IMG/VR virus record: IMGVR_UViG_3300028030_000007
Location: 1 to 64,000 of that record
Source of the DNA: a virus
Length of the DNA stretch: 64,000 bases
Direction: 5' to 3' (one strand)
Shown here: piece by piece, positions 1-64,000 of the stretch
How positions within the stretch are numbered: the stretch's first letter is position 1
Layout of the letters: each line of letters starts with the position of its first letter
Notes under the pieces: model-generated
What the model was told of the DNA's origin: nothing
The model's database searches: none
The model's input: the letters and a program-made list of their open reading frames with translations, nothing else
Translations under genes and position numbers: made by a program

Positions 1-1749
1 CTAAAATTATACTATAATATTAAATTAGATGACACACTACCTGAAAAAGTATCCGATAGAATAAGAATAACCGATAAATTTAATACAAAAGTACTAGCTG
101 AAATGACAGAAGTACAATACCTGAAATATTTATATGAACAAGGTAGATGCAATATAAAACAACAAGATCTTGATCATCCACGAAAAGAGCTTATTCTTGT
201 TGTTGGTCGTAGGTCCGGTAAGTCTATGATGTCGTCTATCATCAGCGCTTACGAACTGTATAAACTACTTGCTAGAGGAAATCCACAAAAATATTATGGG
301 ATCCCCTCATCGTCAGAAATACGAATAGTTTGTGTCGCTAATGACAAAGATCAGGCGTCCATCGTTTATGGCGACATGGCTGGATATGTTGAAAACATTG
401 AATATTTTAAATCATCGATAGTTAACGACACGCAGACATACATGAAGTTCCAAACGGATCATGATAAAAAGGTATATGGTCCTGGAGGGAAATCATCAAT
501 TACTGCGACGTTCAAATCATCGATCGCTAAAGGTCTCCGTGGTCGAGGTGTCATAACGTTTGTGCTTGACGAGATCGCGTTCTTTGTGAATGACGGTAAA
601 TCATCGGCGGAACAGGTCTACAGAGCGATGAACCCGTCATTGGCTCAGTTTTCACCTAAGGGCGATGACGGTCGAACTCCTATGGGTCCGTCTGATGGTA
701 GAGCGATTTCTATCTCATCCCCAGACGCTAAAGCCGGGTTTTTCTACAATTTGTATCAAAAAGCATTATCCAACAGTAAGGGTAGTCAAAATATGCTTAT
801 GATACAGGCCCCGACTTGGGAGGTCAACCCTACACTTTCATCTGATTATTATATTAACGAGTATGAAAAAGATCCGAACTCATTTATGGTTGAGTTTGGT
901 GCTAGGTTTTCTGATCGTGTTAGAGGCTGGATTGAAGATGAAAAAGACCTTATGCTATGCGTTGACAAAAACCATCGACCTGTCAATTACGGCGATCACA
1001 ATAGCGCTTATTTTGCTGGAATAGACTTCGCGTTAGTTAACGACGGTACGGCGATTTCACTGTTCCGTTTCCATGATAAAAAATTAGAGCTTGCATATCA
1101 TGAAGTTTGGTACGCTAAAATCCCCTGGAAAGAGTCTAATCCACACTTGGATAAGCCGATAGTTCCTTATGCTAATCTACTAGGTAATCTAAATAGATTA
1201 GATATCATTGAAATAGTAAATTGGATCAAACAGTTATCTAAAAGATTTTATATACAAGAGGGAATATTCGACCAATGGGCCGGGCCGGTTTTTGAATCCG
1301 AGCTTATGAAGGTCGGTATTGATCAAATAAAGATGAAGCATTTCTCTGCATATGAATCTGCTTCCATGTATAATGATTTCAAAATGTTTATCATAGGTGA
1401 AAAGATTAGACTATATGATTGGCCTATCATTGAAAATAATGTTGATGGAAGTTCCCTTCATTCACCGCTAATTACGGAGCTTTTAGAACTTCAAGCTACA
1501 TCAATAGGTAAAAACATGTACTCTATTGAGGCCCCTGGTGTTGTAGGTAAACACGATGACGTTTCTGACTCCATGGCTCGTGGTGTTTATTTAGCCTCGC
1601 AGCATTTATCGGAAAATCCTAACCTGATGGAGTTTGGGGGTTTACGACAACCTAATAATAGGGGCGTAACGCCGCATATGACATATAGATCTTATCATAA
1701 TAGAAGAAGACAACTCCATGGGCCTGTAAAATATAGAAGTATTAAATAA
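1..1749 (+). CDS. terL: Terminase large subunit (5'-truncated; frame is open from base 1)
   Basis: Walker A LILVVGRRSGKS, Walker B FVLDEIAFF, coupling motif ISSP, RNase H-like nuclease motifs AGIDFALVNDGTA and HDDVSDS. Frame 1 has no stop from base 1 to 102. Lies directly before the portal. Confidence 0.93.
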   Translation, partial: LKLYYNIKLDDTLPEKVSDRIRITDKFNTKVLAEMTEVQYLKYLYEQGRCNIKQQDLDHPRKELILVVGRRSGKSMMSSIISAYELYKLLARGNPQKYYGIPSSSEIRIVCVANDKDQASIVYGDMAGYVENIEYFKSSIVNDTQTYMKFQTDHDKKVYGPGGKSSITATFKSSIAKGLRGRGVITFVLDEIAFFVNDGKSSAEQVYRAMNPSLAQFSPKGDDGRTPMGPSDGRAISISSPDAKAGFFYNLYQKALSNSKGSQNMLMIQAPTWEVNPTLSSDYYINEYEKDPNSFMVEFGARFSDRVRGWIEDEKDLMLCVDKNHRPVNYGDHNSAYFAGIDFALVNDGTAISLFRFHDKKLELAYHEVWYAKIPWKESNPHLDKPIVPYANLLGNLNRLDIIEIVNWIKQLSKRFYIQEGIFDQWAGPVFESELMKVGIDQIKMKHFSAYESASMYNDFKMFIIGEKIRLYDWPIIENNVDGSSLHSPLITELLELQATSIGKNMYSIEAPGVVGKHDDVSDSMARGVYLASQHLSENPNLMEFGGLRQPNNRGVTPHMTYRSYHNRRRQLHGPVKYRSIK

Positions 1750-1773
1750 TTTTTATTGTATGGTGTTGTAATT

Positions 1774-3492
1774 ATGCCGAAAGTAAAATTAACAAAGTTA
1801 GAAAAGCAGGCTAGAAGAGAGTCACAATCCATTAGAATGGCGTCAGCATACGGTGGTAATGGCGCTTTCGGCGGGTCCGGGGCTGACATAGCTACGGGAA
1901 ACTCTTCATTTTACAGCCCCCAGCTTTCAACAGATTTTCTTGAGCTTCCTCAATCAGAAAGAGAAAAAAGGGAGCTTTTTAGATTTTGGTATACTAGACA
2001 TCCGATTGTCGGTGCTGCAATAGACTTTCACACTGACGTTCCGATGTCCAAGGTTCGTCTTTCACTTCCAAAGGGGAAAGACGAAAAACGAAATAAAGAA
2101 ATTCTAGCATTCTTCCAAAGAATGAGCGATAGAGTTAACTTGTTTCAATCATTGTATGACATAACTCACGAATACTGGCTTCATGGAAATGTGTTTATAT
2201 TCTGTGAAGACCACGACTTGTCTGATGATATTCCTGAAGAGTTTTTATATGATTACGAGGAAGAACAGGTCGGTGAGCTTGAATATGACGGTAATGAGAT
2301 AAAGAAAACAGTAATGAATAAGGTTCCTAAATCCAAGGAACAAAAAGAAGAACTAATTAGAAAATACGTACAAAAGAAATATGACGGATATCAAAGAATA
2401 CAAATACTGCCTCCAGAGCAAATAAAAATAGAGACGTATCAGTATACAAATCGCATAAAGATGGAACTCATTCCGTCAGAAAAGGATAAAAGCGCGATCA
2501 TAGAGGCTCAGGATGGCAATGCACAATCTGCTAGAATAGCGGACGATATACCGAATGAAATAAGAAAATCTCTGATCGAGGGAGGATCAATTCCCCTTAA
2601 TACAAGCCCGTATGATGATTTCCTCTGTTCTTCATTCTGTTATCATCTTTCACACAAAAGATCCCCGTACGATGAACGTGGGATCTCGATTTTAGAAAGA
2701 TGTCTGACAACGCTACTTTATCAAGATAAACTTCGTCAGGCTCAGACATCTATCGCTTCGAGGGCCATGACTCCGAAACGTGTGATCTGGGCGGATAAAG
2801 CGTCTGTTATGGACGTTGAGGATCTACGCGCTCAAATCGATCAAGCGTTGATTGATCCTGACTATTCTATCATTACAAACTACGAAGTACACTGGGACGA
2901 AATTGGGTCAAGGGATCGTCTGTTGGACTTGGCGTCTGAATATGAATCAACAAACAAACTTCTGTATATCGGGCTAAGAATAACCGAGTCGATGCTTACC
3001 GGTGAGTCCACTTATACCGGGGAACGCATTCACTTGGATGTTATGAACACGATGTACTTGCTTTATAGAGAGCAAGTTGCTGGTTCATTTGTTGAGGAAA
3101 ATCTGTTCAAGCCGGTGGCGGAAAAGAAAGGATTTTGGGAGGAAGATGAATTCGGAAATAAGATCTTGCTCTATCCAAAACTTCAGTTTACACGTCTTGC
3201 GCTCCGTGACAATAGTGAGCTTTCTGATTATATGTTCAATTTGTATCAAAAAGGCTCACTACCTGTGGAGTATATTTATGAACTTCTTAACATAGATCCT
3301 GGTGATGCGCATGAACTATTGAAACGGGATTTGTTCACTGTTAAGGATAGCACGTTCAATGAGTTCTTGAGAAACGTCATGCAAGCCTCTGCTGCTGATA
3401 TCGCTCAAAATTCAAATATCAGTGAAGTTATATCAGAAAATAGCGGTCTTCAATACACGTCAACAGATAAAAAAGAAGAGAGTAGATTCTAG
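1774..3492 (+). CDS. Portal protein
   Basis: Follows TerL; about 570 aa. Portal-like segments FWYTRHPIVGAAIDFH, EYWLHGNVF and RGISILERCL. ATG at 1774 preferred over TTG at 1756. Confidence 0.85.
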   Translation: MPKVKLTKLEKQARRESQSIRMASAYGGNGAFGGSGADIATGNSSFYSPQLSTDFLELPQSEREKRELFRFWYTRHPIVGAAIDFHTDVPMSKVRLSLPKGKDEKRNKEILAFFQRMSDRVNLFQSLYDITHEYWLHGNVFIFCEDHDLSDDIPEEFLYDYEEEQVGELEYDGNEIKKTVMNKVPKSKEQKEELIRKYVQKKYDGYQRIQILPPEQIKIETYQYTNRIKMELIPSEKDKSAIIEAQDGNAQSARIADDIPNEIRKSLIEGGSIPLNTSPYDDFLCSSFCYHLSHKRSPYDERGISILERCLTTLLYQDKLRQAQTSIASRAMTPKRVIWADKASVMDVEDLRAQIDQALIDPDYSIITNYEVHWDEIGSRDRLLDLASEYESTNKLLYIGLRITESMLTGESTYTGERIHLDVMNTMYLLYREQVAGSFVEENLFKPVAEKKGFWEEDEFGNKILLYPKLQFTRLALRDNSELSDYMFNLYQKGSLPVEYIYELLNIDPGDAHELLKRDLFTVKDSTFNEFLRNVMQASAADIAQNSNISEVISENSGLQYTSTDKKEESRF

Positions 3493-3518
3493 GTCATTTT
3501 TGAATCTTAATTTTTGAA

Positions 3519-5618
3519 ATGAAACCTGAAGAATACTCAGCTGAAGAAGAACGTCAGGCATTGAAAGAGGACAGAAGACGGAAGCGTCCTGGCGATAAAA
3601 GAAAAAGATACAGAACACTCACTCCGTCAAATAAAGTGACGGAAAGACACAACATAGATGTTGATGTACTTGAGAGTGAAAAAGATTTTAGCGATGGGGC
3701 AATAAGCCACGGTCCTAAAGACAGAGATATGTCTTTGGATAACAGATACGCGTCATATGATGATTTGTTAGATCACATAGATTCCGCGTTGTATGGTCCT
3801 GGTTCTTTTTCGTCCATTTACATGTCATTGAGAACTGCTGCTGATGAACAAGATGACGAAGAAGAGCTTAAAGGTGACATCGATGGTTTAAACATCGATG
3901 GAGACATAAGTAGCCTGAGTGATATACTACATAAAATTGAAAAAACGAGAAAACTACTTAGGGAAAAACCAGGTAAAAAAGAGAAGAAAAAGTTAAGGAA
4001 AGAGCTTAAGGAATACAAAGAAGATTATAAATCAGAATATGCTAAAATTAGCGGTAGAATCTTCAATACATCATCGGTTAAGCGTATAGAAACTAAATTA
4101 AATAAGGTAAAAAATATAGCATTAGGTGGTGACATAGGGTATCCAATAAATGGTGAAGTACGCAAAAAGATAGATAAAATGCGTAACAATCTATTTAATA
4201 GTATATTTTATGAATTTAGAAATCAGATGGACATGAAACCGTCAGATTATGTAATACTTAAGTTAAGGGAGTTAGACAATAAAATCGATGATGTATATGT
4301 ATCAAGGGATATAAGAAATGAATCAATACAAAAATCATATTCGTCAATAATTGACGAGATCAATAAACAAAGTACAAGTAGTACAAAATATATAGATGAG
4401 TTTTTCCATCTAGTAAAATTAGTTACAATAATAAAAGACTCCGTTAGACGCCATGGTGTACAGGGTATATTTAGAAACATCATGAAGGTTTGGAGAGACG
4501 GAGATAGCATAGAAAAGTTTAAGGCAAAGTTGAGCGATGACGATGAAACAAATCTGTATTCAATAGCTTTGTCCGCTATGGCAAATGATCTTCTCATAGA
4601 TGGTGACATACTCGGTGTCATAGAAACTCCTAGTTTGATCGGTGAAAAAAGCAATGAATACATGGATCAAGCAAGAAGCGAGTATGAAGTAATAAAGAGA
4701 ATACACGACGAAAGTAACGTAAAAGAAACAAAATCTAAGTGTGGGAAGATTAAAAATGCCAGGTCTTTCGATAAACTAATAAGAAGATCAAAGTTAATAG
4801 ATGACAATAACATAATAGAAAATTATATATACGGATTGGTTAGATATGCGTCTAGTGTGTGTGAAGAAAATTATGAGTTAGCAGAATCTATAGTTGAAAA
4901 AAGTGAAGAGATAAGAAGTAATGCTAACACGCAGTATAGCGCTATCATGAATGGCGATGGACTGTCTGGTTTTTCATCTCTTGATTTTGATGTGTCCACC
5001 GTTAGTGGCGCTATTACATTGAATAATACACTAGCTAAGGTTATCGATCATACTAGTAGCACAATAAGAAATAAGGCTAGTGGAAAATTGATCGATATGA
5101 TAATGAACGATTACCTTGATAGGAGGTCTGAAGAAAGCATAAGACAACTTATGGGTAATAAAAAAGATTTGAATGAAGTAATGAATAGCATGCTGAAATT
5201 AATGACAGCAAAAGAAATACACAGTGAGGTATTTGGCGTTAGTGGAATATTGAGTGGGACTGATCCGAAAGATGTCACTCTTAACGGTGAACGAATAAGA
5301 GATAAAGTCTTAAGTAAAGTCATGGACTCTATGAACAAAGCTAAGAAATGGTTCAGTAGTGTCGGTGGAAAGATTAAGAGTAACTTTGAAGACGCGTATA
5401 ATACAAAAGTAATAATGAGAAATTTAAGGGACAGTGATAAAAATAAGAAAATCGGTGATAGATTGAAAGAGATGAAAAAATTCTCGGAAACTAGATTTGA
5501 GAGTGTTGATGATATGATGAGAAGGAATGATGAAAAATCATTTAAAAAACAGTTAGGTAAAAATCTAGATTTTAAGTTGGATAAATCTGTTTTGGGAATA
5601 AATGACTGGTCTGTTTGA
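3519..5618 (+). CDS. Hypothetical 699-aa helical protein, probably head-associated
   Basis: Long ORF between portal and protease; contains NRYAS and LRTAA motifs after a charged N-terminal region. Confidence 0.6.
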   Translation: MKPEEYSAEEERQALKEDRRRKRPGDKRKRYRTLTPSNKVTERHNIDVDVLESEKDFSDGAISHGPKDRDMSLDNRYASYDDLLDHIDSALYGPGSFSSIYMSLRTAADEQDDEEELKGDIDGLNIDGDISSLSDILHKIEKTRKLLREKPGKKEKKKLRKELKEYKEDYKSEYAKISGRIFNTSSVKRIETKLNKVKNIALGGDIGYPINGEVRKKIDKMRNNLFNSIFYEFRNQMDMKPSDYVILKLRELDNKIDDVYVSRDIRNESIQKSYSSIIDEINKQSTSSTKYIDEFFHLVKLVTIIKDSVRRHGVQGIFRNIMKVWRDGDSIEKFKAKLSDDDETNLYSIALSAMANDLLIDGDILGVIETPSLIGEKSNEYMDQARSEYEVIKRIHDESNVKETKSKCGKIKNARSFDKLIRRSKLIDDNNIIENYIYGLVRYASSVCEENYELAESIVEKSEEIRSNANTQYSAIMNGDGLSGFSSLDFDVSTVSGAITLNNTLAKVIDHTSSTIRNKASGKLIDMIMNDYLDRRSEESIRQLMGNKKDLNEVMNSMLKLMTAKEIHSEVFGVSGILSGTDPKDVTLNGERIRDKVLSKVMDSMNKAKKWFSSVGGKIKSNFEDAYNTKVIMRNLRDSDKNKKIGDRLKEMKKFSETRFESVDDMMRRNDEKSFKKQLGKNLDFKLDKSVLGINDWSV

Positions 5619-5644
5619 TAAATTTCTTATATTATATTTAAAGT

Positions 5645-6580
5645 ATGAAGTATAAAGATATACTAGATGAGATGAGCCGTGTCGCGGCGTATCACGGGAT
5701 AGTTAGAAAAATACCAATAGAGGGTGAAGAGGCTCATTTTAAGAGTATTAATGGGTATGGCGTTAATAGATACGTCAATGATACTACTCATTATGATTAT
5801 ATATTGAATATTGCAAAATCATTGATGAAGGAACCGGTATTCAATGATCCATACTTTGATGATGAAGATGTAGCAGATCATGCATTGAATATGGCTATAT
5901 ATGGAACCCCGATTTTTCAAAATAGAATAGACTCGTACACTTACGAACGATTACTCAATGACCTATCTGGTGTTGGGCATGGTCCTGCTGGATATAATGA
6001 CAAACAAGAAGTGTGGAATAAAACTGCTTCAGTTGCGGAGAAACAAATGAATAGCGATTATGTTAATGGTATCCTTGGCCTTTTAAAGTCTGCAGATCGT
6101 ATGGCATTTTCTGATCCGAACGTATCAGCTAGAATTTTGAAGTTCATAGTTGACTACAATGGATCAAGGATGGCCGCTGAAGAAGAGGCAATGAGTCCTG
6201 AAGCCGCCGCTAGAATTAGTGAGATAATTCAAGAGGCTCTTGATGGATTCAAGGCTGCTGAAGAAGCAGCCGAGGAAGCAAAGACCTCAATCAAAGATAT
6301 GCAAAAGAAGAAGCGTCTTCAGCAAGAGAGTTTAAAGCTAAAGAAAGAGCGTGAGGCCCTTCAGGCTATCCTAAGAGAGTATAACCCTGAGGATATCTTC
6401 GGTGAAATTGATAAAATAATGATGGAAACCGAACAGGGCGAAGGCGAAGAGAAAACGTCTTCATTGATAAATAGGGCAATCAATATTGCTATAAAAGACA
6501 ACGAGTTTATGCCTAAGATAGCTGGATCTGTAGCTTCAATAGTTGTTACCAAGATCAGTATGGCTAAACTGTCTAAATAA
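5645..6580 (+). CDS. Hypothetical protein, probable internal head protein
   Basis: 311-aa ORF in the head cluster; motifs SRVAA, NKTAS, SRMAA; coiled-coil-like C-terminal half. Confidence 0.6.
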   Translation: MKYKDILDEMSRVAAYHGIVRKIPIEGEEAHFKSINGYGVNRYVNDTTHYDYILNIAKSLMKEPVFNDPYFDDEDVADHALNMAIYGTPIFQNRIDSYTYERLLNDLSGVGHGPAGYNDKQEVWNKTASVAEKQMNSDYVNGILGLLKSADRMAFSDPNVSARILKFIVDYNGSRMAAEEEAMSPEAAARISEIIQEALDGFKAAEEAAEEAKTSIKDMQKKKRLQQESLKLKKEREALQAILREYNPEDIFGEIDKIMMETEQGEGEEKTSSLINRAINIAIKDNEFMPKIAGSVASIVVTKISMAKLSK

Positions 6581-6644
6581 GTTATTTATTATTGTTTTTA
6601 GCTAGAATTTTCAGTTATAACTGTGAATCGGAGAAGATACTAAA

Positions 6645-7145
6645 ATGGATAAAAGAATTGCAGCCAAGGTTTTAGACGAGCTTGATTCTATCGCTAATGG
6701 AATTGAATCGATCACTGCTTCAGGTAAAATCAACGAAAGAGTAGCGTCTGACATTCTTACGAGAATCGATGGCCTATCTGATAAGATTGAGTCATCAGTC
6801 TTTGGACAGGAGCAAATGCGTAATCGAGTCGCCGCTGTTCTTCGTGCCGACGCTGATGAGCCTTACATGAAGGATCACTTCGTCAACACCGTTATGCCTC
6901 GTCGCACTGAGCCCGATGAGCCTTACATGCATGAAGTTGGTGCTTCTTACAGGTCCAGAGCGATTAAGACGTTTGATGCTGATAGAAGTTCATCGATGTA
7001 TAATCGCGATGAGTATGCTGTTCGTGGTGCTGATAGTACAGAGGTGCAGCCTTCATGGCAGCATGGTCCCGTTAAGGACCCATCGTACAGATCAGCATCG
7101 GCGCGTCGTCGTGCTATGATGAGAAAAATTGCTAAAGAGCAGTAA
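6645..7145 (+). CDS. Hypothetical protein, probable internal head/core protein
   Basis: SD (GGAG) upstream; motifs KRIAA, ERVAS, NRVAA; internal DEPYM duplication (gatgagccttacatg at 6855 and 6915). Confidence 0.6.
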   Translation: MDKRIAAKVLDELDSIANGIESITASGKINERVASDILTRIDGLSDKIESSVFGQEQMRNRVAAVLRADADEPYMKDHFVNTVMPRRTEPDEPYMHEVGASYRSRAIKTFDADRSSSMYNRDEYAVRGADSTEVQPSWQHGPVKDPSYRSASARRRAMMRKIAKEQ

Positions 7146-7223
7146 AACCTAAATTCTCTGATTTAGGGTTATCACATCAGGCCCCCATATAATAGTGGGA
7201 TCTGTGAATAGCAAGCAAAAGAT

Positions 7224-7742
7224 ATGGGAACACATAGAAAAGCTTTTCTTGATTTTAGAAGACTTAGTCGTGGCTTTGATAGAGGCGACATAGTGCAAAA
7301 GTCTTCAATGAAAGATAACCTTATAACTCCGTATCATGGTAAGGTTTTCTATGTGAATCATGAGTCTGGATATCTTATGGTCATGTGGCCGTGGGGAATG
7401 GAACAGGAACTTCCTGACCAGTTAGTTAAGATTGGTCATGAGGATGCTGATCAATTTGACATGGATTTCATGTATGATACGTGGGATGCTAGAACTCATG
7501 GTGCATACTCTGGTGTAAATCAGCCTGGACATATGGGTTTGTCATACAGACAGGACAGTTCTCGTAGCAACTATAGCAAGGCTTATAAGGTAGCAAGCCA
7601 TTCCATGCATCATGGAAATGACATTTACCAGACTGTTTCAATAATGAGAAACAATGGTATAAATGGTGATGAAGCAAAACGAGTTGCTAGAGATCTGTAT
7701 GGGCTAAGGTATAAACTTTATCTACAGAAGAAAGTTAGATAG
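7224..7742 (+). CDS. Hypothetical protein with SH3-like beta module
   Basis: GDIV...YHGKV...LMVMWPWG...PDQL pattern resembles small SH3-like folds; located in the head cluster. Confidence 0.5.
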   Translation: MGTHRKAFLDFRRLSRGFDRGDIVQKSSMKDNLITPYHGKVFYVNHESGYLMVMWPWGMEQELPDQLVKIGHEDADQFDMDFMYDTWDARTHGAYSGVNQPGHMGLSYRQDSSRSNYSKAYKVASHSMHHGNDIYQTVSIMRNNGINGDEAKRVARDLYGLRYKLYLQKKVR

Positions 7743-7743
7743 A

Positions 7744-8553
7744 ATGTATAATGGGAAACAAGCCGCTGAACTCATTCGTTTAGCTAGTAAGTCAGACGCA
7801 TTTTCAGGCTCGGTTATTGCTGCCTCGATTATGAAGTTAGCAACATCAGAGTTAGAGCCCTTGGATCTTAGAAATGAATTTTCTAAGGTTAACAGGCTTC
7901 AGTACAAATCATCTGAGGATATCATCGATGAGGTTTACTCACTTCTCGGTGAAATGTACTCAGATCTTATGATCGATAAGATGGAAAAGATTGAGGAGAT
8001 ATTTGGTACTAATAGTGGCAGATATTCAGTCACCATCACGTCTGGTCTTTGGGATAAATTCAAGAAAAATGTCAAAAGTCTGCTTTATGGTGAGCAGTTT
8101 GAACCGGTGATGAATGAAGAGACTAACTTTGATTCCGGTGAGAAGATAGACAGAGATATTGTTAACGCTCAGAGAGCTTCAGATATTTTTGAAAATGTAT
8201 ACGCCAAATATGAAACTGCGATATCGGACATCAATGAACTTATAAAGCAGCATGATGGTGGAAACGCAATATTTGACGTTTCCTATGTTTCACTTCCAAT
8301 AAAGAGATTTATCTCTGGTGTTTTGAAGCCTGCTATGATGGAAATAAAGCAGATGATGAGATCTCCTAAGGTTTCATCGAAGATAGTCGATTACGTTATC
8401 AAATCGATTGAAAAGAACTCCAGCGTTCAAGATAACTACATCAGTGAGCTGAAACAGATCGTTTCAACTGACAAATCAGCTGTTAGGATCATCAAACTTG
8501 CTGCTACAAATCCTGCTGGTCGTCATCATTTGATGAGCATACTTAATTCTTAA
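7744..8553 (+). CDS. Hypothetical protein, probable internal head protein
   Basis: Motifs LIRLAS, IMKLAT and C-terminal IIKLAATNP. Confidence 0.55.
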   Translation: MYNGKQAAELIRLASKSDAFSGSVIAASIMKLATSELEPLDLRNEFSKVNRLQYKSSEDIIDEVYSLLGEMYSDLMIDKMEKIEEIFGTNSGRYSVTITSGLWDKFKKNVKSLLYGEQFEPVMNEETNFDSGEKIDRDIVNAQRASDIFENVYAKYETAISDINELIKQHDGGNAIFDVSYVSLPIKRFISGVLKPAMMEIKQMMRSPKVSSKIVDYVIKSIEKNSSVQDNYISELKQIVSTDKSAVRIIKLAATNPAGRHHLMSILNS

Positions 8554-8566
8554 ATTTTAGTAACAC

Positions 8567-8607
8567 CATGTGCCCATTCAATTATCTCCTGGTTGAGTGG
8601 GCACATG
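8567..8607 (+). terminator. Stem-loop (15-bp stem), putative terminator or processing hairpin
   Basis: catgtgcccattcaa ... ttgagtgggcacatg inverted repeat (one G-U pair) just after the stop at 8553; no long U-tract. Confidence 0.6.
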
Positions 8608-8674
8608 AGTATAGAAAATTTATATTATATTAATGATGTAGATGCATCAGTATGCTATAAAGAGGTTTCGTTAA

Positions 8675-10264
8675 ATGGCTCACAAAAAATACGCACATGC
8701 AGTCCTGACAGATAAAGTATTTCCATTCGAAAAGTGGATGGATGAGATAGTAAGTCATAACGATACGTCAATACTGCATGATAACTCAAAATACAGGAGA
8801 GCCTCTAAAGTATTACAAAAGGTAGATCCGAGTAAGTATTTACTATCACATGCTACTATTATAGCATCGGTTGATACATATGCTCCTAAAAATGTTAAAT
8901 TAGGAAAACGTATGTATGCCGGTAATCAGATAAATGTTAAATATCCTGATTATAGAATGAAGCCATATGGATTTAAGATTATAAATAATAATGGTGACGC
9001 ATGGGAAAGATCATTACTACTCTCTACATATAGAACCTTCATTGGTGCTCCAAATTATCTTGAACATGTTCAAATACCGGATTTATCAAAGGGCTTTATA
9101 ATTGATGCTGTAGCTAGAGATCTCGGTGAATCGTGTTATATTGACATTTTAGTGGCCACTGATAAAAAGCACTCAAAATTAGTTACTGACATTGAAAATG
9201 ATGTTATCACCGGTCTTTCAATGGGCTGCATATCACAGTTCACTATATGTACGAAATGTGGAAATGTTGCTTATGATGATTCACAACTCTGCTCTTGTAT
9301 TCAATATGAGGGTAAGGGAACGATGTTCACAGATGAAAATGGAGATGAGCACCCGATCTGTGAGCTAGTAGGACACGTTAGTGATCCAACGTCAAATCAG
9401 TTTATTGAGGCTTCGTGGGTACATTCACCGGCATTCGCTGGAGCTGTAAAAAGAAACATACTAAATTATGATATTAAAGAAGTAACCAATAAGATGGCGA
9501 CAGCGGTTGAAAACAGTTCTGGCATTTTCATTGATGGGAAAATGAAAAAAGTCGCTGCCGATGAAGATGCTGCCGATGAACCGGCACCGGCACCGGAACC
9601 GGAATCGGATGGACCTAGCATGCCTGGTCTCGATGGACCTGGTAGTTTATTAGGTGGTCCTGGTGGATCCGATGATGAACCTGACGACAAACAAGAAGAT
9701 GATAAAGAAGGTGGGATCGTACTGGATTCTATTGATGATATTAAAAAAGAAATACTAAATATGGTTAGAAAAGAGATTAAGAGGGAACTATCATCTCTTA
9801 ATATAAATGAAATAGATACAGTAGATTTCGCAGAGGCTAACGTAACAAATTCACACGGTGAAAAGAATAAGGGCAGTGAAGCTTCTGTAGATAAAGAAAA
9901 TAGTAATGTTCAGCACGCATTCATTGAAAATGTTAAATCTAAGATTAAGGATCCGAGAATCGTTGATTGGACGGTAAAAATGTCCAGTCGATTAGCATCT
10001 AATAACCTATCAAACATAACTGATAAACATATACTATCATTTTCATTAATTAATGATGCTATATCAGGTAAAAAATATAATAAGAAATTATATAAGGTTA
10101 TGAATAAAGTAGGTAGGATTAGTAAATATAGTAGTAAAAAACAATTCTTAATGAAATGCGGATCTATTTTAAATAGGAAGATGACCCATGATGAAATGAA
10201 ATTTTTCATTGAGAAGGGTACTATATTAAATGATGTTTACAATGTTAAGAAACATAGTAAATAA
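8675..10264 (+). CDS. Prohead maturation protease (HK97/herpes-assemblin-like fold) with Cys-rich Zn insertion and acidic linker
   Basis: NNNGD...NYLEH (catalytic His region), GLSMGC (Ser nucleophile), CTKCGN..CSC, FIEASWVHSPAF. Positioned before scaffold and MCP. Confidence 0.8.
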   Translation: MAHKKYAHAVLTDKVFPFEKWMDEIVSHNDTSILHDNSKYRRASKVLQKVDPSKYLLSHATIIASVDTYAPKNVKLGKRMYAGNQINVKYPDYRMKPYGFKIINNNGDAWERSLLLSTYRTFIGAPNYLEHVQIPDLSKGFIIDAVARDLGESCYIDILVATDKKHSKLVTDIENDVITGLSMGCISQFTICTKCGNVAYDDSQLCSCIQYEGKGTMFTDENGDEHPICELVGHVSDPTSNQFIEASWVHSPAFAGAVKRNILNYDIKEVTNKMATAVENSSGIFIDGKMKKVAADEDAADEPAPAPEPESDGPSMPGLDGPGSLLGGPGGSDDEPDDKQEDDKEGGIVLDSIDDIKKEILNMVRKEIKRELSSLNINEIDTVDFAEANVTNSHGEKNKGSEASVDKENSNVQHAFIENVKSKIKDPRIVDWTVKMSSRLASNNLSNITDKHILSFSLINDAISGKKYNKKLYKVMNKVGRISKYSSKKQFLMKCGSILNRKMTHDEMKFFIEKGTILNDVYNVKKHSK

Positions 10265-10390
10265 ATAAAATTTTTTTAATTACTTTGTAGGTAGAAGTTA
10301 AATTCTGAATTGTTAGTTATGTTGTAACTAACCGCTGGCGGAGACCAAAACAAACGGCACGAGTTATAATTTACTGGAGCTATACGAGCT

Positions 10391-11527
10391 ATGAGAAAGA
10401 GAATTACTTGGAAAAATGGTAAAAGAAACGCTTCATCAACGCGAGAGGCTTCAAGAAGAAGGCTTGCTGCTGAAGGGTCATCTGTTGATATTTACAATGT
10501 GAACAACCCAAGTCACATTAACCCTGACGCTGATGCGTACATGTTCCAGGATCGACCCTGGGAAGATGTGGTGAACACTGAAATGCGTCACATCTATGAT
10601 GGATATGATGGTGAGTTTGAAGCTCGTGATGAAGTTGGTCTTCCCAGAATGAAGCCTGAAACATTTTCCGGTTATGGAGCCACTAAGGGTTGGGGTGTTT
10701 CCAAGGGATATGATAATCAGAAATTAGCCGTTGCTCGTGGTAGGTCTGCTGTCATCAAGCGTGTTGCTGCTAGAATGGCTGATCCTTCTGACACTCAGAA
10801 GTATCGAAGAGTCGTTGCTTCGCTTAAGAGACTTCCTGATGAGAAGCTCATTTCTCTTTATACTAATAAAGAGGCTTCTGTCAAGAAGGAAAACGACAAG
10901 GACGCATACAAGAAGGCTCTTGTCGCGACGAAACTTGCTGCAATAACCGCTCCTAATGCTTCAAGCGCTAGCATTAAGAGACTGGCTACTCTTTTCAATT
11001 CAATGCCTGATGATGAGTTGAAGAGCATGGCGAAGGTTGTTGTTGAGGGTAAGAAGAAGTCCAATAGAGTCGCTTCTTTGGACTCAAATGACCTTGACGC
11101 CATCAAGGATATTGTTAAGTCAGCTATCCTTGAAAGTGAAGCGCTTAGCAAGGTCGAGGCCATGCCGGTTGAAGAGCCGATCGAGCTTCCCGAAGAGCCC
11201 GTCATCGAGGAAGAGGTTCCCGAAGAGCCTGTCATTGAGGAAGCTCCTGTCGAGACTCCTGAGGAAGAGGCCATGGAGACTCCTGAGGAAGAGGCCATGG
11301 AGACTCCTGAGGAAGAGGCTGCTGAAGCTGCTGCTGGTATCGAGGAAGAGGTTCCTGAGAATCTTGAAGAGATCTTTGCTGAAGAGCCTGTTGCAAAACA
11401 GTCTTCAACTAAGATGAACGCACGTGGGATTTCACGCAAGGCTTCCGGCGTCAAGAAATTGGGATCTGTTAAGATCGGCAAAGACATGTCTGAAGAGGAC
11501 ATAGTCGCTGCACTTTTGGGTAAGTAA
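10391..11527 (+). CDS. Capsid scaffolding / prohead core protein
   Basis: Between protease and capsid genes; helical basic region followed by Glu/Pro-rich repeats; codon usage like the highly expressed MCP. Confidence 0.65.
   Translation: MRKRITWKNGKRNASSTREASRRRLAAEGSSVDIYNVNNPSHINPDADAYMFQDRPWEDVVNTEMRHIYDGYDGEFEARDEVGLPRMKPETFSGYGATKGWGVSKGYDNQKLAVARGRSAVIKRVAARMADPSDTQKYRRVVASLKRLPDEKLISLYTNKEASVKKENDKDAYKKALVATKLAAITAPNASSASIKRLATLFNSMPDDELKSMAKVVVEGKKKSNRVASLDSNDLDAIKDIVKSAILESEALSKVEAMPVEEPIELPEEPVIEEEVPEEPVIEEAPVETPEEEAMETPEEEAMETPEEEAAEAAAGIEEEVPENLEEIFAEEPVAKQSSTKMNARGISRKASGVKKLGSVKIGKDMSEEDIVAALLGK
11252..11319 (+). repeat. 24-nt coding tandem repeat (ETPEEEAM x~3)
   Basis: gagactcctgaggaagaggccatg at 11252 and 11276, partial copy at 11300; preceded by two PEEPVIEE units. 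Confidence 0.9.
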
Positions 11528-11653
11528 TTGTCTGATGTTGTTTAGTAGTCAAATAGAAATATCTTCGCGTTATTGCGGTCTGAAGGGTCTGTTTGATACT
11601 TCACAGTCATTGGACTTAGTTGTGCAGGGTAAGATCCTGCAAGGAGACAAATC

Positions 11654-12292
11654 ATGAGTGGTATTGGTGGACAAGCTTCTGGCGATTTCCTGCTTTCGTA
11701 TGGAGCGCTCAGAATACTTTACAAGAGTTTTTCTAACACGGTTCCGGAGCTTACTCCGGATTCATTTACCGTGTCGAACCCCGGCGTCGTAACAGCTCAT
11801 AAGAGTGACGTTCTCGACACAACTCCCAAGAACGGTGTTCTTGGTGGATCAGTGGCGTTCACTCGCCCTGACATCGGCGACAATTATGTCGGCCCGGCTG
11901 TCTTAATCAGTTCGGCTTACAGTTCAACGTTAGTTCCGGTCGGCATTTTTGTTAATGACGCACTCGGCAACTCATACGAAAACACTCCTGGAACGGCTTC
12001 AAACAAGGGTCCGTTCCTTCAAGGTCCGTCTGCATTTGGTACTAGACTTTACGAGACTAAGAATCAGACTGGTCATGGTGGCACTGCTGGTGCTACTCTT
12101 ACGTATGCCTCTGGTGACAAGCTTTACGCTTCAGTCAACGGATACTTGACAAACAATTTTGAGGATTCATATGAGGCTATGGCGATTCGTGCTGCTTCAG
12201 GAACTCCTCATTGGTATGAGTGCACTGTTATGGGGATCGTCCTTTCGGCCCCTGATTCCACTAACACTGAAATGTTTGTCTTGGGCAAATAA
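11654..12292 (+). CDS. Capsid-associated (decoration/cement-like) protein
   Basis: Strong SD (AAGGAG), immediately upstream of MCP, Gly/Ser/Thr-rich beta composition (GDKLYASVNGYLT ... MGIVLSAP). Confidence 0.6.
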   Translation: MSGIGGQASGDFLLSYGALRILYKSFSNTVPELTPDSFTVSNPGVVTAHKSDVLDTTPKNGVLGGSVAFTRPDIGDNYVGPAVLISSAYSSTLVPVGIFVNDALGNSYENTPGTASNKGPFLQGPSAFGTRLYETKNQTGHGGTAGATLTYASGDKLYASVNGYLTNNFEDSYEAMAIRAASGTPHWYECTVMGIVLSAPDSTNTEMFVLGK

Positions 12293-12312
12293 GGCTGAAA
12301 GGAATAACTAAA

Positions 12313-13206
12313 ATGAGTCTTTTTGATTTCAATAAGTCCGTTGATCCCATTGCTGCCGAAAAGTTCTTCGGTGGGCTAGTCGGTAGTCCGCAAGGACGCA
12401 TGAGAATTGCGTCTGGCATGACCCAATCTCTCCGCGAGCGCAGAGATTATTCATCCGTTGGACGCCGAGCGTTCCTCGTCGAGCAGATTCCTGATGGAGT
12501 TCTGCCCTATTATGACAAGGATCCTGACGTCGTGGCCTACGTGGTTGGTGAAGAGGGTGACTCAATTACCGCTAAAGCTAAGCCTCGCCGCGTTACGTTC
12601 CCCCTGTTCGAGATTGCTGCTCTCGTCAAGACCCCGCTTTCTCAGGTCAAAGAGCGTCGTTATGACATGCTCAAGAGAATGCAGGACCTTGGCAAAGCCC
12701 AGATTCAAGCTGCTGAGGACGATCGAGTTTTCTCAATTATGGACGCTATCGCCCTTAATGGTTTCGACTCACTTCCCGGCCAGTTGAACGCTGACATTCC
12801 CGTCGCCGCTCCTCTTACTTCAGAGGTCTTGGCTGATGCTTTCGCTCAGATCGACCGCCATGACTTGAGGACGTCAAACGTCTTCATGAACGCTGTTGAC
12901 TACGCCGACCTTCGTAAGTTCGGTCGAGAGGTCTTGGACATCGAGTCACAGGCCACTCTCTGGAAGACGGGCGTGATGGCTTCTGGCTGGAATGCCAAGT
13001 TCATCGTTTCACGCCTTGTCCCGCCAGGCGTCGTTTACGTCACTGGTGAGCCTGAGCATTTCGGTCGTATTCCGGTCCGAACCGAGCTTACCGTCATCTC
13101 CGCTGACAACCCCGAAGAGCGAACCATCGGTTTCTCGATGTTTGAGCAGCTCGGAATCGGTGCGTTCAACCCGCGTGCTCTCGTCCGCATCCTGATCGCT
13201 CGATAA
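12313..13206 (+). CDS. Major capsid protein (HK97 fold, no delta domain)
   Basis: Follows protease and scaffold; SD AAGGA; strongest codon bias in the window (C-ending codons; 0 of 18 Ile codons are ATA); followed by a strong hairpin. Confidence 0.88.
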   Translation: MSLFDFNKSVDPIAAEKFFGGLVGSPQGRMRIASGMTQSLRERRDYSSVGRRAFLVEQIPDGVLPYYDKDPDVVAYVVGEEGDSITAKAKPRRVTFPLFEIAALVKTPLSQVKERRYDMLKRMQDLGKAQIQAAEDDRVFSIMDAIALNGFDSLPGQLNADIPVAAPLTSEVLADAFAQIDRHDLRTSNVFMNAVDYADLRKFGREVLDIESQATLWKTGVMASGWNAKFIVSRLVPPGVVYVTGEPEHFGRIPVRTELTVISADNPEERTIGFSMFEQLGIGAFNPRALVRILIAR

Positions 13207-13228
13207 CGTCATTTTTCCTCCTGCATGC

Positions 13229-13268
13229 TTTTCATCCCCATCAGTCATAAGATTGGTGGGGATGAAAA
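13229..13268 (+). terminator. Stem-loop terminator after MCP
   Basis: ttttcatccccatcagtc-ataa-gattggtggggatgaaaa, 18-bp stem with G-U pairs. Confidence 0.75.
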
Positions 13269-13287
13269 CTATTTGGTTATTGTATGG

Positions 13288-13317
13288 TATGACTGTTATA
13301 ATTTAATAACAGTCATA
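13288..13317. promoter_or_regulatory. Perfect 11-bp inverted repeat abutting the start of the MCP paralogue
   Basis: tatgactgtta-taatttaa-taacagtcata, ending 5 nt before ATG 13323. Confidence 0.5.
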
Positions 13318-13322
13318 TCGAC

Positions 13323-14336
13323 ATGCAGGAGACTACCATAATGAATATCAAAAGAGTGATTAACTTTATCAAAAATGACAACACTATTGGTTATATAAAA
13401 AAGTTTTTATACTTAGTTGAAAACCTTGATAAGTTAGATAATGTATATAATAAACTAAAACAACAGGAGTGGATTGAATCATTTGATTTTAATAATTATG
13501 ATGAATCAAATGACGAGCAGTATATAATTGATTTTATTAATGGTAACATAAACGATAGAACCCATATTGCATCAAAAATAAATAAATTGATAAAGAATGA
13601 TGTAGGTGCTAGGTCATTAGCAAGAAATATTCTTTGTGTTGATCATATTCCCGATTATATAATTCCGATGTATTCAATAAATGAAAATGGAACTCCATAC
13701 GTAATAGGTGATGAGGATGGCATAACAAGAATAGACGCTGATAAAACTTTCACCGTTCCAATATTTGACATAACACATAATGTACATTCAAGCTCACGTA
13801 ATGTTAAGAGTGGTGTCTACAGCCTACTCAAAACAATGCGTAATTTATGCTCATCACAAATACTAGTGGCTGAGAGCATGCATTTGTTATCATTAATCAA
13901 TGCTTCTTATAATGATGACAATGAAAAAGTAAAAAATATCATGTCAATAAATGATAAACTTACACCTGATGTGATATCTGATGCATTTTCTATAATAGAG
14001 GATAATGATGTGGAGGTATCATCGATAATAATAAACCCTAATGATTATTCAGAAATAAGAAAATTTAATGGTGAAATTTTGGATACAGATTTTAATACAA
14101 ATAATGTTATTAAATCACGTATTTGGGGAGCGAACGTATTTGTTACAGGAATGGCAACCGCCGGGACCATTACGGTTCTTGGATCACCTAAGCATGTTGG
14201 TGCTATGCCAATTAGAACAGATATCACATCGTTACCCTATGATAACCCAGAACAGAGAAAAATTGGATTTAATACATTTGAGAATATCGGTATAATGTAT
14301 AATGGTCAAAAGAATACAGTTAGAATTACATTGTAA
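13323..14336 (+). CDS. Major capsid protein paralogue (diverged, N-terminally extended)
   Basis: Colinear with MCP: HIPDYIIPMY/QIPDGVLPYY, VPIFDI/FPLFEI, LTPDVISDAF/LTSEVLADAF, DYSEIRKF/DYADLRKF, PIRTDIT..DNPEQRKIGF/PVRTELT..DNPEERTIGF. Confidence 0.85.
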   Translation: MQETTIMNIKRVINFIKNDNTIGYIKKFLYLVENLDKLDNVYNKLKQQEWIESFDFNNYDESNDEQYIIDFINGNINDRTHIASKINKLIKNDVGARSLARNILCVDHIPDYIIPMYSINENGTPYVIGDEDGITRIDADKTFTVPIFDITHNVHSSSRNVKSGVYSLLKTMRNLCSSQILVAESMHLLSLINASYNDDNEKVKNIMSINDKLTPDVISDAFSIIEDNDVEVSSIIINPNDYSEIRKFNGEILDTDFNTNNVIKSRIWGANVFVTGMATAGTITVLGSPKHVGAMPIRTDITSLPYDNPEQRKIGFNTFENIGIMYNGQKNTVRITL

Positions 14337-14819
14337 TTATTCATCGAGATCATCTATCATCGTATTGTAGTCATAATCAGTAGGGCTTGTGTCATGGTTT
14401 CTTGAAACCGGAAGTGTATCTTGCTCGTCATAGTCCATGATTGTTGGGCTATGAGCATTATACTCTGTGTCATTCATTTTTTCGGTTTCTCTATCGTCAA
14501 TGGCTTTATTGATTTCTTCTTCCATCTCTTTTTTAAATTCATCGACAGTAAACGTTCCCCTAATGTTTTCAAGGAACCAGTTGACATCTGCTTCGGTTCC
14601 AGTTTCATCAGGGTTCATCGCCGATTCGTATATAGCCTCGCCATAAGTGTAGTTTAACAAACTGAGGATCGATTGAAACTCATCCTTCGGGTCTGTGGCG
14701 TTCATGACGTTTTCGTATGAACGCATTAACATTTTCCCAGTTAGATGATTTTCAAGATCTTCTCTGGCGGCTGTTTTGTAGATAGCTTTGGCTATTTTGC
14801 TTATGGTTTTGTTATTCAT
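14337..14819 (-). CDS. Hypothetical acidic protein with ISKIAKAIYKTAA leader
   Basis: SD GGAG on the minus strand; 160 aa; fills the gap between the MCP paralogue and GT51. Confidence 0.65.
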   Translation of the reverse strand: MNNKTISKIAKAIYKTAAREDLENHLTGKMLMRSYENVMNATDPKDEFQSILSLLNYTYGEAIYESAMNPDETGTEADVNWFLENIRGTFTVDEFKKEMEEEINKAIDDRETEKMNDTEYNAHSPTIMDYDEQDTLPVSRNHDTSPTDYDYNTMIDDLDE

Positions 14820-14843
14820 TTAAATAAACTCCGGAAATAAAAA

Positions 14844-16178
14844 ATGAAAAAAGTTTTAATAGCTTTGATTTCAATACTTGCGATAGCTATCATATCATCA
14901 AAGTTATACTATAATAGTTTATTAACTAAGTATAACATAACATCGATTTATTTACTGTTAGACAAAACAATTTTAGTTCATAAAAATTCAGTCACAATAG
15001 GAAAAAATTTATTTAAATCATGTGACGCACACGTTAACGTAGAAACTAAAGACGTTGACGTGTACTGCAAATCAGGAGCTGTATACACTAACAGTAAAAT
15101 AAAATCTCATAGTCCCGGTAAGAGAAAGTGGAATATTAAGTCTGTATATGTCGAAAATGTTGTAGTAAATGGTAAGTATAGGGTCCATGGATTGTTAAAA
15201 TCTAACGGAACGTACATCGCAGTGTCTACTAAATACAGGGGCGCATCGTTATCATACGTGGTGAAATATAATAATGGTATGTACGTAATAAATCATGCCA
15301 ATTACAAAACTGTTGACTTACACAGTGTGATGGTAAAGGATGATGAAGTTAACATCGGAAAATTTAGTCTGTCGAATTCAATGTTATCATCAAAGAAATT
15401 TGAATACAATAACATACTCATAAAATCAACGAATAAGATTACTAGAATATCGTTTCCCATGAGTTTGTCACTGTCTATTGATGGGACGAAACTTGGATAT
15501 TTAACGTTAGAATCAAAGAGTAAACTTAGTTATAAATTAGACACTAATTGTAATAATCTGACAAAAATTGCCGATGATGTTAGATTAAAGAAAGTAAAGT
15601 TTGGAGGATCTTATCATTTATCGTTTTCATATGATAACGGAAAAACCCATTTTAGCATGAGACATTCCTGTTTTGTCAAGCATTTACCTAAAAGTATAAG
15701 ATCAGTCTTGCAATATAGAAGTAGAAATTGGGTTAGTATTACAAATATATCAGATTACATGATAGAAGCCATTATTCATCATGAGGATCCTGGATTTATG
15801 GTAAACAACGGATTTTCAATAGGGGCGATCCGAAATTCAATAAAATATGATTTAAAACATAAAGCTTTCAAAAAGGGGGCGAGCACAATAACTATGCAGC
15901 TCGCTAAGAATCTCTTTCTTAAAAAAGAAAAAACAATCATGAGAAAATATGATGAAATGTTATATACTATGATACTAAACAATGCATTAACTAAGAGATC
16001 TATAATGGAAATGTACATGAATAGCGTTGAATTTGGTCCAGGTATTTATGGAATAAATAAAACAGCGTTAAAAATGTTTGATACGACACCAGCAAACCTG
16101 ACTCAAGATCAGTCAGAGTACATAGCTCGCATTCATCCAAATCCTAAACTTTTTTCAAGAAAATACGTGAAGCCATGA
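14844..16178 (+). CDS. Monofunctional peptidoglycan glycosyltransferase (GT51, MtgA-like) with N-terminal membrane anchor
   Basis: N-terminal hydrophobic helix; GT51 motifs HEDPGF, GASTITMQLAKNLFL, RKYDE, KRSIMEMYMN, GIYGI; no transpeptidase domain. Confidence 0.88.
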   Translation: MKKVLIALISILAIAIISSKLYYNSLLTKYNITSIYLLLDKTILVHKNSVTIGKNLFKSCDAHVNVETKDVDVYCKSGAVYTNSKIKSHSPGKRKWNIKSVYVENVVVNGKYRVHGLLKSNGTYIAVSTKYRGASLSYVVKYNNGMYVINHANYKTVDLHSVMVKDDEVNIGKFSLSNSMLSSKKFEYNNILIKSTNKITRISFPMSLSLSIDGTKLGYLTLESKSKLSYKLDTNCNNLTKIADDVRLKKVKFGGSYHLSFSYDNGKTHFSMRHSCFVKHLPKSIRSVLQYRSRNWVSITNISDYMIEAIIHHEDPGFMVNNGFSIGAIRNSIKYDLKHKAFKKGASTITMQLAKNLFLKKEKTIMRKYDEMLYTMILNNALTKRSIMEMYMNSVEFGPGIYGINKTALKMFDTTPANLTQDQSEYIARIHPNPKLFSRKYVKP

Positions 16179-16732
16179 AAGTTTATTTTGTAGGAGCGCA
16201 TTCAACCGGTAAAACAACACTGGCTAGGTACGTGTCATCTAAGTATGATATGCCAATGCTCAATGAAGTAGCCAGAGTTGTGATGAATGAGATGGAACTG
16301 TCTATAGACCAACTTAGGTCAAACATAGACTTGATAAATAAGTATCAAAGTGAAGTATTTAAAAGACAGGTGCAGCAAGAAATAGGGCTTACAAATTTTG
16401 TGTCAGATAGATCGTTTGATAATATAGCATACTCAATAATGCACTCGACGATAACACAATCAATAATAAGGTCTGATGATTTTAAAGATTATATACATAC
16501 TATAAATAATAGTGATTCAATAATATTCTTCGTTAGACCTAGCAAAGCAACAATGAAAAACGATGGCGTGAGAGAAAATGTAGTATGGGACGACATTCTG
16601 ATGATTGACGCTTCAGTAAAAACCCTGATGGAAATTTACGGAGTTCAATATATTCAAATCAACACTCCAATTCTTCAAGAAAGGATAAAACTCGTTGAAA
16701 ACATAATCAAAATAACAAATAGAAATAATTGA
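16175..16732 (+). CDS. P-loop ATPase/kinase (AAA_28 / NadR-like)
   Basis: GAHSTGKTTLA, EVAR, SDRS..D..AY motifs; ATGA overlap with GT51. Confidence 0.8.
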   Translation: MKVYFVGAHSTGKTTLARYVSSKYDMPMLNEVARVVMNEMELSIDQLRSNIDLINKYQSEVFKRQVQQEIGLTNFVSDRSFDNIAYSIMHSTITQSIIRSDDFKDYIHTINNSDSIIFFVRPSKATMKNDGVRENVVWDDILMIDASVKTLMEIYGVQYIQINTPILQERIKLVENIIKITNRNN

Positions 16733-16781
16733 CTTGAACGATTGTAATGTATAAATATAAATTTTACACAAAGGAACGATA

Positions 16782-17747
16782 ATGAAAATCAACTGGCAAA
16801 AGAATAACTACCAAACCTTTTACGCGTACACAAAGATTTCCATCGGGTCGAAAGACTCTCCAATCATGTACATTGAGAGTGAGGACGAATTTGAGTTTGA
16901 TGGAACGACGTTAAGGTACTCAGGGGCTGAGATGAACAAACCGTCACTTCGTTCTGTTATTGAAAAGCGAGGATGGGCCGGAACTGAGCCAAATGGACAC
17001 GTCAAGCCATTCGTAGTGAACAGGAAGGTGGCAAAATCAAAGACCGTACGAACAAATATGGGAGCTACTGATATTGAAAAAGAAGATATAATGGTGGTTG
17101 AGGAAGACGATATTGCAATTTCTAGAGTGAAAAGCGGTGACGAAAGAATCGCTGATTCAATATCAACGACAGTCATGAGTAACAATGACCCGGTTTCCGA
17201 TGAGGGGATGGTCGTTGGGATGATTTCGTCATCGAACAATTCAGTCATAGATATGTCTTCTGGCCACGGAAATACTATCGAAACTCATAAACAAGTTCGG
17301 ATGGCCTCAGATACGTCAGGAGAGCAAAAGGCCAAGGGAGGGCAAAGAAGAGTAATTCGTGACGGTATGATCGTTGGAAGGATCTCTTCACCGACAAGAT
17401 TTACAACGGACATGTCAAAATCTAATCTTACCGCTAAAGCCGTTGAAAACACAGTTGGCACGGGTAGGGTTATTGTTGAAGAACAGCCAGAACGAATTGT
17501 GAAACCGGCGGCGAAAAAACCGGCAGCGAAAAAACCAGTAGCGAAGACTGGTTCGAAGGTTGAAATTGCCAAGTCCATTTACAGTGGATTCCCTGATAAG
17601 TGGAATCTGTTCGGGAAGAAAGACTGGAAGATCGAACAGATCAAAAATTACGGGGAGCACCCGGATTTCATTCGTGCTCTTTATGCTATAGAGTCCAAAT
17701 CTATGAAAAAATATCTAGTATCTAAATATCCTAACATTCTGAAGTAG
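16782..17747 (+). CDS. Hypothetical protein
   Basis: SD AAGGA; internal repeats EGMVVGMISS/DGMIVGRISS; KPAAKKPAAKKP linker. Confidence 0.65.
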   Translation: MKINWQKNNYQTFYAYTKISIGSKDSPIMYIESEDEFEFDGTTLRYSGAEMNKPSLRSVIEKRGWAGTEPNGHVKPFVVNRKVAKSKTVRTNMGATDIEKEDIMVVEEDDIAISRVKSGDERIADSISTTVMSNNDPVSDEGMVVGMISSSNNSVIDMSSGHGNTIETHKQVRMASDTSGEQKAKGGQRRVIRDGMIVGRISSPTRFTTDMSKSNLTAKAVENTVGTGRVIVEEQPERIVKPAAKKPAAKKPVAKTGSKVEIAKSIYSGFPDKWNLFGKKDWKIEQIKNYGEHPDFIRALYAIESKSMKKYLVSKYPNILK

Positions 17748-17881
17748 ACAACACAAAGTCACTTAGTATCAGCCCACCATCAATGTGGCTGTTGATTTTA
17801 ACCACCACCATCACAAACAACAACAATACACACACCATGGATTACGCTATTTATGTATGATATACATAGAGGAATAAAAGT

Positions 17882-19639
17882 ATGTCCATTGGAAAAGGTT
17901 TCGTTCTTAATGATGCTGCCATTTATTCATTTGAAGATCAAGATGTATACGACGACATAGTATCATTTGCCGCAGCAATACCATATAATCTACGCCCCCT
18001 TTTCCTAATTCCGATAGAAGTAGAAATTGAATATGAGGACAATCCACCTAGTGGAGTAGCCTCAACGAAGGTAGCGTCTGACGCCGCTGATCTGTTTAGT
18101 TATAGAACGCTCGTAACAGATGAAGACGCAAATTCTAAGGGCGTGTCGAACGGAATTTCGTCACCGGATACCACTGAGGTTGACTACCCGGTGTATGAGA
18201 GTCTTGATGGTGATTTCGGGACGAATGATGACGGACCACTTTTTAACAGATCGATAGACCTGGACCTGGACGGAAGACAATGGGGTCCGAATACTGGGTA
18301 CATGTCTGACGTTGATATAACAGAAACATATGATGAAGGTTATCCATATAGATCAAAAAATTTACCATCGGGTTATGTACATCATTCATCGATACTTCCT
18401 GTATATATTGTTAAGCTCGCCGCCGGAGCTATGGACTTTGCTGAAAGAACCAACATAAGACAAAAGAAATATTCTGAGTGGTGTTTACCGAAGATTAGAT
18501 CATATGATTTAGCTTTACATACTATGACGTTTAATGTTAAGTGTTCAAATAGTAACAAATCTCATGAAGTAATAGTGGCACTAAATCCAAACAATGAAGT
18601 CGCGGTCAGGTGTGATTGCGAATTCTGGAGATATTCAGGCCCTGATTATCATGCTGCGATAATTGGATATCTTTATGGGAAACAGAGGTCTAATGGTTTG
18701 CAACCTAAGATAAGGGACAAGGAGCATAATAACTACCTGTGCAAGCATTCATACTCTGTGTTAAAAATATTGGATGACACTATTACAAGTGTCATGAAAC
18801 AATATAAAGACAATGGCATAGATTATGAGAAAAATTTTAATAATGCATTTCGTGATATCATAAATGGTGTTTATAATAATAAAAAGGAAGTTAGCCAGGA
18901 ACCATTTAGATGGGATAGTAGAAGCACGTCAATACGTTATAGTGAAAAGACGCTTGAAAGAGTGTTGAGTGCTGTAAGCATGTATGAAGAAGCGAATGAT
19001 AAAGATATAATAACAAAGTTCAATAACTTAATGAAACTAAAGGGTGTTGAAATCTTTAGTGGAATAAGTGACGCTAGACTCGATACAGCGGTAAGAGCGT
19101 TTCAAAAAATGAGTCAGATAATGAATAATTTGATAAAGGGGATAGAATACGTTGAGAGTAAATACGAAGAAATAAATAAAATGGCTGAAAAGGGTCAAAA
19201 GGTTATGCCGACTCAATTTTATGAATATGATATGTATAGAGAAAAAGCCGTCGAATTGAAGGATATACTAAAGGGTAGGATTGAAGTCGCTGATGAGATA
19301 ATAAAAATACTTAAATACATGAAGGGCATGAAACCTGGTGATTATGTAAGACAGGGTTTGATGGAGGAATACCTAGAAAAAGTTAAGCAGTATGATGATT
19401 CAATAGGATCCATGTCAGAGTTTTCTGATAGCCTGAATGATGATGGTCTTTATGGAAGTGAAGATATGGAAGAAAATACCGATCCATCAACTGGCGTTGA
19501 AATCGATGAAGAAGAGATTGACAATGATGTCGTTGAACTCGTTGAAGACGCTAATGAAGAAATAGAACAAGATAGCGATATAGACGAAATTTCAGATATG
19601 CTGGAAGACTTTGAGTTTGAAGACGAGGATGAGATATAA
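17882..19639 (+). CDS. SWIM zinc-finger protein with acidic N- and C-terminal regions
   Basis: VRCDCEFWRYSG ... LCKH (CxC...CxH SWIM signature); SD GAGG. Confidence 0.7.
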   Translation: MSIGKGFVLNDAAIYSFEDQDVYDDIVSFAAAIPYNLRPLFLIPIEVEIEYEDNPPSGVASTKVASDAADLFSYRTLVTDEDANSKGVSNGISSPDTTEVDYPVYESLDGDFGTNDDGPLFNRSIDLDLDGRQWGPNTGYMSDVDITETYDEGYPYRSKNLPSGYVHHSSILPVYIVKLAAGAMDFAERTNIRQKKYSEWCLPKIRSYDLALHTMTFNVKCSNSNKSHEVIVALNPNNEVAVRCDCEFWRYSGPDYHAAIIGYLYGKQRSNGLQPKIRDKEHNNYLCKHSYSVLKILDDTITSVMKQYKDNGIDYEKNFNNAFRDIINGVYNNKKEVSQEPFRWDSRSTSIRYSEKTLERVLSAVSMYEEANDKDIITKFNNLMKLKGVEIFSGISDARLDTAVRAFQKMSQIMNNLIKGIEYVESKYEEINKMAEKGQKVMPTQFYEYDMYREKAVELKDILKGRIEVADEIIKILKYMKGMKPGDYVRQGLMEEYLEKVKQYDDSIGSMSEFSDSLNDDGLYGSEDMEENTDPSTGVEIDEEEIDNDVVELVEDANEEIEQDSDIDEISDMLEDFEFEDEDEI

Positions 19640-19642
19640 CAA

Positions 19643-19984
19643 CTATCCGTTTTTCTTCTTGTCTTCTTTCCTTAACCGATCTACATCTGACCAAGAATCA
19701 ACAACTTCCCCTTTATAATTTGGGATCAATCGCATTTTTCCGTGATTGTCTTTCTGTCTTCTAGCGGCAGCAGCATTTTTCCTTTTCATCTGGCTTTGAA
19801 TTCTACCAGCTTTAGTTTCCCATCCGGGACCCTTAAATACAATATTTGTAGCAGGTGAAAAAGTATATTTGCATGTGCCTCCGCACATTTCACATTTTAC
19901 AGTAAACTCTTCCCTGTCATTTATGGAGCATATACCGTCCTGCACATTACCGCAATCTTCACACACAAAGTTATAAGTCGGCAT
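19643..19984 (-). CDS. FmdB-family zinc-ribbon protein
   Basis: MPTYNFVCEDCG...CEMCGG...FKGPGW signature. Confidence 0.8.
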   Translation of the reverse strand: MPTYNFVCEDCGNVQDGICSINDREEFTVKCEMCGGTCKYTFSPATNIVFKGPGWETKAGRIQSQMKRKNAAAARRQKDNHGKMRLIPNYKGEVVDSWSDVDRLRKEDKKKNG

Positions 19985-20060
19985 TTTTTATAGATCCTTT
20001 TATTTAAAAGGTTAGGTTTGTTATAGGTATTTGTAATAGATAACTATACACGAGGTAGTC

Positions 20061-20609
20061 ATGGCTAGTGTTTTAAGAGTAATTAATGGTCAACTTTACA
20101 ACAGGAGCATTTTGATAAATTCGTTAGATAACGGTTTACCAAATTCTCTTCCAGATGAGAGACATAAGCAACAAGTATATGTCCCGTACACGAATCCTAT
20201 CGACAGTAATGTCCCAGGATACTCAGATTTCACTCTGACCGATAGAGTTTTGAGATCAACAAATTCAGGGGTTATCAATAAACTCAATTCTGCCGGTATA
20301 ATCTCAATTGGTATAATAGATTCTGCTGATACTGTCGCTCCGACTGTTACATCGGCTTCTTACACTGATCCGACGATAACGATAAATGGAACCAAGTTCA
20401 CATCAATTTCACCGGACGTTACCTATGTAACATTCACAAATAACTCATCTGGTTTGTCTGTGACTGTTCCTAGCACTGATTTTGCCTCGGCTTCAGCTAC
20501 TCAAATTACTGTAAATAAGTCAAAGGTCGCAGCGATCGGTACTCCAGCTTCTGGTTGGACTCTTGTTGTGATGGCAAATTCAAAAACTGCTTCTGGCACC
20601 ATAGCGTAA
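20061..20609 (+). CDS. Virion structural protein with C-terminal IPT/Ig-like domain
   Basis: SD GAGG; PTVTS...ITINGTKF...SATQITV pattern typical of IPT/TIG domains. Confidence 0.6.
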   Translation: MASVLRVINGQLYNRSILINSLDNGLPNSLPDERHKQQVYVPYTNPIDSNVPGYSDFTLTDRVLRSTNSGVINKLNSAGIISIGIIDSADTVAPTVTSASYTDPTITINGTKFTSISPDVTYVTFTNNSSGLSVTVPSTDFASASATQITVNKSKVAAIGTPASGWTLVVMANSKTASGTIA

Positions 20610-20622
20610 AGGTTTACCTAAA

Positions 20623-21408
20623 ATGAAGATAGTTACACTTAGAAGTGATATAGTCGGACTGAAAGTTGATGATATTGATCCAGTTAACAGAATAGCTGTT
20701 TGTAGGGAACCGCCAGGCCAGAACATAGAGATAAGTTATCCGTCTGATGATGAGATTCAGACAGTGATTGATAACTATGTTTATGTGTCAGTTCTTGGAT
20801 CTGATACTGCTGCTAGCATTGACACGTCGTCAGCGTATAATCTTCAACTAAAAAGAAGCGCTGCTGGCGTTACGGAAACGTTTGCTATAACGACTCATGG
20901 TGCTGGTACTGCTAAAACAGCGATCGTTAGCGAGCTTAATACAGCGTTTGCGTCTGCTTCAGCGACATTTGTTGCTAGGCTTGACGCTAGTAACAGAGTG
21001 ATAATCTCTAGCACTATCATTGGATCTAACTCTTACATTCAAGTGATAACTGGTGGCGCTAATGATATTGCCGGTGCACTTGGTTTGTCAGGGACAGTTA
21101 CCAGCACTACAGTTTCAGACATTAGAACTAACATCGTTCTTGGTGTTTCACCGTGGGCTGACATATCAATTACCAACATCGCTTCGATCGGAACTCATGA
21201 CCTGATGTTAGATTCGGACTTTAGTCCATTCTACTATGATCTGGTGCAAGTTTTAGGTGGAGTTATCGTTGAATCCGCTGAAGCGTTGACATCGTTTACT
21301 AGTGGCAAACTCCACGTTCTTAATGACACCTCGTTTACGTGGAATGGAACAGCTGGGATCGCAATAGCCTGTCTTGAAGACGACGGATCGACTCAGTTTA
21401 CGGTGTAA
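20623..21408 (+). CDS. Virion structural protein
   Basis: S/T/A/G-rich; TAKTAIVSELN..RVIISS...ALGL segment resembles modules in the tail sheath. Confidence 0.55.
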   Translation: MKIVTLRSDIVGLKVDDIDPVNRIAVCREPPGQNIEISYPSDDEIQTVIDNYVYVSVLGSDTAASIDTSSAYNLQLKRSAAGVTETFAITTHGAGTAKTAIVSELNTAFASASATFVARLDASNRVIISSTIIGSNSYIQVITGGANDIAGALGLSGTVTSTTVSDIRTNIVLGVSPWADISITNIASIGTHDLMLDSDFSPFYYDLVQVLGGVIVESAEALTSFTSGKLHVLNDTSFTWNGTAGIAIACLEDDGSTQFTV

Positions 21409-21411
21409 GCC

Positions 21412-21621
21412 ATGATTGATAACGACACCATAGTTAGAATAGCAAAGCAAATAGTCAAATCACGGGTTGCCAAGACTCATATCGTGAAAACGAAGGATGG
21501 CTATTGCATCAAGTCCACTAAAAACAAGCATTGGAACGGTGGATGCTACAAGACTAAGGAACAAGCTGAAGATCGAAACGATCAAATTGCCATGTTCTAC
21601 CACATGAATGGCGGCAAGTAA
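21412..21621 (+). CDS. Small basic protein with IVRIAKQIVKSRVA leader
   Basis: 69 aa, tightly packed; leader resembles those at 14819(-) and 22539. Confidence 0.6.
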   Translation: MIDNDTIVRIAKQIVKSRVAKTHIVKTKDGYCIKSTKNKHWNGGCYKTKEQAEDRNDQIAMFYHMNGGK

Positions 21622-21638
21622 CTGTAAAGTGAGTCATC

Positions 21639-22535
21639 ATGAGTGTTGTATTCAAACGTGGTGACGAACTTGGACGTCAAGATCTAAACGTCTTTCTAAA
21701 AGATTCCAACGACAAACCAGTAAACGCGGCGGAAATATCGTATAACATATACGATATGACCTCTGGAATGGAAGTGCTTCTTCCACCGGACGATCGTTCC
21801 CCGGTCAATCCGGCAGTCGGTGAATACTACGCGTCATTTGTCATTCCAAATGACGCTAACATTGGTGATTATAGAATTCGTTGGAAGGTAAAGCAATATC
21901 TGAATAGTAAGACTGTGAACATCGTTCAAGACTTTGCCGTTGTATCACAGCCAACAGAGGTTATAGCTTTACCAGGCGCTAGTGCGATTGAAATGGATCT
22001 ACTTCGTGGTCTTAGGATCATGTTGCGCGATAACAAACCTGATCGTAATTATCATTTCATACCACCAGCCGGTGAGTCCACTGTCAATGAATTTAATAGA
22101 GTGTTTGGGTTTATTTGGGAAGATGAAGAACTCATTGAATTCATGAGAATCGCTCTAGATTCAATAAATATGTATGCACCCCAAACATTCTATAACTCTC
22201 TAGATAGTTTGATGCAGGGTCATTCAAATTGGAGATCAGTGTTATATATGGGTGCTATGATATATGCGCTTAATGCTTTATCTATAAATTGGATACATGA
22301 TGAATTTAGCTATTCTATAGGCGGAGTATCATTAGATATCGATAAATCATCAAAATATATGGGTATGGCTGATTCAATATACTCAAAGTTTAATGAGATG
22401 GTTGAATCTGCGAAGTCCACAGTCCTGATCACTAAGGGACTGAAACAACAAAAGTTTGGTATTGGAATAAGGTCGTCATTTGGTCCATCGGTCGGTCGTG
22501 GAGCTTTGACTCCTAAGAGATTCATGGGAGTTTAA
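21639..22535 (+). CDS. Head-tail adaptor / neck protein
   Basis: N-terminal Ig-like domain plus adaptor-like C-terminal part (FSYSIGGVSLDIDKSSKY); synteny. Confidence 0.6.
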   Translation: MSVVFKRGDELGRQDLNVFLKDSNDKPVNAAEISYNIYDMTSGMEVLLPPDDRSPVNPAVGEYYASFVIPNDANIGDYRIRWKVKQYLNSKTVNIVQDFAVVSQPTEVIALPGASAIEMDLLRGLRIMLRDNKPDRNYHFIPPAGESTVNEFNRVFGFIWEDEELIEFMRIALDSINMYAPQTFYNSLDSLMQGHSNWRSVLYMGAMIYALNALSINWIHDEFSYSIGGVSLDIDKSSKYMGMADSIYSKFNEMVESAKSTVLITKGLKQQKFGIGIRSSFGPSVGRGALTPKRFMGV

Positions 22536-22538
22536 TTA

Positions 22539-22859
22539 ATGGTTAGCAAAAAACAAATAGGTAAAATAGCTAGTTCAATCGTTGCTGCTAAGAAAAAGAA
22601 GAAGCCTCCGGTTGAAGAGTTTAAAGATCCTGACTCCATCGATGGAGTTGAGATGTCCATTCTCATGTCTATAGACCTGTCCTCTGAGTTTGTTTTAACG
22701 GACCCGGACAACCTTAAGAAGGTGAAGAGCAAGCTCAAGAGAGAGATAAGGAAGGCCGTGAAGAATGCCATCGGAAGTTCATTGGAGGGTTATGCTGACG
22801 GTGAGCCTAGAATCGGTAACGTTTCGGTGTCATTAAGAGGCGGCCCTAACACTCTGTAA
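22539..22859 (+). CDS. Hypothetical protein with IGKIASSIVAA leader
   Basis: 106 aa, SD GGAG, tight packing. Confidence 0.6.
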   Translation: MVSKKQIGKIASSIVAAKKKKKPPVEEFKDPDSIDGVEMSILMSIDLSSEFVLTDPDNLKKVKSKLKREIRKAVKNAIGSSLEGYADGEPRIGNVSVSLRGGPNTL

Positions 22860-22865
22860 TATCTA

Positions 22866-24119
22866 ATGCCCGCCCCAGAGGATAGAGTACCCAGAATAAT
22901 AAAGTATAAGCTTCAAGAGAGGTGGTCTACTCAGTATCCTCTTCCCCCAAAAGACGTTCAATACATACCGTGCTACGATCGTGGAAGGAATGACATTCGT
23001 TGGTCAAACCCGTCAGAGCTTGTGGGTAATGATGAGTTTGAAATAATCGGTGTTAATATTTACAGGTCATTTGATTCTTCTAGTGGACCATTCACTAGGC
23101 TTAATACTCATCCGGTTTCTTCACAATTTTGGAGAGATGACACAAAAATACGTGTTATTATAGATGAGGATGTGCATCATCATCTGCTTTCTAATGGTGA
23201 TGATGTACATGGTGATATTATACTACAAACGCAATATAAACCAATTTATATACATACTAGTCGTGATACACATGCTACGCTATATCATAACATAGATGTA
23301 AAAGTAAATAAAAAGAAGGTTCCCATATACTCTGTTGATAAAGTTAACGGTGTTATAACGTTGGATCGTACTTGGGTATTTGATGTTATATCACAATCAT
23401 TTGATAGATCAGATCTATCTAATTTAGATAGTGTTCCATTCACGATATCATACAAATATACTGAGAATGAACTTAATCAAAATATTTCACATAAATGTTT
23501 TTATAGAATAACAACGGTGGCTATGCATGACGGTGAACTCATTGAAACACCGATCGAGAGAGCTACGTCAACTAATAACGGTGAACTTGAAAGATTAGAT
23601 TATATCTGGGAAGAAGCCATACGACGAAATATGTGGATACTTTACCAGGGCGGTGAAAGAGTAAAACTTTTCATAAGAAAAACGACTGGCATCAAATGTA
23701 CATGTTATTCAGAAGAACATGGAAGAGCCAGAAATGACTGTCCAACTTGTTATGGGACCGGTTACGTCGGTGGGTATGAAGGGCCATTTGACATGATAAT
23801 CGCCCCTGATGACTCAGAAAAACAGATAGCACAATCTAACTTAGGGCTTTCTATGCACCACTCGTATGAGACATGGACAAGCCCATACCCAATGTTATCA
23901 CAACGAGATTTCATAGTAAAAAGAAACGGAGACAGGTATGGTATTGGTCCGGTTAGGATGCCGACCAATAGAGGAATGCAACTGCAACAGCATTTCACCG
24001 TTTCCCATTTAGACGATTCTGACGTGAGATATAACGTTCGAGTTGACGACTCAGACGTGATAGTTGATCCGACGATAAAAGATTCTACGACTCAAGAAAA
24101 TATAATGCGTTATTACTAA
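22866..24119 (+). CDS. Head completion / closure protein with Zn finger
   Basis: CTC...CPTCYGTGYVGGY motif in the C-terminal domain; N-terminal FN3/Ig-like region; synteny. Confidence 0.6.
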   Translation: MPAPEDRVPRIIKYKLQERWSTQYPLPPKDVQYIPCYDRGRNDIRWSNPSELVGNDEFEIIGVNIYRSFDSSSGPFTRLNTHPVSSQFWRDDTKIRVIIDEDVHHHLLSNGDDVHGDIILQTQYKPIYIHTSRDTHATLYHNIDVKVNKKKVPIYSVDKVNGVITLDRTWVFDVISQSFDRSDLSNLDSVPFTISYKYTENELNQNISHKCFYRITTVAMHDGELIETPIERATSTNNGELERLDYIWEEAIRRNMWILYQGGERVKLFIRKTTGIKCTCYSEEHGRARNDCPTCYGTGYVGGYEGPFDMIIAPDDSEKQIAQSNLGLSMHHSYETWTSPYPMLSQRDFIVKRNGDRYGIGPVRMPTNRGMQLQQHFTVSHLDDSDVRYNVRVDDSDVIVDPTIKDSTTQENIMRYY

Positions 24120-24919
24120 CGCTTAATCATACCGCCGTATTTCACTACAAATCCACCAGGTAATTGAACGATAGCGGACTTTTTCTTATTTTTGATCACA
24201 TCGCTAATCGCTTCAATGTGGGATCTTTTGATTGAGTTTTCCATTTTATACTCAGACAGGTCGTCTGCTATGTTGCAAAGATGTTTTACGACCGATGGAG
24301 AGATCTCTTCAAGTTGTGGCAGAATACTATGTCTAATTCTAGACCTTAAGTACTTTTCATTGAAATTTGATGGATCGATAGCGTATTCAACGCCAACATC
24401 GTCTAAATATTTTTGAATTTGATCTTTTCTTAAGTGAAGGATCGGTCTGATGATCGTTATGTTTTCATCACTATTTTTATTCATGGGTGGCATGACTGAA
24501 AGACCGTTCGGACCGGATCCTCGAAGGATTCTCATGAGAACGGTTTCAGCCTTATCGTCGGCGTGATGTCCTAGAGCTAGTTTATTACGATCGTGTTGTT
24601 TGGCTATTTTGTATATTACCTTGTATCTTTCATCCCTAGCATTTTGCATAACATTTCTTGACCCATCAAAATGAATAGAAACACCGGTAAACATGAACCC
24701 GAATGATTTAGCTAATTTCCCTGCCAGTTTTACTTCATCTTTTGACTCTGGTCTTAGGTTATGATCTACTGATATTACGTGTACGTTTTTATAACCCAGT
24801 TTCCCTAAGGCATAGACTAAAAGTTGTGAATCCGGCCCGCCGGACGATCCAACAGCGAGTCTATCGTCTTCGTTAATTAAACCGTGTTTTTTGATGTATG
24901 ATGCGATTGATGATATCAT
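24116..24919 (-). CDS. tilS: tRNA(Ile)-lysidine synthetase (short form)
   Basis: PP-loop SGGPDS, VDHNLR, ARDERY, GHHADDKAETVLMRILRGSG, IIRPIL, DPSN...RSRIRH. Confidence 0.93.
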   Translation of the reverse strand: MISSIASYIKKHGLINEDDRLAVGSSGGPDSQLLVYALGKLGYKNVHVISVDHNLRPESKDEVKLAGKLAKSFGFMFTGVSIHFDGSRNVMQNARDERYKVIYKIAKQHDRNKLALGHHADDKAETVLMRILRGSGPNGLSVMPPMNKNSDENITIIRPILHLRKDQIQKYLDDVGVEYAIDPSNFNEKYLRSRIRHSILPQLEEISPSVVKHLCNIADDLSEYKMENSIKRSHIEAISDVIKNKKKSAIVQLPGGFVVKYGGMIKR

Positions 24920-24978
24920 TTGTTTTTAAATCTTTTTTCTATTTTGTTTATGTAAAATTACACCTGTATGCTAAAAAT

Positions 24979-25386
24979 ATGAAGACATCATCTAAAATGA
25001 AACAATACTCTGGGTGGGGAGAGTATGAAAATAGTCAGCTTTGTATCGATATTAAAAACGATATTATAAAAAGGGCTAGAAGGCTTGCTTCAACGTTAAC
25101 GTTGGATGAAGACATTGTTAAATTTGACCCATACGCTAATGAGTTTATTGATTTCATTAAAAACACTATAGATGATATTTATAATTGTGATTTGATCAAG
25201 GAGTTAAGAAAAATCCTTGAGGGTGAGTTTAAATCTGTTCATGACAACGCGTACAAATTTGAAATAAATCCTCCGACATATAAACAATCAAGTGGTTGGA
25301 AAATTTACAATAAATTCATTGGAAAGATCTACGCTATAATATATTATACCGATAATATAGGTAAAGGAAATAGAACTTATTCATGA
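24979..25386 (+). CDS. Hypothetical protein
   Basis: ATG 24979 preferred (the ORF-track start overlaps tilS); contains RRLAS; ATGA overlap with the next gene. Confidence 0.5.
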   Translation: MKTSSKMKQYSGWGEYENSQLCIDIKNDIIKRARRLASTLTLDEDIVKFDPYANEFIDFIKNTIDDIYNCDLIKELRKILEGEFKSVHDNAYKFEINPPTYKQSSGWKIYNKFIGKIYAIIYYTDNIGKGNRTYS

Positions 25387-25955
25387 AAAAGTCGGACGGA
25401 ATAAGGTCAAAAATAATTGACGCGGTTGTAAAGAGCACACCGTCAGTAATAAATAGAATACTAGTTGATGGACATGTAATAATAGATGGTACAGAAATTT
25501 CCGCGTATAAGAAGAAAGATGGTATCATAATAGAGATAGAGGTTCCGACAGACTCAATAAAAATTTCCGGGAAAGATGACAATAAACCTGCTAAAAAAAG
25601 AATAGAAACCGCTAGGGAAATATACGAAAAGAATCAAGATATAATACACGGCAGAAAAAATGTCAGTCGAGGGACTAAGGGGAAAGTAGGCGTTAGCAAA
25701 GCATATGCATCAAAGAATTTCAATCCAACAACGAAAAGAGACGTTAGACAATTGTCTAGAAAACAGGTTGAATATAACGTTGATATTGACGATGAAGTAG
25801 AAGTATTCATTGAAGACAATGGTAAAGTTATTAGTGTGAATTCCGATAAACAAAGGAATGACATACTAAACAAATACTCTGAAAAGATAACTAAGGTTAT
25901 AACTAAATCACTCTCTGAACATATTGAAAAACTGATCGGTGAAAGTAAATTATGA
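25383..25955 (+). CDS. Hypothetical basic protein
   Basis: 190 aa; ATGA overlaps on both sides. Confidence 0.6.
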   Translation: MKKSDGIRSKIIDAVVKSTPSVINRILVDGHVIIDGTEISAYKKKDGIIIEIEVPTDSIKISGKDDNKPAKKRIETAREIYEKNQDIIHGRKNVSRGTKGKVGVSKAYASKNFNPTTKRDVRQLSRKQVEYNVDIDDEVEVFIEDNGKVISVNSDKQRNDILNKYSEKITKVITKSLSEHIEKLIGESKL

Positions 25956-26572
25956 AAGCTTACAAAATAACAAATAACTCAAACATGAACATAAGAATAG
26001 AAGATATCGGTGTTCAGATAAACTCTAAATGTTCTTGTATCGTATCTCAACAACAACTCGGTTCATCGAGTGATATAAATAGATTTTCAGATTACATAAC
26101 AGTAAATGAAATAGTAGTAAATAACCCGTCATCAATACATAAACCGAGTTTTATAAAAAAGCATGGTCAGATAATATTCAATCCGATCATGGAAAAGAAA
26201 GAAAGTCATACCGAAGAAAGAATAGACGATATAAACAAACATTTAGTCGGGCTTAACAAATCGATAGAAGAATTGAAGAGTCTAATAAATGAAAGAGCAA
26301 GATTGATTGAAGAAAGTAAATCGATCATAAAGTATGAAATAGAGAAACAACCGGGGTCAGAAAGTAAAATTGATGAAGATCCGGAAAGTATGATAGTTGT
26401 TGGTGAACTTGTTCCGACACCTAAAGAAACACAGATCAATATTAGGTCAAAAGAAACTGAGTCAGAATCGTTTTCTTCTGCTAGAAAGGCGTTGAAAAAC
26501 GCTAGGAAATCCACTAAGAAGCCGTCAAGAAAATCAACCAAGAAACCCGCCAGGAAATCAACTAAAAAATGA
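25952..26572 (+). CDS. Hypothetical coiled-coil protein with histone-H1-like C-terminal tail
   Basis: Central heptad segment; tail ARKSTKKPSRKSTKKPARKSTKK. Confidence 0.6.
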   Translation: MKAYKITNNSNMNIRIEDIGVQINSKCSCIVSQQQLGSSSDINRFSDYITVNEIVVNNPSSIHKPSFIKKHGQIIFNPIMEKKESHTEERIDDINKHLVGLNKSIEELKSLINERARLIEESKSIIKYEIEKQPGSESKIDEDPESMIVVGELVPTPKETQINIRSKETESESFSSARKALKNARKSTKKPSRKSTKKPARKSTKK

Positions 26573-26943
26573 ATAAAAAACAGTTTTTATTGCAACTAGC
26601 GGATCATCACTCTAGACTGGCGGCATCATTCAATAAGATCGCTCGCGATGAAGAGTGTCGTACATTATTGGACACTGCAAGCACACTTATAAAAAAGTCC
26701 ATACAATACTCATTTATGAGTAGACTTGATAATCCGATGTTGTATGTTCAACAGTTTAATAATATATTAAATAATAATCTTGATAAACTCATTGAATGCG
26801 GGATCACTAAAAGTTATATGTTACAACTTGTTCAAGATTTGACTAGATATGAAGTTGATAGAGCGTCAAAAGTATCCGATAACAAATTTCATGAAAATGT
26901 ATTAAGAAAACTAATACAAGTTGTAACCCGTCAAAATTGGTAA
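26569..26943 (+). CDS. Hypothetical protein with MNK..FL..L..HH.RLA.SF.K.A leader
   Basis: First 25 aa are homologous to those of ORF 30026. Confidence 0.65.
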   Translation: MNKKQFLLQLADHHSRLAASFNKIARDEECRTLLDTASTLIKKSIQYSFMSRLDNPMLYVQQFNNILNNNLDKLIECGITKSYMLQLVQDLTRYEVDRASKVSDNKFHENVLRKLIQVVTRQNW

Positions 26944-27010
26944 AAACGTAGGCGGCTGTTGTATTGTATTGTTATTCAATGACCGCCTACGAAAGTATTT
27001 GGAGATACTA

Positions 27011-27994
27011 ATGGAACCTGGAGTTGGACTAGATTGTGGAACAATGAACTTTGTCTCTGCCAGAAGAAATGGCAAGAAGATATCTACATCGAGACTTCGG
27101 GATGTGTTCATTGATCTTCCTAAAGAAAATAAAAGGATGCTTAAACTATCAAAAACCTCATACATAGAGTATGACGGAAAATTGATAGTAATAGGTGATG
27201 AAGCTATACAAACGGCGAACTTGTTTAATAAAGAGGTTCGTCGTCCAATGAATAACGGAATAATTTCATCAGGAGAGATTGAAGCCAGAAGCGTCATGGC
27301 AATAATGATGAAACAGCTTCTAGGCGATCCGATAGCAGAGAATGAAAAATGTTGTTACTCTGTTCCGGCGAAGTCCATAGATAACAATTCTGACATTATC
27401 TATCATAGAGCGATGTTAGGAATGATACTCGAAGAAATAGGGTATGACCCTGAGCCAATAAATGAATCTCTGGCCGTTATCTATTCTGAGTGTGAAAAAG
27501 ATAACTTTTCAGGGATCGCGCTTTCATTTGGGTCCGGGATGACCAACGTTTGTATGTCGTATAATGCTATGAGCGCTATGGAGTTTTCCCTAGGTAGAGG
27601 CGGCGATTGGGTTGACAATGGAGCGGCGAAGGCTGTTGGAAGTACATCAGCTAAGATGTGCTCAATAAAAGAAAAGGGTGTGAATATTAAAGCACCTAGT
27701 AGTAGAAATGAAGAGGCCATAGCGCTTTATATAAGGGAACTCATCGATTATTCCATTAAGGGAATCATTAAAGAGTTTTCATCGAATGATAACATAATGA
27801 CGATCCCAACATCTATCCCGATCGTTATATCTGGTGGTACGTCACTCGCTGATGGTTTCGCTGATATGTTCACTGAGAGATTCGAAAAATTTAAGGATAA
27901 GTTTCCTGTTAGCGTGTCAAACATCAGGCAGGCTAAGGATCCACTTACTTCTGTCGCTAATGGTCTTTTGTTAATATCATCACTTGATGATTAA
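27011..27994 (+). CDS. Actin-like ATPase (MreB/MamK-like)
   Basis: Phosphate-1 GLDCGT, IGDEA, RPMNNGII, connect-1 INESLA, phosphate-2 SFGSGMTN, GGDWVD, adenosine ISGGTS, connect-2 DPLTSVANG. GGAG SD before ATG 27011. Confidence 0.9.
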   Translation: MEPGVGLDCGTMNFVSARRNGKKISTSRLRDVFIDLPKENKRMLKLSKTSYIEYDGKLIVIGDEAIQTANLFNKEVRRPMNNGIISSGEIEARSVMAIMMKQLLGDPIAENEKCCYSVPAKSIDNNSDIIYHRAMLGMILEEIGYDPEPINESLAVIYSECEKDNFSGIALSFGSGMTNVCMSYNAMSAMEFSLGRGGDWVDNGAAKAVGSTSAKMCSIKEKGVNIKAPSSRNEEAIALYIRELIDYSIKGIIKEFSSNDNIMTIPTSIPIVISGGTSLADGFADMFTERFEKFKDKFPVSVSNIRQAKDPLTSVANGLLLISSLDD

Positions 27995-28052
27995 GATTTT
28001 TTTATTTGATTAAGTTTAGACAATTTCTAAACCTAACGCAAGGAATATATCG

Positions 28053-28361
28053 ATGGCGAAGATAATGTACAAGGGTGTTACTTTTGTAGTCGGAGATCCG
28101 AAAAAGCCTGAGCCCAAGAAGGTTGAAAAGAAGGCCGAAAAGAAGGCCGAGCCAAAGAAGGCCGAGCCAAAGAAGGTTGAAAAGGTTGAAAAGGTTGAAA
28201 AGGTTGAAAAGAAGCCTGAGCCCAAGAAGCCTGAGCCCAAGAAGCCTGAGCCCAAGAAGCCTGAGCCCAAGAAGCCTGAGCCCAAGAAGGAAGAGCCTAA
28301 GAAGGTGATCACCAGAAGGGCTACAAGAAAAAAGTCAACTAGAAGGTCATCAAAGAAGTAG
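28053..28361 (+). CDS. Lys/Glu/Pro-rich repeat protein with basic tail
   Basis: SD AAGGA; KKPEP, KKAEP and KVE repeats; C-terminus RRATRKKSTRRSSKK. Confidence 0.65.
   Translation: MAKIMYKGVTFVVGDPKKPEPKKVEKKAEKKAEPKKAEPKKVEKVEKVEKVEKKPEPKKPEPKKPEPKKPEPKKPEPKKEEPKKVITRRATRKKSTRRSSKK
28173..28283 (+). repeat. Coding tandem repeats: aaggttgaa x4 then aagaagcctgagccc x5
   Basis: Exact copies at 28173-28208 (9-mer) and 28209-28283 (15-mer). Confidence 0.95.
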
Positions 28362-28368
28362 ATGATAA

Positions 28369-29511
28369 ATGATATCATGGATATCAAACCCAATAAAGAA
28401 ACGGGTAGTTGAATTATTAAAGAATATACTATCCGAAAATCCTAAGTATGCACAATATTCCGATAATATTCTAAATAAATTTTCATATAAAGAGAGACAA
28501 TCTGTCGGAATAATAGTAAACTCCACATCATCAAATAAACTTCACATGTCAGCGGATAACTTCCTAGGGAATTATTATTCGTTTGTCATGTTATCATCGG
28601 TCGATGGTTACTCATCAAAATCCATTGAGTGGGTGAAAGAAGACAGGTATAAACTTCTTCAGTTATCGTCAAAGGCCGATAACTTCCCTACAAAGCCAGG
28701 ATCATACGTCGTTGAGATAACGAAAGTTCCGGACCAAACACCCGGTACTTTTGTTATTTACAGTTATCTCGATGTACGCAGTGAACAGTTAATTCTTGTA
28801 AATACCGGGTCATCTGTGGAGGCCCAACTTCCAGCGACCGATATCGTTGAAAATTCTGTTGATCTGTACTATGATGACAAATATGCGTTAATTAATGGAA
28901 GTGATTACACAATAGATTATGAGTCGGGTCTTATAACGTTCACAGAATTGACCGCTGATGCTAACGTAACCGCGTCATACCGTTATTATAGTGGTAAATC
29001 GTCCGAGTATGAGTATGAATATGACAAATACAATAACACGGCTTTACCTGGTGTTATAATAGCATTTGGTGAGTATTCACAACTAGGTGATAAACAAGTA
29101 ATAACAGTCACGGATGAGAGACTTCACGTTTATGATACATATGGTGGGAGATTTGAAACTGATTTTGGATTAACTTTATTCACTAAAGATCCAGAAGAAA
29201 GAGAAAGACTGACAGATTATATAATACTAAAGATACTTCAATCACAAAGTAGTCTAGCTGATGAGGGAATAGAAATTCTTAACGTAGGTCATGGCGGGGA
29301 AGACGAAGAAGCTTATAACTCAGAAACTGATGAGTATTACTACGAATCAAACGTAAGTTTGCAACTTCGCGTTGATTGGATGATTTACAAGCCAAAGGTT
29401 ATAACTTCAATAGGCTACAATTTGAATGATGATAATCATCCAGAAAAAGCTAGCACAGTTATAAATGTGTGCAATGTATACAGAAATACAACAATACCGA
29501 TGATGAGATAG
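28369..29511 (+). CDS. Tail completion / terminator-like protein
   Basis: Upstream of the sheath; Ig-like insert (DYTIDYESGLITF); C-terminal tail-terminator-like strand/helix pattern. Confidence 0.5.
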   Translation: MISWISNPIKKRVVELLKNILSENPKYAQYSDNILNKFSYKERQSVGIIVNSTSSNKLHMSADNFLGNYYSFVMLSSVDGYSSKSIEWVKEDRYKLLQLSSKADNFPTKPGSYVVEITKVPDQTPGTFVIYSYLDVRSEQLILVNTGSSVEAQLPATDIVENSVDLYYDDKYALINGSDYTIDYESGLITFTELTADANVTASYRYYSGKSSEYEYEYDKYNNTALPGVIIAFGEYSQLGDKQVITVTDERLHVYDTYGGRFETDFGLTLFTKDPEERERLTDYIILKILQSQSSLADEGIEILNVGHGGEDEEAYNSETDEYYYESNVSLQLRVDWMIYKPKVITSIGYNLNDDNHPEKASTVINVCNVYRNTTIPMMR

Positions 29512-29553
29512 TGTATAGTTATATATGTTAACCCACTACAAGGAATCACTATA

Positions 29554-30000
29554 ATGCCGATATATGAATACTACTGTGAAAAATGTAACTATTTGTTTGA
29601 ACAGTTACTAAATAGTTCTGAAAAAGAAGAATATAAAGACGGTTATCCATGCCCACAATGCGGTAAGATCGCCACAAAGTTGATATCAAAGTCTAATTTT
29701 GTTTTTAAATCAGACACTCCCGGTAACTCTGGAGTCCATGATCTGGACTACCCATCGGTTGATAAAGCCGTAGGACGTTCAGCCAATAGAAAGTGGAAAG
29801 AAATACACAAACAACAAGAAGCTAGGGACAAGGTAAGGAAAGAAACCGGTAAACAAGCACTGTCTACCGTATCAATAGCTGAGAATAAATACAAGCCAGC
29901 TAGCAAGGACATACTAGAAGACAGAAAAAAACTAAACAAAAAACTATCCAATATACCAGAATCTAATTTCATTAAATACGAACCATCAGTGAAAAAATAA
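29554..30000 (+). CDS. FmdB-family zinc-ribbon protein
   Basis: MPIYEYYCEKCNYLFEQL...CPQCG...KLIS signature. Confidence 0.8.
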   Translation: MPIYEYYCEKCNYLFEQLLNSSEKEEYKDGYPCPQCGKIATKLISKSNFVFKSDTPGNSGVHDLDYPSVDKAVGRSANRKWKEIHKQQEARDKVRKETGKQALSTVSIAENKYKPASKDILEDRKKLNKKLSNIPESNFIKYEPSVKK

Positions 30001-30025
30001 AACTACTATAAAGTTTGTTATACAA

Positions 30026-30490
30026 ATGAATAAAGTAGAATTTTTAATGTCGCTGTCAAAGCATCATGAAAGGTTAGCCTCATCGTTTAGAAAAGAGGCT
30101 TCACTCATTAGTGATGATGTTGATCAGTATGGTCCCCAGGAAGACTCTATTGACATTTGGAAGTTAATTCCCATTGTTGATAATGAGGTTGTCGGCATAG
30201 GTGATATGCTGGAGGACCTTAGAGAGACCATCATGGGCGAGTACAATGGTACACGCTCTGTTAACGATATACTATCTGTATTCTACACTATATATGACAT
30301 GATTTCTCATCTTGCAGAAAGTGTCAAGGAAATCGATAAAGCTATTGGTGGCGATGAATACACGAAAAAGTACAGGTCAAAGCTTTTGAACATGATCCAT
30401 TTTTCTGAAATGCCTAATAAAAAGTATGCATGGATGAAGAGTGAACTTGCAGAGTTTATCGGTGAAAAGCTTTCATCAAATTTGTGGTGA
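30026..30490 (+). CDS. Hypothetical protein with leader shared with ORF 26569
   Basis: MNKVEFLMSLSKHHERLASSFRKEAS. Confidence 0.65.
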   Translation: MNKVEFLMSLSKHHERLASSFRKEASLISDDVDQYGPQEDSIDIWKLIPIVDNEVVGIGDMLEDLRETIMGEYNGTRSVNDILSVFYTIYDMISHLAESVKEIDKAIGGDEYTKKYRSKLLNMIHFSEMPNKKYAWMKSELAEFIGEKLSSNLW

Positions 30491-30520
30491 TAAGACTGGC
30501 GTACGGTGGCGCATGGTTAA

Positions 30521-30919
30521 ATGTCAATTCTAAGAAAAGTTAGCCATCGATATAGAGTCGCCGCATTTACTAGAACAATACCTAATAACAGTGAATATTA
30601 TAAAAATCAAATAACATACGATAATGAAAAAATCAAATCATTAATACTAGAAGCCAACGAAAAACTTAATGACCTGAGAGAATCACTAAACAACGTAGGT
30701 AGTGTTATCACACCTCCGTCATTGATGATATACAGGATAATCAATATAGCTTACATATTACAGTATACAAATATGTTTAGCAATGATATATTAATGGACT
30801 ATATGTATGAAATAATGATTGTACTAAATAGTTCATTACCAAAAAGTTCACCCATTAGATTTAGATTGATCGATAAATTGATGTCCGCTGAGTCATTTTA
30901 TCGATCTAAATTTAAATGA
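30521..30919 (+). CDS. Hypothetical protein with LRKVSHRYRVAA leader
   Basis: 132-aa ORF. Confidence 0.55.
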   Translation: MSILRKVSHRYRVAAFTRTIPNNSEYYKNQITYDNEKIKSLILEANEKLNDLRESLNNVGSVITPPSLMIYRIINIAYILQYTNMFSNDILMDYMYEIMIVLNSSLPKSSPIRFRLIDKLMSAESFYRSKFK

Positions 30920-30986
30920 TATAAACAAAACCATACCGAGTAATTTACAAAAACCATGTCAGTTAAAAGTTTTTTAGGGAATCATA

Positions 30987-31023
30987 CATGTAAAATATGA
31001 CTATACGTCACAAATTTTACATG
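30987..31023. promoter_or_regulatory. Inverted repeat upstream of the tail sheath gene
   Basis: catgtaaaat...attttacatg (10-bp perfect) with inner tgac/gtca. Confidence 0.5.
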
Positions 31024-31081
31024 AGATATGAAACTATTATAAGTATTTGTTAACAGATAAAAACATCTAAGAGGTTATAAC

Positions 31082-34000
31082 ATGGGTATCGGACCTTACA
31101 CCACTTATGCTCCCCCTGGCGTATACACTAGAACGATTAACGAACCAACCGGTGGAGTTTCTACCGGTGGAGTTAGAATCCCCGCTATCATCGGAACTTC
31201 TGTAGAATACATTTCACAGTATAACTATGAAATGATCAGAGGTTCCTCGTCTGTTGCAGATACTCAAGTTTTCAATGAAAACGTTGCATACAGATGGGTT
31301 ACTGGCGGAACTGATGATAACCCAAAGTTTGGACAGCAAAACGGATCACTCACTAAGTTTAGAGTGGCTAACTACCCGATCGTTGATGGTAACGGTTCTG
31401 GGACTGTGGCTATTAACTCTTCATCAATATCAGTCACTGTTAACGGTGAAGAAGTTCCGGTTCAATCAGTTAACGGTAGCTACGGAATAGTTTCCCTTGT
31501 TGCTCCTACTACGACTACTGATGAGGTTCTCGTAACTTATTACTTTGATCGTAAAGATACCCAGATCACTGATGATGTATCTGACCAGGTTACGTCAGGT
31601 GTTGCTTCATTGACCTCTAGTAAAGCCGAGTCATACGAGATAACTAGCGGTACGAATGAAAACCTCTACGTTAAGGTTGATGACACCACTGATGTTACGA
31701 TACCGCTTACTGCTGGTACAAGATCTGCTCAACAGATCGTTGATGATATTAATCTAGTCTCAGCTACCACTGGGTTATCAGCAACCGTTCACTCTGATAA
31801 TAACAATGAAAACAGAGTGAAGCTCGTTGCCACAAGTAATATAGAAATTCTGAGCACGACCAATAATGCGGCTTTCGCACTTGGTTTCACCTCAGGTCAA
31901 TATTCTGGCAGAAACCTCGTTTTCACTGTTTTCAACGGTCCGATCGTTGATGGTTCAGACGGTGGTATTACCACGACTGATCCGACTAAGGTCACAGTGA
32001 CGATTAACGGATCCACTGTTGCAGCTTCTGAAGTTAACGGTTCTACTAGAGCGGTGACGCTACCCTACGCCCCGGCTTCCGGGTCTACGGTTAAAATTAC
32101 CTATTACTTCAATACCTTCCAGGATACGTTTGACTATCTTCCAAATTCAAACATCCTTACTATCAACTCAGTAGGTATCGCTCCTGATAACACTGATTAT
32201 ACTGAGGGTAACGATTTTGTCATAGTTAATGATGGTGATCAGTCCTACATTAAGTGGGGGACTAGCGCTCTTGTTTTTGAGGGGACCACAACTGGAACCA
32301 AGCCTTTCAACACGCAAGAGACTATTAATCTTATCGATGATAGAATCTACATGGAACAGTGCTCTGATTACACTGATCCATCAACGAATACGGTTTCATT
32401 GGTTAAGTTCTCTCTTCAGTCAATCCCCACTACCGGTAATGGAAGAGACACGGTACTTGATTCATCTACCTATAATTCAGTCTCGAATGGTAGAATTGGG
32501 CTGACGACTGATAATCCCGGTCTTATCAAGGCTTACGTCGGTAAAGATGTTATCGACGCGATGTCACGATCTAACGTGACAATTAAGAGTGTTGATGGGT
32601 CTAACGGGATCATTGAGCTTGTTGACGCCATACCGAGTGGTAGTAAGGTATTCGTTACTTACTGGTACAATAGAATATCTGACGATGAGTACACACTTAC
32701 TTGTACTACGTCCGGAGCATCTGGTATTGGTAAATACAAGATCACCGATAAGTCTGGTAACACGATATACACCACGAAGTTTGGTTCAAAGTCTGGAATG
32801 TCAAAGGATGTGAACTGGCCCTCCGGCGTTGAGTCAACCCCTGATGCGTTCCACTCTGGTGGGAACCCGGTGAATGAAACCGTTACGGTAACGTTCGATA
32901 ACACGATTTATCCTGCTACTCACGCTACCATAACGACTGATCCTGGTCCATTTGATATTTATTCAACAAAATCAATCTTCGGACCGATTCTTGTTGATAA
33001 CGCTACGGTTGCTGGTGCTAATCTTGGACATGGATCAGTAGCTACATATATTGGTGATCTTGTTGATAACCCTGGATCAATGTCGTTCACTGCAAGTGAC
33101 TATCTTTCAATAACAGTGGATAGCATTGATATCGATCCAATAGCACTGTCATCAGCTACATCACTTGCAAATGTTGCTGCATTGATCGATACTGCCATTT
33201 CTAATGACACTCAGACTCATAGTGATGGATCCGACATTTTCGCTGCAGGAACTGTTGCAACATTAGTTACAGCGGTGAATGAGCTTAAAGCTAATTACAA
33301 TCATCACGTGAGTAATGAGGATAATAGTGGTGGTCACGCTACACCAGCAAATGATTATCATAACAACCTAGGAACTGCAATATCTACTGCAGATGCTACT
33401 GATTGGGCCACTGCTAAAGCTTTGATAGATGAAATAGCAACGGCTTATGAGTTACATAGAGTTGATACTCCTACTTTGCATGCCGCAGCTGATAATACAA
33501 ATAAATTGGATCTAACATTAACATCAGATACTCCATACGATGCAGTTGACAAATTAAATGATATAATAAGTAAGTTTAATAGTCACATTTCAAATGATTC
33601 CGGTGTATCTGGTTATCATACAAATGCTGACACATTCAACGGAGTGATAACAACAGCGGTGTTTTCACCTAACAATCTTGTAGATAGCATTACTTATGGA
33701 TCACAAGGATTCTTGGTGATCAAGAGCAATGAATCATCAGGATCAGATTACTACGTTAACGTAAAAATTAATAAGCCATCAGGCAGTGGACAGTCAGATG
33801 CTTCTGCTAAGGTTGGACTTGACACTACCAGAGAAGCTAACGCGTATGATTGGTTAGCAGTCGATTATCCTGCATTTGTTTACGGAACGAAAACCCCGAG
33901 CTTTAACATTCAGTCACTCGTTAGCGATTCACTGAGTCTTGGTATCGATGGACTTTCGTTCTCCGTTCCTCTTGTTACAGGATCAGCTAGATCGATAAGA

Positions 34001-36142
34001 TCAGTTGTTGATAGGGTTAATGCATCATTTGTTGGTGCAACTCAATCATCAACGATCCAATTGATGGCATTGTCCTCACTCATTCTTACATTAAACAATG
34101 TAAAGAGCGTATACAATGTGCATGAGGCTAGCGTAACATATCATAATGCACCCGGTGGAACAAACCCGGTAACAGCTGCAAATGCCACTGATTTAGCTAC
34201 ATCTATTACGCTAGTTAATGACATCAAGTCTATGTTTAATAATCATATAGTTGAAGCTGGCATTCACAAAACTGATGATTTGAACTCAATAACAACAGCT
34301 GATGCAACAGATCTTGGATCTGCTTGGCTGCTTGCCGCTGAAATAGTTGAATTATACAGTACACATATTGTATTAACAGTATATCATACTAATCCTGACA
34401 CTACTGATGTCGTGTCTGTCTTCCTTGGTCAGTACGTAGCAGAAATTGGTGTACATGCTCATGATAACATGCTGAAATTAACATCACTAACGGATTCTGT
34501 TGAATCACAAGTTTATATCGGTAGTGGCCTAGCCAATGATGTCCTTGGTTTAACACAGGGTACTTATAGTAGACATCAACCTACTGCTGATGATATTATT
34601 AATTACCTTGATCCTAGTTCAAATATCATTTATCCTAGGGTTATACTTGGAACGAATGGCAAGTACATCGAGATTAACTCACTGACAACAGGAACATCAT
34701 CGGCTCTCACCGTTAACTCTTTCGCTACATCAGCGTTCACCGATGAGTCCGGAATTGGATTCGTGCAAGGATCAACGAGTGATATTGGTGAAAACGCCAC
34801 AATGGCCTACAACGTCGGATCATCTGACGCGGCACATGGGTCATCTGGTGTTGGCATTCCCGACCAGACTTACAAAGATGCAAGAACCGGTCTTACGTTT
34901 ACCGTTCTCAAGCCTTCAACCGGTGATTACACGAACGGTGGATCATTTACACTGATAGTGTCAGACACCGCTACTACTGACGCGGCGATCCCCGTTAAGT
35001 CAATTGCTGGTGTTGAGATGACGGTATCTGACACCACTGATGTCGCGTTGAACTCAACGGCTATCGTTAAGACCTACAAGAAGAGTGGGTACGAGCCCGA
35101 CATAGGCGATATTTACTACATCTCCTATGATTATGAAAAGACTGACATGAGCCCGACTCTTGTTAATAGCACGAGCCAGATTCAATCTCAGTTCGGATCA
35201 TCAGACACTACGAATCAACTTTCGTTAGCTGGTTCAATTGCTATGGCTAATGGGGCCGAATTAGTGGCGTTGGTTCAGGTTCAAAAATCGACCGGTTCAG
35301 AATCCGCTCCTTCAACGGCGTTCATGGCAGCGATCGATGAACTTAACAAGCCGATCGATGGTTACAACAAGGTTGATGTGATCGTTCCTATGTCAACCGA
35401 CACGTCGGTTTACAGTTACTTGAGCCGAAATTGTTCTGTGATGTCATCGCCTAGAATGGCCAGTGAAAGAACCGGGATAATCGGCGTTGCAGCTGGAACC
35501 TCAGAATCAACAGTTAAGGCGCTTGCCAAGTCAATTAAGTCAGAGCTGATCACCCTGGTTTACCCGGACATGTTCATCGTAACCACTGTTGATTCCTATG
35601 GTAATCAAAGTGATAACCTAGTTGACGGAACTTACGCTGCTGTGGCAGTGGCTGGAATGTCCTGTAACCCACAGAATGACGTTGCCACACCGTGGACCAG
35701 GCAACGAATTTCTGGATTTAAGGGAATAGGAAGGTACATTGATCAGGTTACTGCTAATAGCATAGCGGCAACCGGAATTACTGTTATCGAGGATAGCAGT
35801 AGCGGAATGATCATAAGGCATGGTCTTACGACTGATGTAACTACTATTCTGACTAGAACTCCGACTGTTATCACGACGAAGCATTTCGTTCAGATTAAGC
35901 TGCGAGAAACCCTGGATCCTTACATAGGCTTGAAGCTTGATGGATCGCTTCTGTCATCCGTTGATCGCTCAGTTAGGGATTTGTTTGAATACCTGATGTC
36001 GTCAAAGATCGTTAACACTACTGAGACGATAAACGTCGGTATTGATGAATCGGACCCAACGATAATTATGGTTGAGGTGATATACTCACCTGTTCTTCCT
36101 GCTGAGTACATTGTTGCGACAATGCAGATTAAAACTAGGTAA
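31082..36142 (+). CDS. Contractile tail sheath protein with multiple inserted domains
   Basis: N-terminal YAPPGVYTRT..P.......RIPAIIG; C-terminal sheath domain (ERTGIIG, YAAVAVAG, IRHGLTT, EVIYSPVLPAEYI); upstream of the tube. Confidence 0.9.
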   Translation: MGIGPYTTYAPPGVYTRTINEPTGGVSTGGVRIPAIIGTSVEYISQYNYEMIRGSSSVADTQVFNENVAYRWVTGGTDDNPKFGQQNGSLTKFRVANYPIVDGNGSGTVAINSSSISVTVNGEEVPVQSVNGSYGIVSLVAPTTTTDEVLVTYYFDRKDTQITDDVSDQVTSGVASLTSSKAESYEITSGTNENLYVKVDDTTDVTIPLTAGTRSAQQIVDDINLVSATTGLSATVHSDNNNENRVKLVATSNIEILSTTNNAAFALGFTSGQYSGRNLVFTVFNGPIVDGSDGGITTTDPTKVTVTINGSTVAASEVNGSTRAVTLPYAPASGSTVKITYYFNTFQDTFDYLPNSNILTINSVGIAPDNTDYTEGNDFVIVNDGDQSYIKWGTSALVFEGTTTGTKPFNTQETINLIDDRIYMEQCSDYTDPSTNTVSLVKFSLQSIPTTGNGRDTVLDSSTYNSVSNGRIGLTTDNPGLIKAYVGKDVIDAMSRSNVTIKSVDGSNGIIELVDAIPSGSKVFVTYWYNRISDDEYTLTCTTSGASGIGKYKITDKSGNTIYTTKFGSKSGMSKDVNWPSGVESTPDAFHSGGNPVNETVTVTFDNTIYPATHATITTDPGPFDIYSTKSIFGPILVDNATVAGANLGHGSVATYIGDLVDNPGSMSFTASDYLSITVDSIDIDPIALSSATSLANVAALIDTAISNDTQTHSDGSDIFAAGTVATLVTAVNELKANYNHHVSNEDNSGGHATPANDYHNNLGTAISTADATDWATAKALIDEIATAYELHRVDTPTLHAAADNTNKLDLTLTSDTPYDAVDKLNDIISKFNSHISNDSGVSGYHTNADTFNGVITTAVFSPNNLVDSITYGSQGFLVIKSNESSGSDYYVNVKINKPSGSGQSDASAKVGLDTTREANAYDWLAVDYPAFVYGTKTPSFNIQSLVSDSLSLGIDGLSFSVPLVTGSARSIRSVVDRVNASFVGATQSSTIQLMALSSLILTLNNVKSVYNVHEASVTYHNAPGGTNPVTAANATDLATSITLVNDIKSMFNNHIVEAGIHKTDDLNSITTADATDLGSAWLLAAEIVELYSTHIVLTVYHTNPDTTDVVSVFLGQYVAEIGVHAHDNMLKLTSLTDSVESQVYIGSGLANDVLGLTQGTYSRHQPTADDIINYLDPSSNIIYPRVILGTNGKYIEINSLTTGTSSALTVNSFATSAFTDESGIGFVQGSTSDIGENATMAYNVGSSDAAHGSSGVGIPDQTYKDARTGLTFTVLKPSTGDYTNGGSFTLIVSDTATTDAAIPVKSIAGVEMTVSDTTDVALNSTAIVKTYKKSGYEPDIGDIYYISYDYEKTDMSPTLVNSTSQIQSQFGSSDTTNQLSLAGSIAMANGAELVALVQVQKSTGSESAPSTAFMAAIDELNKPIDGYNKVDVIVPMSTDTSVYSYLSRNCSVMSSPRMASERTGIIGVAAGTSESTVKALAKSIKSELITLVYPDMFIVTTVDSYGNQSDNLVDGTYAAVAVAGMSCNPQNDVATPWTRQRISGFKGIGRYIDQVTANSIAATGITVIEDSSSGMIIRHGLTTDVTTILTRTPTVITTKHFVQIKLRETLDPYIGLKLDGSLLSSVDRSVRDLFEYLMSSKIVNTTETINVGIDESDPTIIMVEVIYSPVLPAEYIVATMQIKTR

Positions 36143-36155
36143 TAGAAAGTTAATC

Positions 36156-36194
36156 TACCCGGTTTAGTAGGAATTAAAACTACTAAACCGGGTA
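36156..36194 (+). terminator. Perfect 15-bp stem-loop after the sheath gene
   Basis: tacccggtttagtag-gaattaaaa-ctactaaaccgggta. Confidence 0.75.
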
Positions 36195-36228
36195 TGGTTA
36201 TAAAGGCTATAACATTTCAGGAAATAAG

Positions 36229-36891
36229 ATGAAAAGAAGAAATAAAAGAGTTTCATGCGGTGATTGGTACTCAGGTATGGGTCAGGGTCCTATGATGCCT
36301 CCCCGTGGTGGTAAAAGAGCCCCTGGTATGGGTCCTATGATGCCTATGCAAGAAGAGCAGGTTCCAGAATTTCAGCCCGATCCTGATTATAGCAAGATCA
36401 TGCAGCACGGACCGTTTGAGGCTGAGTCAAAGGGTGAATACGCTGAGGTCAATGGCGAGCCTGTTGTGAATGAATTGGAATACAAGGATTCATTCGGAAA
36501 TTACGAAGAGGGTCCTATGGTTCCTGAATTCCAGTCAATCGGTCCGGTTTCTCCCCTATCTGATAGACATGATTATGGATCCGACCCGATCGGTGACATG
36601 ATGGTCGTGGCTTCAAGGGCCGCTAGAAATTATAGAAGAATTGCTAGCGTGCTTTCAAAGCTCTATCAAATCCGCAAGTCAACTAAGGGCAATCGACGCA
36701 TGGCTTCCGATGTCAGTAACATGACGAAAAAGGTTGCTGGCCTTTTCTCCCTTATAGACACTGTTGATGACCTTGATCGTCCGTTGGATGAAATCGAACG
36801 CGCCGTTCATTCAATGTATGGAGATCAGTCAAAGAATTCGACTTTTTACCTCAAGAGAAGAGGTAAGGGTCATCTTGAAGACAAGGAATAA
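36229..36891 (+). CDS. Hypothetical protein (Met/Pro-rich N-terminus; RRIAS and RRMAS motifs)
   Basis: 220 aa; internal GPMMP x2 and VPEFQ x2. Confidence 0.6.
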   Translation: MKRRNKRVSCGDWYSGMGQGPMMPPRGGKRAPGMGPMMPMQEEQVPEFQPDPDYSKIMQHGPFEAESKGEYAEVNGEPVVNELEYKDSFGNYEEGPMVPEFQSIGPVSPLSDRHDYGSDPIGDMMVVASRAARNYRRIASVLSKLYQIRKSTKGNRRMASDVSNMTKKVAGLFSLIDTVDDLDRPLDEIERAVHSMYGDQSKNSTFYLKRRGKGHLEDKE

Positions 36892-36897
36892 ACTCTG

Positions 36898-37125
36898 ATG
36901 GACTTGAATGAATCAATAAAAAACCTTGATAAATTCAAGTTAAACCCTGGTTTGGCTCTTCACCATTATGACAAAGAGCCAAACTGGAGGCCAGAGTCTA
37001 TCCCCGCTCCTTTTGTTGACGATTACAAACCAACAAAGCTATCATATATTAATAGTGAGCCTTTTGTTGAATTTGAATACGAAGGAGACATATGGGCGCA
37101 AAAGTTGCCTAACGAACAGCTCTAA
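36898..37125 (+). CDS. Small hypothetical protein
   Basis: 75 aa, SD AAGGA, fills the gap. Confidence 0.5.
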   Translation: MDLNESIKNLDKFKLNPGLALHHYDKEPNWRPESIPAPFVDDYKPTKLSYINSEPFVEFEYEGDIWAQKLPNEQL

Positions 37126-37143
37126 AATGTAAAAGGGAACGAA

Positions 37144-37842
37144 ATGAGAACACAAGACAAATCCTACATCTACTACAAAGGCGCATCACCTAACACTAGG
37201 GTAGCACTTTCACAAAAAAACAAGATTTACTCAAAGCCTTATGGCAGTAGTAAAATCTTGCAGATAGGCGTAGTTTCTTCATTCAGTTATAATGAGTCAA
37301 GAAACATCAGCCCAGTGAGAGGTGTCGGATTTGGCGATCGTCTTCAGGATCTTGTCCCCTCAGTGACTGAGCCTGTTAACATTTCGATGAATCGAACCCT
37401 GCTTTACACTTCTTCCATCGCTCAGGAAGTTGGTTATAAGGGCGGCTCTGACGGTATTGTTCGTTCCCTTCGTCATCATAAATGGCCGTTTGACATAAGG
37501 TCTGAGCTTGTTTTCTCAGAGCTTGTTATGAACACTGACTACAATGACATGGACCCGTCATTCAAATCAAAGTCATTCGCTACGGACTCTGATCAGATGG
37601 CAGGGAACAACATCGGTGGTGGCGTGTTAGCCATCATAACTATGCTCCATACTTGTTGGTTCAGTTCCCTTAGCGTTAACTTCACGTCAGACAATAGCAC
37701 TGTTGCTGAAGACGCTAACGCTGTCGCTATGGATATCACCGATGGCGTGACATCAATCATTGAATACAACGATCTGCTCGAATCCGGTAATAACCCATTT
37801 AATGGGGATAAAGCTTACGCCGGTTGGTACAAGCAGTCATAA
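37144..37842 (+). CDS. Tail tube protein
   Basis: IGVVSSFSYNESRNISPVRGVGFGD...LVPSVTEP..ISMNR and CWFSSLSVNF..D...VAE, typical of myophage tubes; lies between sheath and tape measure. Confidence 0.8.
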   Translation: MRTQDKSYIYYKGASPNTRVALSQKNKIYSKPYGSSKILQIGVVSSFSYNESRNISPVRGVGFGDRLQDLVPSVTEPVNISMNRTLLYTSSIAQEVGYKGGSDGIVRSLRHHKWPFDIRSELVFSELVMNTDYNDMDPSFKSKSFATDSDQMAGNNIGGGVLAIITMLHTCWFSSLSVNFTSDNSTVAEDANAVAMDITDGVTSIIEYNDLLESGNNPFNGDKAYAGWYKQS

Positions 37843-37873
37843 CATACCTCACTTCAATCATGTATAGTATCAC

Positions 37874-38572
37874 ATGATTGACATACAACTCCTCGAACAA
37901 CTCGACAAATCAATTTCAAACATAGGCACATCAGTCATTTGGAAACAAAAGATTGGTGACATAACCGTTTGGTTATCTCCTATATCGTTTGAAAATCAAC
38001 AAAAAATCACTAGCAGGATAAGTGAATCTGATAATACGATGGAAATCGTGTTTGATGTGAAACGTATAACACTATCTTACGCTATAGTCGGACTCAATGA
38101 TGTAGACTTAACGCCATACACCAACGAAGAGCCGAATTTCAAAATTTATAATAAGAAGATAAAAAAGGACGTTAACGTTCCTCTTCATACTTATATCTAT
38201 GAAAAGATAATGACCTGGTCGTCAGAGTATGTTGATAAAACATTTTCAGTATACTCAACTTTGTTGGATAGTTATAAGGATAAAATATCAACAGATGTTA
38301 AATTCGATGACGTAAAAGATCCACAGGATGAACTCAATGAGCTTGAGTTCAGAATCAACGAGCTTCGTTTGAAGTTAAACATGAAACCCATTAATTTCCA
38401 ATCATATAACGAGCAAGAACAAGAAGACGCCACGAAAAGCGATTTTGACCCGTTCAAGCCCGTAAATAGCAAAAAAGGCGAAGAGGCCGAGGAAGATACC
38501 ACGGAAGCCAAGAACGATACCATAGAAAAACCAAACCCCGATCAGCCGACTGAAAATATAAGATTCAAATAA
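37874..38572 (+). CDS. Tail assembly chaperone (putative)
   Basis: Between tube and tape measure; LSYAIVGLNDVDL motif. Confidence 0.6.
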   Translation: MIDIQLLEQLDKSISNIGTSVIWKQKIGDITVWLSPISFENQQKITSRISESDNTMEIVFDVKRITLSYAIVGLNDVDLTPYTNEEPNFKIYNKKIKKDVNVPLHTYIYEKIMTWSSEYVDKTFSVYSTLLDSYKDKISTDVKFDDVKDPQDELNELEFRINELRLKLNMKPINFQSYNEQEQEDATKSDFDPFKPVNSKKGEEAEEDTTEAKNDTIEKPNPDQPTENIRFK

Positions 38573-38575
38573 AAG

Positions 38576-39565
38576 TTGGTCGATAAAAAAGACATAGTAA
38601 TAGATATACCCGATGATTCAACTGTTGTTGGTCAAGAGGTATGGGATGGAATCGAAGAGTATATAACTAACGGTTTTTTATACTCTAAGGGGATGATACT
38701 AGGGAAACCATTTGTAATTAAAAGTATCAATCATAATGAGATCAAAAATATAAATCTAAGGATACCGCTTAATTACGATATAGTTAAACGAAAAAATTTA
38801 CACCTTTCCATTTTGATATCATACGGGATATTTATGTATGATGGATATAATATGCTAATAAATAGAGAAGACAATATTTATAAATTAGTTCAAACAATAA
38901 ATAAACTTCCTGAAAAGTTAAAATATGAGATAGTTTTTGGTATAAACTCTCTTAACATGAAAGCGTCAAGACTCCATCCACTTGTTGAGTTTTACGTAAA
39001 AGAAAATAGGTCAAAATATCTTTGGTATATAGTAAAGAATAATGGATCAATAAATCAGGTTATCAATGGTATACAGGGGACTGATAATATAGGACTTAAT
39101 TATACACAAATGTCATGGATAGCCTTAAATGAAATAGATGATATAAAACAAATTAACGATGTTAACTGGGAACACTCAAAGTTTGTTGGATCATGTCTAG
39201 CCTCAGATGGCGTAAAACAAATAAACGAACAGGAAAGATCAAAAAGACAATTCGATGAACAAGAGTTTGATGACAAAAGAAACGCGGCAATAAATACGTA
39301 TATGAGAAGAAAAAATAATGACCAGTTCATGCCGGTCATTGAACTTCCTGACGGTAGAACGGCGGTCGTTGAAGGAAGATACAACGCCATGAGTTCAAAG
39401 GAACTCGCTGAACAAATGAGGATGGCTTTAGTCGGTGAAAAAGACTATCATGATATGATGATACAGAAGTATATAGAGCAAAAGAGAGCCGAACTAAATA
39501 AAAAGAAAAAGAAGTCAATGGCCAGTAGAATATTCAAATCTGCTATTGATAAAATAAAAAAGTAA
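38576..39565 (+). CDS. Second tail assembly chaperone-like protein (putative)
   Basis: Precedes the tape measure; same frame as the previous ORF, TTG start. Confidence 0.55.
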   Translation: MVDKKDIVIDIPDDSTVVGQEVWDGIEEYITNGFLYSKGMILGKPFVIKSINHNEIKNINLRIPLNYDIVKRKNLHLSILISYGIFMYDGYNMLINREDNIYKLVQTINKLPEKLKYEIVFGINSLNMKASRLHPLVEFYVKENRSKYLWYIVKNNGSINQVINGIQGTDNIGLNYTQMSWIALNEIDDIKQINDVNWEHSKFVGSCLASDGVKQINEQERSKRQFDEQEFDDKRNAAINTYMRRKNNDQFMPVIELPDGRTAVVEGRYNAMSSKELAEQMRMALVGEKDYHDMMIQKYIEQKRAELNKKKKKSMASRIFKSAIDKIKK

Positions 39566-39616
39566 ATATTTATAACCTTGTGTATATAGGATCAATCTGT
39601 ACTGATGGGACTATAA

Positions 39617-42600
39617 ATGGCTGATAATACATCAAATATTACCGTAGGCGTTGGATTTAATGTCGATCAGACTCAATTCAATGATATAATAAAACAAGTA
39701 AATAGTATCGGCGATGCGATGAGTAGAGGGATGTCAGATTCCCTTTCTGAATCGAGTAAATTGTTAAGTGATTTGGCTAAAGTTAGTTCAACTATGGGTC
39801 AAGTCATGAATATGGCTAAAAATATAGAACACGCTAGCGCCGCGTTCGGAAGAAGACTCGATGAAACATCACGAAAGGAGCTTGAGGTAGCTAGAAAAAA
39901 GGCCAAAGAATATGAAAAAATGGCGAAAGAGCTTCGTGATGTAGCTGAAAAAAGTTCAAAAACGAGTGATCCATCTAGAAAAGCTGAGTATGGAAGACAG
40001 ATGGAACAGCTTATGAAAAGCTTGGATAAGCTCGGTAAAGACATGAGGTTGAATGACAAAACGTTAAAGAAATTAACAAAACAATATGATAAGATGTCTC
40101 GCAGATATGGAAATCTAAAAGACGTCGTTGATAACACATCAGTCAGTAAAACAATATCGGAATCATTTAAGAAACTTGATCTAGGTAATCTTAGCTCGAT
40201 GTCACCGGAAAAACTGGGCGGATTTATGAAATCCGCTGCTGAGGGTAGCGCGAAGAATATCATAAAGATGATGGGGAAGGGGAAAGTAAATAAGGTTGAA
40301 GCAGCAGGCGGTATTGAGACTACTGAGGGGGCTGCAGCAGCAGGAGAAATGAGTGGGGCAATAGAAGCATTAGGGACCGCTGTGGCTGGTTTATCGGCTG
40401 GTGTTGCTTTATTCGCGGTTTTTGTTAAGTTAGTAGCTGATGCATCTGAATCTATGACAAAGCTTAATAAGGCTTTAGTTGAGGGTCATGGATTTGCAAG
40501 AGATATGAATGGTACAGCTCAAGATTACTCAAAGAGTCTTGAAAACATAAGAAGCGCCACGATAGCTATTAACAGTGAGCTAGGCGCTACGTTCCAACAG
40601 CAAAGTGCGGACGTAATGAAGACTGTTAAGTCATACATGGATAAAACGTCTTCATCACTTCATGGCGTTTCTGACGCGATGGAAGAAATAGGAAGAGGGA
40701 AGGGGCAAGAGGCGTTAGAAAGAGGCATTAAATCATTTTATACAAAAGCCGCGTCGTATGGTATGGCTCTTGGGAAGTCTGCTCAAGATGTTGCGGCCAT
40801 GATGGGATCTTTCGAAACTTCAATGGGACTGTCGCACAAGTCAGTAGACAAACTCATGAAAAAAGTTGTCATTTTCGCTAGAGATGCGAGAATGCCGATG
40901 GAAAATTTTATGGACATATTTAAAAATGTCATACCATCAGTCGATCTTTATAGGAACCGACTCGATGAACTTACTGCTACGATCGTTAACCTATCAAGAA
41001 ACATGAGCCCTGATGCAGTAAAACAGTTCATGGACGCATTTGCCAATGGTTTTAAGGGACAATCGTTCATGGAACGTCTTCATACAGTGTTTACAGCTGG
41101 ACCTAAAAATGTTCAAAGTGCGTTAACTGAAGATGTAAAACTTAAAGCTCAACATATAAGTAATGACATAAAAGAATTAATAAAAGGAAAAAAAGGAGAT
41201 CAATTCGCAGTAGCACTAAAAAAAGCTATAGAAAGTGGTAATGCGAAAAGAACAAGGGATGTGATAGCACAGATACAAGATTCAACAAATGGTAAACTTA
41301 ATGGGGCGATGATAGAAAAAGCTACGAAAGCTACATATTATGCTAAAAATGTTGCATCTGGCAGTCCACTTAATATGGCCACAGCAATGAAAGATACCGG
41401 CATGTATGGTATGTATAAAATACTTGAGAAAAAAGCTGGTAACTTTGGTGTAAACATTGAAAACATAGCTGGTTTGAATGAACATGTTTTGGACAAACTT
41501 GGTATTAACAAACAAATGCAAGAAGCTCTTCAAAATTTCAGAAGATCCGTTCTTCAGTATAAGGAAAACATATCAACAGCAGGAACAACAGGAAGCAAAT
41601 CTCTCAACGAGATGATACTTAAGGTGATGAAAGATAGAGGGGCTAAAAATATTGATTTGAGTAAAGCTACCGTCGATGATATAACAAAAGCAACATCAAT
41701 GTCTCAACAAGACTTAACAGAAAGGCAGCAAAGAGCGGCGGCAGAGGCTAAAGATTTCTCAAGAGAACAAACAAATGCTTTAAACTCAATAATGGATATG
41801 ATCAAGAATCAAATCACATATATGTTGGAAAAAATGTATGGCGTACTTAATCAGATAGCTGAATGGGCCAAAGGTATATTCTCATGGTTTAGTAGTGATA
41901 AAAGTAAACAAGAAGAAATGAGAAATCAAAAAAAGTCACTGGATGACTATTTTGGTGGTATTAAGAATGCAGTCGGTGGTGATCAAAATGCAATTCGTAG
42001 AGCTGAATCTATAAAATCATCACTTACAGATGATATTAACTCTGGCATGAGTAAGGATGAAATTTTATTTAAGCATAGAGGGATAATTAAAAAGTCAATT
42101 GCATCTAAAAGTGATGAAGAATTATTGAAAGACTATAATAGACTTAGAAAAAGTAAGGGTGAAACATTATTAAAAAATACAAAAGAGATGAATAGAAAGG
42201 GTGCAATAAAAGAGTTAAATAAATCAATAGATAGTGGCAATGAAGATGTATTAGGTAAAGTATATAACGCTGGTGATTTGTTGAATATGTATATGTATGA
42301 TAAAAATGGTTTGACTCCTGATATGGCTGAAAAGTTAAAGGATAGAACAACATTTAAAAGACCTGGCGCTAAGAGTATCAAGGAACATGAAAAAGGTCCT
42401 GAAGGTTTAGGCAAAGGATCTGATAGGGATGATAGTGATTGGAGAGGAACAGGAACTGGACTGGATGAGATCACTAAGGCAAAAAGTGCTACAGGATCAG
42501 CGACAGTAACACAAAAAGAACTTAAGACACAAAGCGTTTCAGGTGGCGCGCTGAATGCCCAACCGGCAACTCAGTCAAGAGCGGAAGAAACCGGTAAAAA

Positions 42601-43102
42601 GTCACTTGAAGAGTCAAAGAAGACTAAAAAGATAAATGAAAAACAAGAAAAGCATCTGAAGAAAACTCAGGATGCTATGGTTAGTTTGAATAAAAATATA
42701 AATAAAATAATGTATAGTAGTGTATATGCTGCTGTTAGCAAAGCATTACAGGAATATCTAGTAATGAAATTGGCCGCAGAGGATGAAAATAGTCCGATAA
42801 GAACATATATAAATGAAAATTTTGAGGCTTTGCAAACAGATCCTACATACAAGGGATGGTATAAATCTGCAAATCAGGCTATGTCAAAACCTAAAGATAG
42901 TAAAGATGGTGGTGGTATAATTCCAGAAACTGGTTTATATAAATTAAATAAGGGTGAAAAAGTTATAACACAAATGGGTGCTGGTTATGGACAGAGTAAT
43001 AATGTTAATGTTACTATTCACGTTAACGGCGCTCAGGACCCGACTGAGGTGTCAAGACAAATAAAGAGCACACTACTCAACATTTCATCTAAGGGTAACT
43101 GA
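39617..43102 (+). CDS. Tape measure protein
   Basis: 1161 aa, helical, A/K/S-rich with a hydrophobic segment; C-terminal GGIIPETGLY.L.KGE.V motif; synteny. Confidence 0.85.
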   Translation: MADNTSNITVGVGFNVDQTQFNDIIKQVNSIGDAMSRGMSDSLSESSKLLSDLAKVSSTMGQVMNMAKNIEHASAAFGRRLDETSRKELEVARKKAKEYEKMAKELRDVAEKSSKTSDPSRKAEYGRQMEQLMKSLDKLGKDMRLNDKTLKKLTKQYDKMSRRYGNLKDVVDNTSVSKTISESFKKLDLGNLSSMSPEKLGGFMKSAAEGSAKNIIKMMGKGKVNKVEAAGGIETTEGAAAAGEMSGAIEALGTAVAGLSAGVALFAVFVKLVADASESMTKLNKALVEGHGFARDMNGTAQDYSKSLENIRSATIAINSELGATFQQQSADVMKTVKSYMDKTSSSLHGVSDAMEEIGRGKGQEALERGIKSFYTKAASYGMALGKSAQDVAAMMGSFETSMGLSHKSVDKLMKKVVIFARDARMPMENFMDIFKNVIPSVDLYRNRLDELTATIVNLSRNMSPDAVKQFMDAFANGFKGQSFMERLHTVFTAGPKNVQSALTEDVKLKAQHISNDIKELIKGKKGDQFAVALKKAIESGNAKRTRDVIAQIQDSTNGKLNGAMIEKATKATYYAKNVASGSPLNMATAMKDTGMYGMYKILEKKAGNFGVNIENIAGLNEHVLDKLGINKQMQEALQNFRRSVLQYKENISTAGTTGSKSLNEMILKVMKDRGAKNIDLSKATVDDITKATSMSQQDLTERQQRAAAEAKDFSREQTNALNSIMDMIKNQITYMLEKMYGVLNQIAEWAKGIFSWFSSDKSKQEEMRNQKKSLDDYFGGIKNAVGGDQNAIRRAESIKSSLTDDINSGMSKDEILFKHRGIIKKSIASKSDEELLKDYNRLRKSKGETLLKNTKEMNRKGAIKELNKSIDSGNEDVLGKVYNAGDLLNMYMYDKNGLTPDMAEKLKDRTTFKRPGAKSIKEHEKGPEGLGKGSDRDDSDWRGTGTGLDEITKAKSATGSATVTQKELKTQSVSGGALNAQPATQSRAEETGKKSLEESKKTKKINEKQEKHLKKTQDAMVSLNKNINKIMYSSVYAAVSKALQEYLVMKLAAEDENSPIRTYINENFEALQTDPTYKGWYKSANQAMSKPKDSKDGGGIIPETGLYKLNKGEKVITQMGAGYGQSNNVNVTIHVNGAQDPTEVSRQIKSTLLNISSKGN

Positions 43103-43103
43103 G

Positions 43104-43640
43104 ATGTCGCAGTCTATAATAACTAACGTACAGGACGGGGTAGAAGACGCCAGAGGTTATATAATGATGGCGTTCCAATTAGCGAAGATTGGAACAGTAA
43201 CGGAACCGCTTTCACCATATACTCTGATACTAAAAGCATCACCTAACTCATTCTCAGAGTCCATGTCAAAATCAAAGAGTGTTGCTGTGACAAAGGGAGG
43301 GTACGTTGAATTTCTTTGGGCAGATGAACTCGATTCAGTTTCCGCTTCCGGTAGTACTGGGGCATTTATAGGTCCCGAGTTTGGCTTAAACAACGTCCAC
43401 AAAAATGAATCGATAGCATATAAGAAATACAAACAATTGATAAAAATTTATGAAAATAATGGTCAAATATTTAATAATAATGGTACACCAACTATAAGAA
43501 CATCAGTAATAATGATATATGATAGAGGTATATATAACGGTCATTTTAAGAGTTTTGACGTATCTGAAGATTCAAACGTTCCCTATGCTTTTAATCTGAG
43601 TTGGACATTCGTTATAGATAATCATAGGATGTATAAATGA
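43104..43640 (+). CDS. Baseplate tail-tube initiator-like protein
   Basis: After the tape measure; PNSF.....K......T.GG..E..W..ELD.....G.TG and IY.G.F.SF...ED...P....SW.F pattern. Confidence 0.6.
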   Translation: MSQSIITNVQDGVEDARGYIMMAFQLAKIGTVTEPLSPYTLILKASPNSFSESMSKSKSVAVTKGGYVEFLWADELDSVSASGSTGAFIGPEFGLNNVHKNESIAYKKYKQLIKIYENNGQIFNNNGTPTIRTSVIMIYDRGIYNGHFKSFDVSEDSNVPYAFNLSWTFVIDNHRMYK

Positions 43641-45427
43641 ATTTTTACCAGTTATTAAGCAAAGTAAAAGCGGGAGGTTATAATAACATAATTCAGATGT
43701 TATATTACTATAAGGATAGAAAACCTAATGAATATAGTATATCAGGCGATACGAATTATGCGAGTGTAGCATCATCAGCTAACCCATATCCTATGCTAAT
43801 AGGATTAGTTTCACCGGACAATACCGCTGATTTCGTCCCATATAGACCGATAATGAATGTAGTTAGTCCAAGATTGTCAGCACTTCATACGGGGTCTGGA
43901 GGTGGAAAAACAGAAGTAGTTAAAATGGAGTATGAATTTGCTCGTTACACTGATATAGTAAACGAAATATCAGCAAAGGTATACGCTTGTACAGAAAGCA
44001 GACCTAGCCAAGCAACTATAAAATTGTTACTAGCTCAAATAATGATAGAAAATGGAGCTATAAGGAAATTTAACCCGAACGGTGGTATACAAGTACCAAA
44101 TTATAACATGGCGTCGATACATGCTGGTAAACCAGGATCATTTCATGAAACTCTTACATGTGGTATCCATGGTGACATTAGTACAAGAGGTGTAGCTAAC
44201 GCCAGACAAATTAAAAAATGGTTTGACTCCGGTGAATGCCCTAACTTATTTAATGATGCACTACCAGTTAAGTTAAAAGGCGCTGCTAAGGATGCTTTAA
44301 AAGAAAAAGAGAAAAAGTTAATTGATAAGTATAACAGTGAGACTGATGCTAAAAAAAAGAAAAAGATAGGTGAAGAACTTGATCAAGTAAAATCTGACAT
44401 TGAGTATAGAGACCAGATGAATACATTTGGATCATCTAGTAGTAATAATCAAAGTGTTGATGGCACAGGTAGCATATCAAAACAACCGAAACCAGTCGGA
44501 AAAGCTTTTCTTTCTATAGACACACAGGGTGCTAAGGCTTATCCAACGTATTTTAAATCATTCGATAGTCTTGGCGATGGTATGGCATATTATATTAACC
44601 TACTGTGTAATGTATACCCTGACGCCATGAAGGCTACATCTTCAGATGAATTTGTTGAAGGTTTAGTTAACGGTAAAAAGACTAAAGATGGTAGAGCACG
44701 AAGTTATATGGATGCTGGTGCTAAAAACCATTATAAGCAATCAATAGATATAAGATTAGAAGAAATAAATAAAAATATTGATCAGTTAGGTATATCTGAT
44801 GGTAATACAACGATGGAAAGCGCTACATTAATAACTAGTGGTGAAAATGCTACGAAATTAACTGGTGATGGTGATAGAGCTTGGCTAGATAGTAAAATAG
44901 CGACAATTGACATGGATAGGGTACTGGTTGAGGCTAATAACAATCTGTGGATAAATTCTCAGATAAATATAATAGACAACACTCCATTTTTACGTTTGTT
45001 GGTTAACCCAGATCGAATATCAATAGCTAGGGTGTCTAATGTTAACCCAAATATTAAAACTAGGTATGGAAACATAATAGCGACATGGTTTGATCAACCA
45101 ATAAAAATACAAGCTAATGGTCAAACGGCTACTCAGTATATAATAACAGAAGATTTAAGTGGTGGAATTACTACAAGATATAGGGTACATACAATAAGTT
45201 ATGCTAATTTAATGAGTTTGATTAGGATATATAGAAGTAATGGAATAATATACTCAAAATCAGATCCACCGATCCCAGTAGCTATCGGTAATGCGGTTAT
45301 TATATATGATAACGTAGCTTATTTTGGGAAATTTGATCAGTTATCGATCGATGACGACGCCGAGAACACGGCAAACATGAAGTATAGTTTTTCGTTCACT
45401 GTGAATTATACCCTTCAAAGTCAGTAA
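43637..45427 (+). CDS. Fusion of putative GH73-like muramidase/glucosaminidase and tube-initiator-like domain
   Basis: LLAQIMIENG..NYN and YFKSFDSLGDGMAYYINLL..YPDA..FVEGL; C-terminal ~150 aa paralogous to ORF 43104. Confidence 0.55.
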   Translation: MNFYQLLSKVKAGGYNNIIQMLYYYKDRKPNEYSISGDTNYASVASSANPYPMLIGLVSPDNTADFVPYRPIMNVVSPRLSALHTGSGGGKTEVVKMEYEFARYTDIVNEISAKVYACTESRPSQATIKLLLAQIMIENGAIRKFNPNGGIQVPNYNMASIHAGKPGSFHETLTCGIHGDISTRGVANARQIKKWFDSGECPNLFNDALPVKLKGAAKDALKEKEKKLIDKYNSETDAKKKKKIGEELDQVKSDIEYRDQMNTFGSSSSNNQSVDGTGSISKQPKPVGKAFLSIDTQGAKAYPTYFKSFDSLGDGMAYYINLLCNVYPDAMKATSSDEFVEGLVNGKKTKDGRARSYMDAGAKNHYKQSIDIRLEEINKNIDQLGISDGNTTMESATLITSGENATKLTGDGDRAWLDSKIATIDMDRVLVEANNNLWINSQINIIDNTPFLRLLVNPDRISIARVSNVNPNIKTRYGNIIATWFDQPIKIQANGQTATQYIITEDLSGGITTRYRVHTISYANLMSLIRIYRSNGIIYSKSDPPIPVAIGNAVIIYDNVAYFGKFDQLSIDDDAENTANMKYSFSFTVNYTLQSQ

Positions 45428-46079
45428 GTTTTACTATTGTTTTCTTTCTGTCTTTGATTATGCTAATAGTATTGCCATCCCCTGTTAATACTGTATCGAC
45501 AGGATCATGTGATGTATCAAACAGTGAATAGCCAACATTTCCTTTATGCGTGTGTCTATATAGTATAAGATTTTCTTTTGACCTTTTCCTTATGATAAAG
45601 ATTCCTCCATTGTTCATTGAGTATACATTACCATAATAAAATGACAGTCTTTTAACGTCAACGGAAAATACGCTTCTGCTCACGCTTTTGAAATCAACGA
45701 TTCCTACTTTTTCCCATCTTGTGTTGTCAAGCTTATGTAAGTACAGTCCCAATTCTGAGTACAGTTCATGATACATAAGCCCCCATCCATTCAAATCATC
45801 ATATAGTCCGGACAGTTGTGGCCTGATGTCGTTTTTTACACAGATTTCCTTATACTTTCCCTTCGGGATATTGGTTAATGATGGTGATCTTAAGGTATTT
45901 CCGTTTACGTTATATCCTAACCTATTGTTTGGCTCGTTAGCGAACTTAAACCACAGTAATTTTAGTCTTTCATAGCTATGATTTGAATTCGTAATCCAGC
46001 TTCTTCCCTCTTTTGATCGCATAAACTCAGTGAAAAACTGTTCTTTATTGATCGACAACTTTTCTTTAGATTTTTCCAT
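45396..46079 (-). CDS. Hypothetical protein
   Basis: 227-aa ORF filling the gap; no long + strand ORF there. Confidence 0.6.
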   Translation of the reverse strand: MEKSKEKLSINKEQFFTEFMRSKEGRSWITNSNHSYERLKLLWFKFANEPNNRLGYNVNGNTLRSPSLTNIPKGKYKEICVKNDIRPQLSGLYDDLNGWGLMYHELYSELGLYLHKLDNTRWEKVGIVDFKSVSRSVFSVDVKRLSFYYGNVYSMNNGGIFIIRKRSKENLILYRHTHKGNVGYSLFDTSHDPVDTVLTGDGNTISIIKDRKKTIVKLTDFEGYNSQ

Positions 46080-46153
46080 AACGTGTACATTACATTTAAA
46101 TACCGGGTTATTATGGACTGTTTAATGTGTATCGTTTTGTTGAAGGTTAAAAA

Positions 46154-49100
46154 ATGAATAGACCGTTCATATCGCTCGCTCCAGACGCCTACATATCACT
46201 TCAAGGAAGCACAGACACGGTAACGTGTGGGAAGTGTCAAGTAAAAGTAGACTTCAATAAATTTGTTACAAGTATATCAACAGATTGTGATGTAAACTCT
46301 CCTCCAGGGTCGGCATCCATACAGATGCAAATTCCTGATACAGAACTAAATCAGTTCATGATTGATGATGAGTTTATAGTAAAACCTATGATGGAGATAG
46401 AAATATTTGGCAAGGGATACTATAGCATAGGTGGAACGCCACGTTATTACAGGATCTTTTGGGGTCTTGTGATGAATATAAATAAAAGTTGGTCAAATGG
46501 CGTAACAAATATAAGTATATCATGTAGTGATATGTTAAAATGGTGGGAACTTACATATGCTGTTATGAATCCTGCGTATATCACCCCAGAAGGATCATCG
46601 GCTGGAAACTTTCAATTTTGGGGTAACAAATTAGCGGGAATGAACCCGTATGCTGTTATAATAGCCATGGCAAAAGATAGCATGAGCGATTTTTTGCTTA
46701 CTACCGGATCTTTTACATCATATAAGCCTGAAATAGGTCCGGAAAAAAGAGCTATTGGCAAGTATATGCTTGAGGCCATGGAATATTGGCAACTTAAATT
46801 TGGAGAAATATGGAATAACCTGGTTCTTTATGGCGTATCCGGAACCCCATATCAATTTACTGATAGTATGATAGGTAGGTCGCCTGTTTTCCTATCAAAG
46901 AGTATATTTGAAAATGAAATGAGCCATACCCTTTTCAATAGAGAGACAACGCGATTTAGAATACAGCCTACGGAAGTAGCAGCGTATAAAAGAGAATTGG
47001 CTCGTGTTGTTGATATTAAATTTTTTCAACAAGAAGCTCAAACCAAACTTCAAATAGCTCAAACGGCTCGCGATCAGATAATGTACGAATTTTATCAGGA
47101 TCCAAATGGGACAATAATATTTAAACCACCGTTTTATAACATGAACGTAATACCGAATAAACCAGTATCATGGATCAATGATTTCGAAATAATGCAGGAA
47201 CAAATAACAGAGTCAGGAAATGAGGTATATACACATGTTACGTCAAATGGTCATGCATTTGGCGGAATTATGGATTATGGGATGAATGATGAAATTTTGA
47301 CACCAAATACAGGAGTGATCGATTATCATCTTCTAAAACAATTTGGGTGGAGAAAGACTAACGTAGTTTGTGAGTGGTGTGGAAATCCAAGAAAACTTTT
47401 CTATTATCTACTAGATTATTTGGATCGCCAAAATTCAAAGAGAGTTTCCGGATCTTTTACTATTCCGATGAGACCTGAACTTCGACCCGGTTTTCCAATA
47501 TGGGTTCCTTCGCATGATGCATTTTATTACATACGATCGATTTCTCATGCTTATTCTATAGGTGGACAGGCTACTACTACAATAAACGTGATAGCTAAGA
47601 GGGGTAAATTTATAGCGCCTAAAAATATAGGAATGATGACATCACACGTTATTCATAAACCTCCAGAGAAAAAACTTAGCAGAAGAGAGGAAATGGAAAA
47701 GGCCAAAAGGGAAAAACAAAAAACAAATAGGATGTCCGGCAATAAATATTTTGCATATAATAAGGAAAAACAAAGAAAAGCTAGGTGGGCGAAAGAAAAG
47801 CATGAAGCTAGAGGAAATAATCTAGCATTTAAAATTACGTTTCCTGAAGACGTTGGATCATCGATCGGTTTCACATCTGGAGACAAATCATCTGGTGACG
47901 CTAACGCTCCCATGATAATAAGGGATCCTGAAACCGGAAAGATAATGGGATATCCGAATGTTGTTATGGTATATAGAAGGTCGCTTGACAATGTAAGAAG
48001 AGCCAGACTAAAAGAAGAAACACAGCTTAAAACATACGGAAAAAGTGCTAAATTTAAGGGACAGAAAAAGTATTCATTACCAAATTATACATATGACGCT
48101 ACTGTTGGTAGAACAGCCAGAATGATAGCAACAGATAAAAAAGAAAAAATAGTAGAACAGTTAAGAAATAATAGATATGAAATAGGGTTTGATAATTCAG
48201 GACTCTATGATTATGCAGTTGATAAATCAAAGATCATAAATGAAATCACAGTAGTTAACGCTTCATCAGTTACATGGGGTGATGAAAGTGCGGCTCCTCA
48301 GGGATATTCATCATATAGTGATCCAAAATTAAAGGAGATGAAGGAGAAACTATCAAAAAGAAAGAACGATATAATACAAGAGATTAAACTAGCTAAAAAA
48401 CAAAAATCCGCACTTGAAAAACAAAAATCTAAGGCATACAGAAATCTAGCAATAGTAAAGGGTAAATGGAAAGGCTTACGTGATGAGAAAAAAATTGCGG
48501 AAAAACCAGATGTTAAAAAAGCTAGTGAAGATGTTAAATCAATAAGTGATAAAACAAATGATATAAATGATAAATTAATAAAACTAAAAGAAGAATATAG
48601 TGACATAATGTTTAGCTTAAGTAACGTGGGTTATGGAGCTAAAGATATAAACATAGTGATAAGACCAGTTTCGGATGAATTTGGATTCGAGGTTATAGGA
48701 CATAATAGATACGGAAGAGGATCATTCATAGATATAGGCAGACTTCGCGTTGAAAGTTTGGATGAAAGTAATGGATCTAGCAAGCCAAGTACGGAAGAAG
48801 TGAATAATATTAGAATACAATTTGCAGCCGGATCATCCATGGCTAGTATGTCAGATCCCATGACGTCCCATAATTTTTCCGCTGTTAAATCGGCTGAAAT
48901 GTTGAATGAACTTCAACCATCAGATTACAAAACAGGGGCGTCAGCGTACTCTGGAGATAAGATAAACTTCACAAATAGCAGAACGTACACAGATCAAATA
49001 AACAGAGAGCGAACGTACGCCGGTAAAGTTATCTATGCAGACGTTGACTCAATAATGAAAGCTAAGGGCTTAGATCAACTAAAACCGACAATAAATAAAG

Positions 49101-49483
49101 ATATTTATATGACAGCCGATTGTGATTGTGGGATGATGAAGAGAGGTATTCTTGACATATTGCCCAAGTCAACGATAAAACAAATCTTGACTAGAAAACC
49201 AGAACTTAACGATAGTGCGATAAAAAGTTTGAAAGCAGAAAAAGAACAGCTTAAAAAAGAACTTGAAGATGCAAGAATAGAGGGTTGTATAATTGAAGAT
49301 GGTGGAGTTGAAGATGCGTGTACAATAATAGAAAAACAAATAGCGATAATAGATAAAAAGATAAGAGATAACACCACACAAAGTGTAACGTCAGCAGTAG
49401 TGACACAGAAGAGTTTCGTGGACGCGATCAATGAACATCTAACGCGCGTTCTAGAACAAGCAGCGAAAAAGGCTAATAAATGA
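46154..49483 (+). CDS. Baseplate hub protein
   Basis: IFWGLV...ISISCSDMLKW, YEFYQDPNGTIIFKPP, IPMRPELRPGFP...YYIRSISHAYS, typical hub/gpD-like motifs, followed by charged insertions. Confidence 0.75.
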   Translation: MNRPFISLAPDAYISLQGSTDTVTCGKCQVKVDFNKFVTSISTDCDVNSPPGSASIQMQIPDTELNQFMIDDEFIVKPMMEIEIFGKGYYSIGGTPRYYRIFWGLVMNINKSWSNGVTNISISCSDMLKWWELTYAVMNPAYITPEGSSAGNFQFWGNKLAGMNPYAVIIAMAKDSMSDFLLTTGSFTSYKPEIGPEKRAIGKYMLEAMEYWQLKFGEIWNNLVLYGVSGTPYQFTDSMIGRSPVFLSKSIFENEMSHTLFNRETTRFRIQPTEVAAYKRELARVVDIKFFQQEAQTKLQIAQTARDQIMYEFYQDPNGTIIFKPPFYNMNVIPNKPVSWINDFEIMQEQITESGNEVYTHVTSNGHAFGGIMDYGMNDEILTPNTGVIDYHLLKQFGWRKTNVVCEWCGNPRKLFYYLLDYLDRQNSKRVSGSFTIPMRPELRPGFPIWVPSHDAFYYIRSISHAYSIGGQATTTINVIAKRGKFIAPKNIGMMTSHVIHKPPEKKLSRREEMEKAKREKQKTNRMSGNKYFAYNKEKQRKARWAKEKHEARGNNLAFKITFPEDVGSSIGFTSGDKSSGDANAPMIIRDPETGKIMGYPNVVMVYRRSLDNVRRARLKEETQLKTYGKSAKFKGQKKYSLPNYTYDATVGRTARMIATDKKEKIVEQLRNNRYEIGFDNSGLYDYAVDKSKIINEITVVNASSVTWGDESAAPQGYSSYSDPKLKEMKEKLSKRKNDIIQEIKLAKKQKSALEKQKSKAYRNLAIVKGKWKGLRDEKKIAEKPDVKKASEDVKSISDKTNDINDKLIKLKEEYSDIMFSLSNVGYGAKDINIVIRPVSDEFGFEVIGHNRYGRGSFIDIGRLRVESLDESNGSSKPSTEEVNNIRIQFAAGSSMASMSDPMTSHNFSAVKSAEMLNELQPSDYKTGASAYSGDKINFTNSRTYTDQINRERTYAGKVIYADVDSIMKAKGLDQLKPTINKDIYMTADCDCGMMKRGILDILPKSTIKQILTRKPELNDSAIKSLKAEKEQLKKELEDARIEGCIIEDGGVEDACTIIEKQIAIIDKKIRDNTTQSVTSAVVTQKSFVDAINEHLTRVLEQAAKKANK

Positions 49484-50763
49484 AGAAAAACTACGTGATC
49501 GATACTAACGTTCTTATTCATGACCCTGACTGTATATACAAATTTGAAGATAATAACGTATACATACCGATATACGTTATTGAAGAAGTAGATAATTTCA
49601 AAAAAGAGTCTTCTGAGAGAGGAAGAAATGCAAGAAGGGTAATACGGATCATAGATGGTATGTTATCATCGAATGATAGACTAGAAAACGTTAGTATAAA
49701 TGATGGACAACTTTTCCTTTATGTTCCTGATTTTCTAAATTTCGATACAAAGGTTGCTGTAGACAGTAATAAATATGACTATAGAATATTACAAACTGCT
49801 ATTGAAATAAAACAAAAATCAGATTTGAAAACCATAATGGTATCTATGGACGCTAATCTAAGGGTTAGAGCCCAAGCTATGAAACTTCCATCACAGAATT
49901 ATAAAAATAACTCTGTTAGTGTGAATTCAATAAAGAAAGATTATGAAATACACTATGTTGATGATAATACAATAGATCTTCTTTACTCAAAACAAACAGT
50001 TAACATTCCCTCATTGCAATTAAAAAACAATGAGTATGTAAAACTCATATCATCAGAAAACGGATCTAAAACGGTCCTTTGTAGAAATCTTCCTGGGGGA
50101 CAATTATCAAGAATACAAACAAGTTCCGAAATTTGTGGAATAAAACCACTTAATATGGAACAACATTTTGCACTTGACGCTTTGCTAGATCCGGCGGTAA
50201 ACTTTGTAACGCTGATAGGGAAAGCTGGAACAGGAAAGACGTTGTTGGCTCTAGCTGCAGCTTTTCAAGGTGTAAAAAGAAAGCAATATACATCAATACT
50301 CGTAGCACGACCGGTAATCCCTATGGGTAAAGATATAGGATACATACCGGGGGATATCAATGAAAAAATGCAGCCGTGGATGCAGCCTATTTATGATAAC
50401 ATTGACATATTATCTATGAATGATAATGAAGACTATAATTTGTATTTCAATGATGGAACGATAAAAATAGAGCCTCTTACCTATATAAGAGGTAGAAGTA
50501 TACCGAATCAATACATGATAATAGATGAGTCACAGAATCTTACCCCTCATGAGGTAAAAACAATACTAACTAGGGCTGGTGATGGGACTAAAATAGTTCT
50601 TACCGGCGATCCAAATCAGATAGACAACCCATACATGGATTCAACATCAAACGGTCTTTCCGTTACGATGAAAAAGTTTTTAGGGAATGAAATATTTGCT
50701 AGTGTCGTTTTGCATAAGAGTGAAAGAAGTAAACTAGCCGATATTGCCGCTTCCATTCTCTAA
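49480..50763 (+). CDS. phoH: PIN-PhoH (PhoH2-type) protein
   Basis: PIN: YVIDTNVLIHDP..IEEVD..D..IL..D.NLR; PhoH: GKAGTGKT, RGRS, IIDESQN, TRAG..TKIVLTGDPNQID, ERS.LA. Confidence 0.93.
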   Translation: MKKNYVIDTNVLIHDPDCIYKFEDNNVYIPIYVIEEVDNFKKESSERGRNARRVIRIIDGMLSSNDRLENVSINDGQLFLYVPDFLNFDTKVAVDSNKYDYRILQTAIEIKQKSDLKTIMVSMDANLRVRAQAMKLPSQNYKNNSVSVNSIKKDYEIHYVDDNTIDLLYSKQTVNIPSLQLKNNEYVKLISSENGSKTVLCRNLPGGQLSRIQTSSEICGIKPLNMEQHFALDALLDPAVNFVTLIGKAGTGKTLLALAAAFQGVKRKQYTSILVARPVIPMGKDIGYIPGDINEKMQPWMQPIYDNIDILSMNDNEDYNLYFNDGTIKIEPLTYIRGRSIPNQYMIIDESQNLTPHEVKTILTRAGDGTKIVLTGDPNQIDNPYMDSTSNGLSVTMKKFLGNEIFASVVLHKSERSKLADIAASIL

Positions 50764-51066
50764 CTTTTTTAGTATGATGTCTATAGCGTTGTCTGGTGAT
50801 ATAAGCATAACATTTGTCTCTATGTTCCCATTTTCTCTTAGCATATGACTCACAGATTCTATCTTTAGTTTAATTATTATATTTTCATCTATGCTTATAT
50901 TCTTTGGATGTTTCTCATTTATGAACGCTAACATTTTCTTGTCATCTGTTTTAAACTCCGTGTAAAAATCTTCACCGATGTGTACGTTATATAGATCCTT
51001 CACTGTCCATGAAAGCCCATTCACTATCGTACCGTTTGTATAACACACGTTTACAGTAGTTTCCAT
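50734..51066 (-). CDS. Hypothetical protein
   Basis: 110-aa ORF filling the gap between phoH and the spike gene. Confidence 0.5.
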   Translation of the reverse strand: METTVNVCYTNGTIVNGLSWTVKDLYNVHIGEDFYTEFKTDDKKMLAFINEKHPKNISIDENIIIKLKIESVSHMLRENGNIETNVMLISPDNAIDIILKKLENGSGNIG

Positions 51067-51148
51067 TTTTAACCGACCTAACTAAAAAATTATTATTCAA
51101 AGTTACTATACATTAGTTATGATGTGTGTACAGTAGGGTAAGTATATC

Positions 51149-53347
51149 ATGAATGACGCACCGTTTATTGTAACAGATGACTTTGAATTATACGACAGAT
51201 TAAGTAATAACCCAAAGCAGTTCATAACAAGTGGTTTCATAACGTATATAGATAATGAAACCATGAAATGTTCTGTACGAATGGATGACAATAATGAGTA
51301 TATAGGTGTTCCAATATACATGTCCGGGGCTGGTCCTAGGTCTCAGTTTACTTTGATGCCAGAATTGGGGTCTAAGGTACTCGTTGGATGGAAACAGTCA
51401 GGAAGACGCCTTGTCGAGCCAGTAATACTAGGTTATGTGAATACCGGTATTTATCAATCTAAAGATTTTAAACCATTTTCTGTCGGATCACCTGAAGAAA
51501 TTAAAAATATACTGAATGAATTCCCTGATTTAGGTGACATAGGTGCTTTGAACCTAGGTGTTACTCGTCTAAAATCTAAAAAAGTAAACTCCGGTGACGT
51601 GTTAGCACTGTCGTCGAAGGGGTCAGATCTTACGTTAGACAAAAATTTCTATTTGTCATCCAGAGACGGGCAAGAGATTTTCACAACAGACGATTCTGTA
51701 ATTCATCGGATTAAAAATACGTTCGTTTCTGGATCTCATGGATATGAACGAAAGGGAATTATAAAAAGGTCCGGGTTTAATCTACCACCCGATTTAATAA
51801 TGTCTGGTCAGGAGACCGATGGAGAGATTAACGGAAAAGATATCGAAGATTATATAAATGAAAATATAGACGGTAATGGTGAGTTTAATGTAAAAAAGAT
51901 TGATATAAACTCTCCGGCATTCAGGAAACTCTCCCAATTTGGTTTAGTGGATACTGAGGGAAATGTACTAATAGATTATGATAAAGAGCACAAATCATAT
52001 CCATATGTTACAACTCCGTCAGGAAATCGAGTATCATATGTTCATAATATGTTCCCAGATTCTGAGTATGATGATACTAAAGAAATGTATGTGGAGAATA
52101 GGCTAGAACTATTTCATACAGATGACGGTTCCCTGAAAGTCAACGAAGAGACTGACGGATTTCAAATTGACCATCCCCTGCAACGTGTGTTTATAACAGA
52201 TGTGGTAGGCACGGTAGTCGGAAACGACGCTTATTCAAAACAAGGGAGACAACTTTATAAGAAAATATTGTCGGCTTCACTTTTCACTGATCCCAGTGGA
52301 TGGGTTAGCCCTGATAAAAAACCGGCGTTGGAACCGATTGACATGATACACCACAAAAGTTGGTGTGATTCAACCGCATTAGCTAAATACTTTAGTATAA
52401 AAGCTCCGGAAGATTCATCAAATGAATATGTGTTTGGTGTTACAAAAGAGGGTAGGGTATTCCTTCACGTTCCAAAAAGTAAAACAGGGAACGTGGATCA
52501 GATAGGCAAATCCGTTGATATGACAGTTTCCGGGCTCATTAACGCGGTGATAGGAAGTGATACAGACGGTAAATCACTTCGAATGAAAACGTCAGGTGGT
52601 ATGGAACTTGACATAGGAACGTTTAAAGACGATGAAAATAAAAACATCTCTCTTGACGTTAAGCTTAGGGGAAGGGTAAATTTAGCCTATCTTGGGGCGG
52701 AAGCTGTAGAAACCACATACGGCGGTGATAACGTAAACAGCGTCGCTGGTAGAAGTGCTAACATTGTTGGTGGCGATAGCATAAACATAACATCAGCAAG
52801 ACATGTGATTCAAGCTGAAAGAATAGAAAATAACGCCAGTAGTATGGCTTCCATGATCGGCGGATCTACGCATTTAACGGTGCTTGGCAATGCAAATCAA
52901 TACTACGGTATGCAAAAATCAACGACTTTAGCGTTAGGTCGTTCAGAAAAAATGCTAACTGGAACAGACTCTCAGATAATACTTGCCGGTGCAAAATCAC
53001 TTAATATGATAAGTGGGTCATTCTCAGAAAACATAGCCGCAGGGTCTAAAACAGTTAATGTTGGAACTGGTAATTTTTCAGCTACAGTAGGAGCTGGTAA
53101 TCTGTCGATGACAGTAGGAGCCGGGTCACTTTCCCTTTCAACTGGTGGAGGATCTTCAAGTATACAATCTGCAATTATGACAAACGTAACAAGCGGAGCA
53201 GTAACAAACATAACATCGCCGCTTGTTAGAATAGGAATGGTAGGATCGTTTGGATCTGTTTCTGGCATCCCAGGCCCTCCTGGTCCACATATTGATTATG
53301 TAACTGGAGTTCCAATAATGGGTATGTCAACAATACTCGTTGGTTAG
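51149..53347 (+). CDS. Baseplate central spike (gpV/gp5-like)
   Basis: N-terminal OB-fold (GFITYID...MPELGSKVLVGW); C-terminal beta-helix repeats (VGTGNFSATVGAGNLSMTVGAG). Confidence 0.72.
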   Translation: MNDAPFIVTDDFELYDRLSNNPKQFITSGFITYIDNETMKCSVRMDDNNEYIGVPIYMSGAGPRSQFTLMPELGSKVLVGWKQSGRRLVEPVILGYVNTGIYQSKDFKPFSVGSPEEIKNILNEFPDLGDIGALNLGVTRLKSKKVNSGDVLALSSKGSDLTLDKNFYLSSRDGQEIFTTDDSVIHRIKNTFVSGSHGYERKGIIKRSGFNLPPDLIMSGQETDGEINGKDIEDYINENIDGNGEFNVKKIDINSPAFRKLSQFGLVDTEGNVLIDYDKEHKSYPYVTTPSGNRVSYVHNMFPDSEYDDTKEMYVENRLELFHTDDGSLKVNEETDGFQIDHPLQRVFITDVVGTVVGNDAYSKQGRQLYKKILSASLFTDPSGWVSPDKKPALEPIDMIHHKSWCDSTALAKYFSIKAPEDSSNEYVFGVTKEGRVFLHVPKSKTGNVDQIGKSVDMTVSGLINAVIGSDTDGKSLRMKTSGGMELDIGTFKDDENKNISLDVKLRGRVNLAYLGAEAVETTYGGDNVNSVAGRSANIVGGDSINITSARHVIQAERIENNASSMASMIGGSTHLTVLGNANQYYGMQKSTTLALGRSEKMLTGTDSQIILAGAKSLNMISGSFSENIAAGSKTVNVGTGNFSATVGAGNLSMTVGAGSLSLSTGGGSSSIQSAIMTNVTSGAVTNITSPLVRIGMVGSFGSVSGIPGPPGPHIDYVTGVPIMGMSTILVG

Positions 53348-53354
53348 AATAAAT

Positions 53355-53936
53355 ATGCCGATTAGCCTTCCAACATTTGTTTCTTCATTTGAAACATCAT
53401 TAAGATCTAGTGGACTTAATGGTTCAATGATTTCACAAATGTCTACTGCATTAGGTAGTGGTATGGCATCTATTATGGCAACGTCTGTTCAAGTATCTAC
53501 CGTCGATGCAGGAACTAGTGGTGTTGGGACCGGTTATATGGTGGGAATAATAACAACAAAGAAAACAGATTATACACAAATGGTATCAAACCTTCATTCA
53601 AATGGAGTGAGTGGATCGTACGCTAATAATCTAGCTAATGCATTGAGTGATGGTGTATTAAAAAATTTACTTTCTTGCGCTGTTAGTACTACGCATCCTA
53701 TTGTTGGTAGTGGAAGTGGCACTGTTAAATTTACTATGAATCCACTGCAGGCGTTACCAATACTTCAGCAGTCTATGGCTAGTAGTGGTATTAATGGTGA
53801 AAGTTCAATGAAAATTGCTAACGCTTTTGTTTTCTCTCTCAGTTCCATACTGAGTTTAACCTCTATGATCATTCCAATAGTTGGTCCAACCGGTGGCGTT
53901 TCGTTTACTGGAATTGGTAGTGGAAAAATAGTATGA
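53355..53936 (+). CDS. Spike-associated structural protein with three internal repeats
   Basis: G/S-rich; three S.G..G....A.A...G.GSG units; ATG 53355 preferred. Confidence 0.5.
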   Translation: MPISLPTFVSSFETSLRSSGLNGSMISQMSTALGSGMASIMATSVQVSTVDAGTSGVGTGYMVGIITTKKTDYTQMVSNLHSNGVSGSYANNLANALSDGVLKNLLSCAVSTTHPIVGSGSGTVKFTMNPLQALPILQQSMASSGINGESSMKIANAFVFSLSSILSLTSMIIPIVGPTGGVSFTGIGSGKIV

Positions 53937-56900
53937 AATTACTTGATGGAATAAGATACGGTGACTATAACAATGTTAATACATTTCCACCAAATGTGGA
54001 AAAATATGCGACAATAAATGAACAACAACAATACTTGATGGTCGTTGATGGGCCTGATAAAAATTATGATATAGGATCTGAAAATTTAAGATTCCTGATC
54101 TCAAAGTCAAACTTCAAGTATGAAAATTCGTCCGGTCGTTGGGTTGTAAACGCCGGTATATTTGAAGAAACTAACAGTAAATTCGCTGACGTTGGTAAGG
54201 ACCTAACATTAGACCCGATACCACCTGATGGGTCTTATCCAATAGTTAAATTTTGCAATGAACTAGGTCTAACTCCTGTTCAAATGACAGATGAAACGTT
54301 GTCTAAACCATCAAGCGGAAAAGTTGCGTGGTCAGTAGATTCAGGGAAAATCTTACTTAATGACGATGACGTTTCTAAACATGAAGGAAAACAGATATCG
54401 TACGACGGTTATTATGATGACATAATGTCATTTGCTAGGAGCAAGATACAACACCCAGAGACTGACGCTAGTGTTGTATTTGATAAGATAAATAAATCTA
54501 TATATGTGTTTGGAGTAAAGTCTGGATCACCGAATTACTATTTTATGACAGAGTGGAAAGATGATCACAATCCACCAAAAGATTATGCATACATAGATCC
54601 AGATACTGGCGCGTTGTACATAAACCAGGATAGCGTTTCACAACTAAAATCCGATGGATATGACATATACTATGTTATAGCATCACTTAAAATTGATGGA
54701 GCTATAACTTACTTTTATAGAAGTTCAAACAATACAAACGGTGAACCTGAGGTTCCCGATTTCACTATGATAACGAGCTTCACCGATGAAATGATCGTAA
54801 GTGAACTCATTCCATCACATACTGTAAGTCTTAGCCCTGTTCCATTGACATACAGCTTAACGGTAGAAATAAAAGACAATCCGAATAACAATAATGATTA
54901 TACCGGGCAACTTTCTAGTGCTTACAATCCGAAATACAGGTATAATTATGTGATTGATTGTTTAACGTCACAGCTTAGCATGTATGAAAACAAAAAGATG
55001 CTAAAAGTGATGGAGAAAGACTCGCCATTCATAAACTTAGATGATTCGTATTTGTTTGGATATAACTCATATGTAAAGAAAAACGGTCAATTCCTGGTAA
55101 GTGATCAAGATTATTTTTTGAACGCTCAAGCCGGAATAATTGAGTTTATAAAACCGATGGGTGTCGGTAGTGCTTACTCACACATGGATGAGAAAGCATA
55201 TTTTAATGGAACAATACTATCATTAGACAATATAGTATTTACTGATAGTTATGTTGGATACTATGTTAGAAATGGATCTGAATATTATAAAATACTGTCT
55301 GTTACTAATGGACTAGCTACTATAGACTCTAACGTTACCAGCGGGGAAGCTACAGTAGATATAATAGACGGTTATGAAGTATCAGTTGAAAACGTTTTAT
55401 ATAAATTAAACTCAATACCTAAAAAATTCAATATGGTCATTGAAAACTCTGGTAACTCACTTGTTGTTGAGTGGTCAGACATAACGGTGAATGCTCAAGC
55501 CGGGCAAATAATGTTATCATTTAGGCTAAAACCCGGTGATAAAGTAACTACAACATATACTTATGTTGAAAGTGACGGATCCGAACACACAACAACAGAA
55601 GTCGCTGAGTGGGAAAATAGTGAAGTCGCCTCGATTTCTAACGGAATAATAACATTCAATGAGCATGGAAATGAACTTGTACACACGTCAATAGACGTGT
55701 ACGTTGGTGGCAGAGAATACGTATCGGGAATATTAATTAAAGACAATAGTCACATACAACTGTTGGAAAAAGTTGACGAAAGTAAAAATATAAGGATTAG
55801 ATACAGCACGTATCAATCCAATGGCGGTCAAGGTGTTGTTCAATTACAAAATGAAAACGTTTTAGTCGATGAACTTAAAACAAACAAAAATACGAATAAA
55901 ATAGTCCTGAACGGTAAATATGATATACCTAATAATGCAGCAATATTGATAGATAATATGGAATGCATAATTGAAACAGCGTCATCATATGACTCCAGCA
56001 ATGATGAAACAACAATATACATGGCACGAAATCCAACGATAGAATCTGACAACATTATGGTGTCGGATTCTAAGATTGTGTTTGACGGGGTAGTCGATGA
56101 ATCTCTCGTTGAATCAATAGCTAAAAACTCAAACTCAGTCAGTCTAACTGGACAGTTTGACATACCGCCGAATTCAATAATAACTGTTGGTGGTGACTCG
56201 TACATCGTATCTCATTCAGAGTTCGCAGATGGAAAAACCAAGGTAACTGTCAAACAATCATTCATAAAAAGCTACGTGGTATCTTCCTTGCTCTTTACGA
56301 CTCTTCCGGTATATCAGGAAGGTGACAGTGTTCTGAAGCCAGGAAAACCCATCCACGGGCCTTCAGGACTATATGTTATAAGAAATGGTCAAAAACTACC
56401 ATCATCTGATTATTCATACTCAGACAGTAGTGATGTTACTCTGAATAGTCCAATAGGGAAGGGTGACAAGATACAACTTCTTTATGCATACCATAACATG
56501 CAACACGCAGGAGACATGTTTGAAGTTGATTATCTTTATGGAATTATACCATCAAATGACAATGAGATACTAGGTCAATCCCTTGTGATGACGTTTGATG
56601 TTTATTCACCGGACACATTCTTTTATAGAACTATAGAAGACGAAAAATTTAAGCCAGATGTCATAAGTTTTATAAATTCACTCTCACCTAGTAGAACAGC
56701 AACCGGACCCGTTGTGATGAAGTCATCCTCGGTATCAAATTATGATAGTGGAATACCGGGGTTTTATTACAATCTAAAATTTTTGAATAATTGTGACTAT
56801 TTTGTGGGAACGGCACTACTTTACTATTGTGACATTATAGACGTACTTGATAATATAGTATCCAACTGTGACGGAACAGTTGTTGGTGGGTCTGATGGGA

Positions 56901-58618
56901 AGTTTAGGTATGACGGTGAATACAGGGTAGCAGATACTATTAAAGATGTGAAAAATGATATAAACGATGATCTAAGGTATAAATTAACATCTTCAATATC
57001 ATCGATGACTCCATACACAATATCATATGAGTATGAATACAAACGAATGTATGAAACGTTTTCATACAGTAGAATTTATCCACAACTTGTTACTATTGAT
57101 TGTCCAATAAATGATAAAACAGGGAAAGATGACGCTGGGGAAATAATAGGATCAACCGGATACGCGAATGTTACTGACGTGTATGAACTCGTTGAATCAA
57201 GACCTAGAGTAATTTTCACTAGTACCGTTGAAACATCTGGTCAAACTAACATGTTTGTCTCATACGATGACAATGAGCCAATACTTCATATAAAATTTGG
57301 TGATGAAATAGATGTATATGATGGATATGGAAACAAGTTCAATAGTTATCCAGTTGTATATGCAGATGATGATCGTGTAATAATTAATGGTGTGTTACCA
57401 TTTACATCAGGATCTGTACAAAAGAAAACCATAACTCAAGATTATGTGATAGGCGCGAGTTATGTTATAAACTCCGAGACCGGTGAAATTAAAAATGCTT
57501 ATTGTAAAGGATGTGATTCATACTTCAAGGCCATAGATGAAAACTCAGTCGTTAAAGTGACTCTGGCGTTTAATAACTCTGACACATCACCACTCAGATT
57601 ACCGGCTTTGTTCAGTAGTCCCCATTGCGACGATGGAAATTTACCGGAACCGTTACTTTTCCGTGATAATGAAATTTCGTTCATTGAACAAGAAAAGTAC
57701 ACAATGAACAAGATTGGGTTTGGGAAAGTAGACTCTATAACAAATAAGATATATGACGCTAATGGAATGGTAGTAGCGGGTGATACGATAAAATTTGTAA
57801 ATGGTCCGAACTCAGGTCAGACAGCTAACGTGTTGTCAACGACTGGCTCTAGTTTTATTGTTGATAAGTACTTTTCAAATGCAGATCCTACCGGAAGTGA
57901 TTTCATTTTATCAGATTTAGTATACAAAGTGTTAGACAGTGAAATTGATATAATATCAACAAATACTTATTCTAGTGGGAACGTTGATCATCTAGCCTCA
58001 CAATTCCAACAATTTGATGATTTTGTTTCTAAAATTAGTGACATCGTAGCGTCCGGCTCATATACTGTAATAAGTTCGAATTCAATAGGAACAAATGGAG
58101 TTGGAGATGCGAAATCCGGTGACGTTCTATATATGAGAACTAACGGTGGTAGTAGATCCATCTATATGATAAAGGAAGTTAACGGAACGTCAATAACAAT
58201 TGATGGTAATCTAGACTTTCCTGTAGATGGAACATTTCAAGTGGCTCGTATGAGTATGATAACGTCAACGACGTTGATCGTTGCATTAAACGATTTCATG
58301 GTTTCTACATCAAACTTCCTTGATGATACGCAAGCGTGGAAGGCTTCTGTATCGTATAGTGGCATATCGGGTCGAATGATAAAATTCAATGAAAGAAGAT
58401 CTGATATCGAATCATTTCTGACTTCAATAAGACAAACGCTCAAACAACTCAATGAGGAGAGATATCTGTGGGTAAAACTAAAGACGGACAAACTGTCGGG
58501 AATAACAATACTGATAGGAAGAGAGGAAGAAAGTATAGACGACGCGATCAAAGAGCTGCAGCAAAATCAAAAAGTACAACTTTTAATGGAAAAAATGAGT
58601 GGTCTGACTGGAACATGA
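53933..58618 (+). CDS. Large baseplate/tail structural protein (1561 aa)
   Basis: Beta-rich with repeated Ig-like modules (DY.LNAQAG.I), helical C-terminus; baseplate cluster. Confidence 0.6.
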   Translation: MKLLDGIRYGDYNNVNTFPPNVEKYATINEQQQYLMVVDGPDKNYDIGSENLRFLISKSNFKYENSSGRWVVNAGIFEETNSKFADVGKDLTLDPIPPDGSYPIVKFCNELGLTPVQMTDETLSKPSSGKVAWSVDSGKILLNDDDVSKHEGKQISYDGYYDDIMSFARSKIQHPETDASVVFDKINKSIYVFGVKSGSPNYYFMTEWKDDHNPPKDYAYIDPDTGALYINQDSVSQLKSDGYDIYYVIASLKIDGAITYFYRSSNNTNGEPEVPDFTMITSFTDEMIVSELIPSHTVSLSPVPLTYSLTVEIKDNPNNNNDYTGQLSSAYNPKYRYNYVIDCLTSQLSMYENKKMLKVMEKDSPFINLDDSYLFGYNSYVKKNGQFLVSDQDYFLNAQAGIIEFIKPMGVGSAYSHMDEKAYFNGTILSLDNIVFTDSYVGYYVRNGSEYYKILSVTNGLATIDSNVTSGEATVDIIDGYEVSVENVLYKLNSIPKKFNMVIENSGNSLVVEWSDITVNAQAGQIMLSFRLKPGDKVTTTYTYVESDGSEHTTTEVAEWENSEVASISNGIITFNEHGNELVHTSIDVYVGGREYVSGILIKDNSHIQLLEKVDESKNIRIRYSTYQSNGGQGVVQLQNENVLVDELKTNKNTNKIVLNGKYDIPNNAAILIDNMECIIETASSYDSSNDETTIYMARNPTIESDNIMVSDSKIVFDGVVDESLVESIAKNSNSVSLTGQFDIPPNSIITVGGDSYIVSHSEFADGKTKVTVKQSFIKSYVVSSLLFTTLPVYQEGDSVLKPGKPIHGPSGLYVIRNGQKLPSSDYSYSDSSDVTLNSPIGKGDKIQLLYAYHNMQHAGDMFEVDYLYGIIPSNDNEILGQSLVMTFDVYSPDTFFYRTIEDEKFKPDVISFINSLSPSRTATGPVVMKSSSVSNYDSGIPGFYYNLKFLNNCDYFVGTALLYYCDIIDVLDNIVSNCDGTVVGGSDGKFRYDGEYRVADTIKDVKNDINDDLRYKLTSSISSMTPYTISYEYEYKRMYETFSYSRIYPQLVTIDCPINDKTGKDDAGEIIGSTGYANVTDVYELVESRPRVIFTSTVETSGQTNMFVSYDDNEPILHIKFGDEIDVYDGYGNKFNSYPVVYADDDRVIINGVLPFTSGSVQKKTITQDYVIGASYVINSETGEIKNAYCKGCDSYFKAIDENSVVKVTLAFNNSDTSPLRLPALFSSPHCDDGNLPEPLLFRDNEISFIEQEKYTMNKIGFGKVDSITNKIYDANGMVVAGDTIKFVNGPNSGQTANVLSTTGSSFIVDKYFSNADPTGSDFILSDLVYKVLDSEIDIISTNTYSSGNVDHLASQFQQFDDFVSKISDIVASGSYTVISSNSIGTNGVGDAKSGDVLYMRTNGGSRSIYMIKEVNGTSITIDGNLDFPVDGTFQVARMSMITSTTLIVALNDFMVSTSNFLDDTQAWKASVSYSGISGRMIKFNERRSDIESFLTSIRQTLKQLNEERYLWVKLKTDKLSGITILIGREEESIDDAIKELQQNQKVQLLMEKMSGLTGT

Positions 58619-58734
58619 GAAATGATGATTTTGTACAAAAGCTCAAGAATCTAAAAGGTATACTTGAAGCGTCTATGGAGAAGGAAAAGAAAAAAGTAAG
58701 AATCATACAACAAAAAATAGAAAAGTATAAATAA
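58615..58734 (+). CDS. Small coiled-coil protein (39 aa)
   Basis: ATGA overlap with the upstream gene; its stop directly precedes ATG 58735; MRNDDFVQKLKNLKGILEASMEKEKKK. Confidence 0.5.
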   Translation: MRNDDFVQKLKNLKGILEASMEKEKKKVRIIQQKIEKYK

Positions 58735-61122
58735 ATGTCTGAAGAGAAACAAAGTTGGCAAAATGGTATTATAAAGTTTAGTGGTTTTGACACAGAACCA
58801 CTAGATAGTATCATAGACGCTCTTCAATCTGTAGAAGATGCTCTTCAAGCTATCATAGACATTTTGCAAGCATTTATGATCGATGTTAATCCGTTTAGCA
58901 TCGGTGGTATCATAAATGCTTTTATCCAAGCTATAAAAGATTTTCTTGAACAAATAACTAACTCAGGATTATTTATACTACCGATCATTCCTGATATGTC
59001 AAGGGATGACCTTCAATCAATCATTGAATCAATACACGGTGGATATGATAAGTTTGAGTCAAAAGTAGTTGGAAAACTTTTAGATGAAGCTGATATAAAT
59101 CGTCCTGAGTTTAATACTAAGATGAGCGTGGCTATGATGGTCATGTATATGGGTGCTGATTATCCATACGAACTCATTAGAGAAATAATGGCATTGATGC
59201 AGCTTCTTAATGTTGCTAACAAAGAGCTGTTTCTTCCCGCCCCAATAAATGTAAAAGTAAATCAAATAAAACAAAGTGGAGATGTTGTCGGAAGTTTCAA
59301 AGAACTTTTTGACTCTGATGATGAACTGAATAATTCTTCCCTTGTCGTTGAGTGGACTATGGGAAGTGCGTCTGCTAACGTTGAGGGAGCGATAATAAAT
59401 AGAGTAACGTCAATGATATCTACCTATAGCTATCCGAATTTTCTTATTGAAAGATTTGAAAGTAAGAAAAAGACAATTGTTAAATTAGACTCACCGGGCG
59501 GGACGTTTGTAAGCAAGGCAAATGAATCAATAAAGGTATATACAGAAAATTCAAACCCACTAGTTACCACTAAGGTTTCATTAAGAGAGAAGGATGGGTC
59601 AATATTTAATGTACCTAATAAGGTAATGTTTTATGATAGTTCTGATGGTACGTCAAATATTATAGATAACATAACAGATAGTTTTAAATTCACTGATAGT
59701 AATCTAGAACCAGAAACCAGTTATTATTACAGGGTGAGAGCTTGTTTTGGTGACCCAAGCAAGTATATTGAGGCTGTTGACGATTTCAATAGCGGTAATG
59801 ACAAAGCCTTTGATAATTATTATAAGAAAACTCCTGCAAATGAATGCATACTTGAATTCGGTGGTGACTTTCATATGGGAAGATCATCACTTATGGTTGA
59901 TGGTAAGATAGTAGACGCGATAACAAAGGTCCCAGGATCATTGTCTAGTGATAATGATTTATATAATCAGGTTCATACTGTTATACTAGCCGGTGCTATA
60001 CTTGGGATGGACATGCAGCCGTATAGACAGTATGATGATGATTACCTTGTAAAAATGAAGACAGGATTTGGACTATTATCTAGTCTTCATAGCGATCTTC
60101 AAATGCTTAGGGGTGTTGAAAAATACTCATATGGATTTGCTAGGAGTAAATTAGTCTCAATATCTGTAAGAAAGTTAGCCAATAAAATAGTTGAAAGTCT
60201 GATAAATAATTATGAATTTAGGAATGATGTAGTCTATAAACTCAGTGAAGCGTTCGAAATAGCAAGTACAATAACACATAGTAATGTAAGCTACATGTTA
60301 TTCTATGATAAAACAGCGTCAGTTGGAATACAAAATGACGTGTTACTCGATGAATACCTAAGATTACCACTAAAGGATCCATTCAGAGTTGAGTATGCTC
60401 AGATAACGTCAGATAAACAGATACGTTTAGATTTCCCAATACCACTTGAGCACGTTTCATATGAGTCTAGACAAAAGATAGCGGACGCTATAAATCAAAT
60501 GATGGTATTAGACTCGTACAATAGTGGATATTTACAGTGGAGGTCAATAACTGTTGGGGACCTGTTTAATACAATAGTGCCATTCGTTATGGATCTGATT
60601 AATTATCTAGACTCACTCATGCATGCTTTAAAGAGTATACTATCTAAAATAATACGTTTGTTAGAAAATCTTAAACAAAAAATAAATGATCTTAAATATA
60701 TCATAGAAGCGATAGAAGCAATAATAAAGATGCTCGTGTTAGACATTAACGTATCGCTTCTAACCTATAGTGGTGATGCTACAAATCAAGATTTGGTTGA
60801 TATAATGAGAAATTCTGACAATAAACCAAGTCTAAACTCTAATAATAACTGTCATTCGGGTATTGTGTTCTTAGCTGGCGGTCCTGGGTCTGGTGCCGTT
60901 CGAGCGGTGGAAACGTTGGCGTTTTTACTAACGTTAGGGCAGATGAAACCGGAGTCAGGAGTTAACCCACAAATTGATAAATTGTTAGAATCATACGATG
61001 ACACAAAAGAAAAGATCGATGAAACGTATGATGATATATTTGAACCGGATGATATATCAGAAGATGAAGAAAAGAACAAGAAAATAATAAGAGGCGATAT
61101 TGATAAACTTTCAAATCTTTAG
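58735..61122 (+). CDS. Baseplate-region protein with FN3-like domain and helical termini
   Basis: LPAPINV...VEW...FTDSNLEPETSYYYRVRA is an FN3 signature. Confidence 0.6.
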   Translation: MSEEKQSWQNGIIKFSGFDTEPLDSIIDALQSVEDALQAIIDILQAFMIDVNPFSIGGIINAFIQAIKDFLEQITNSGLFILPIIPDMSRDDLQSIIESIHGGYDKFESKVVGKLLDEADINRPEFNTKMSVAMMVMYMGADYPYELIREIMALMQLLNVANKELFLPAPINVKVNQIKQSGDVVGSFKELFDSDDELNNSSLVVEWTMGSASANVEGAIINRVTSMISTYSYPNFLIERFESKKKTIVKLDSPGGTFVSKANESIKVYTENSNPLVTTKVSLREKDGSIFNVPNKVMFYDSSDGTSNIIDNITDSFKFTDSNLEPETSYYYRVRACFGDPSKYIEAVDDFNSGNDKAFDNYYKKTPANECILEFGGDFHMGRSSLMVDGKIVDAITKVPGSLSSDNDLYNQVHTVILAGAILGMDMQPYRQYDDDYLVKMKTGFGLLSSLHSDLQMLRGVEKYSYGFARSKLVSISVRKLANKIVESLINNYEFRNDVVYKLSEAFEIASTITHSNVSYMLFYDKTASVGIQNDVLLDEYLRLPLKDPFRVEYAQITSDKQIRLDFPIPLEHVSYESRQKIADAINQMMVLDSYNSGYLQWRSITVGDLFNTIVPFVMDLINYLDSLMHALKSILSKIIRLLENLKQKINDLKYIIEAIEAIIKMLVLDINVSLLTYSGDATNQDLVDIMRNSDNKPSLNSNNNCHSGIVFLAGGPGSGAVRAVETLAFLLTLGQMKPESGVNPQIDKLLESYDDTKEKIDETYDDIFEPDDISEDEEKNKKIIRGDIDKLSNL

Positions 61123-61131
61123 GACGTAGTA

Positions 61132-61788
61132 ATGTTTAATTTCAATGGAGTATTTACAGATAAACAATGGGAAGCTTTCAGAGCTTTCACACTCGTTCAA
61201 AGAGTTGATATAGAAAAAAGAATGACGTGGCTAAAAAGGGAGATACTGAAAACAGGCATATTCACTGCTGAGTATGAGGGAAACTTTCCTAAAAAGTTTT
61301 CGGTTTTTCCGTTAGATTCTTATGGTGCTAAATTACTTGACGCATACAGAATGTTAGGTGGTGTACCTGAGAGGGACATGCTACTTCGTAATAAAGAGTA
61401 CCCAGCGTATTTACAAAAGGGTACACAGTCAAGTATGGATGGCGACGCTACTAAATCGTTTGGATCATCATTCTCTGACGGATTTCAAATAAAGAGTGAA
61501 AACATAGACGATAGAGATACAGCTGGTGTCATAATGAGACTTAAAAGTTGGCAGTCTGACGTGATACAGGCTAAAAGAGAAGCCATTCAATATAGAATAA
61601 AAAAAGCGATGGACATGTCAGATCAAATAATTAATGAATACGAACTTTTAAGTAAATCATTGAAAGACCAAATAGATCATGATATTGTAATAATATCTAT
61701 GTATGTATATGATCCAAATAACATACAAATATATGAGGGAGACCGATTCGGTCTAGAGAAATTTGAGCATGAAGATCCTCTTACATAA
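61132..61788 (+). CDS. Hypothetical protein (baseplate region)
   Basis: 218 aa, SD AGGA. Confidence 0.55.
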   Translation: MFNFNGVFTDKQWEAFRAFTLVQRVDIEKRMTWLKREILKTGIFTAEYEGNFPKKFSVFPLDSYGAKLLDAYRMLGGVPERDMLLRNKEYPAYLQKGTQSSMDGDATKSFGSSFSDGFQIKSENIDDRDTAGVIMRLKSWQSDVIQAKREAIQYRIKKAMDMSDQIINEYELLSKSLKDQIDHDIVIISMYVYDPNNIQIYEGDRFGLEKFEHEDPLT

Positions 61789-61814
61789 ACCTTTAGTTTA
61801 CGGTTGTTTGTAAG

Positions 61815-62933
61815 ATGTCTTATGACTTTAGAACACTTAGACCGTGCAAGCATAGAGTAGAAAGAGCACAAGCTGTTCTTTCAGTTGATGGGCTCGGTCT
61901 TGTATTCGATGATGACGTGGCGTCAACGTCATCGGTAAAACTTTATTATGATGGTACGGAAGTCCCCAGAGATGGTCTTTATTCGACGCCACAGCATTTA
62001 ATAAAAAGTAAACTATCATATAGATTCACATCATCATGCAATAAGTTTAAAATAAAGGTTAGTGGTAGTCCGGAAAGAGTTGTGCAACTTCCGATAAAAA
62101 CAATGCTGACTGCTGACCTATATAGTGTACTGCGATCAAATCTGTCAGATATACTGTCAGTGTCACTAGTTGACAATGGGATATTATTAAAATCAAAATC
62201 AATAAATCAATCGATAGCATTTATAGATCCTAGATCAACCGATAAAGGTGAACTGTTTGATATAACTAAAAATATGTTGTGCACATTGAATACTATCGGT
62301 GTTACACCCGGAAGAGTAGCTAAAAGGAAACTGATCGTACCTGGATGGGACGCTGTAAAATCACCGAGTAACGTCTCCGTGCACACATACATGTTGATGT
62401 TTAGGTCAACATTTAAAAGTAAATCGGCTTTGTTTGAACTTTCGTACAACACAACACCGAGTTCTTGTAGAAGATGTTATGGACTCGGATACGAGTTTGA
62501 CTATGGGAGACAAAACGATTCATATGAAACTGTTAATGGAAGGAACTTACTTGTTCAAGAATTTGACAAATTTCTTTATACAAAGTATGGATCGCATTTC
62601 AAGTGGCGCTGGTTTGGAACTCAAATCCTGGATAGGATAGGCGCAAAATCCGTTGGGTATATGATCCAGTCTGATGTAAATAAAGCATTTGATATTTATA
62701 AGGATATAAAAACACAACAGATGCATAGTTTCTTGTTTCAAAATGTGTCTGACGCTGAATTCCCTCAAAACTTAGATGATATATCGGTTTCAATAGATCC
62801 AAACGACCCAACTATAACAAAACTTAACATAGTAGTCTCTAACTCAACATACGAATCTATTGATCTGTACAAACAAATCAATTCTAACCTTGGAGTTGTC
62901 ATGTACGACAACTCTTACCTGCTTCGTGGATAA
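61815..62933 (+). CDS. Baseplate wedge protein, gp25-like C-terminal domain
   Basis: LLVQEFDKFLYT..GS......FGT.I...IG and VSIDPNDPT; CRRC knuckle; precedes a J-like gene. Confidence 0.6.
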   Translation: MSYDFRTLRPCKHRVERAQAVLSVDGLGLVFDDDVASTSSVKLYYDGTEVPRDGLYSTPQHLIKSKLSYRFTSSCNKFKIKVSGSPERVVQLPIKTMLTADLYSVLRSNLSDILSVSLVDNGILLKSKSINQSIAFIDPRSTDKGELFDITKNMLCTLNTIGVTPGRVAKRKLIVPGWDAVKSPSNVSVHTYMLMFRSTFKSKSALFELSYNTTPSSCRRCYGLGYEFDYGRQNDSYETVNGRNLLVQEFDKFLYTKYGSHFKWRWFGTQILDRIGAKSVGYMIQSDVNKAFDIYKDIKTQQMHSFLFQNVSDAEFPQNLDDISVSIDPNDPTITKLNIVVSNSTYESIDLYKQINSNLGVVMYDNSYLLRG

Positions 62934-62938
62934 AACCT

Positions 62939-64000
62939 ATGGCTTCTACTCCTGTTGTATCAGTTTTTGATAATAATTATGTGGAAAGCTTGAGCTTTTA
63001 CACGAATAGCCAGGATGTGTTCATTCATGGAATCATAGATAGTAATGCTGTTGATGTACAAGTTTCAATAGATGGAGGTCAATACACATCAGACAGTTCA
63101 TTAGTTAAAATTGATGGAACGTCAATCACGGTTCCTAACCCAGATAGTTTCCAAGATGGCTATGAACTTCATGACGGGTCGAATGAGATAAAAATAAGGT
63201 CAATAGACATAAACGGATCTGCGAGTCAAGCGGCTGTTGTGTCTATCAATTATATATCATCATCCCCTACCATGTATTACCCACCGTCTGGTGTTTATGT
63301 AAAAAGGAATTCGAATGACGTTGAGGTTTTCTGGTCAATAACTGGAAACGTATCAAAACTTGTCGGGTTTAACGTCTATGCGTCAACATTGCCCGGTGGG
63401 CTAGGTTCTGGATATTTGAAACTTAATCTAAACACCGTACCTAGTGATTCAATATATGATACTAAAGCACAATATGATGAAATAGACTCAATATCATACA
63501 CTAGTATTGACACTACTAACGGATATTTAAATATAAAATCATCAGTTAGTAGCCTGATTAATCCAACAAATGAAACTACAAAAACAATAAATTCTATAGA
63601 TGTATTGGATTATAGCGCTGTAAAACTTGACGTTACTGTATCTGAAACTACGCTAACTAACGTATATAGATTTGTCCATGATAGGTCTGGTCTTGCGTCA
63701 AAAGGGATCTTAAACAGTGACACGTTTGACGCCGTTAACACTGAGGATGATATATACTATGTTGTTACGGCACTATATAAGGATTCAAATAATAACGTGT
63801 ATGAAAGCGCATACTCTATCGAAATATCAGGGAAACCACTTAATATGGACTCAACGATAGTTGGTATAGACATAAGATCCGATAGTGATATATCGACTAG
63901 CTACATTCAATATATTCAATCAACGAATCCAGAACTTTCATTGATTCCCGGATCGACGATAAGAGAGATTCACATTGAACCGTTGGCTAATGAGGTTCAA
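62939..64000 (+). CDS. Baseplate wedge J/gp6-like protein with N-terminal Ig/FN3 domains (3'-truncated; absent from ORF track)
   Basis: Open from ATG 62939 to the window end: MASTPVVSVF...GFNVY...NPELSLIPGSTIREIHIEPLANEVQ; the last part matches the baseplate-J N-terminal pattern. Confidence 0.65.
   Translation, partial: MASTPVVSVFDNNYVESLSFYTNSQDVFIHGIIDSNAVDVQVSIDGGQYTSDSSLVKIDGTSITVPNPDSFQDGYELHDGSNEIKIRSIDINGSASQAAVVSINYISSSPTMYYPPSGVYVKRNSNDVEVFWSITGNVSKLVGFNVYASTLPGGLGSGYLKLNLNTVPSDSIYDTKAQYDEIDSISYTSIDTTNGYLNIKSSVSSLINPTNETTKTINSIDVLDYSAVKLDVTVSETTLTNVYRFVHDRSGLASKGILNSDTFDAVNTEDDIYYVVTALYKDSNNNVYESAYSIEISGKPLNMDSTIVGIDIRSDSDISTSYIQYIQSTNPELSLIPGSTIREIHIEPLANEVQ

Follow-up and report, generated by a model that had tools for sequence, protein, structure and literature searches.

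The consensus of herpesvirus assemblin (MEROPS S21) is reportedly (V/L)-x-A|S. The head proteases of phages T4 (gp21), phiKZ (gp175), and SPN3US (gp245) cut after Glu, at (L/I)-x-E, (S/A/G)-x-E, and A-x-E. Herpesvirus proteases have a release (R) and a maturational (M) site (PMC4498786), and in SPN3US and the phiKZ-like phages, the major capsid protein (MCP), the portal, the ejection proteins, and the protease itself are cut at A-x-E (PMC10052503). The internal proteins of T4 have only the capsid-targeting sequence (CTS) in common (PMC3012670). No published description of an Arg/Lys-x-Ala-Ser/Ala head-protease code was found in the literature.

The window analyzed here covers 64,000 nucleotides of the genome of an uncultured giant phage (positions 1 to 64,000 of IMG/VR record IMGVR_UViG_3300028030_000007). 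The first-pass annotation of this sequence described a recurrent [KR]-x-A-[AS] motif as a candidate capsid-targeting and maturation code for about 15 packaged proteins. Based on the analysis below, we infer with reasonable confidence that the motif is the cleavage code of the prohead protease encoded by ORF 8675, combined with a capsid-targeting leader.

Distribution of the motif in the window and in relatives

Across all 54 ORFs, [KR]-x-A-[AS] was observed 59 times, compared to 20.5 +/- 4.6 in per-protein shuffles. The ORFs within 1756-36891 contain 50 copies, where about 13 are expected from shuffles preserving the local composition (z about 10). The excess is found in regions 3519-11527 (25 versus 4.4) and 13323-30919 (19 versus 4.7), while the tail/baseplate region (36898-64000; 9 versus 8.3) and the remaining genome at 63-88 kb (6 versus 4.6) are at background. 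All motif copies listed in the first-pass annotation are present in the named ORFs, and additional ones were found (RSAS in ORF 6645, KQAA in ORF 7744, and REAS in the scaffold). The predicted contrast between head and tail genes also holds against the shuffled controls. However, the motif had been described as rare in tail genes, and there it shows no excess but is not depleted either.

In a blind scan, R.AS ranks first among all gapped tripeptides (21 versus 2.6; p = 7e-13). Substituting one position at a time revealed preferences for R over K at P3, M/L/V/I at P2, only Ala at P1, and S over A at P1', in agreement with the Ala-P1 and basic-P3 specificity that was proposed earlier. Only these four positions are constrained, and the flanking residues vary.

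In two relatives with complete genomes of 393 and 427 kb, enrichment is limited to two to three 20-kb bins around the head module (e.g., R.A[AS] 21 versus 5.0, 15 versus 3.6, and 14 versus 2.8), with no significant motif enrichment in the other 17 to 19 bins. Counting this phage, three genomes restrict the motif to their head regions. Among 29 related loci, the blind scan placed R.AS or K.AS in the top three for many, and K.AS is second in the head region of Tunturiibacter phage Tunturi 5.

The ORF 8675 protease and the head-module proteins

ORF 8675 (8675..10264, + strand) encodes a 529-aa prohead maturation protease (PHROG head maturation protease, E 1.9e-8), without a match to Pfam S21. Its catalytic domain spans about residues 50-265 and is joined by an acidic/Pro-rich linker to a C-terminal domain; the C-terminal part is not similar to the scaffold protein. 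The top structural matches of the AF2 model (pLDDT 84) are the proteases of VZV (Z 11.6), T4 (gp21, Z 10.4), and HCMV (Z 9.0), with KSHV protease at Z 7.3, and Foldseek likewise returned T4 gp21 and herpesvirus proteases on top. As modeled, ORF 8675 thus has the herpesvirus-assemblin/T4-gp21 fold, as previously suggested. The likely catalytic residues, His131 (nt 9065-9067) and Ser182 in GLSMGC (nt 9218-9220), are invariant across 81 diverse homologs, matching the earlier emphasis on the GLSMG Ser. A Cys-rich, zinc-ribbon-like insert follows this Ser. In addition, a distant homolog of the protease is present in Bxz1-like mycobacteriophages.

Directly after the protease domain, KVAA (residues 292-295; 9548..9559, +) falls in a low-confidence linker past the last helix of the AF2 model. 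The motif occupies the same column in 22/25 orthologs, and a KAAS island is kept in the consensus of the 81 homologs, which share 40-60% identity with ORF 8675. KVAA is a predicted self-release site, by analogy with the herpesvirus R site.

The 378-aa scaffold-like protein (10391..11527, +) carries eight motif copies, compared to 1.3 expected. Overall identity among its orthologs is about 27%, and three sites on the + strand recur in the same column: REAS (residues 18-21, nt 10442-10453; 12/14 orthologs), KLAA (residues 181-184, nt 10931-10942; 10/14), and RKAS (residues 349-352, nt 11435-11446; 14/14). The last of these lies 27 residues before the C terminus, as an R-x-A-S island amid variable sequence that precedes a conserved G-[AV]-K-K-L-G tail. 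This site is analogous to the herpesvirus M site.

The portal (ORF 1756/1774-3492) has RMAS near its N terminus (1834..1845, +; residue 27 from the TTG start), and 14/18 orthologs align R-[VMI]-A-[AS] to this position, with Gly-rich sequence behind it. The MCP (12313-13206; PHROG E 5.7e-44; phage G gp27 6WKK, E 4.5e-51) has RIAS at residues 31-34 (12403..12414, +), which aligns with the motif in 19/23 orthologs, a count that, like the others given here, is drawn from related sequences and so does not represent independent events. Cutting at RIAS is predicted to remove roughly the first 33 residues as a propeptide. Because the surrounding MCP stretch is itself broadly conserved, conservation at this site is not motif specific. 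Across 22 orthologs, the mature MCP bodies contain no motif, compared to about 9 expected.

Five head-module ORFs on the + strand between portal and protease (3519-5618, 5645-6580, 6645-7145, 7224-7742, and 7744-8553) hold 14 copies, against about 2.4 expected. None could be assigned to a Pfam or PHROG family, and all five are predicted to be processed internal/core head proteins. In ORF 6645, RVAS at residue 32 is kept in 13/15 orthologs. In ORF 5645, the junction RVAA|YHG ends an N-terminal leader and aligns to an internal domain boundary, [KR]-x-A-[AT]|YHG, in 460- to 875-aa homologs from seven relatives. Matching columns are therefore seen in the MCP, the portal, the protease domain end, three scaffold sites, and ORF 6645. 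Together with the confinement to the head region and the absence from MCP bodies, this positional conservation supports a role for the motif as the recognition site of the ORF 8675 protease.

N-terminal leaders on small orphan proteins

The motif lies inside the first 30 residues of 11 proteins, compared to about 1.5 expected, which bears out the earlier remark that it often closes a short N-terminal leader. A leader class, defined by [KR]-I-A-[ASK] in residues 1-16, is present in 5 ORFs of this genome versus 0.12 expected, and in both complete relatives, G002 (8 versus 0.75) and G005 (10 versus 0.8). In the relatives, its core reads [KR]-I-A-[AS]-[RK]-[IV]-A-[AS]. The bodies of the leader-bearing proteins show no BLAST similarity to each other.

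On the minus strand, the leader of ORF 14337-14819 (14766..14819) belongs to this class, with K-I-A-K followed by KTAA at residues 15-18. The remaining leaders are on the + strand. That of the 69-aa ORF 21412-21621 (21412..21459) is of the R-I-A-K class; its P1' residue is Lys, so it fits the leader class and not the strict cutting motif. In ORF 22539-22859, which has no Pfam or PHROG family, the leader (22539..22574) closes with KIAS (residues 9-12), and the body that follows is Lys-rich. The 25-residue leaders of ORF 26569-26943 (26569..26643; RLAA at residues 16-19) and ORF 30026-30490 (30026..30100; RLAS at 16-19 and KEAS at 23-26) are identical at 15/25 residues, and the likeness ends past residue 25. 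Finally, the leader of ORF 30521-30919 (30521..30565), for which a database search gave no family, closes with RVAA (residues 12-15). By analogy, the amphipathic N-terminal leader with its motif probably works like the CTS of T4.

It is possible, albeit unlikely, that the code is real for the core head-module proteins only, and that the copies and leaders in 13-37 kb and on other small proteins reflect chance or a shared helix for oligomerization, localization, or chaperone binding instead of capsid loading. Consistent with this, five large relatives contain no ortholog of ORF 30026 or ORF 30521, which precludes a conservation check of these two leaders, and the ORF 21412 leader has Lys instead of Ser/Ala after the Ala. 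Motif carriers in 13-37 kb also include the tail sheath and a membrane-anchored GT51 enzyme, which are implausible as cargo. However, even without the low-complexity ORF 16782 and the tail sheath, 12 internal copies remain at 13-37 kb versus 3.6 expected (p about 3e-4), an enrichment of the group in which each single copy is indistinguishable from the 4 to 5 expected by chance. The N-terminal excess also argues against this restriction, as does the leader class itself, which exceeds expectation 10- to 40-fold across three genomes, is carried by unrelated proteins, and holds the same [KR]-[IV]-A-[AS] core as the head proteins. Moreover, in G005, six leader-bearing genes in tandem directly follow the MCP gene, beside the head module. 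The earlier figure of about 15 packaged proteins is thus partly upheld: the motif is on nine head-module proteins (portal to MCP), six of them with ortholog-conserved sites, and five or six small leader-bearing orphans are credible candidates, while the rest are supported as a group only.

Proposed processing and comparison with known systems

A motif that is kept uncleaved for assembly, e.g., as a helix joining scaffold, core proteins, portal, MCP N-arms, and shell, seems very unlikely. The motifs of the MCP and ORF 6645 do lie in conserved, probably helical stretches. Nevertheless, only four positions are constrained amid variable flanks, and the motif recurs at leader ends and domain junctions of unrelated proteins, as well as at the protease domain/linker boundary across a family that comprises about 2000 sequence clusters. 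Its avoidance by the mature MCP body is expected of a protease site and not of a binding helix. Scarcely credible is an excess arising from composition, low complexity, a DNA-level repeat, or an R-x-x-S kinase site: head-module proteins are somewhat Ala- and Arg-rich, and ORF 16782 has two KPAA copies inside a K/P/A repeat, but these readings were rejected by shuffles of 10- or 20-residue blocks that keep local composition (z = 9-17), by the reversed motif, permuted motifs, and [DE].A[AS], none of which exceeds background in shuffle controls, by varied codons that match background usage and so place the constraint on the protein, and by substitutions showing an obligatory P1 Ala and, at P1', Ala in place of Ser, which is disallowed for a phospho-acceptor.

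Given an excess far above chance and its conserved places, the motif is most likely a protease cutting site and part of a capsid-loading tag. In the proposed mechanism, the ORF 8675 protease would be incorporated into the procapsid together with the scaffold and would cut itself loose from the C-terminal tether at residues 292-295. It would cut at [R>K]-[aliphatic or other]-Ala before Ser/Ala (sometimes Thr), most likely after the Ala by analogy with assemblin, so that the scissile bond probably lies between Ala and Ser/Ala, with a basic P3. The scaffold would be cut at several sites, one of them 27 residues from its C terminus, and the capsid protein and portal N termini would each lose about 30 residues. 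Processing would extend to the unassigned head proteins whose genes lie between those of the portal and the protease. The leader would bring the small orphan proteins into the scaffold core and would then be cut off.

Assemblin offers the best structural match to the ORF 8675 domain, and several of its features recur here: P1 Ala and P1' Ser, a predicted site after the protease domain (R-like), and a predicted scaffold site about 27 residues from the C terminus (M-like). However, P3 in this phage is basic (Arg>Lys) instead of aliphatic, and Ala occurs at P1' almost as often as Ser. The protease and the scaffold each have a gene of their own, and the predicted substrates are far more numerous, including the capsid protein and portal. 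T4 gp21, phiKZ gp175, and SPN3US gp245 share the fold and the logic, in which a motif of three to four residues marks where a single protease trims the MCP, portal, scaffold/core, internal/ejection proteins, and also its own chain. In contrast to theirs, the motif described here lacks Glu and has a putative P1 Ala and basic P3.

Among cultured relatives, Bacillus/Lysinibacillus phage G (gp14 portal, gp19 protease, gp26, gp27 MCP) has a homologous MCP and protease, and the head modules of phage G and Tunturi 5 follow the gene order of this phage. K-[VIM]-A-S is found near the N terminus of the phage G portal and twice at the protease C terminus. In the portal, KMAS at residue 55 precedes a Gly-rich stretch, an N-terminal setting similar to that in this phage. 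Phage G lacks the motif in its MCP and shows no overall motif excess, and its 300-aa protease is without the long C-terminal domain of ORF 8675. As with the T4 CTS (IPI-III, Alt), a short N-terminal leader is common to otherwise unrelated, fast-evolving small proteins, some leader genes lie in tandem beside head genes, and the leader bears the motif of the head protease. Its core, [KR]-I-A-[AS]-[RK]-[IV]-A-[AS], differs from the CTS, and the likeness would be one of functional analogy.

The [KR]-x-A-[AS] motif in head and tail regions

The motif [KR]-x-A-[AS] occurs 59 times across all 54 ORFs, against 20.5 ± 4.6 copies in shuffled sequences. The ORFs at 3519-11527 hold 25 copies (shuffled, 4.4) and those at 13323-30919 hold 19 (shuffled, 4.7), whereas the tail region at 36898-64000 stays at background (9 versus 8.3); the rest of the genome, at 63-88 kb, contains 6 (shuffled, 4.6). 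The first-pass annotation had listed individual copies and proposed this head-versus-tail count. Every listed copy was found in its ORF, and the motif observation is confirmed. The Arg form is the stronger one: within 3519-11527, R.A[AS] occurs 18 times (1.6 expected) and R[VLIM]A[AS] 10 times (0.4 expected). In a blind scan, R.AS ranked first among all contiguous and gapped tripeptides (21 versus 2.6; p = 7e-13). Single-position substitution, carried out separately on the window and on 12 relatives, regained the motif as originally defined, with Arg preferred over Lys at P3, Met, Leu, Val or Ile at P2, only Ala at P1, and Ser preferred over Ala at P1'.

Amino acid composition, low complexity, DNA repeats, and kinase sites were considered as causes of the excess and were ruled out by shuffle, permutation, codon, and substitution controls. 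Shuffling within 10- or 20-residue blocks, which preserves local composition, yielded z scores of 9-17, and the reversed motif, permuted motifs, and [DE].A[AS] stayed at background level in the window ORFs. Since the codons at the motif are varied and match background usage, it is the protein sequence rather than the DNA that is constrained.

Using the protease (ORF 8675) as a query, 27 related IMG/VR loci were retrieved, most of them from contigs of 270-436 kb. In many of these loci, R.AS or K.AS falls within the top three blind matches, and K.AS also ranks high in a 485-kb phage and in phage Tunturi 5. Two complete relatives allowed the distribution to be followed across whole genomes. In G002 (393 kb), the excess is confined to three 20-kb bins around the head module, with ratios of 0.2-1.7 in the other 17 bins; the head bin holds 33 copies of [KR].A[AS] versus 11.2 expected, and 21 of R.A[AS] versus 5.0. 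In G005 (427 kb), it is confined to two head-module bins (22 versus 9.0 and 24 versus 6.5), and the remaining 19 full 20-kb bins lack significant enrichment (ratios of 0.5-2.0). Because enrichment is restricted to the head-module bins in both genomes, the excess is a property of the head region across the clade rather than of the genome as a whole.

Two further features of the relatives were observed. Over positions 1-60000 of G002 (L032-L034), the motif is seemingly rarer than composition predicts (8 copies versus ~20, a simple expectation that may be biased). In addition, head-module proteins of several relatives (L008, L012, L013, L018, L020, L024, and others) contain long Gln-rich QQQ/QGQ low-complexity tracts, with 31 QQQ versus 2.5 expected in one example; such tracts are absent from the window phage.

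The head module and its predicted maturation protease

The window covers the initial 64 kb of an IMG/VR fragment that is 88 kb long; the GC content is ~38%. The fragment is estimated to be ~20% complete, and the phage genome should therefore be roughly 400 kb or larger. No near-identical DNA was found in the phage collection searched. The left end is occupied by the head module, consisting of TerL (103-1749), portal (1756-3492; PHROG portal, E 1e-27), five ORFs without a family (3519-8553), a head maturation protease (8675-10264; PHROG 18299 'head maturation protease', E 1.9e-8), a scaffold-like protein (10391-11527), a 212-aa protein, and the major capsid protein (MCP; 12313-13206; PHROG major head protein, E 6e-44). 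The same order is kept in relatives. With the portal gene on one side and the scaffold and MCP genes on the other, the protease gene occupies the position expected of a capsid maturation protease. A homolog of the MCP is gp27 of phage G, a giant phage available in culture (PDB 6WKK, E 4.5e-51). By tblastn, the protease is nearest to that of the 485-kb uncultured phage, followed by Tunturiibacter phage Tunturi 5 (309 kb), with Bxz1-like mycobacteriophages as more distant relatives.

The stretch at 13-31 kb has a mixed content, comprising an MCP paralogue, GT51, AAA_28, TilS-like, and volactin-like genes and many orphan ORFs, and is followed downstream by the sheath and tail/baseplate genes. The diverged MCP paralogue (13323-14336) lies directly behind the MCP (31% identity, E 8e-43), has ~50 additional N-terminal residues and zero copies of the motif, and possibly serves as a vertex protein, as T4 gp24 does. 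The protein encoded at 14844-16732 combines an N-terminal hydrophobic anchor with a GT51 peptidoglycan transglycosylase domain (E 1e-42); the end of this gene overlaps with the beginning of the AAA_28 P-loop gene. A TilS-type PP-loop ATPase (ATP_bind_3, E 2e-45) is encoded on the minus strand at 24116-24919, and an actin-fold protein matching Pfam Volactin (E 1e-80) is found within this virion-gene region at 26969-27994. Two small proteins open with a Zn_ribbon_8 domain, at 19643-19984 (minus strand) and 29554-30000 (plus strand); the homolog of the latter adjoins the tail terminator gene in Tunturi 5.

To model the protease, an alignment of 15 close sequences (pLDDT of 45, unusable) was superseded by one of 81 sequences, which yielded an AF2 model with a pLDDT of 84 overall and >93 over residues 50-265. 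VIA-align placed this model closest to the varicella-zoster virus (VZV) protease (Z 11.6, rmsd 2.4, 113 aligned) and T4 gp21 (Z 10.4, 124 aligned), followed by the HCMV (Z 9.0) and KSHV (Z 7.3) proteases, with the first unrelated fold at Z 6.8. Foldseek ranked T4 gp21 first and then the EBV, KSHV, PRV, and HSV-1 proteases, at marginal E-values of at least 2e-3. These matches bear out the fold assigned to ORF 8675 on first reading, and the model points to an assemblin-like beta-barrel (MEROPS clan SH). The predicted catalytic residues, His131 and the nucleophile Ser182 (the Ser of GLSMGC), are 51 residues apart, in line with the spacing of ~50 residues in this pattern, and are invariant in the 15 close and the 81 diverse homologs.

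At the sequence level, the Pfam protease families S21, S77/U9, S78, and S80 gave no match at E-values up to 10 in 15 of 15 members, and a search of PDB sequences with the protease profile found nothing. At lax thresholds, Pfam searches of the head-module proteins and the protease family returned only weak zinc-ribbon matches and no protease family. Because curated sequence families do not match, ORF 8675 represents a separate sequence family with the predicted assemblin/gp21 fold. When 1.8 billion representative proteins were searched with a profile, 2011 clusters of this family were recovered, 371 of them at E<1e-30.

Just past the catalytic Ser, four Cys residues are conserved (C185, C192, C195, and C206; residues 185-206, nt 9227-9292), three of which are invariant in the 81-sequence alignment; the weak zinc-ribbon Pfam matches occur in 10 of 15 members. 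To our knowledge, no such Cys-rich insert has been described for gp21 or assemblin. Many protease homologs (L024-L030, P0004, P0008, and others) are 900-1500 aa long, their catalytic domain being interrupted by one to three inteins. In locus L028 (10001-12760), a Hint and LAGLIDADG element begins at the Cys directly past the catalytic G-x-S-M-G, and further insertions are located close to profile positions 105, 127, 192, and 231. The window protease is intein-free.

Conserved motif sites, leaders, and candidate cargo

Between portal and MCP, both included, the motif is found in nine head-module proteins, six of which (portal, ORF 5645, ORF 6645, protease, scaffold, and MCP) contain sites conserved in orthologs. 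As the ortholog counts come from related sequences, they are not independent events: the motif is found at MCP residue 31 in 19 of 23 orthologs, portal residue 27 in 14 of 18, ORF 6645 residue 32 in 13 of 15, and residues 292-295 at the end of the protease catalytic domain in 22 of 25. The scaffold has three such sites, at residues 18 (12/14), 181 (10/14), and 349 (14/14), the last lying 27 residues before the C-terminus (27-40 in orthologs). This C-terminal R-x-A-S forms an island amid variable sequence, ahead of a tail, G-[AV]-K-K-L-G, that is conserved as well; overall identity is ~27%. Similarly, the K-A-A-S island behind the protease domain persists in the consensus of the 81 homologs, which are just 40-60% identical to the window protease. 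A second site near the protease C-terminus is present in 18 of 25 relatives and missing from the window protease. The mature MCP body, on the other hand, has 0 motifs across 22 orthologs versus ~9 expected, which is the expectation for a protein in the same compartment as the protease.

In ORF 5645 (5645-6580), the leader junction R-V-A-A / Y-H-G aligns with an internal [KR]-x-A-[AT] / Y-H-G in 460-875-aa homologs from seven relatives, so that one site is a leader end here and a domain boundary elsewhere. In five related loci (L005, L009, L011, L013, and L028), the equivalent of this ORF is the C-terminal portion of one 740-875-aa protein, whose window counterpart is split or rearranged into ORF 3519 and ORF 5645. 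No homolog of ORF 3519 was detectable in the relatives.

Within the first 30 residues, 11 window proteins carry the motif versus ~1.5 expected, and N-terminal [KR][IVLM]A[AS] is found 16 times in G002 (~4 expected) and 15 times in G005 (~3 expected). The leaders follow a recognisable pattern, M-[DN]-[FL]-x-[KR]-I-A-[AS]-[RK]-[IV]-A-[AS]. Its core, [KR]-I-A-[ASK], lies within the first 16 residues of 5 proteins in the window genome (0.12 expected), namely ORFs 6645, 14337 (minus strand), 21412, 22539, and 81291 (minus strand), as well as 8 in G002 (0.75 expected) and 10 in G005 (0.8 expected). These leaders carry the [KR]-[IVLM]-A-[AS] motif that is both enriched and conserved among the head proteins; ORF 21412, with Lys behind the Ala, departs from this. 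The leader-bearing bodies of G002 and G005 show no mutual BLAST match at E<1e-3, and 15 of the first 25 residues are identical between ORFs 26569 and 30026, with no likeness beyond residue 25. Judged by sequence, the same leader thus appears on unrelated proteins and ends in the predicted motif of the head protease. In G005, six consecutive small leader genes are located right behind the MCP gene, and others lie up to 200 kb off. Ten leader-bearing small proteins matched no family in Pfam and PHROGs, and ORFs 30026 and 30521 have no orthologs among five large relatives.

Internal, non-leader copies at 13-37 kb are likewise in excess (16 versus 5.4, or 12 versus 3.6 minus the sheath and a K/P/A-repeat protein); the excess holds as a group, and individual copies are indistinguishable from chance. 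As such, the about 15 packaged proteins initially proposed can be upheld in part: nine head-module carriers and five or six leader-bearing orphans, the latter as credible candidate cargo, stand, and the internal hits at 13-37 kb do so at the group level only. A place among the cargo is not credible for the sheath, the membrane-anchored GT51 enzyme, and others, and the proposed number of cargo proteins is provisional.

Proposed maturation scheme and comparison with known systems

Taken together, the data strongly support the motif as the cutting code of the ORF 8675-type protease with its assemblin/gp21 fold, from which we infer cleavage and the exact bond. They moderately support the leader as a capsid-loading tag, through which its bearers would be packaged, and the original interpretation is, overall, partly supported. 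In the proposed scheme, the protease would co-assemble with the scaffold and then cut at [R>K]-x-Ala before Ser/Ala. In doing so, it would free itself, take the scaffold apart, shorten the N-termini of MCP and portal, process internal head proteins, and strip off the loading leaders.

If confirmed, this would make the mature ends of head proteins predictable by sequence only in huge phages that cannot be grown, allow listing of candidates for injection, which would likely be anti-defence or take-over factors, and provide a candidate tag to load foreign proteins into very large capsids. It would also add a new data point on the evolution of specificity in the assemblin/gp21 fold, which links tailed phages and herpesviruses.

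How far the rule extends is less certain. In phage G, K-[VIM]-A-S is confined to the C-terminus of the protease and the vicinity of the portal N-terminus, with no overall excess, and this partial pattern limits the generality of the cutting rule. The head genes of the Bxz1-like mycobacteriophage LinStu, examined against a GC-rich background, show at most a weak motif excess, which likewise limits its generality. It is a tentative proposal, with somewhat less than even chances, that the whole phage-G-like lineage uses a herpesvirus-like Ala↓Ser rule with a basic P3, together with a portable 12-residue leader, M-x-x-x-[KR]-I-A-[AS]-[RK]-[IV]-A-[AS], by which dozens of orphan proteins are loaded into the capsid and delivered together with the DNA. 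In that case, the cargo would be fast-evolving and encoded all over the 400-kb genomes, and the injected proteome of uncultured huge phages would be readable from sequence alone. Moreover, Ala at P1 and the R/M-type sites could be an old trait common with herpesvirus assemblin instead of a coincidence. The lineage is very large and almost wholly uncultured, including phage G, Tunturi 5, hundreds of metagenomic huge phages, and ~2000 protease clusters.

No description of a phage prohead protease that follows a basic-x-Ala↓Ser rule was found in the literature searched; cleavage sites of phage G are possibly contained in the 2020 structure and mass spectrometry work on that phage. A 2025 multi-omics study of phage G gives particle proteomics and no cleavage sites (PMC12484599). 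The Tunturi publication contains no virion proteomics.

T4 and phiKZ-like phages provide known examples of a dedicated head protease and of a cleavable capsid-loading leader, with cutting after Glu as the rule; in contrast, a different rule is predicted here. The new elements would be a different specificity, in a different lineage, for a head protease with a cleavable leader. In SPN3US and phiKZ-like phages, A-x-E is the site at which a single protease processes itself as well as MCP, portal, and ejection proteins (PMC10052503). The internal proteins of T4 are diverse and have the capsid-targeting sequence as their sole common part (PMC3012670). Likewise, the unrelated proteins described here appear to share the leader alone. 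Herpes proteases have a layout of release (R) and maturational (M) sites (PMC4498786), which is resembled by the predicted sites directly after the protease domain and near the scaffold C-terminus, where cutting would occur. Unlike in herpesviruses, the protease is not fused in frame to the scaffold, the two being separate genes, and its C-terminal region lacks the similarity to the scaffold expected of herpes-like nested genes. The assemblin consensus is (V/L)-x-A↓S, and the rule proposed for this lineage resembles it.

Follow-up and report, generated by a model that had tools for sequence, protein, structure and literature searches.

The locus analysed in this study raises the question of what an actin-like gene is doing among the neck and tail genes of a phage. 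The DNA covers 64,000 nucleotides (IMG/VR record IMGVR_UViG_3300028030_000007, positions 1 to 64,000; hereafter the window), which corresponds to about 20% of the genome of an uncultured huge phage. Its probable source is a DNA sequencing run of a hydrothermal vent metagenome, and no RNA run is listed for it. A first-pass annotation of the window had described the gene product as an MreB/MamK-like actin lying inside a neck-tail operon and flanked by proteins with Lys-rich tails. The features discussed below are listed in Table 1.

Table 1. Features of the actin locus and of other genes considered in the window.
Feature	Coordinates	Strand	Size	Remarks
GT51 transglycosylase	14844-16178			homologue in complete relative
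Virion-structural-like protein	22866-24119	+	417 aa	PHROG 38102 and 1004, 'virion structural protein'
Conserved partner, candidate adaptor	25952-26572	+	206 aa	
ORF between partner and actin	26569-26943	+	124 aa	phage-specific; outside conserved module
Stem-loop	26947-26991	+		inverted repeat; just upstream of actin ribosome-binding site
Volactin-family actin	27011-27994	+	327 aa	Pfam PF25216, full length
Small basic KKPEP protein	28053-28361	+	102 aa	
Tail-terminator-like neighbour	28369-29511	+	380-402 aa	conserved
Tail sheath	31082-36142	+	1686 aa	phrog_2839, E 2.5e-27; kept downstream in relatives

The actin ORF as first listed spans 26969-27994 and opens with a TTG. The ATG at 27011 is the likely start; GGAG lies 8-11 nucleotides upstream of it, and the public gene call (P0001, 327 amino acids) uses the same codon. 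The TTG at 26969 is an unlikely start and sits within a stable hairpin. Numbered from the ATG at 27011, the protein contains phosphate-1 (GLDCGT, residues 6-11), the stretch RRPMNNGII (residues 77-85), connect-1 (NESLAV, residues 151-156), phosphate-2 (LSFGSGMTNV, residues 171-180), the adenosine motif (SGGTS, residues 274-278) and DPLTSVANG (residues 310-318). The full actin-fold motif set reported earlier was thus found in place, with a profile match far beyond chance (Pfam Volactin, E 9e-81). The reported replacement of the phosphate-2 Asp was also confirmed, the SFGSG stretch carrying Ser at residue 172 (S172).

Comparison with Pfam profiles placed the protein in the Volactin family (PF25216) with 272 bits against a gathering cut-off of 35 bits, the match extending over profile positions 3-318 of 321. 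None of the other actin-fold families of Pfam scored below E 0.01, the next best being Actin (E 0.015); the FtsA model gave no match, and MreB_Mbl (PF06723) gave none even at E<=10. The MreB-like wording noted in the first pass is real locally (RP..G.I and DPLT.VA.G), but it does not extend to the MreB_Mbl profile. Searches of PHROGs and NCBIfam assigned the actin to no family, and likewise the partner, the KKPEP protein and the product of the 124-aa ORF. The AF2 model of the actin (pLDDT 91, pTM 0.89) was compared with solved folds by Foldseek, and the best matches were the MamK filament (TM 0.74), Mbl/MreB, BeeR and then eukaryotic actin, which are polymerising actins throughout. ParM is absent from the best solved folds listed. 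Identity to MamK is 19-21% despite the best TM, and identity to MreB of T. maritima and C. crescentus is 16-18% at TM 0.64-0.70, a likeness of fold and not of family. A PDB sequence search gave no match at E<=1 and no solved volactin structure. Unlike MamK and MreB/Mbl, the phage actin has Ser and not Asp in phosphate-2, and it is surrounded by phage structural genes without a magnetosome or Rod-complex context. The earlier view of a true member of the actin superfamily, of the type that forms filaments, is supported. The MreB/MamK-like identity is replaced by membership of Volactin, MamK and MreB being the nearest solved folds at 16-21% identity.

The phosphate-2 Ser is invariant in 21 phage sequences and is also present in five haloarchaeal volactins, which are 42-44% identical to the phage actin by alignment (about 40-41% by BLASTP) and have the same Ser-x-G-x-G phosphate-2 and the same order of motifs. 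Volactin of Haloferax volcanii (VolA, HVO_2015), which belongs to the Pfam family that the phage actin matches over its full length, forms dynamic filaments in vivo, both polymerising and depolymerising (PMC10869688). The residue is thus characteristic of the family and no defect, since haloarchaeal volactins share it and one of them polymerises in vivo. The idea that the Ser marks a dead ATPase was rejected, as the residue is family-wide; hydrolysis could be slower with Ser than with Asp at this position. Phylogenetic analysis revealed that the phage volactins form their own clade (support 97/94), outside that of the characterised haloarchaeal protein. The haloarchaeal (100/99) and bacterial chromosomal (100/100) volactins form two further clades, and the three are about 40% identical to each other. 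The score of the phage actin against PF25216 is also lower than the roughly 450 bits of the haloarchaeal proteins. Judged by profile and tree, the gene at 27011-27994 is a member of the Volactin family and represents a phage-specific branch, a distinct subfamily, of these actins.

Comparison with a complete 362-kb relative showed 65.9% identity for the actin, rank 3 of 31 shared proteins; the corresponding values are 77% for the MCP, 66.6% for the portal, 51.5% for TerL and 43% for the sheath. The actin is as conserved as the portal protein. Genes 57-66% identical to it are found on phage contigs of 240-440 kb, and none was found in cultured phages. In relatives, the actins contain inteins inserted at the phosphate-2 loop and at the RGGDW motif.

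Linkage of the actin to its neighbours was assessed with the tail-terminator-like gene as a probe that is independent of the actin. When the 380-aa neighbour was used as a single query against viral contigs, nothing was found; an alignment-based scan yielded the loci. The actin was found just upstream in 62 of the 64 related loci fetched in this way, and the partner was kept in 58 of the same 64, which supports the earlier reading: the linkage to structural genes is strongly conserved, and the upstream protein is a conserved partner. A partner homologue is directly upstream of the actin in every locus with enough sequence (26/26), every related locus has a homologue of the tail-terminator-like gene on the downstream side of the actin, and the gene order around the actin is conserved in phages of 240-430 kb. 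The tail-terminator-like gene takes its name from the Atlas lead SP10_terminator (feature score 0.91, 176 shared features); the profile of the 402-aa neighbour matched PDB sequences only weakly, to a distal tail protein (E 0.12). Homologues of the virion-structural-like protein, 38-49% identical, occupy the same relative position in relatives. With this gene upstream and the tail-terminator-like and sheath genes downstream, the neck-tail setting proposed for the actin holds. Actin, upstream partner and neck/tail genes are linked in a near-obligate manner across this clade of huge phages (~240-530 kb). Tubulin (PF00091) is absent from all five relatives rated 100% complete (362-529 kb), four of which have terminal repeats and one of which (529 kb) is classed as a provirus by IMG/VR.

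The partner is predicted to consist of an N-terminal beta domain (residues 1-57, pLDDT 96), a disordered linker, a long helix (residues 86-131) and a disordered tail with a C-terminal helix (residues 173-188, core ALKN-ARK), followed by three RKSTKK(P) units. The earlier description of a coiled-coil protein ending in three such repeats agrees with this layout. The Lys-rich tails, also described earlier, are present, but the long form is a lineage-specific expansion of a short conserved basic end. Alignment of the relatives' partners revealed a conserved C-terminal helix (ALKKxRKK) preceded by a P-x-F-I-P-S motif, and the best-kept positions outside the N-terminal domain are residues of the tail (P146, A180 and L181). 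The FIPS-type motif is degenerate in the window's partner and in its closest relative. The partner contains no Pfam domain, no membrane segment and no FimV domain. Its N-terminal domain matched no known fold in the fold search or in the Atlas, and neither the window nor the related genome G001 contains a paralogue of it. The fold search with the partner returned generic coiled-coil matches alone (Z<=5.8), and the Atlas returned viral hypothetical clusters alone.

A profile of the partner tail matched the partner alone among 4436 ORFs of the window and G001, the next best match having E 2.2. In a set of 1206 ORFs from cellular loci, the three best-scoring matches of the profile were all DUF7139 genes that directly precede haloarchaeal volactin (E 4.8e-4, 0.054 and 0.24). 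Three of the five haloarchaeal loci therefore have an upstream gene with a C-terminal tail motif related to that of the phage partner; the two Natronomonas loci are without the upstream DUF7139 arrangement. The haloarchaeal counterpart is a membrane protein, whereas the phage partner is a soluble protein with a beta domain and a coiled coil. At three loci on bacterial chromosomes, both genes preceding volactin end with a FIPS-like motif and, after it, a helix rich in K/R (type GDVAKKL). The genes before the chromosomal volactins of Pseudomonadota encode FimV-like and 2-TM proteins. The tail profile did not score these bacterial neighbours, and the bacterial likeness comes from a regular expression and inspection. 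Overall, our analysis suggests that the conserved partner probably docks onto the actin.

The remaining elements around the actin are less constant. The 124-aa ORF has no homologue in related loci, where other variable inserts or none are found at its position; its sole relative is another ORF of the window (30026-30490, E 1.2e-9), with which it shares an N-terminal stretch. The stem-loop before the actin folds as RNA with -22.2 kcal/mol (z -3.1, 0/200 shuffles as stable), has no T-run after it, and is accompanied by a second small hairpin that covers the GGAG of the actin. Neither this ORF nor the hairpin was part of the earlier reading. Scans for promoters and terminators at the locus gave no signal exceeding shuffles. 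The product of 28053-28361 has an N-terminal YKGV-x-F, K/E/P-rich repeats with five KKPEP units (including perfect 15-nt repeats) and an Arg/Lys tail; the KKPEP repeats and the tail agree with the first reading. The window's own protein has no statistically significant sequence match in related loci. Positional counterparts were found in 17 of 42 distinct loci and share an N-terminal [aromatic/H]-[KR]-G-[VLI] and a Pro/Ala/Glu-rich linker; their C-terminal ends are basic in 12, SAP-like in two and of other types in three, a SAP domain scoring above the Pfam cut-off in loci L015 and L065. The protein belongs to a loose family, conserved in the inner clade alone and there at the level of motifs alone.

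The module lies between the neck and tail-terminator genes and is oriented as they are, and therefore late expression and a role in assembly are expected; we infer the late timing from gene position alone. The explanation that we favour, with moderate confidence for the whole, is that phage volactin filaments and a docking adaptor organise virion assembly in space. Given nucleotide, the actin would assemble dynamic filaments in the manner of volactin in Haloferax. The partner would dimerise through its long helix, use its disordered C-terminal module (FIPS-type motif and ALKKxRKK helix) to dock on the actin, and grip a cargo with its soluble N-terminal beta domain. The phage would have kept the docking tail and exchanged the membrane anchor for a soluble head. 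Made late, such a module might gather or move filled heads, tails or DNA. In the weakest step of the proposal, the small downstream protein with its basic or SAP ends would tie nucleic acid to the system. The PhuZ spindle positions and delivers assembly intermediates, and the role suggested here would be analogous to that of this tubulin spindle of the Chimalliviridae. Both would be cytoskeletal polymers of very large phages, and the analogy is one of function alone, as PhuZ of these nucleus-forming jumbo phages is a tubulin and the phage volactin is an actin whose five complete relatives carry no tubulin gene. Since a genuine volactin stands beside a conserved, probably docking partner, these giant phages, which lack tubulin, probably build their own actin filaments.

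The docking logic proposed would be that of ParR-ParM or AlpA-AlpC. As in ParM/ParR/parC, an actin is accompanied by a small adjoining adaptor whose C-terminal end is expected to dock and whose N-terminus would hold the cargo; in contrast to that system, the phage module has no parC-like repeats and no ribbon-helix-helix signature in the adaptor, and its setting is among virion genes. AlpC/AlpA of the Corynebacterium glutamicum prophage CGP3, compared by description, also pairs a phage actin with a co-transcribed upstream adaptor that links the cargo (PMC4446434). The AlpAC genes are early genes of a temperate prophage, and AlpA binds a DNA site at its own promoter and supports replication, whereas the phage volactin module lies among the structural genes of huge phages, where neither a DNA site nor a repeat came to light. 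The place of the phage volactin among neck and tail genes also sets it apart from haloarchaeal VolA. The known role of volactin is in the rod-to-disk shape transition (PMC10869688), which cannot apply in a bacterial host.

The structural comparisons also bear on whether the protein forms filaments at all. The viral structure library contains no close relative of the actin, just generic actin-fold proteins at TM ~0.6, those that come nearest being Hsp70-like proteins of viruses. In closteroviruses, the actin-fold ATPase Hsp70h has a part in virion assembly, and by that precedent the phage protein could be a non-polymerising ATPase that acts as a morphogenesis chaperone or assembly factor in head-tail joining or tail completion, with the upstream protein as its co-factor or substrate. 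The position between neck-like and tail-terminator-like genes and the non-canonical phosphate-2 would be in keeping with such a role. We consider it unlikely, because the HSP70 profile gave no match at E<=10, the best solved matches consist entirely of filament-forming proteins, with no Hsp70 or sugar kinase among the 50 matches listed, and the 327 amino acids comprise the nucleotide-binding fold alone, without the C-terminal substrate-binding domain of Hsp70/DnaK. The same putative docking tail is moreover found on membrane proteins beside cellular volactins, where there are no virions to assemble, and a member of the family polymerises in vivo (PMC10869688).

Takeover of the host envelope or cytoskeleton is a distinctly improbable explanation. 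It holds that the phage actin co-assembles with or displaces host MreB-like systems, or anchors at the host poles, and reshapes or enlarges the cell to suit very large virions, maybe together with the phage peptidoglycan polymerase GT51. The actin has MreB-like motifs and fold, bacterial chromosomal volactins adjoin FimV-like hub proteins, and the GT51 gene of the window has its homologue in a complete relative. Yet the phage partner lacks the membrane segment and the FimV domain, the actin stands in its own clade at about 40% identity to the cellular proteins without a match to MreB_Mbl, the GT51 gene is unlinked to the actin (~33 kb away in G001), and the conserved linkage is with neck and tail genes. 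A partition system of the ParM/AlpC type would follow a logic known from ParMRC and from AlpA/AlpC of CGP3 (PMC4446434): by way of a DNA-binding adaptor, filaments would shift or hold in place phage DNA, be it that of replicating genomes or of a plasmid-like prophage, and not virions. It could draw on the basic tails of the neighbours, the SAP ends of the small downstream protein in some relatives and the provirus status of the 529-kb relative. This reading is very doubtful, given that no centromere-like or intergenic repeat array occurs at 24000-29600 (all repeats seen fall within coding low-complexity stretches), the N-terminal domain of the partner is beta-rich and not recognisably DNA-binding, the module sits in structural and not in replication or early genes, and the SAP/basic protein is restricted to 17 of 42 loci.

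Neither a phage volactin nor actin filaments of jumbo phages (the latter from 2023 on) were described in the literature searched, and the huge-phage literature examined contains no discussion of a phage actin. To our knowledge, the phage cytoskeletons known so far comprise the tubulin spindle of PhuZ and one prophage actin, AlpC, and the volactin family has been studied in one haloarchaeon alone. The phage volactin module would thus constitute a third phage cytoskeleton system. As a broader proposal, which we put forward tentatively as possible, huge phages without tubulin would use the actin for positioning or transport; a docking tail would be common to archaeal (DUF7139), bacterial (FimV-like, 2-TM) and phage volactin partners, a soluble cargo-binding head would replace the membrane anchor in the phage, and capsids, tails or DNA would be moved or collected by the filaments where virions are assembled. 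Should both filaments and docking prove real, they offer a testable answer to how assembly is organised in giant phages that have no tubulin; a short peptide motif could serve to define the volactin partners of archaea and bacteria, FimV-like polar hubs among them; and archaeal, bacterial and viral actins would be linked in their evolution. If the transport reading is true, there would be a viral actin cytoskeleton inside bacteria and a general, unrecognised volactin-adaptor code across archaea, bacteria and phages.

Comparison with Pfam placed the window's actin in the Volactin family (PF25216; 272 bits, E 9e-81, profile positions 3-318 of 321). The only other Pfam matches at E<=10 were Actin (E 0.015) and DDR (E 0.055); the MreB_Mbl, HSP70, FtsA and ParM-type profiles gave none at this threshold. 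AlphaFold, given 21 relatives, produced a confident model (pLDDT 91, pTM 0.89), whose best matches among solved folds are all filament-forming actins, namely the MamK filament (TM 0.74), Mbl/MreB, BeeR, and eukaryotic actin and Arps, at 12-21% sequence identity. No sequence relatives were found in the PDB and no close match in the viral structure library. Every motif of the actin-fold set listed in the first-pass annotation was found, and its report of a replaced phosphate-2 aspartic acid (SFGSG in place of DIGGG) is correct. The serine at this position is invariant across 21 phage homologues and is shared by five haloarchaeal volactins (42-44% identity by alignment), and Haloferax volcanii volactin forms filaments in vivo that elongate and rapidly depolymerise (PMC10869688). 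Hence the serine is a signature of the volactin family, and its reading as a sign of inactivity was rejected. That the protein serves as a non-polymerising assembly ATPase is considered unlikely. Some family members are tandem double actins (two Volactin domains in 729 aa; among relatives P0124, P0133 and P0137), and in others several hundred residues are added at the N-terminus, the extension of P0133 being long and acidic.

Features of the actin locus and its setting (nucleotide positions in the window; residues of the partner protein, with model confidence)
Feature	Position	Strand	Detail
TerL	103-1749		
Portal	1756-3492		
Protease	8675-10264		
Major capsid protein	12313-13206		assigned from its 77% match in G001, a related phage genome
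Major-head-protein-like paralogue	13323-14336		phrog_2522
GT51 transglycosylase	14844-16178		PF00912, E 1e-42
TilS-like PP-loop gene	24116-24919	-	PF01171, E 2e-45
Partner ORF	25952-26572	+	206 aa
ORF between partner and actin	26569-26943	+	124 aa
Actin gene	27011-27994	+	327 aa, ATG start
KKPEP protein ORF	28053-28361	+	102 aa
Tail sheath	31082-36142		1686 aa
Partner, beta-rich domain	residues 1-57		pLDDT 96
Partner, disordered linker	residues about 60-85		pLDDT low
Partner, long helix	residues 86-131		pLDDT 92-96
Partner, disordered stretch	residues 132-172		pLDDT low
Partner, C-terminal helix	residues 173-188		pLDDT about 75
Partner, basic end	residues 189-206		disordered

The window is a structural block of a tailed phage, in which the four ORFs of the actin module are co-oriented. 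The automatic ORF listing starts the actin at TTG 26969, which the hairpin at 26947-26991 encloses; this hairpin is stable (-22.2 kcal/mol, z -3.1). ATG 27011 was adopted instead, as it has GGAG 8-11 nt upstream and is also where public gene call P0001 begins. The hairpin lies directly 5' of the actin ribosome-binding site, with a second small hairpin over the GGAG, and may act in processing, stability or the control of translation. The 124-aa ORF is peculiar to this phage; an N-terminal stretch of some 25 residues is common to it and the otherwise unrelated ORF 30026-30490 (phmmer E 1.2e-9). The two adjacent capsid paralogues are 77% and 31% identical, respectively, to the same major capsid gene of G001. 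The GT51 peptidoglycan transglycosylase domain lies in the head-gene region and has a homologue, 30% identical, in this relative. The TilS-like gene interrupts the otherwise co-oriented neck cluster and is absent from the corresponding position in the relatives examined. TilS and GT51 peptidoglycan polymerases are enzymes indicative of a bacterial host, and their presence points to a bacterium. The record is an 88-kb fragment with a CheckV completeness of 20%, which suggests a full genome of about 0.4 Mb, and a hydrothermal vent metagenome is the only sequencing run containing this stretch.

Analysis of loci fetched with the actin revealed a conserved order: a 298-aa protein, a 417-aa virion-structural-like protein, a protein of about 220 aa, the partner of about 190 aa, an optional insert, actin, a small protein, a 402-aa protein, a zinc-ribbon protein and sheath. 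To avoid the circularity of this sample, the profile of the 402-aa neighbour alone was used as a probe. It fetched 80 loci, of which those reaching 2.5 kb or more upstream were counted (64, some near-duplicates); actin lies just upstream on the same strand in 62 and a recognisable partner is present in 58. The synteny proposed as a check in the first-pass annotation is thus borne out in related phages. Its 'neck-tail' placement also holds, since the 402-aa protein resembles a tail terminator, the Atlas giving SP10_terminator as a lead for it (score 0.91). Between actin and this terminator-like gene, several relatives (L003, L004, L014, L015, L019 and L059) have endonuclease ORFs of GIY-YIG-like and HNH-like type inserted at the same spot, which looks like a mobile-gene hotspot. 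The KKPEP gene, whose perfect 15-nt repeats have no significant sequence match elsewhere, is not a constant member of the module. In 17 of 42 distinct loci its position is occupied by a small protein with common features, namely a Pro/Ala/Glu-rich linker and, at the N-terminus, the motif [aromatic/H]-[KR]-G-[VLI]. Of these proteins, 12 have a basic end, 2 a SAP-like one and 3 one of another type. The SAP domain exceeds the Pfam cut-off in two of the relatives, and the end might plausibly bind nucleic acid.

A word-indexed search retrieved 2290 actin relatives; the best 120 show 57-66% identity, and many of these lie on 240-440 kb contigs. When representatives at 50% identity were searched exhaustively, 1064 clusters passed E<=1e-3 and 331 passed E<=1e-30. 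GenBank phages contributed just two relatives, from uncultured huge phages of 485 and 595 kb. Across the 31 proteins shared with G001, a complete 362,524-bp genome with terminal repeats, actin ranks third in identity (65.9%), behind only the major capsid protein and portal (66.6%); TerL (51.5%) and sheath (43%) are less conserved. Inteins (Intein_splicing and LAGLIDADG) typically occupy functionally critical sites. Two different insertions split the actins of relatives P0121 and P0125, one between G and S of the phosphate-2 loop and another in the RGGDW motif, whereas the gene in the window is free of inteins. Five relatives with a completeness rating of 100% (362-529 kb; four with terminal repeats, one classed as a provirus) were found to have no tubulin-family gene.

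Of the loci with sufficient sequence, all 26 have a partner homologue as the gene immediately before actin, even distant ones with actins 47-50% identical, at an overall partner identity of only 13-27%. Alignment revealed two kept parts, an N-terminal domain of about 55 aa and a C-terminal module (P-x-F-I-P-S-x-I-V-P motif, acidic spacer, helix ending A-L-K-K-x-R-K-K). The basic end of the window's partner is expanded to three units of RKSTKK(P), and its FIPS-type motif is divergent, like that of its closest relative. The N-domain matched no known fold or family and has no paralogue in the genome. Phage and haloarchaeal volactins have short acidic C-terminal tails (for example ..MDD and ..EDDE; actin alignments A1 and A2), versus the basic tails of the partner and small protein. 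These opposite charges suggest a possible electrostatic contact besides the helix.

PF25216 also occurs in cells, in 60 of 101 sampled Halobacteria genomes (about 450 bits) and 22 of 301 Pseudomonadota genomes (about 240 bits), several of the latter on chromosomal contigs that reach 2.3 Mb and lack phage genes. In the tree, phage, haloarchaeal and bacterial members form separate, well-supported clades, with about 40% identity between them. When a partner-tail profile of 47 positions was run on ten cellular loci (1206 six-frame ORFs), its top three matches were the ORF that immediately precedes volactin in three of the haloarchaeal loci, all DUF7139 proteins (E 4.8e-4, 0.054 and 0.24; the first alone is significant singly, the pattern being the same neighbour in all three). 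Among 4436 ORFs of the window and G001 the partner was the sole match (next best E 2.2). By inspection and regular expression, both genes preceding volactin in three bacterial chromosomal loci, encoding a 560-650-aa FimV_N membrane protein and a 133-169-aa 2-TM protein, end in a FIPS-like motif, about 20 residues and a basic helix of type GDVAKKL. Chromosomal Pseudomonadota genes were seen at L113, L114 (=L112), L115, L110 and L111; in the last two volactin instead follows FtsH-like and PP2C-like genes. No description of a bacterial volactin system was found, nor any volactin-phage link in the searchable literature.

Overall, the tail appears to travel with volactin in archaea, bacteria and phages while the remainder of the protein varies, the pattern expected of a predicted actin-docking peptide on exchangeable anchors. 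Unlike its cellular counterparts, the phage version has no membrane segment. Takeover of the host envelope or cytoskeleton is regarded as quite improbable, and a ParM/AlpC-like DNA positioning system, AlpC/AlpA being the closest published phage system (PMC4446434), as very improbable. On balance we favour the reading in which the phage actin forms filaments served by a dedicated adaptor, both being produced along with the neck and tail proteins, and would thereby organise assembly in space.
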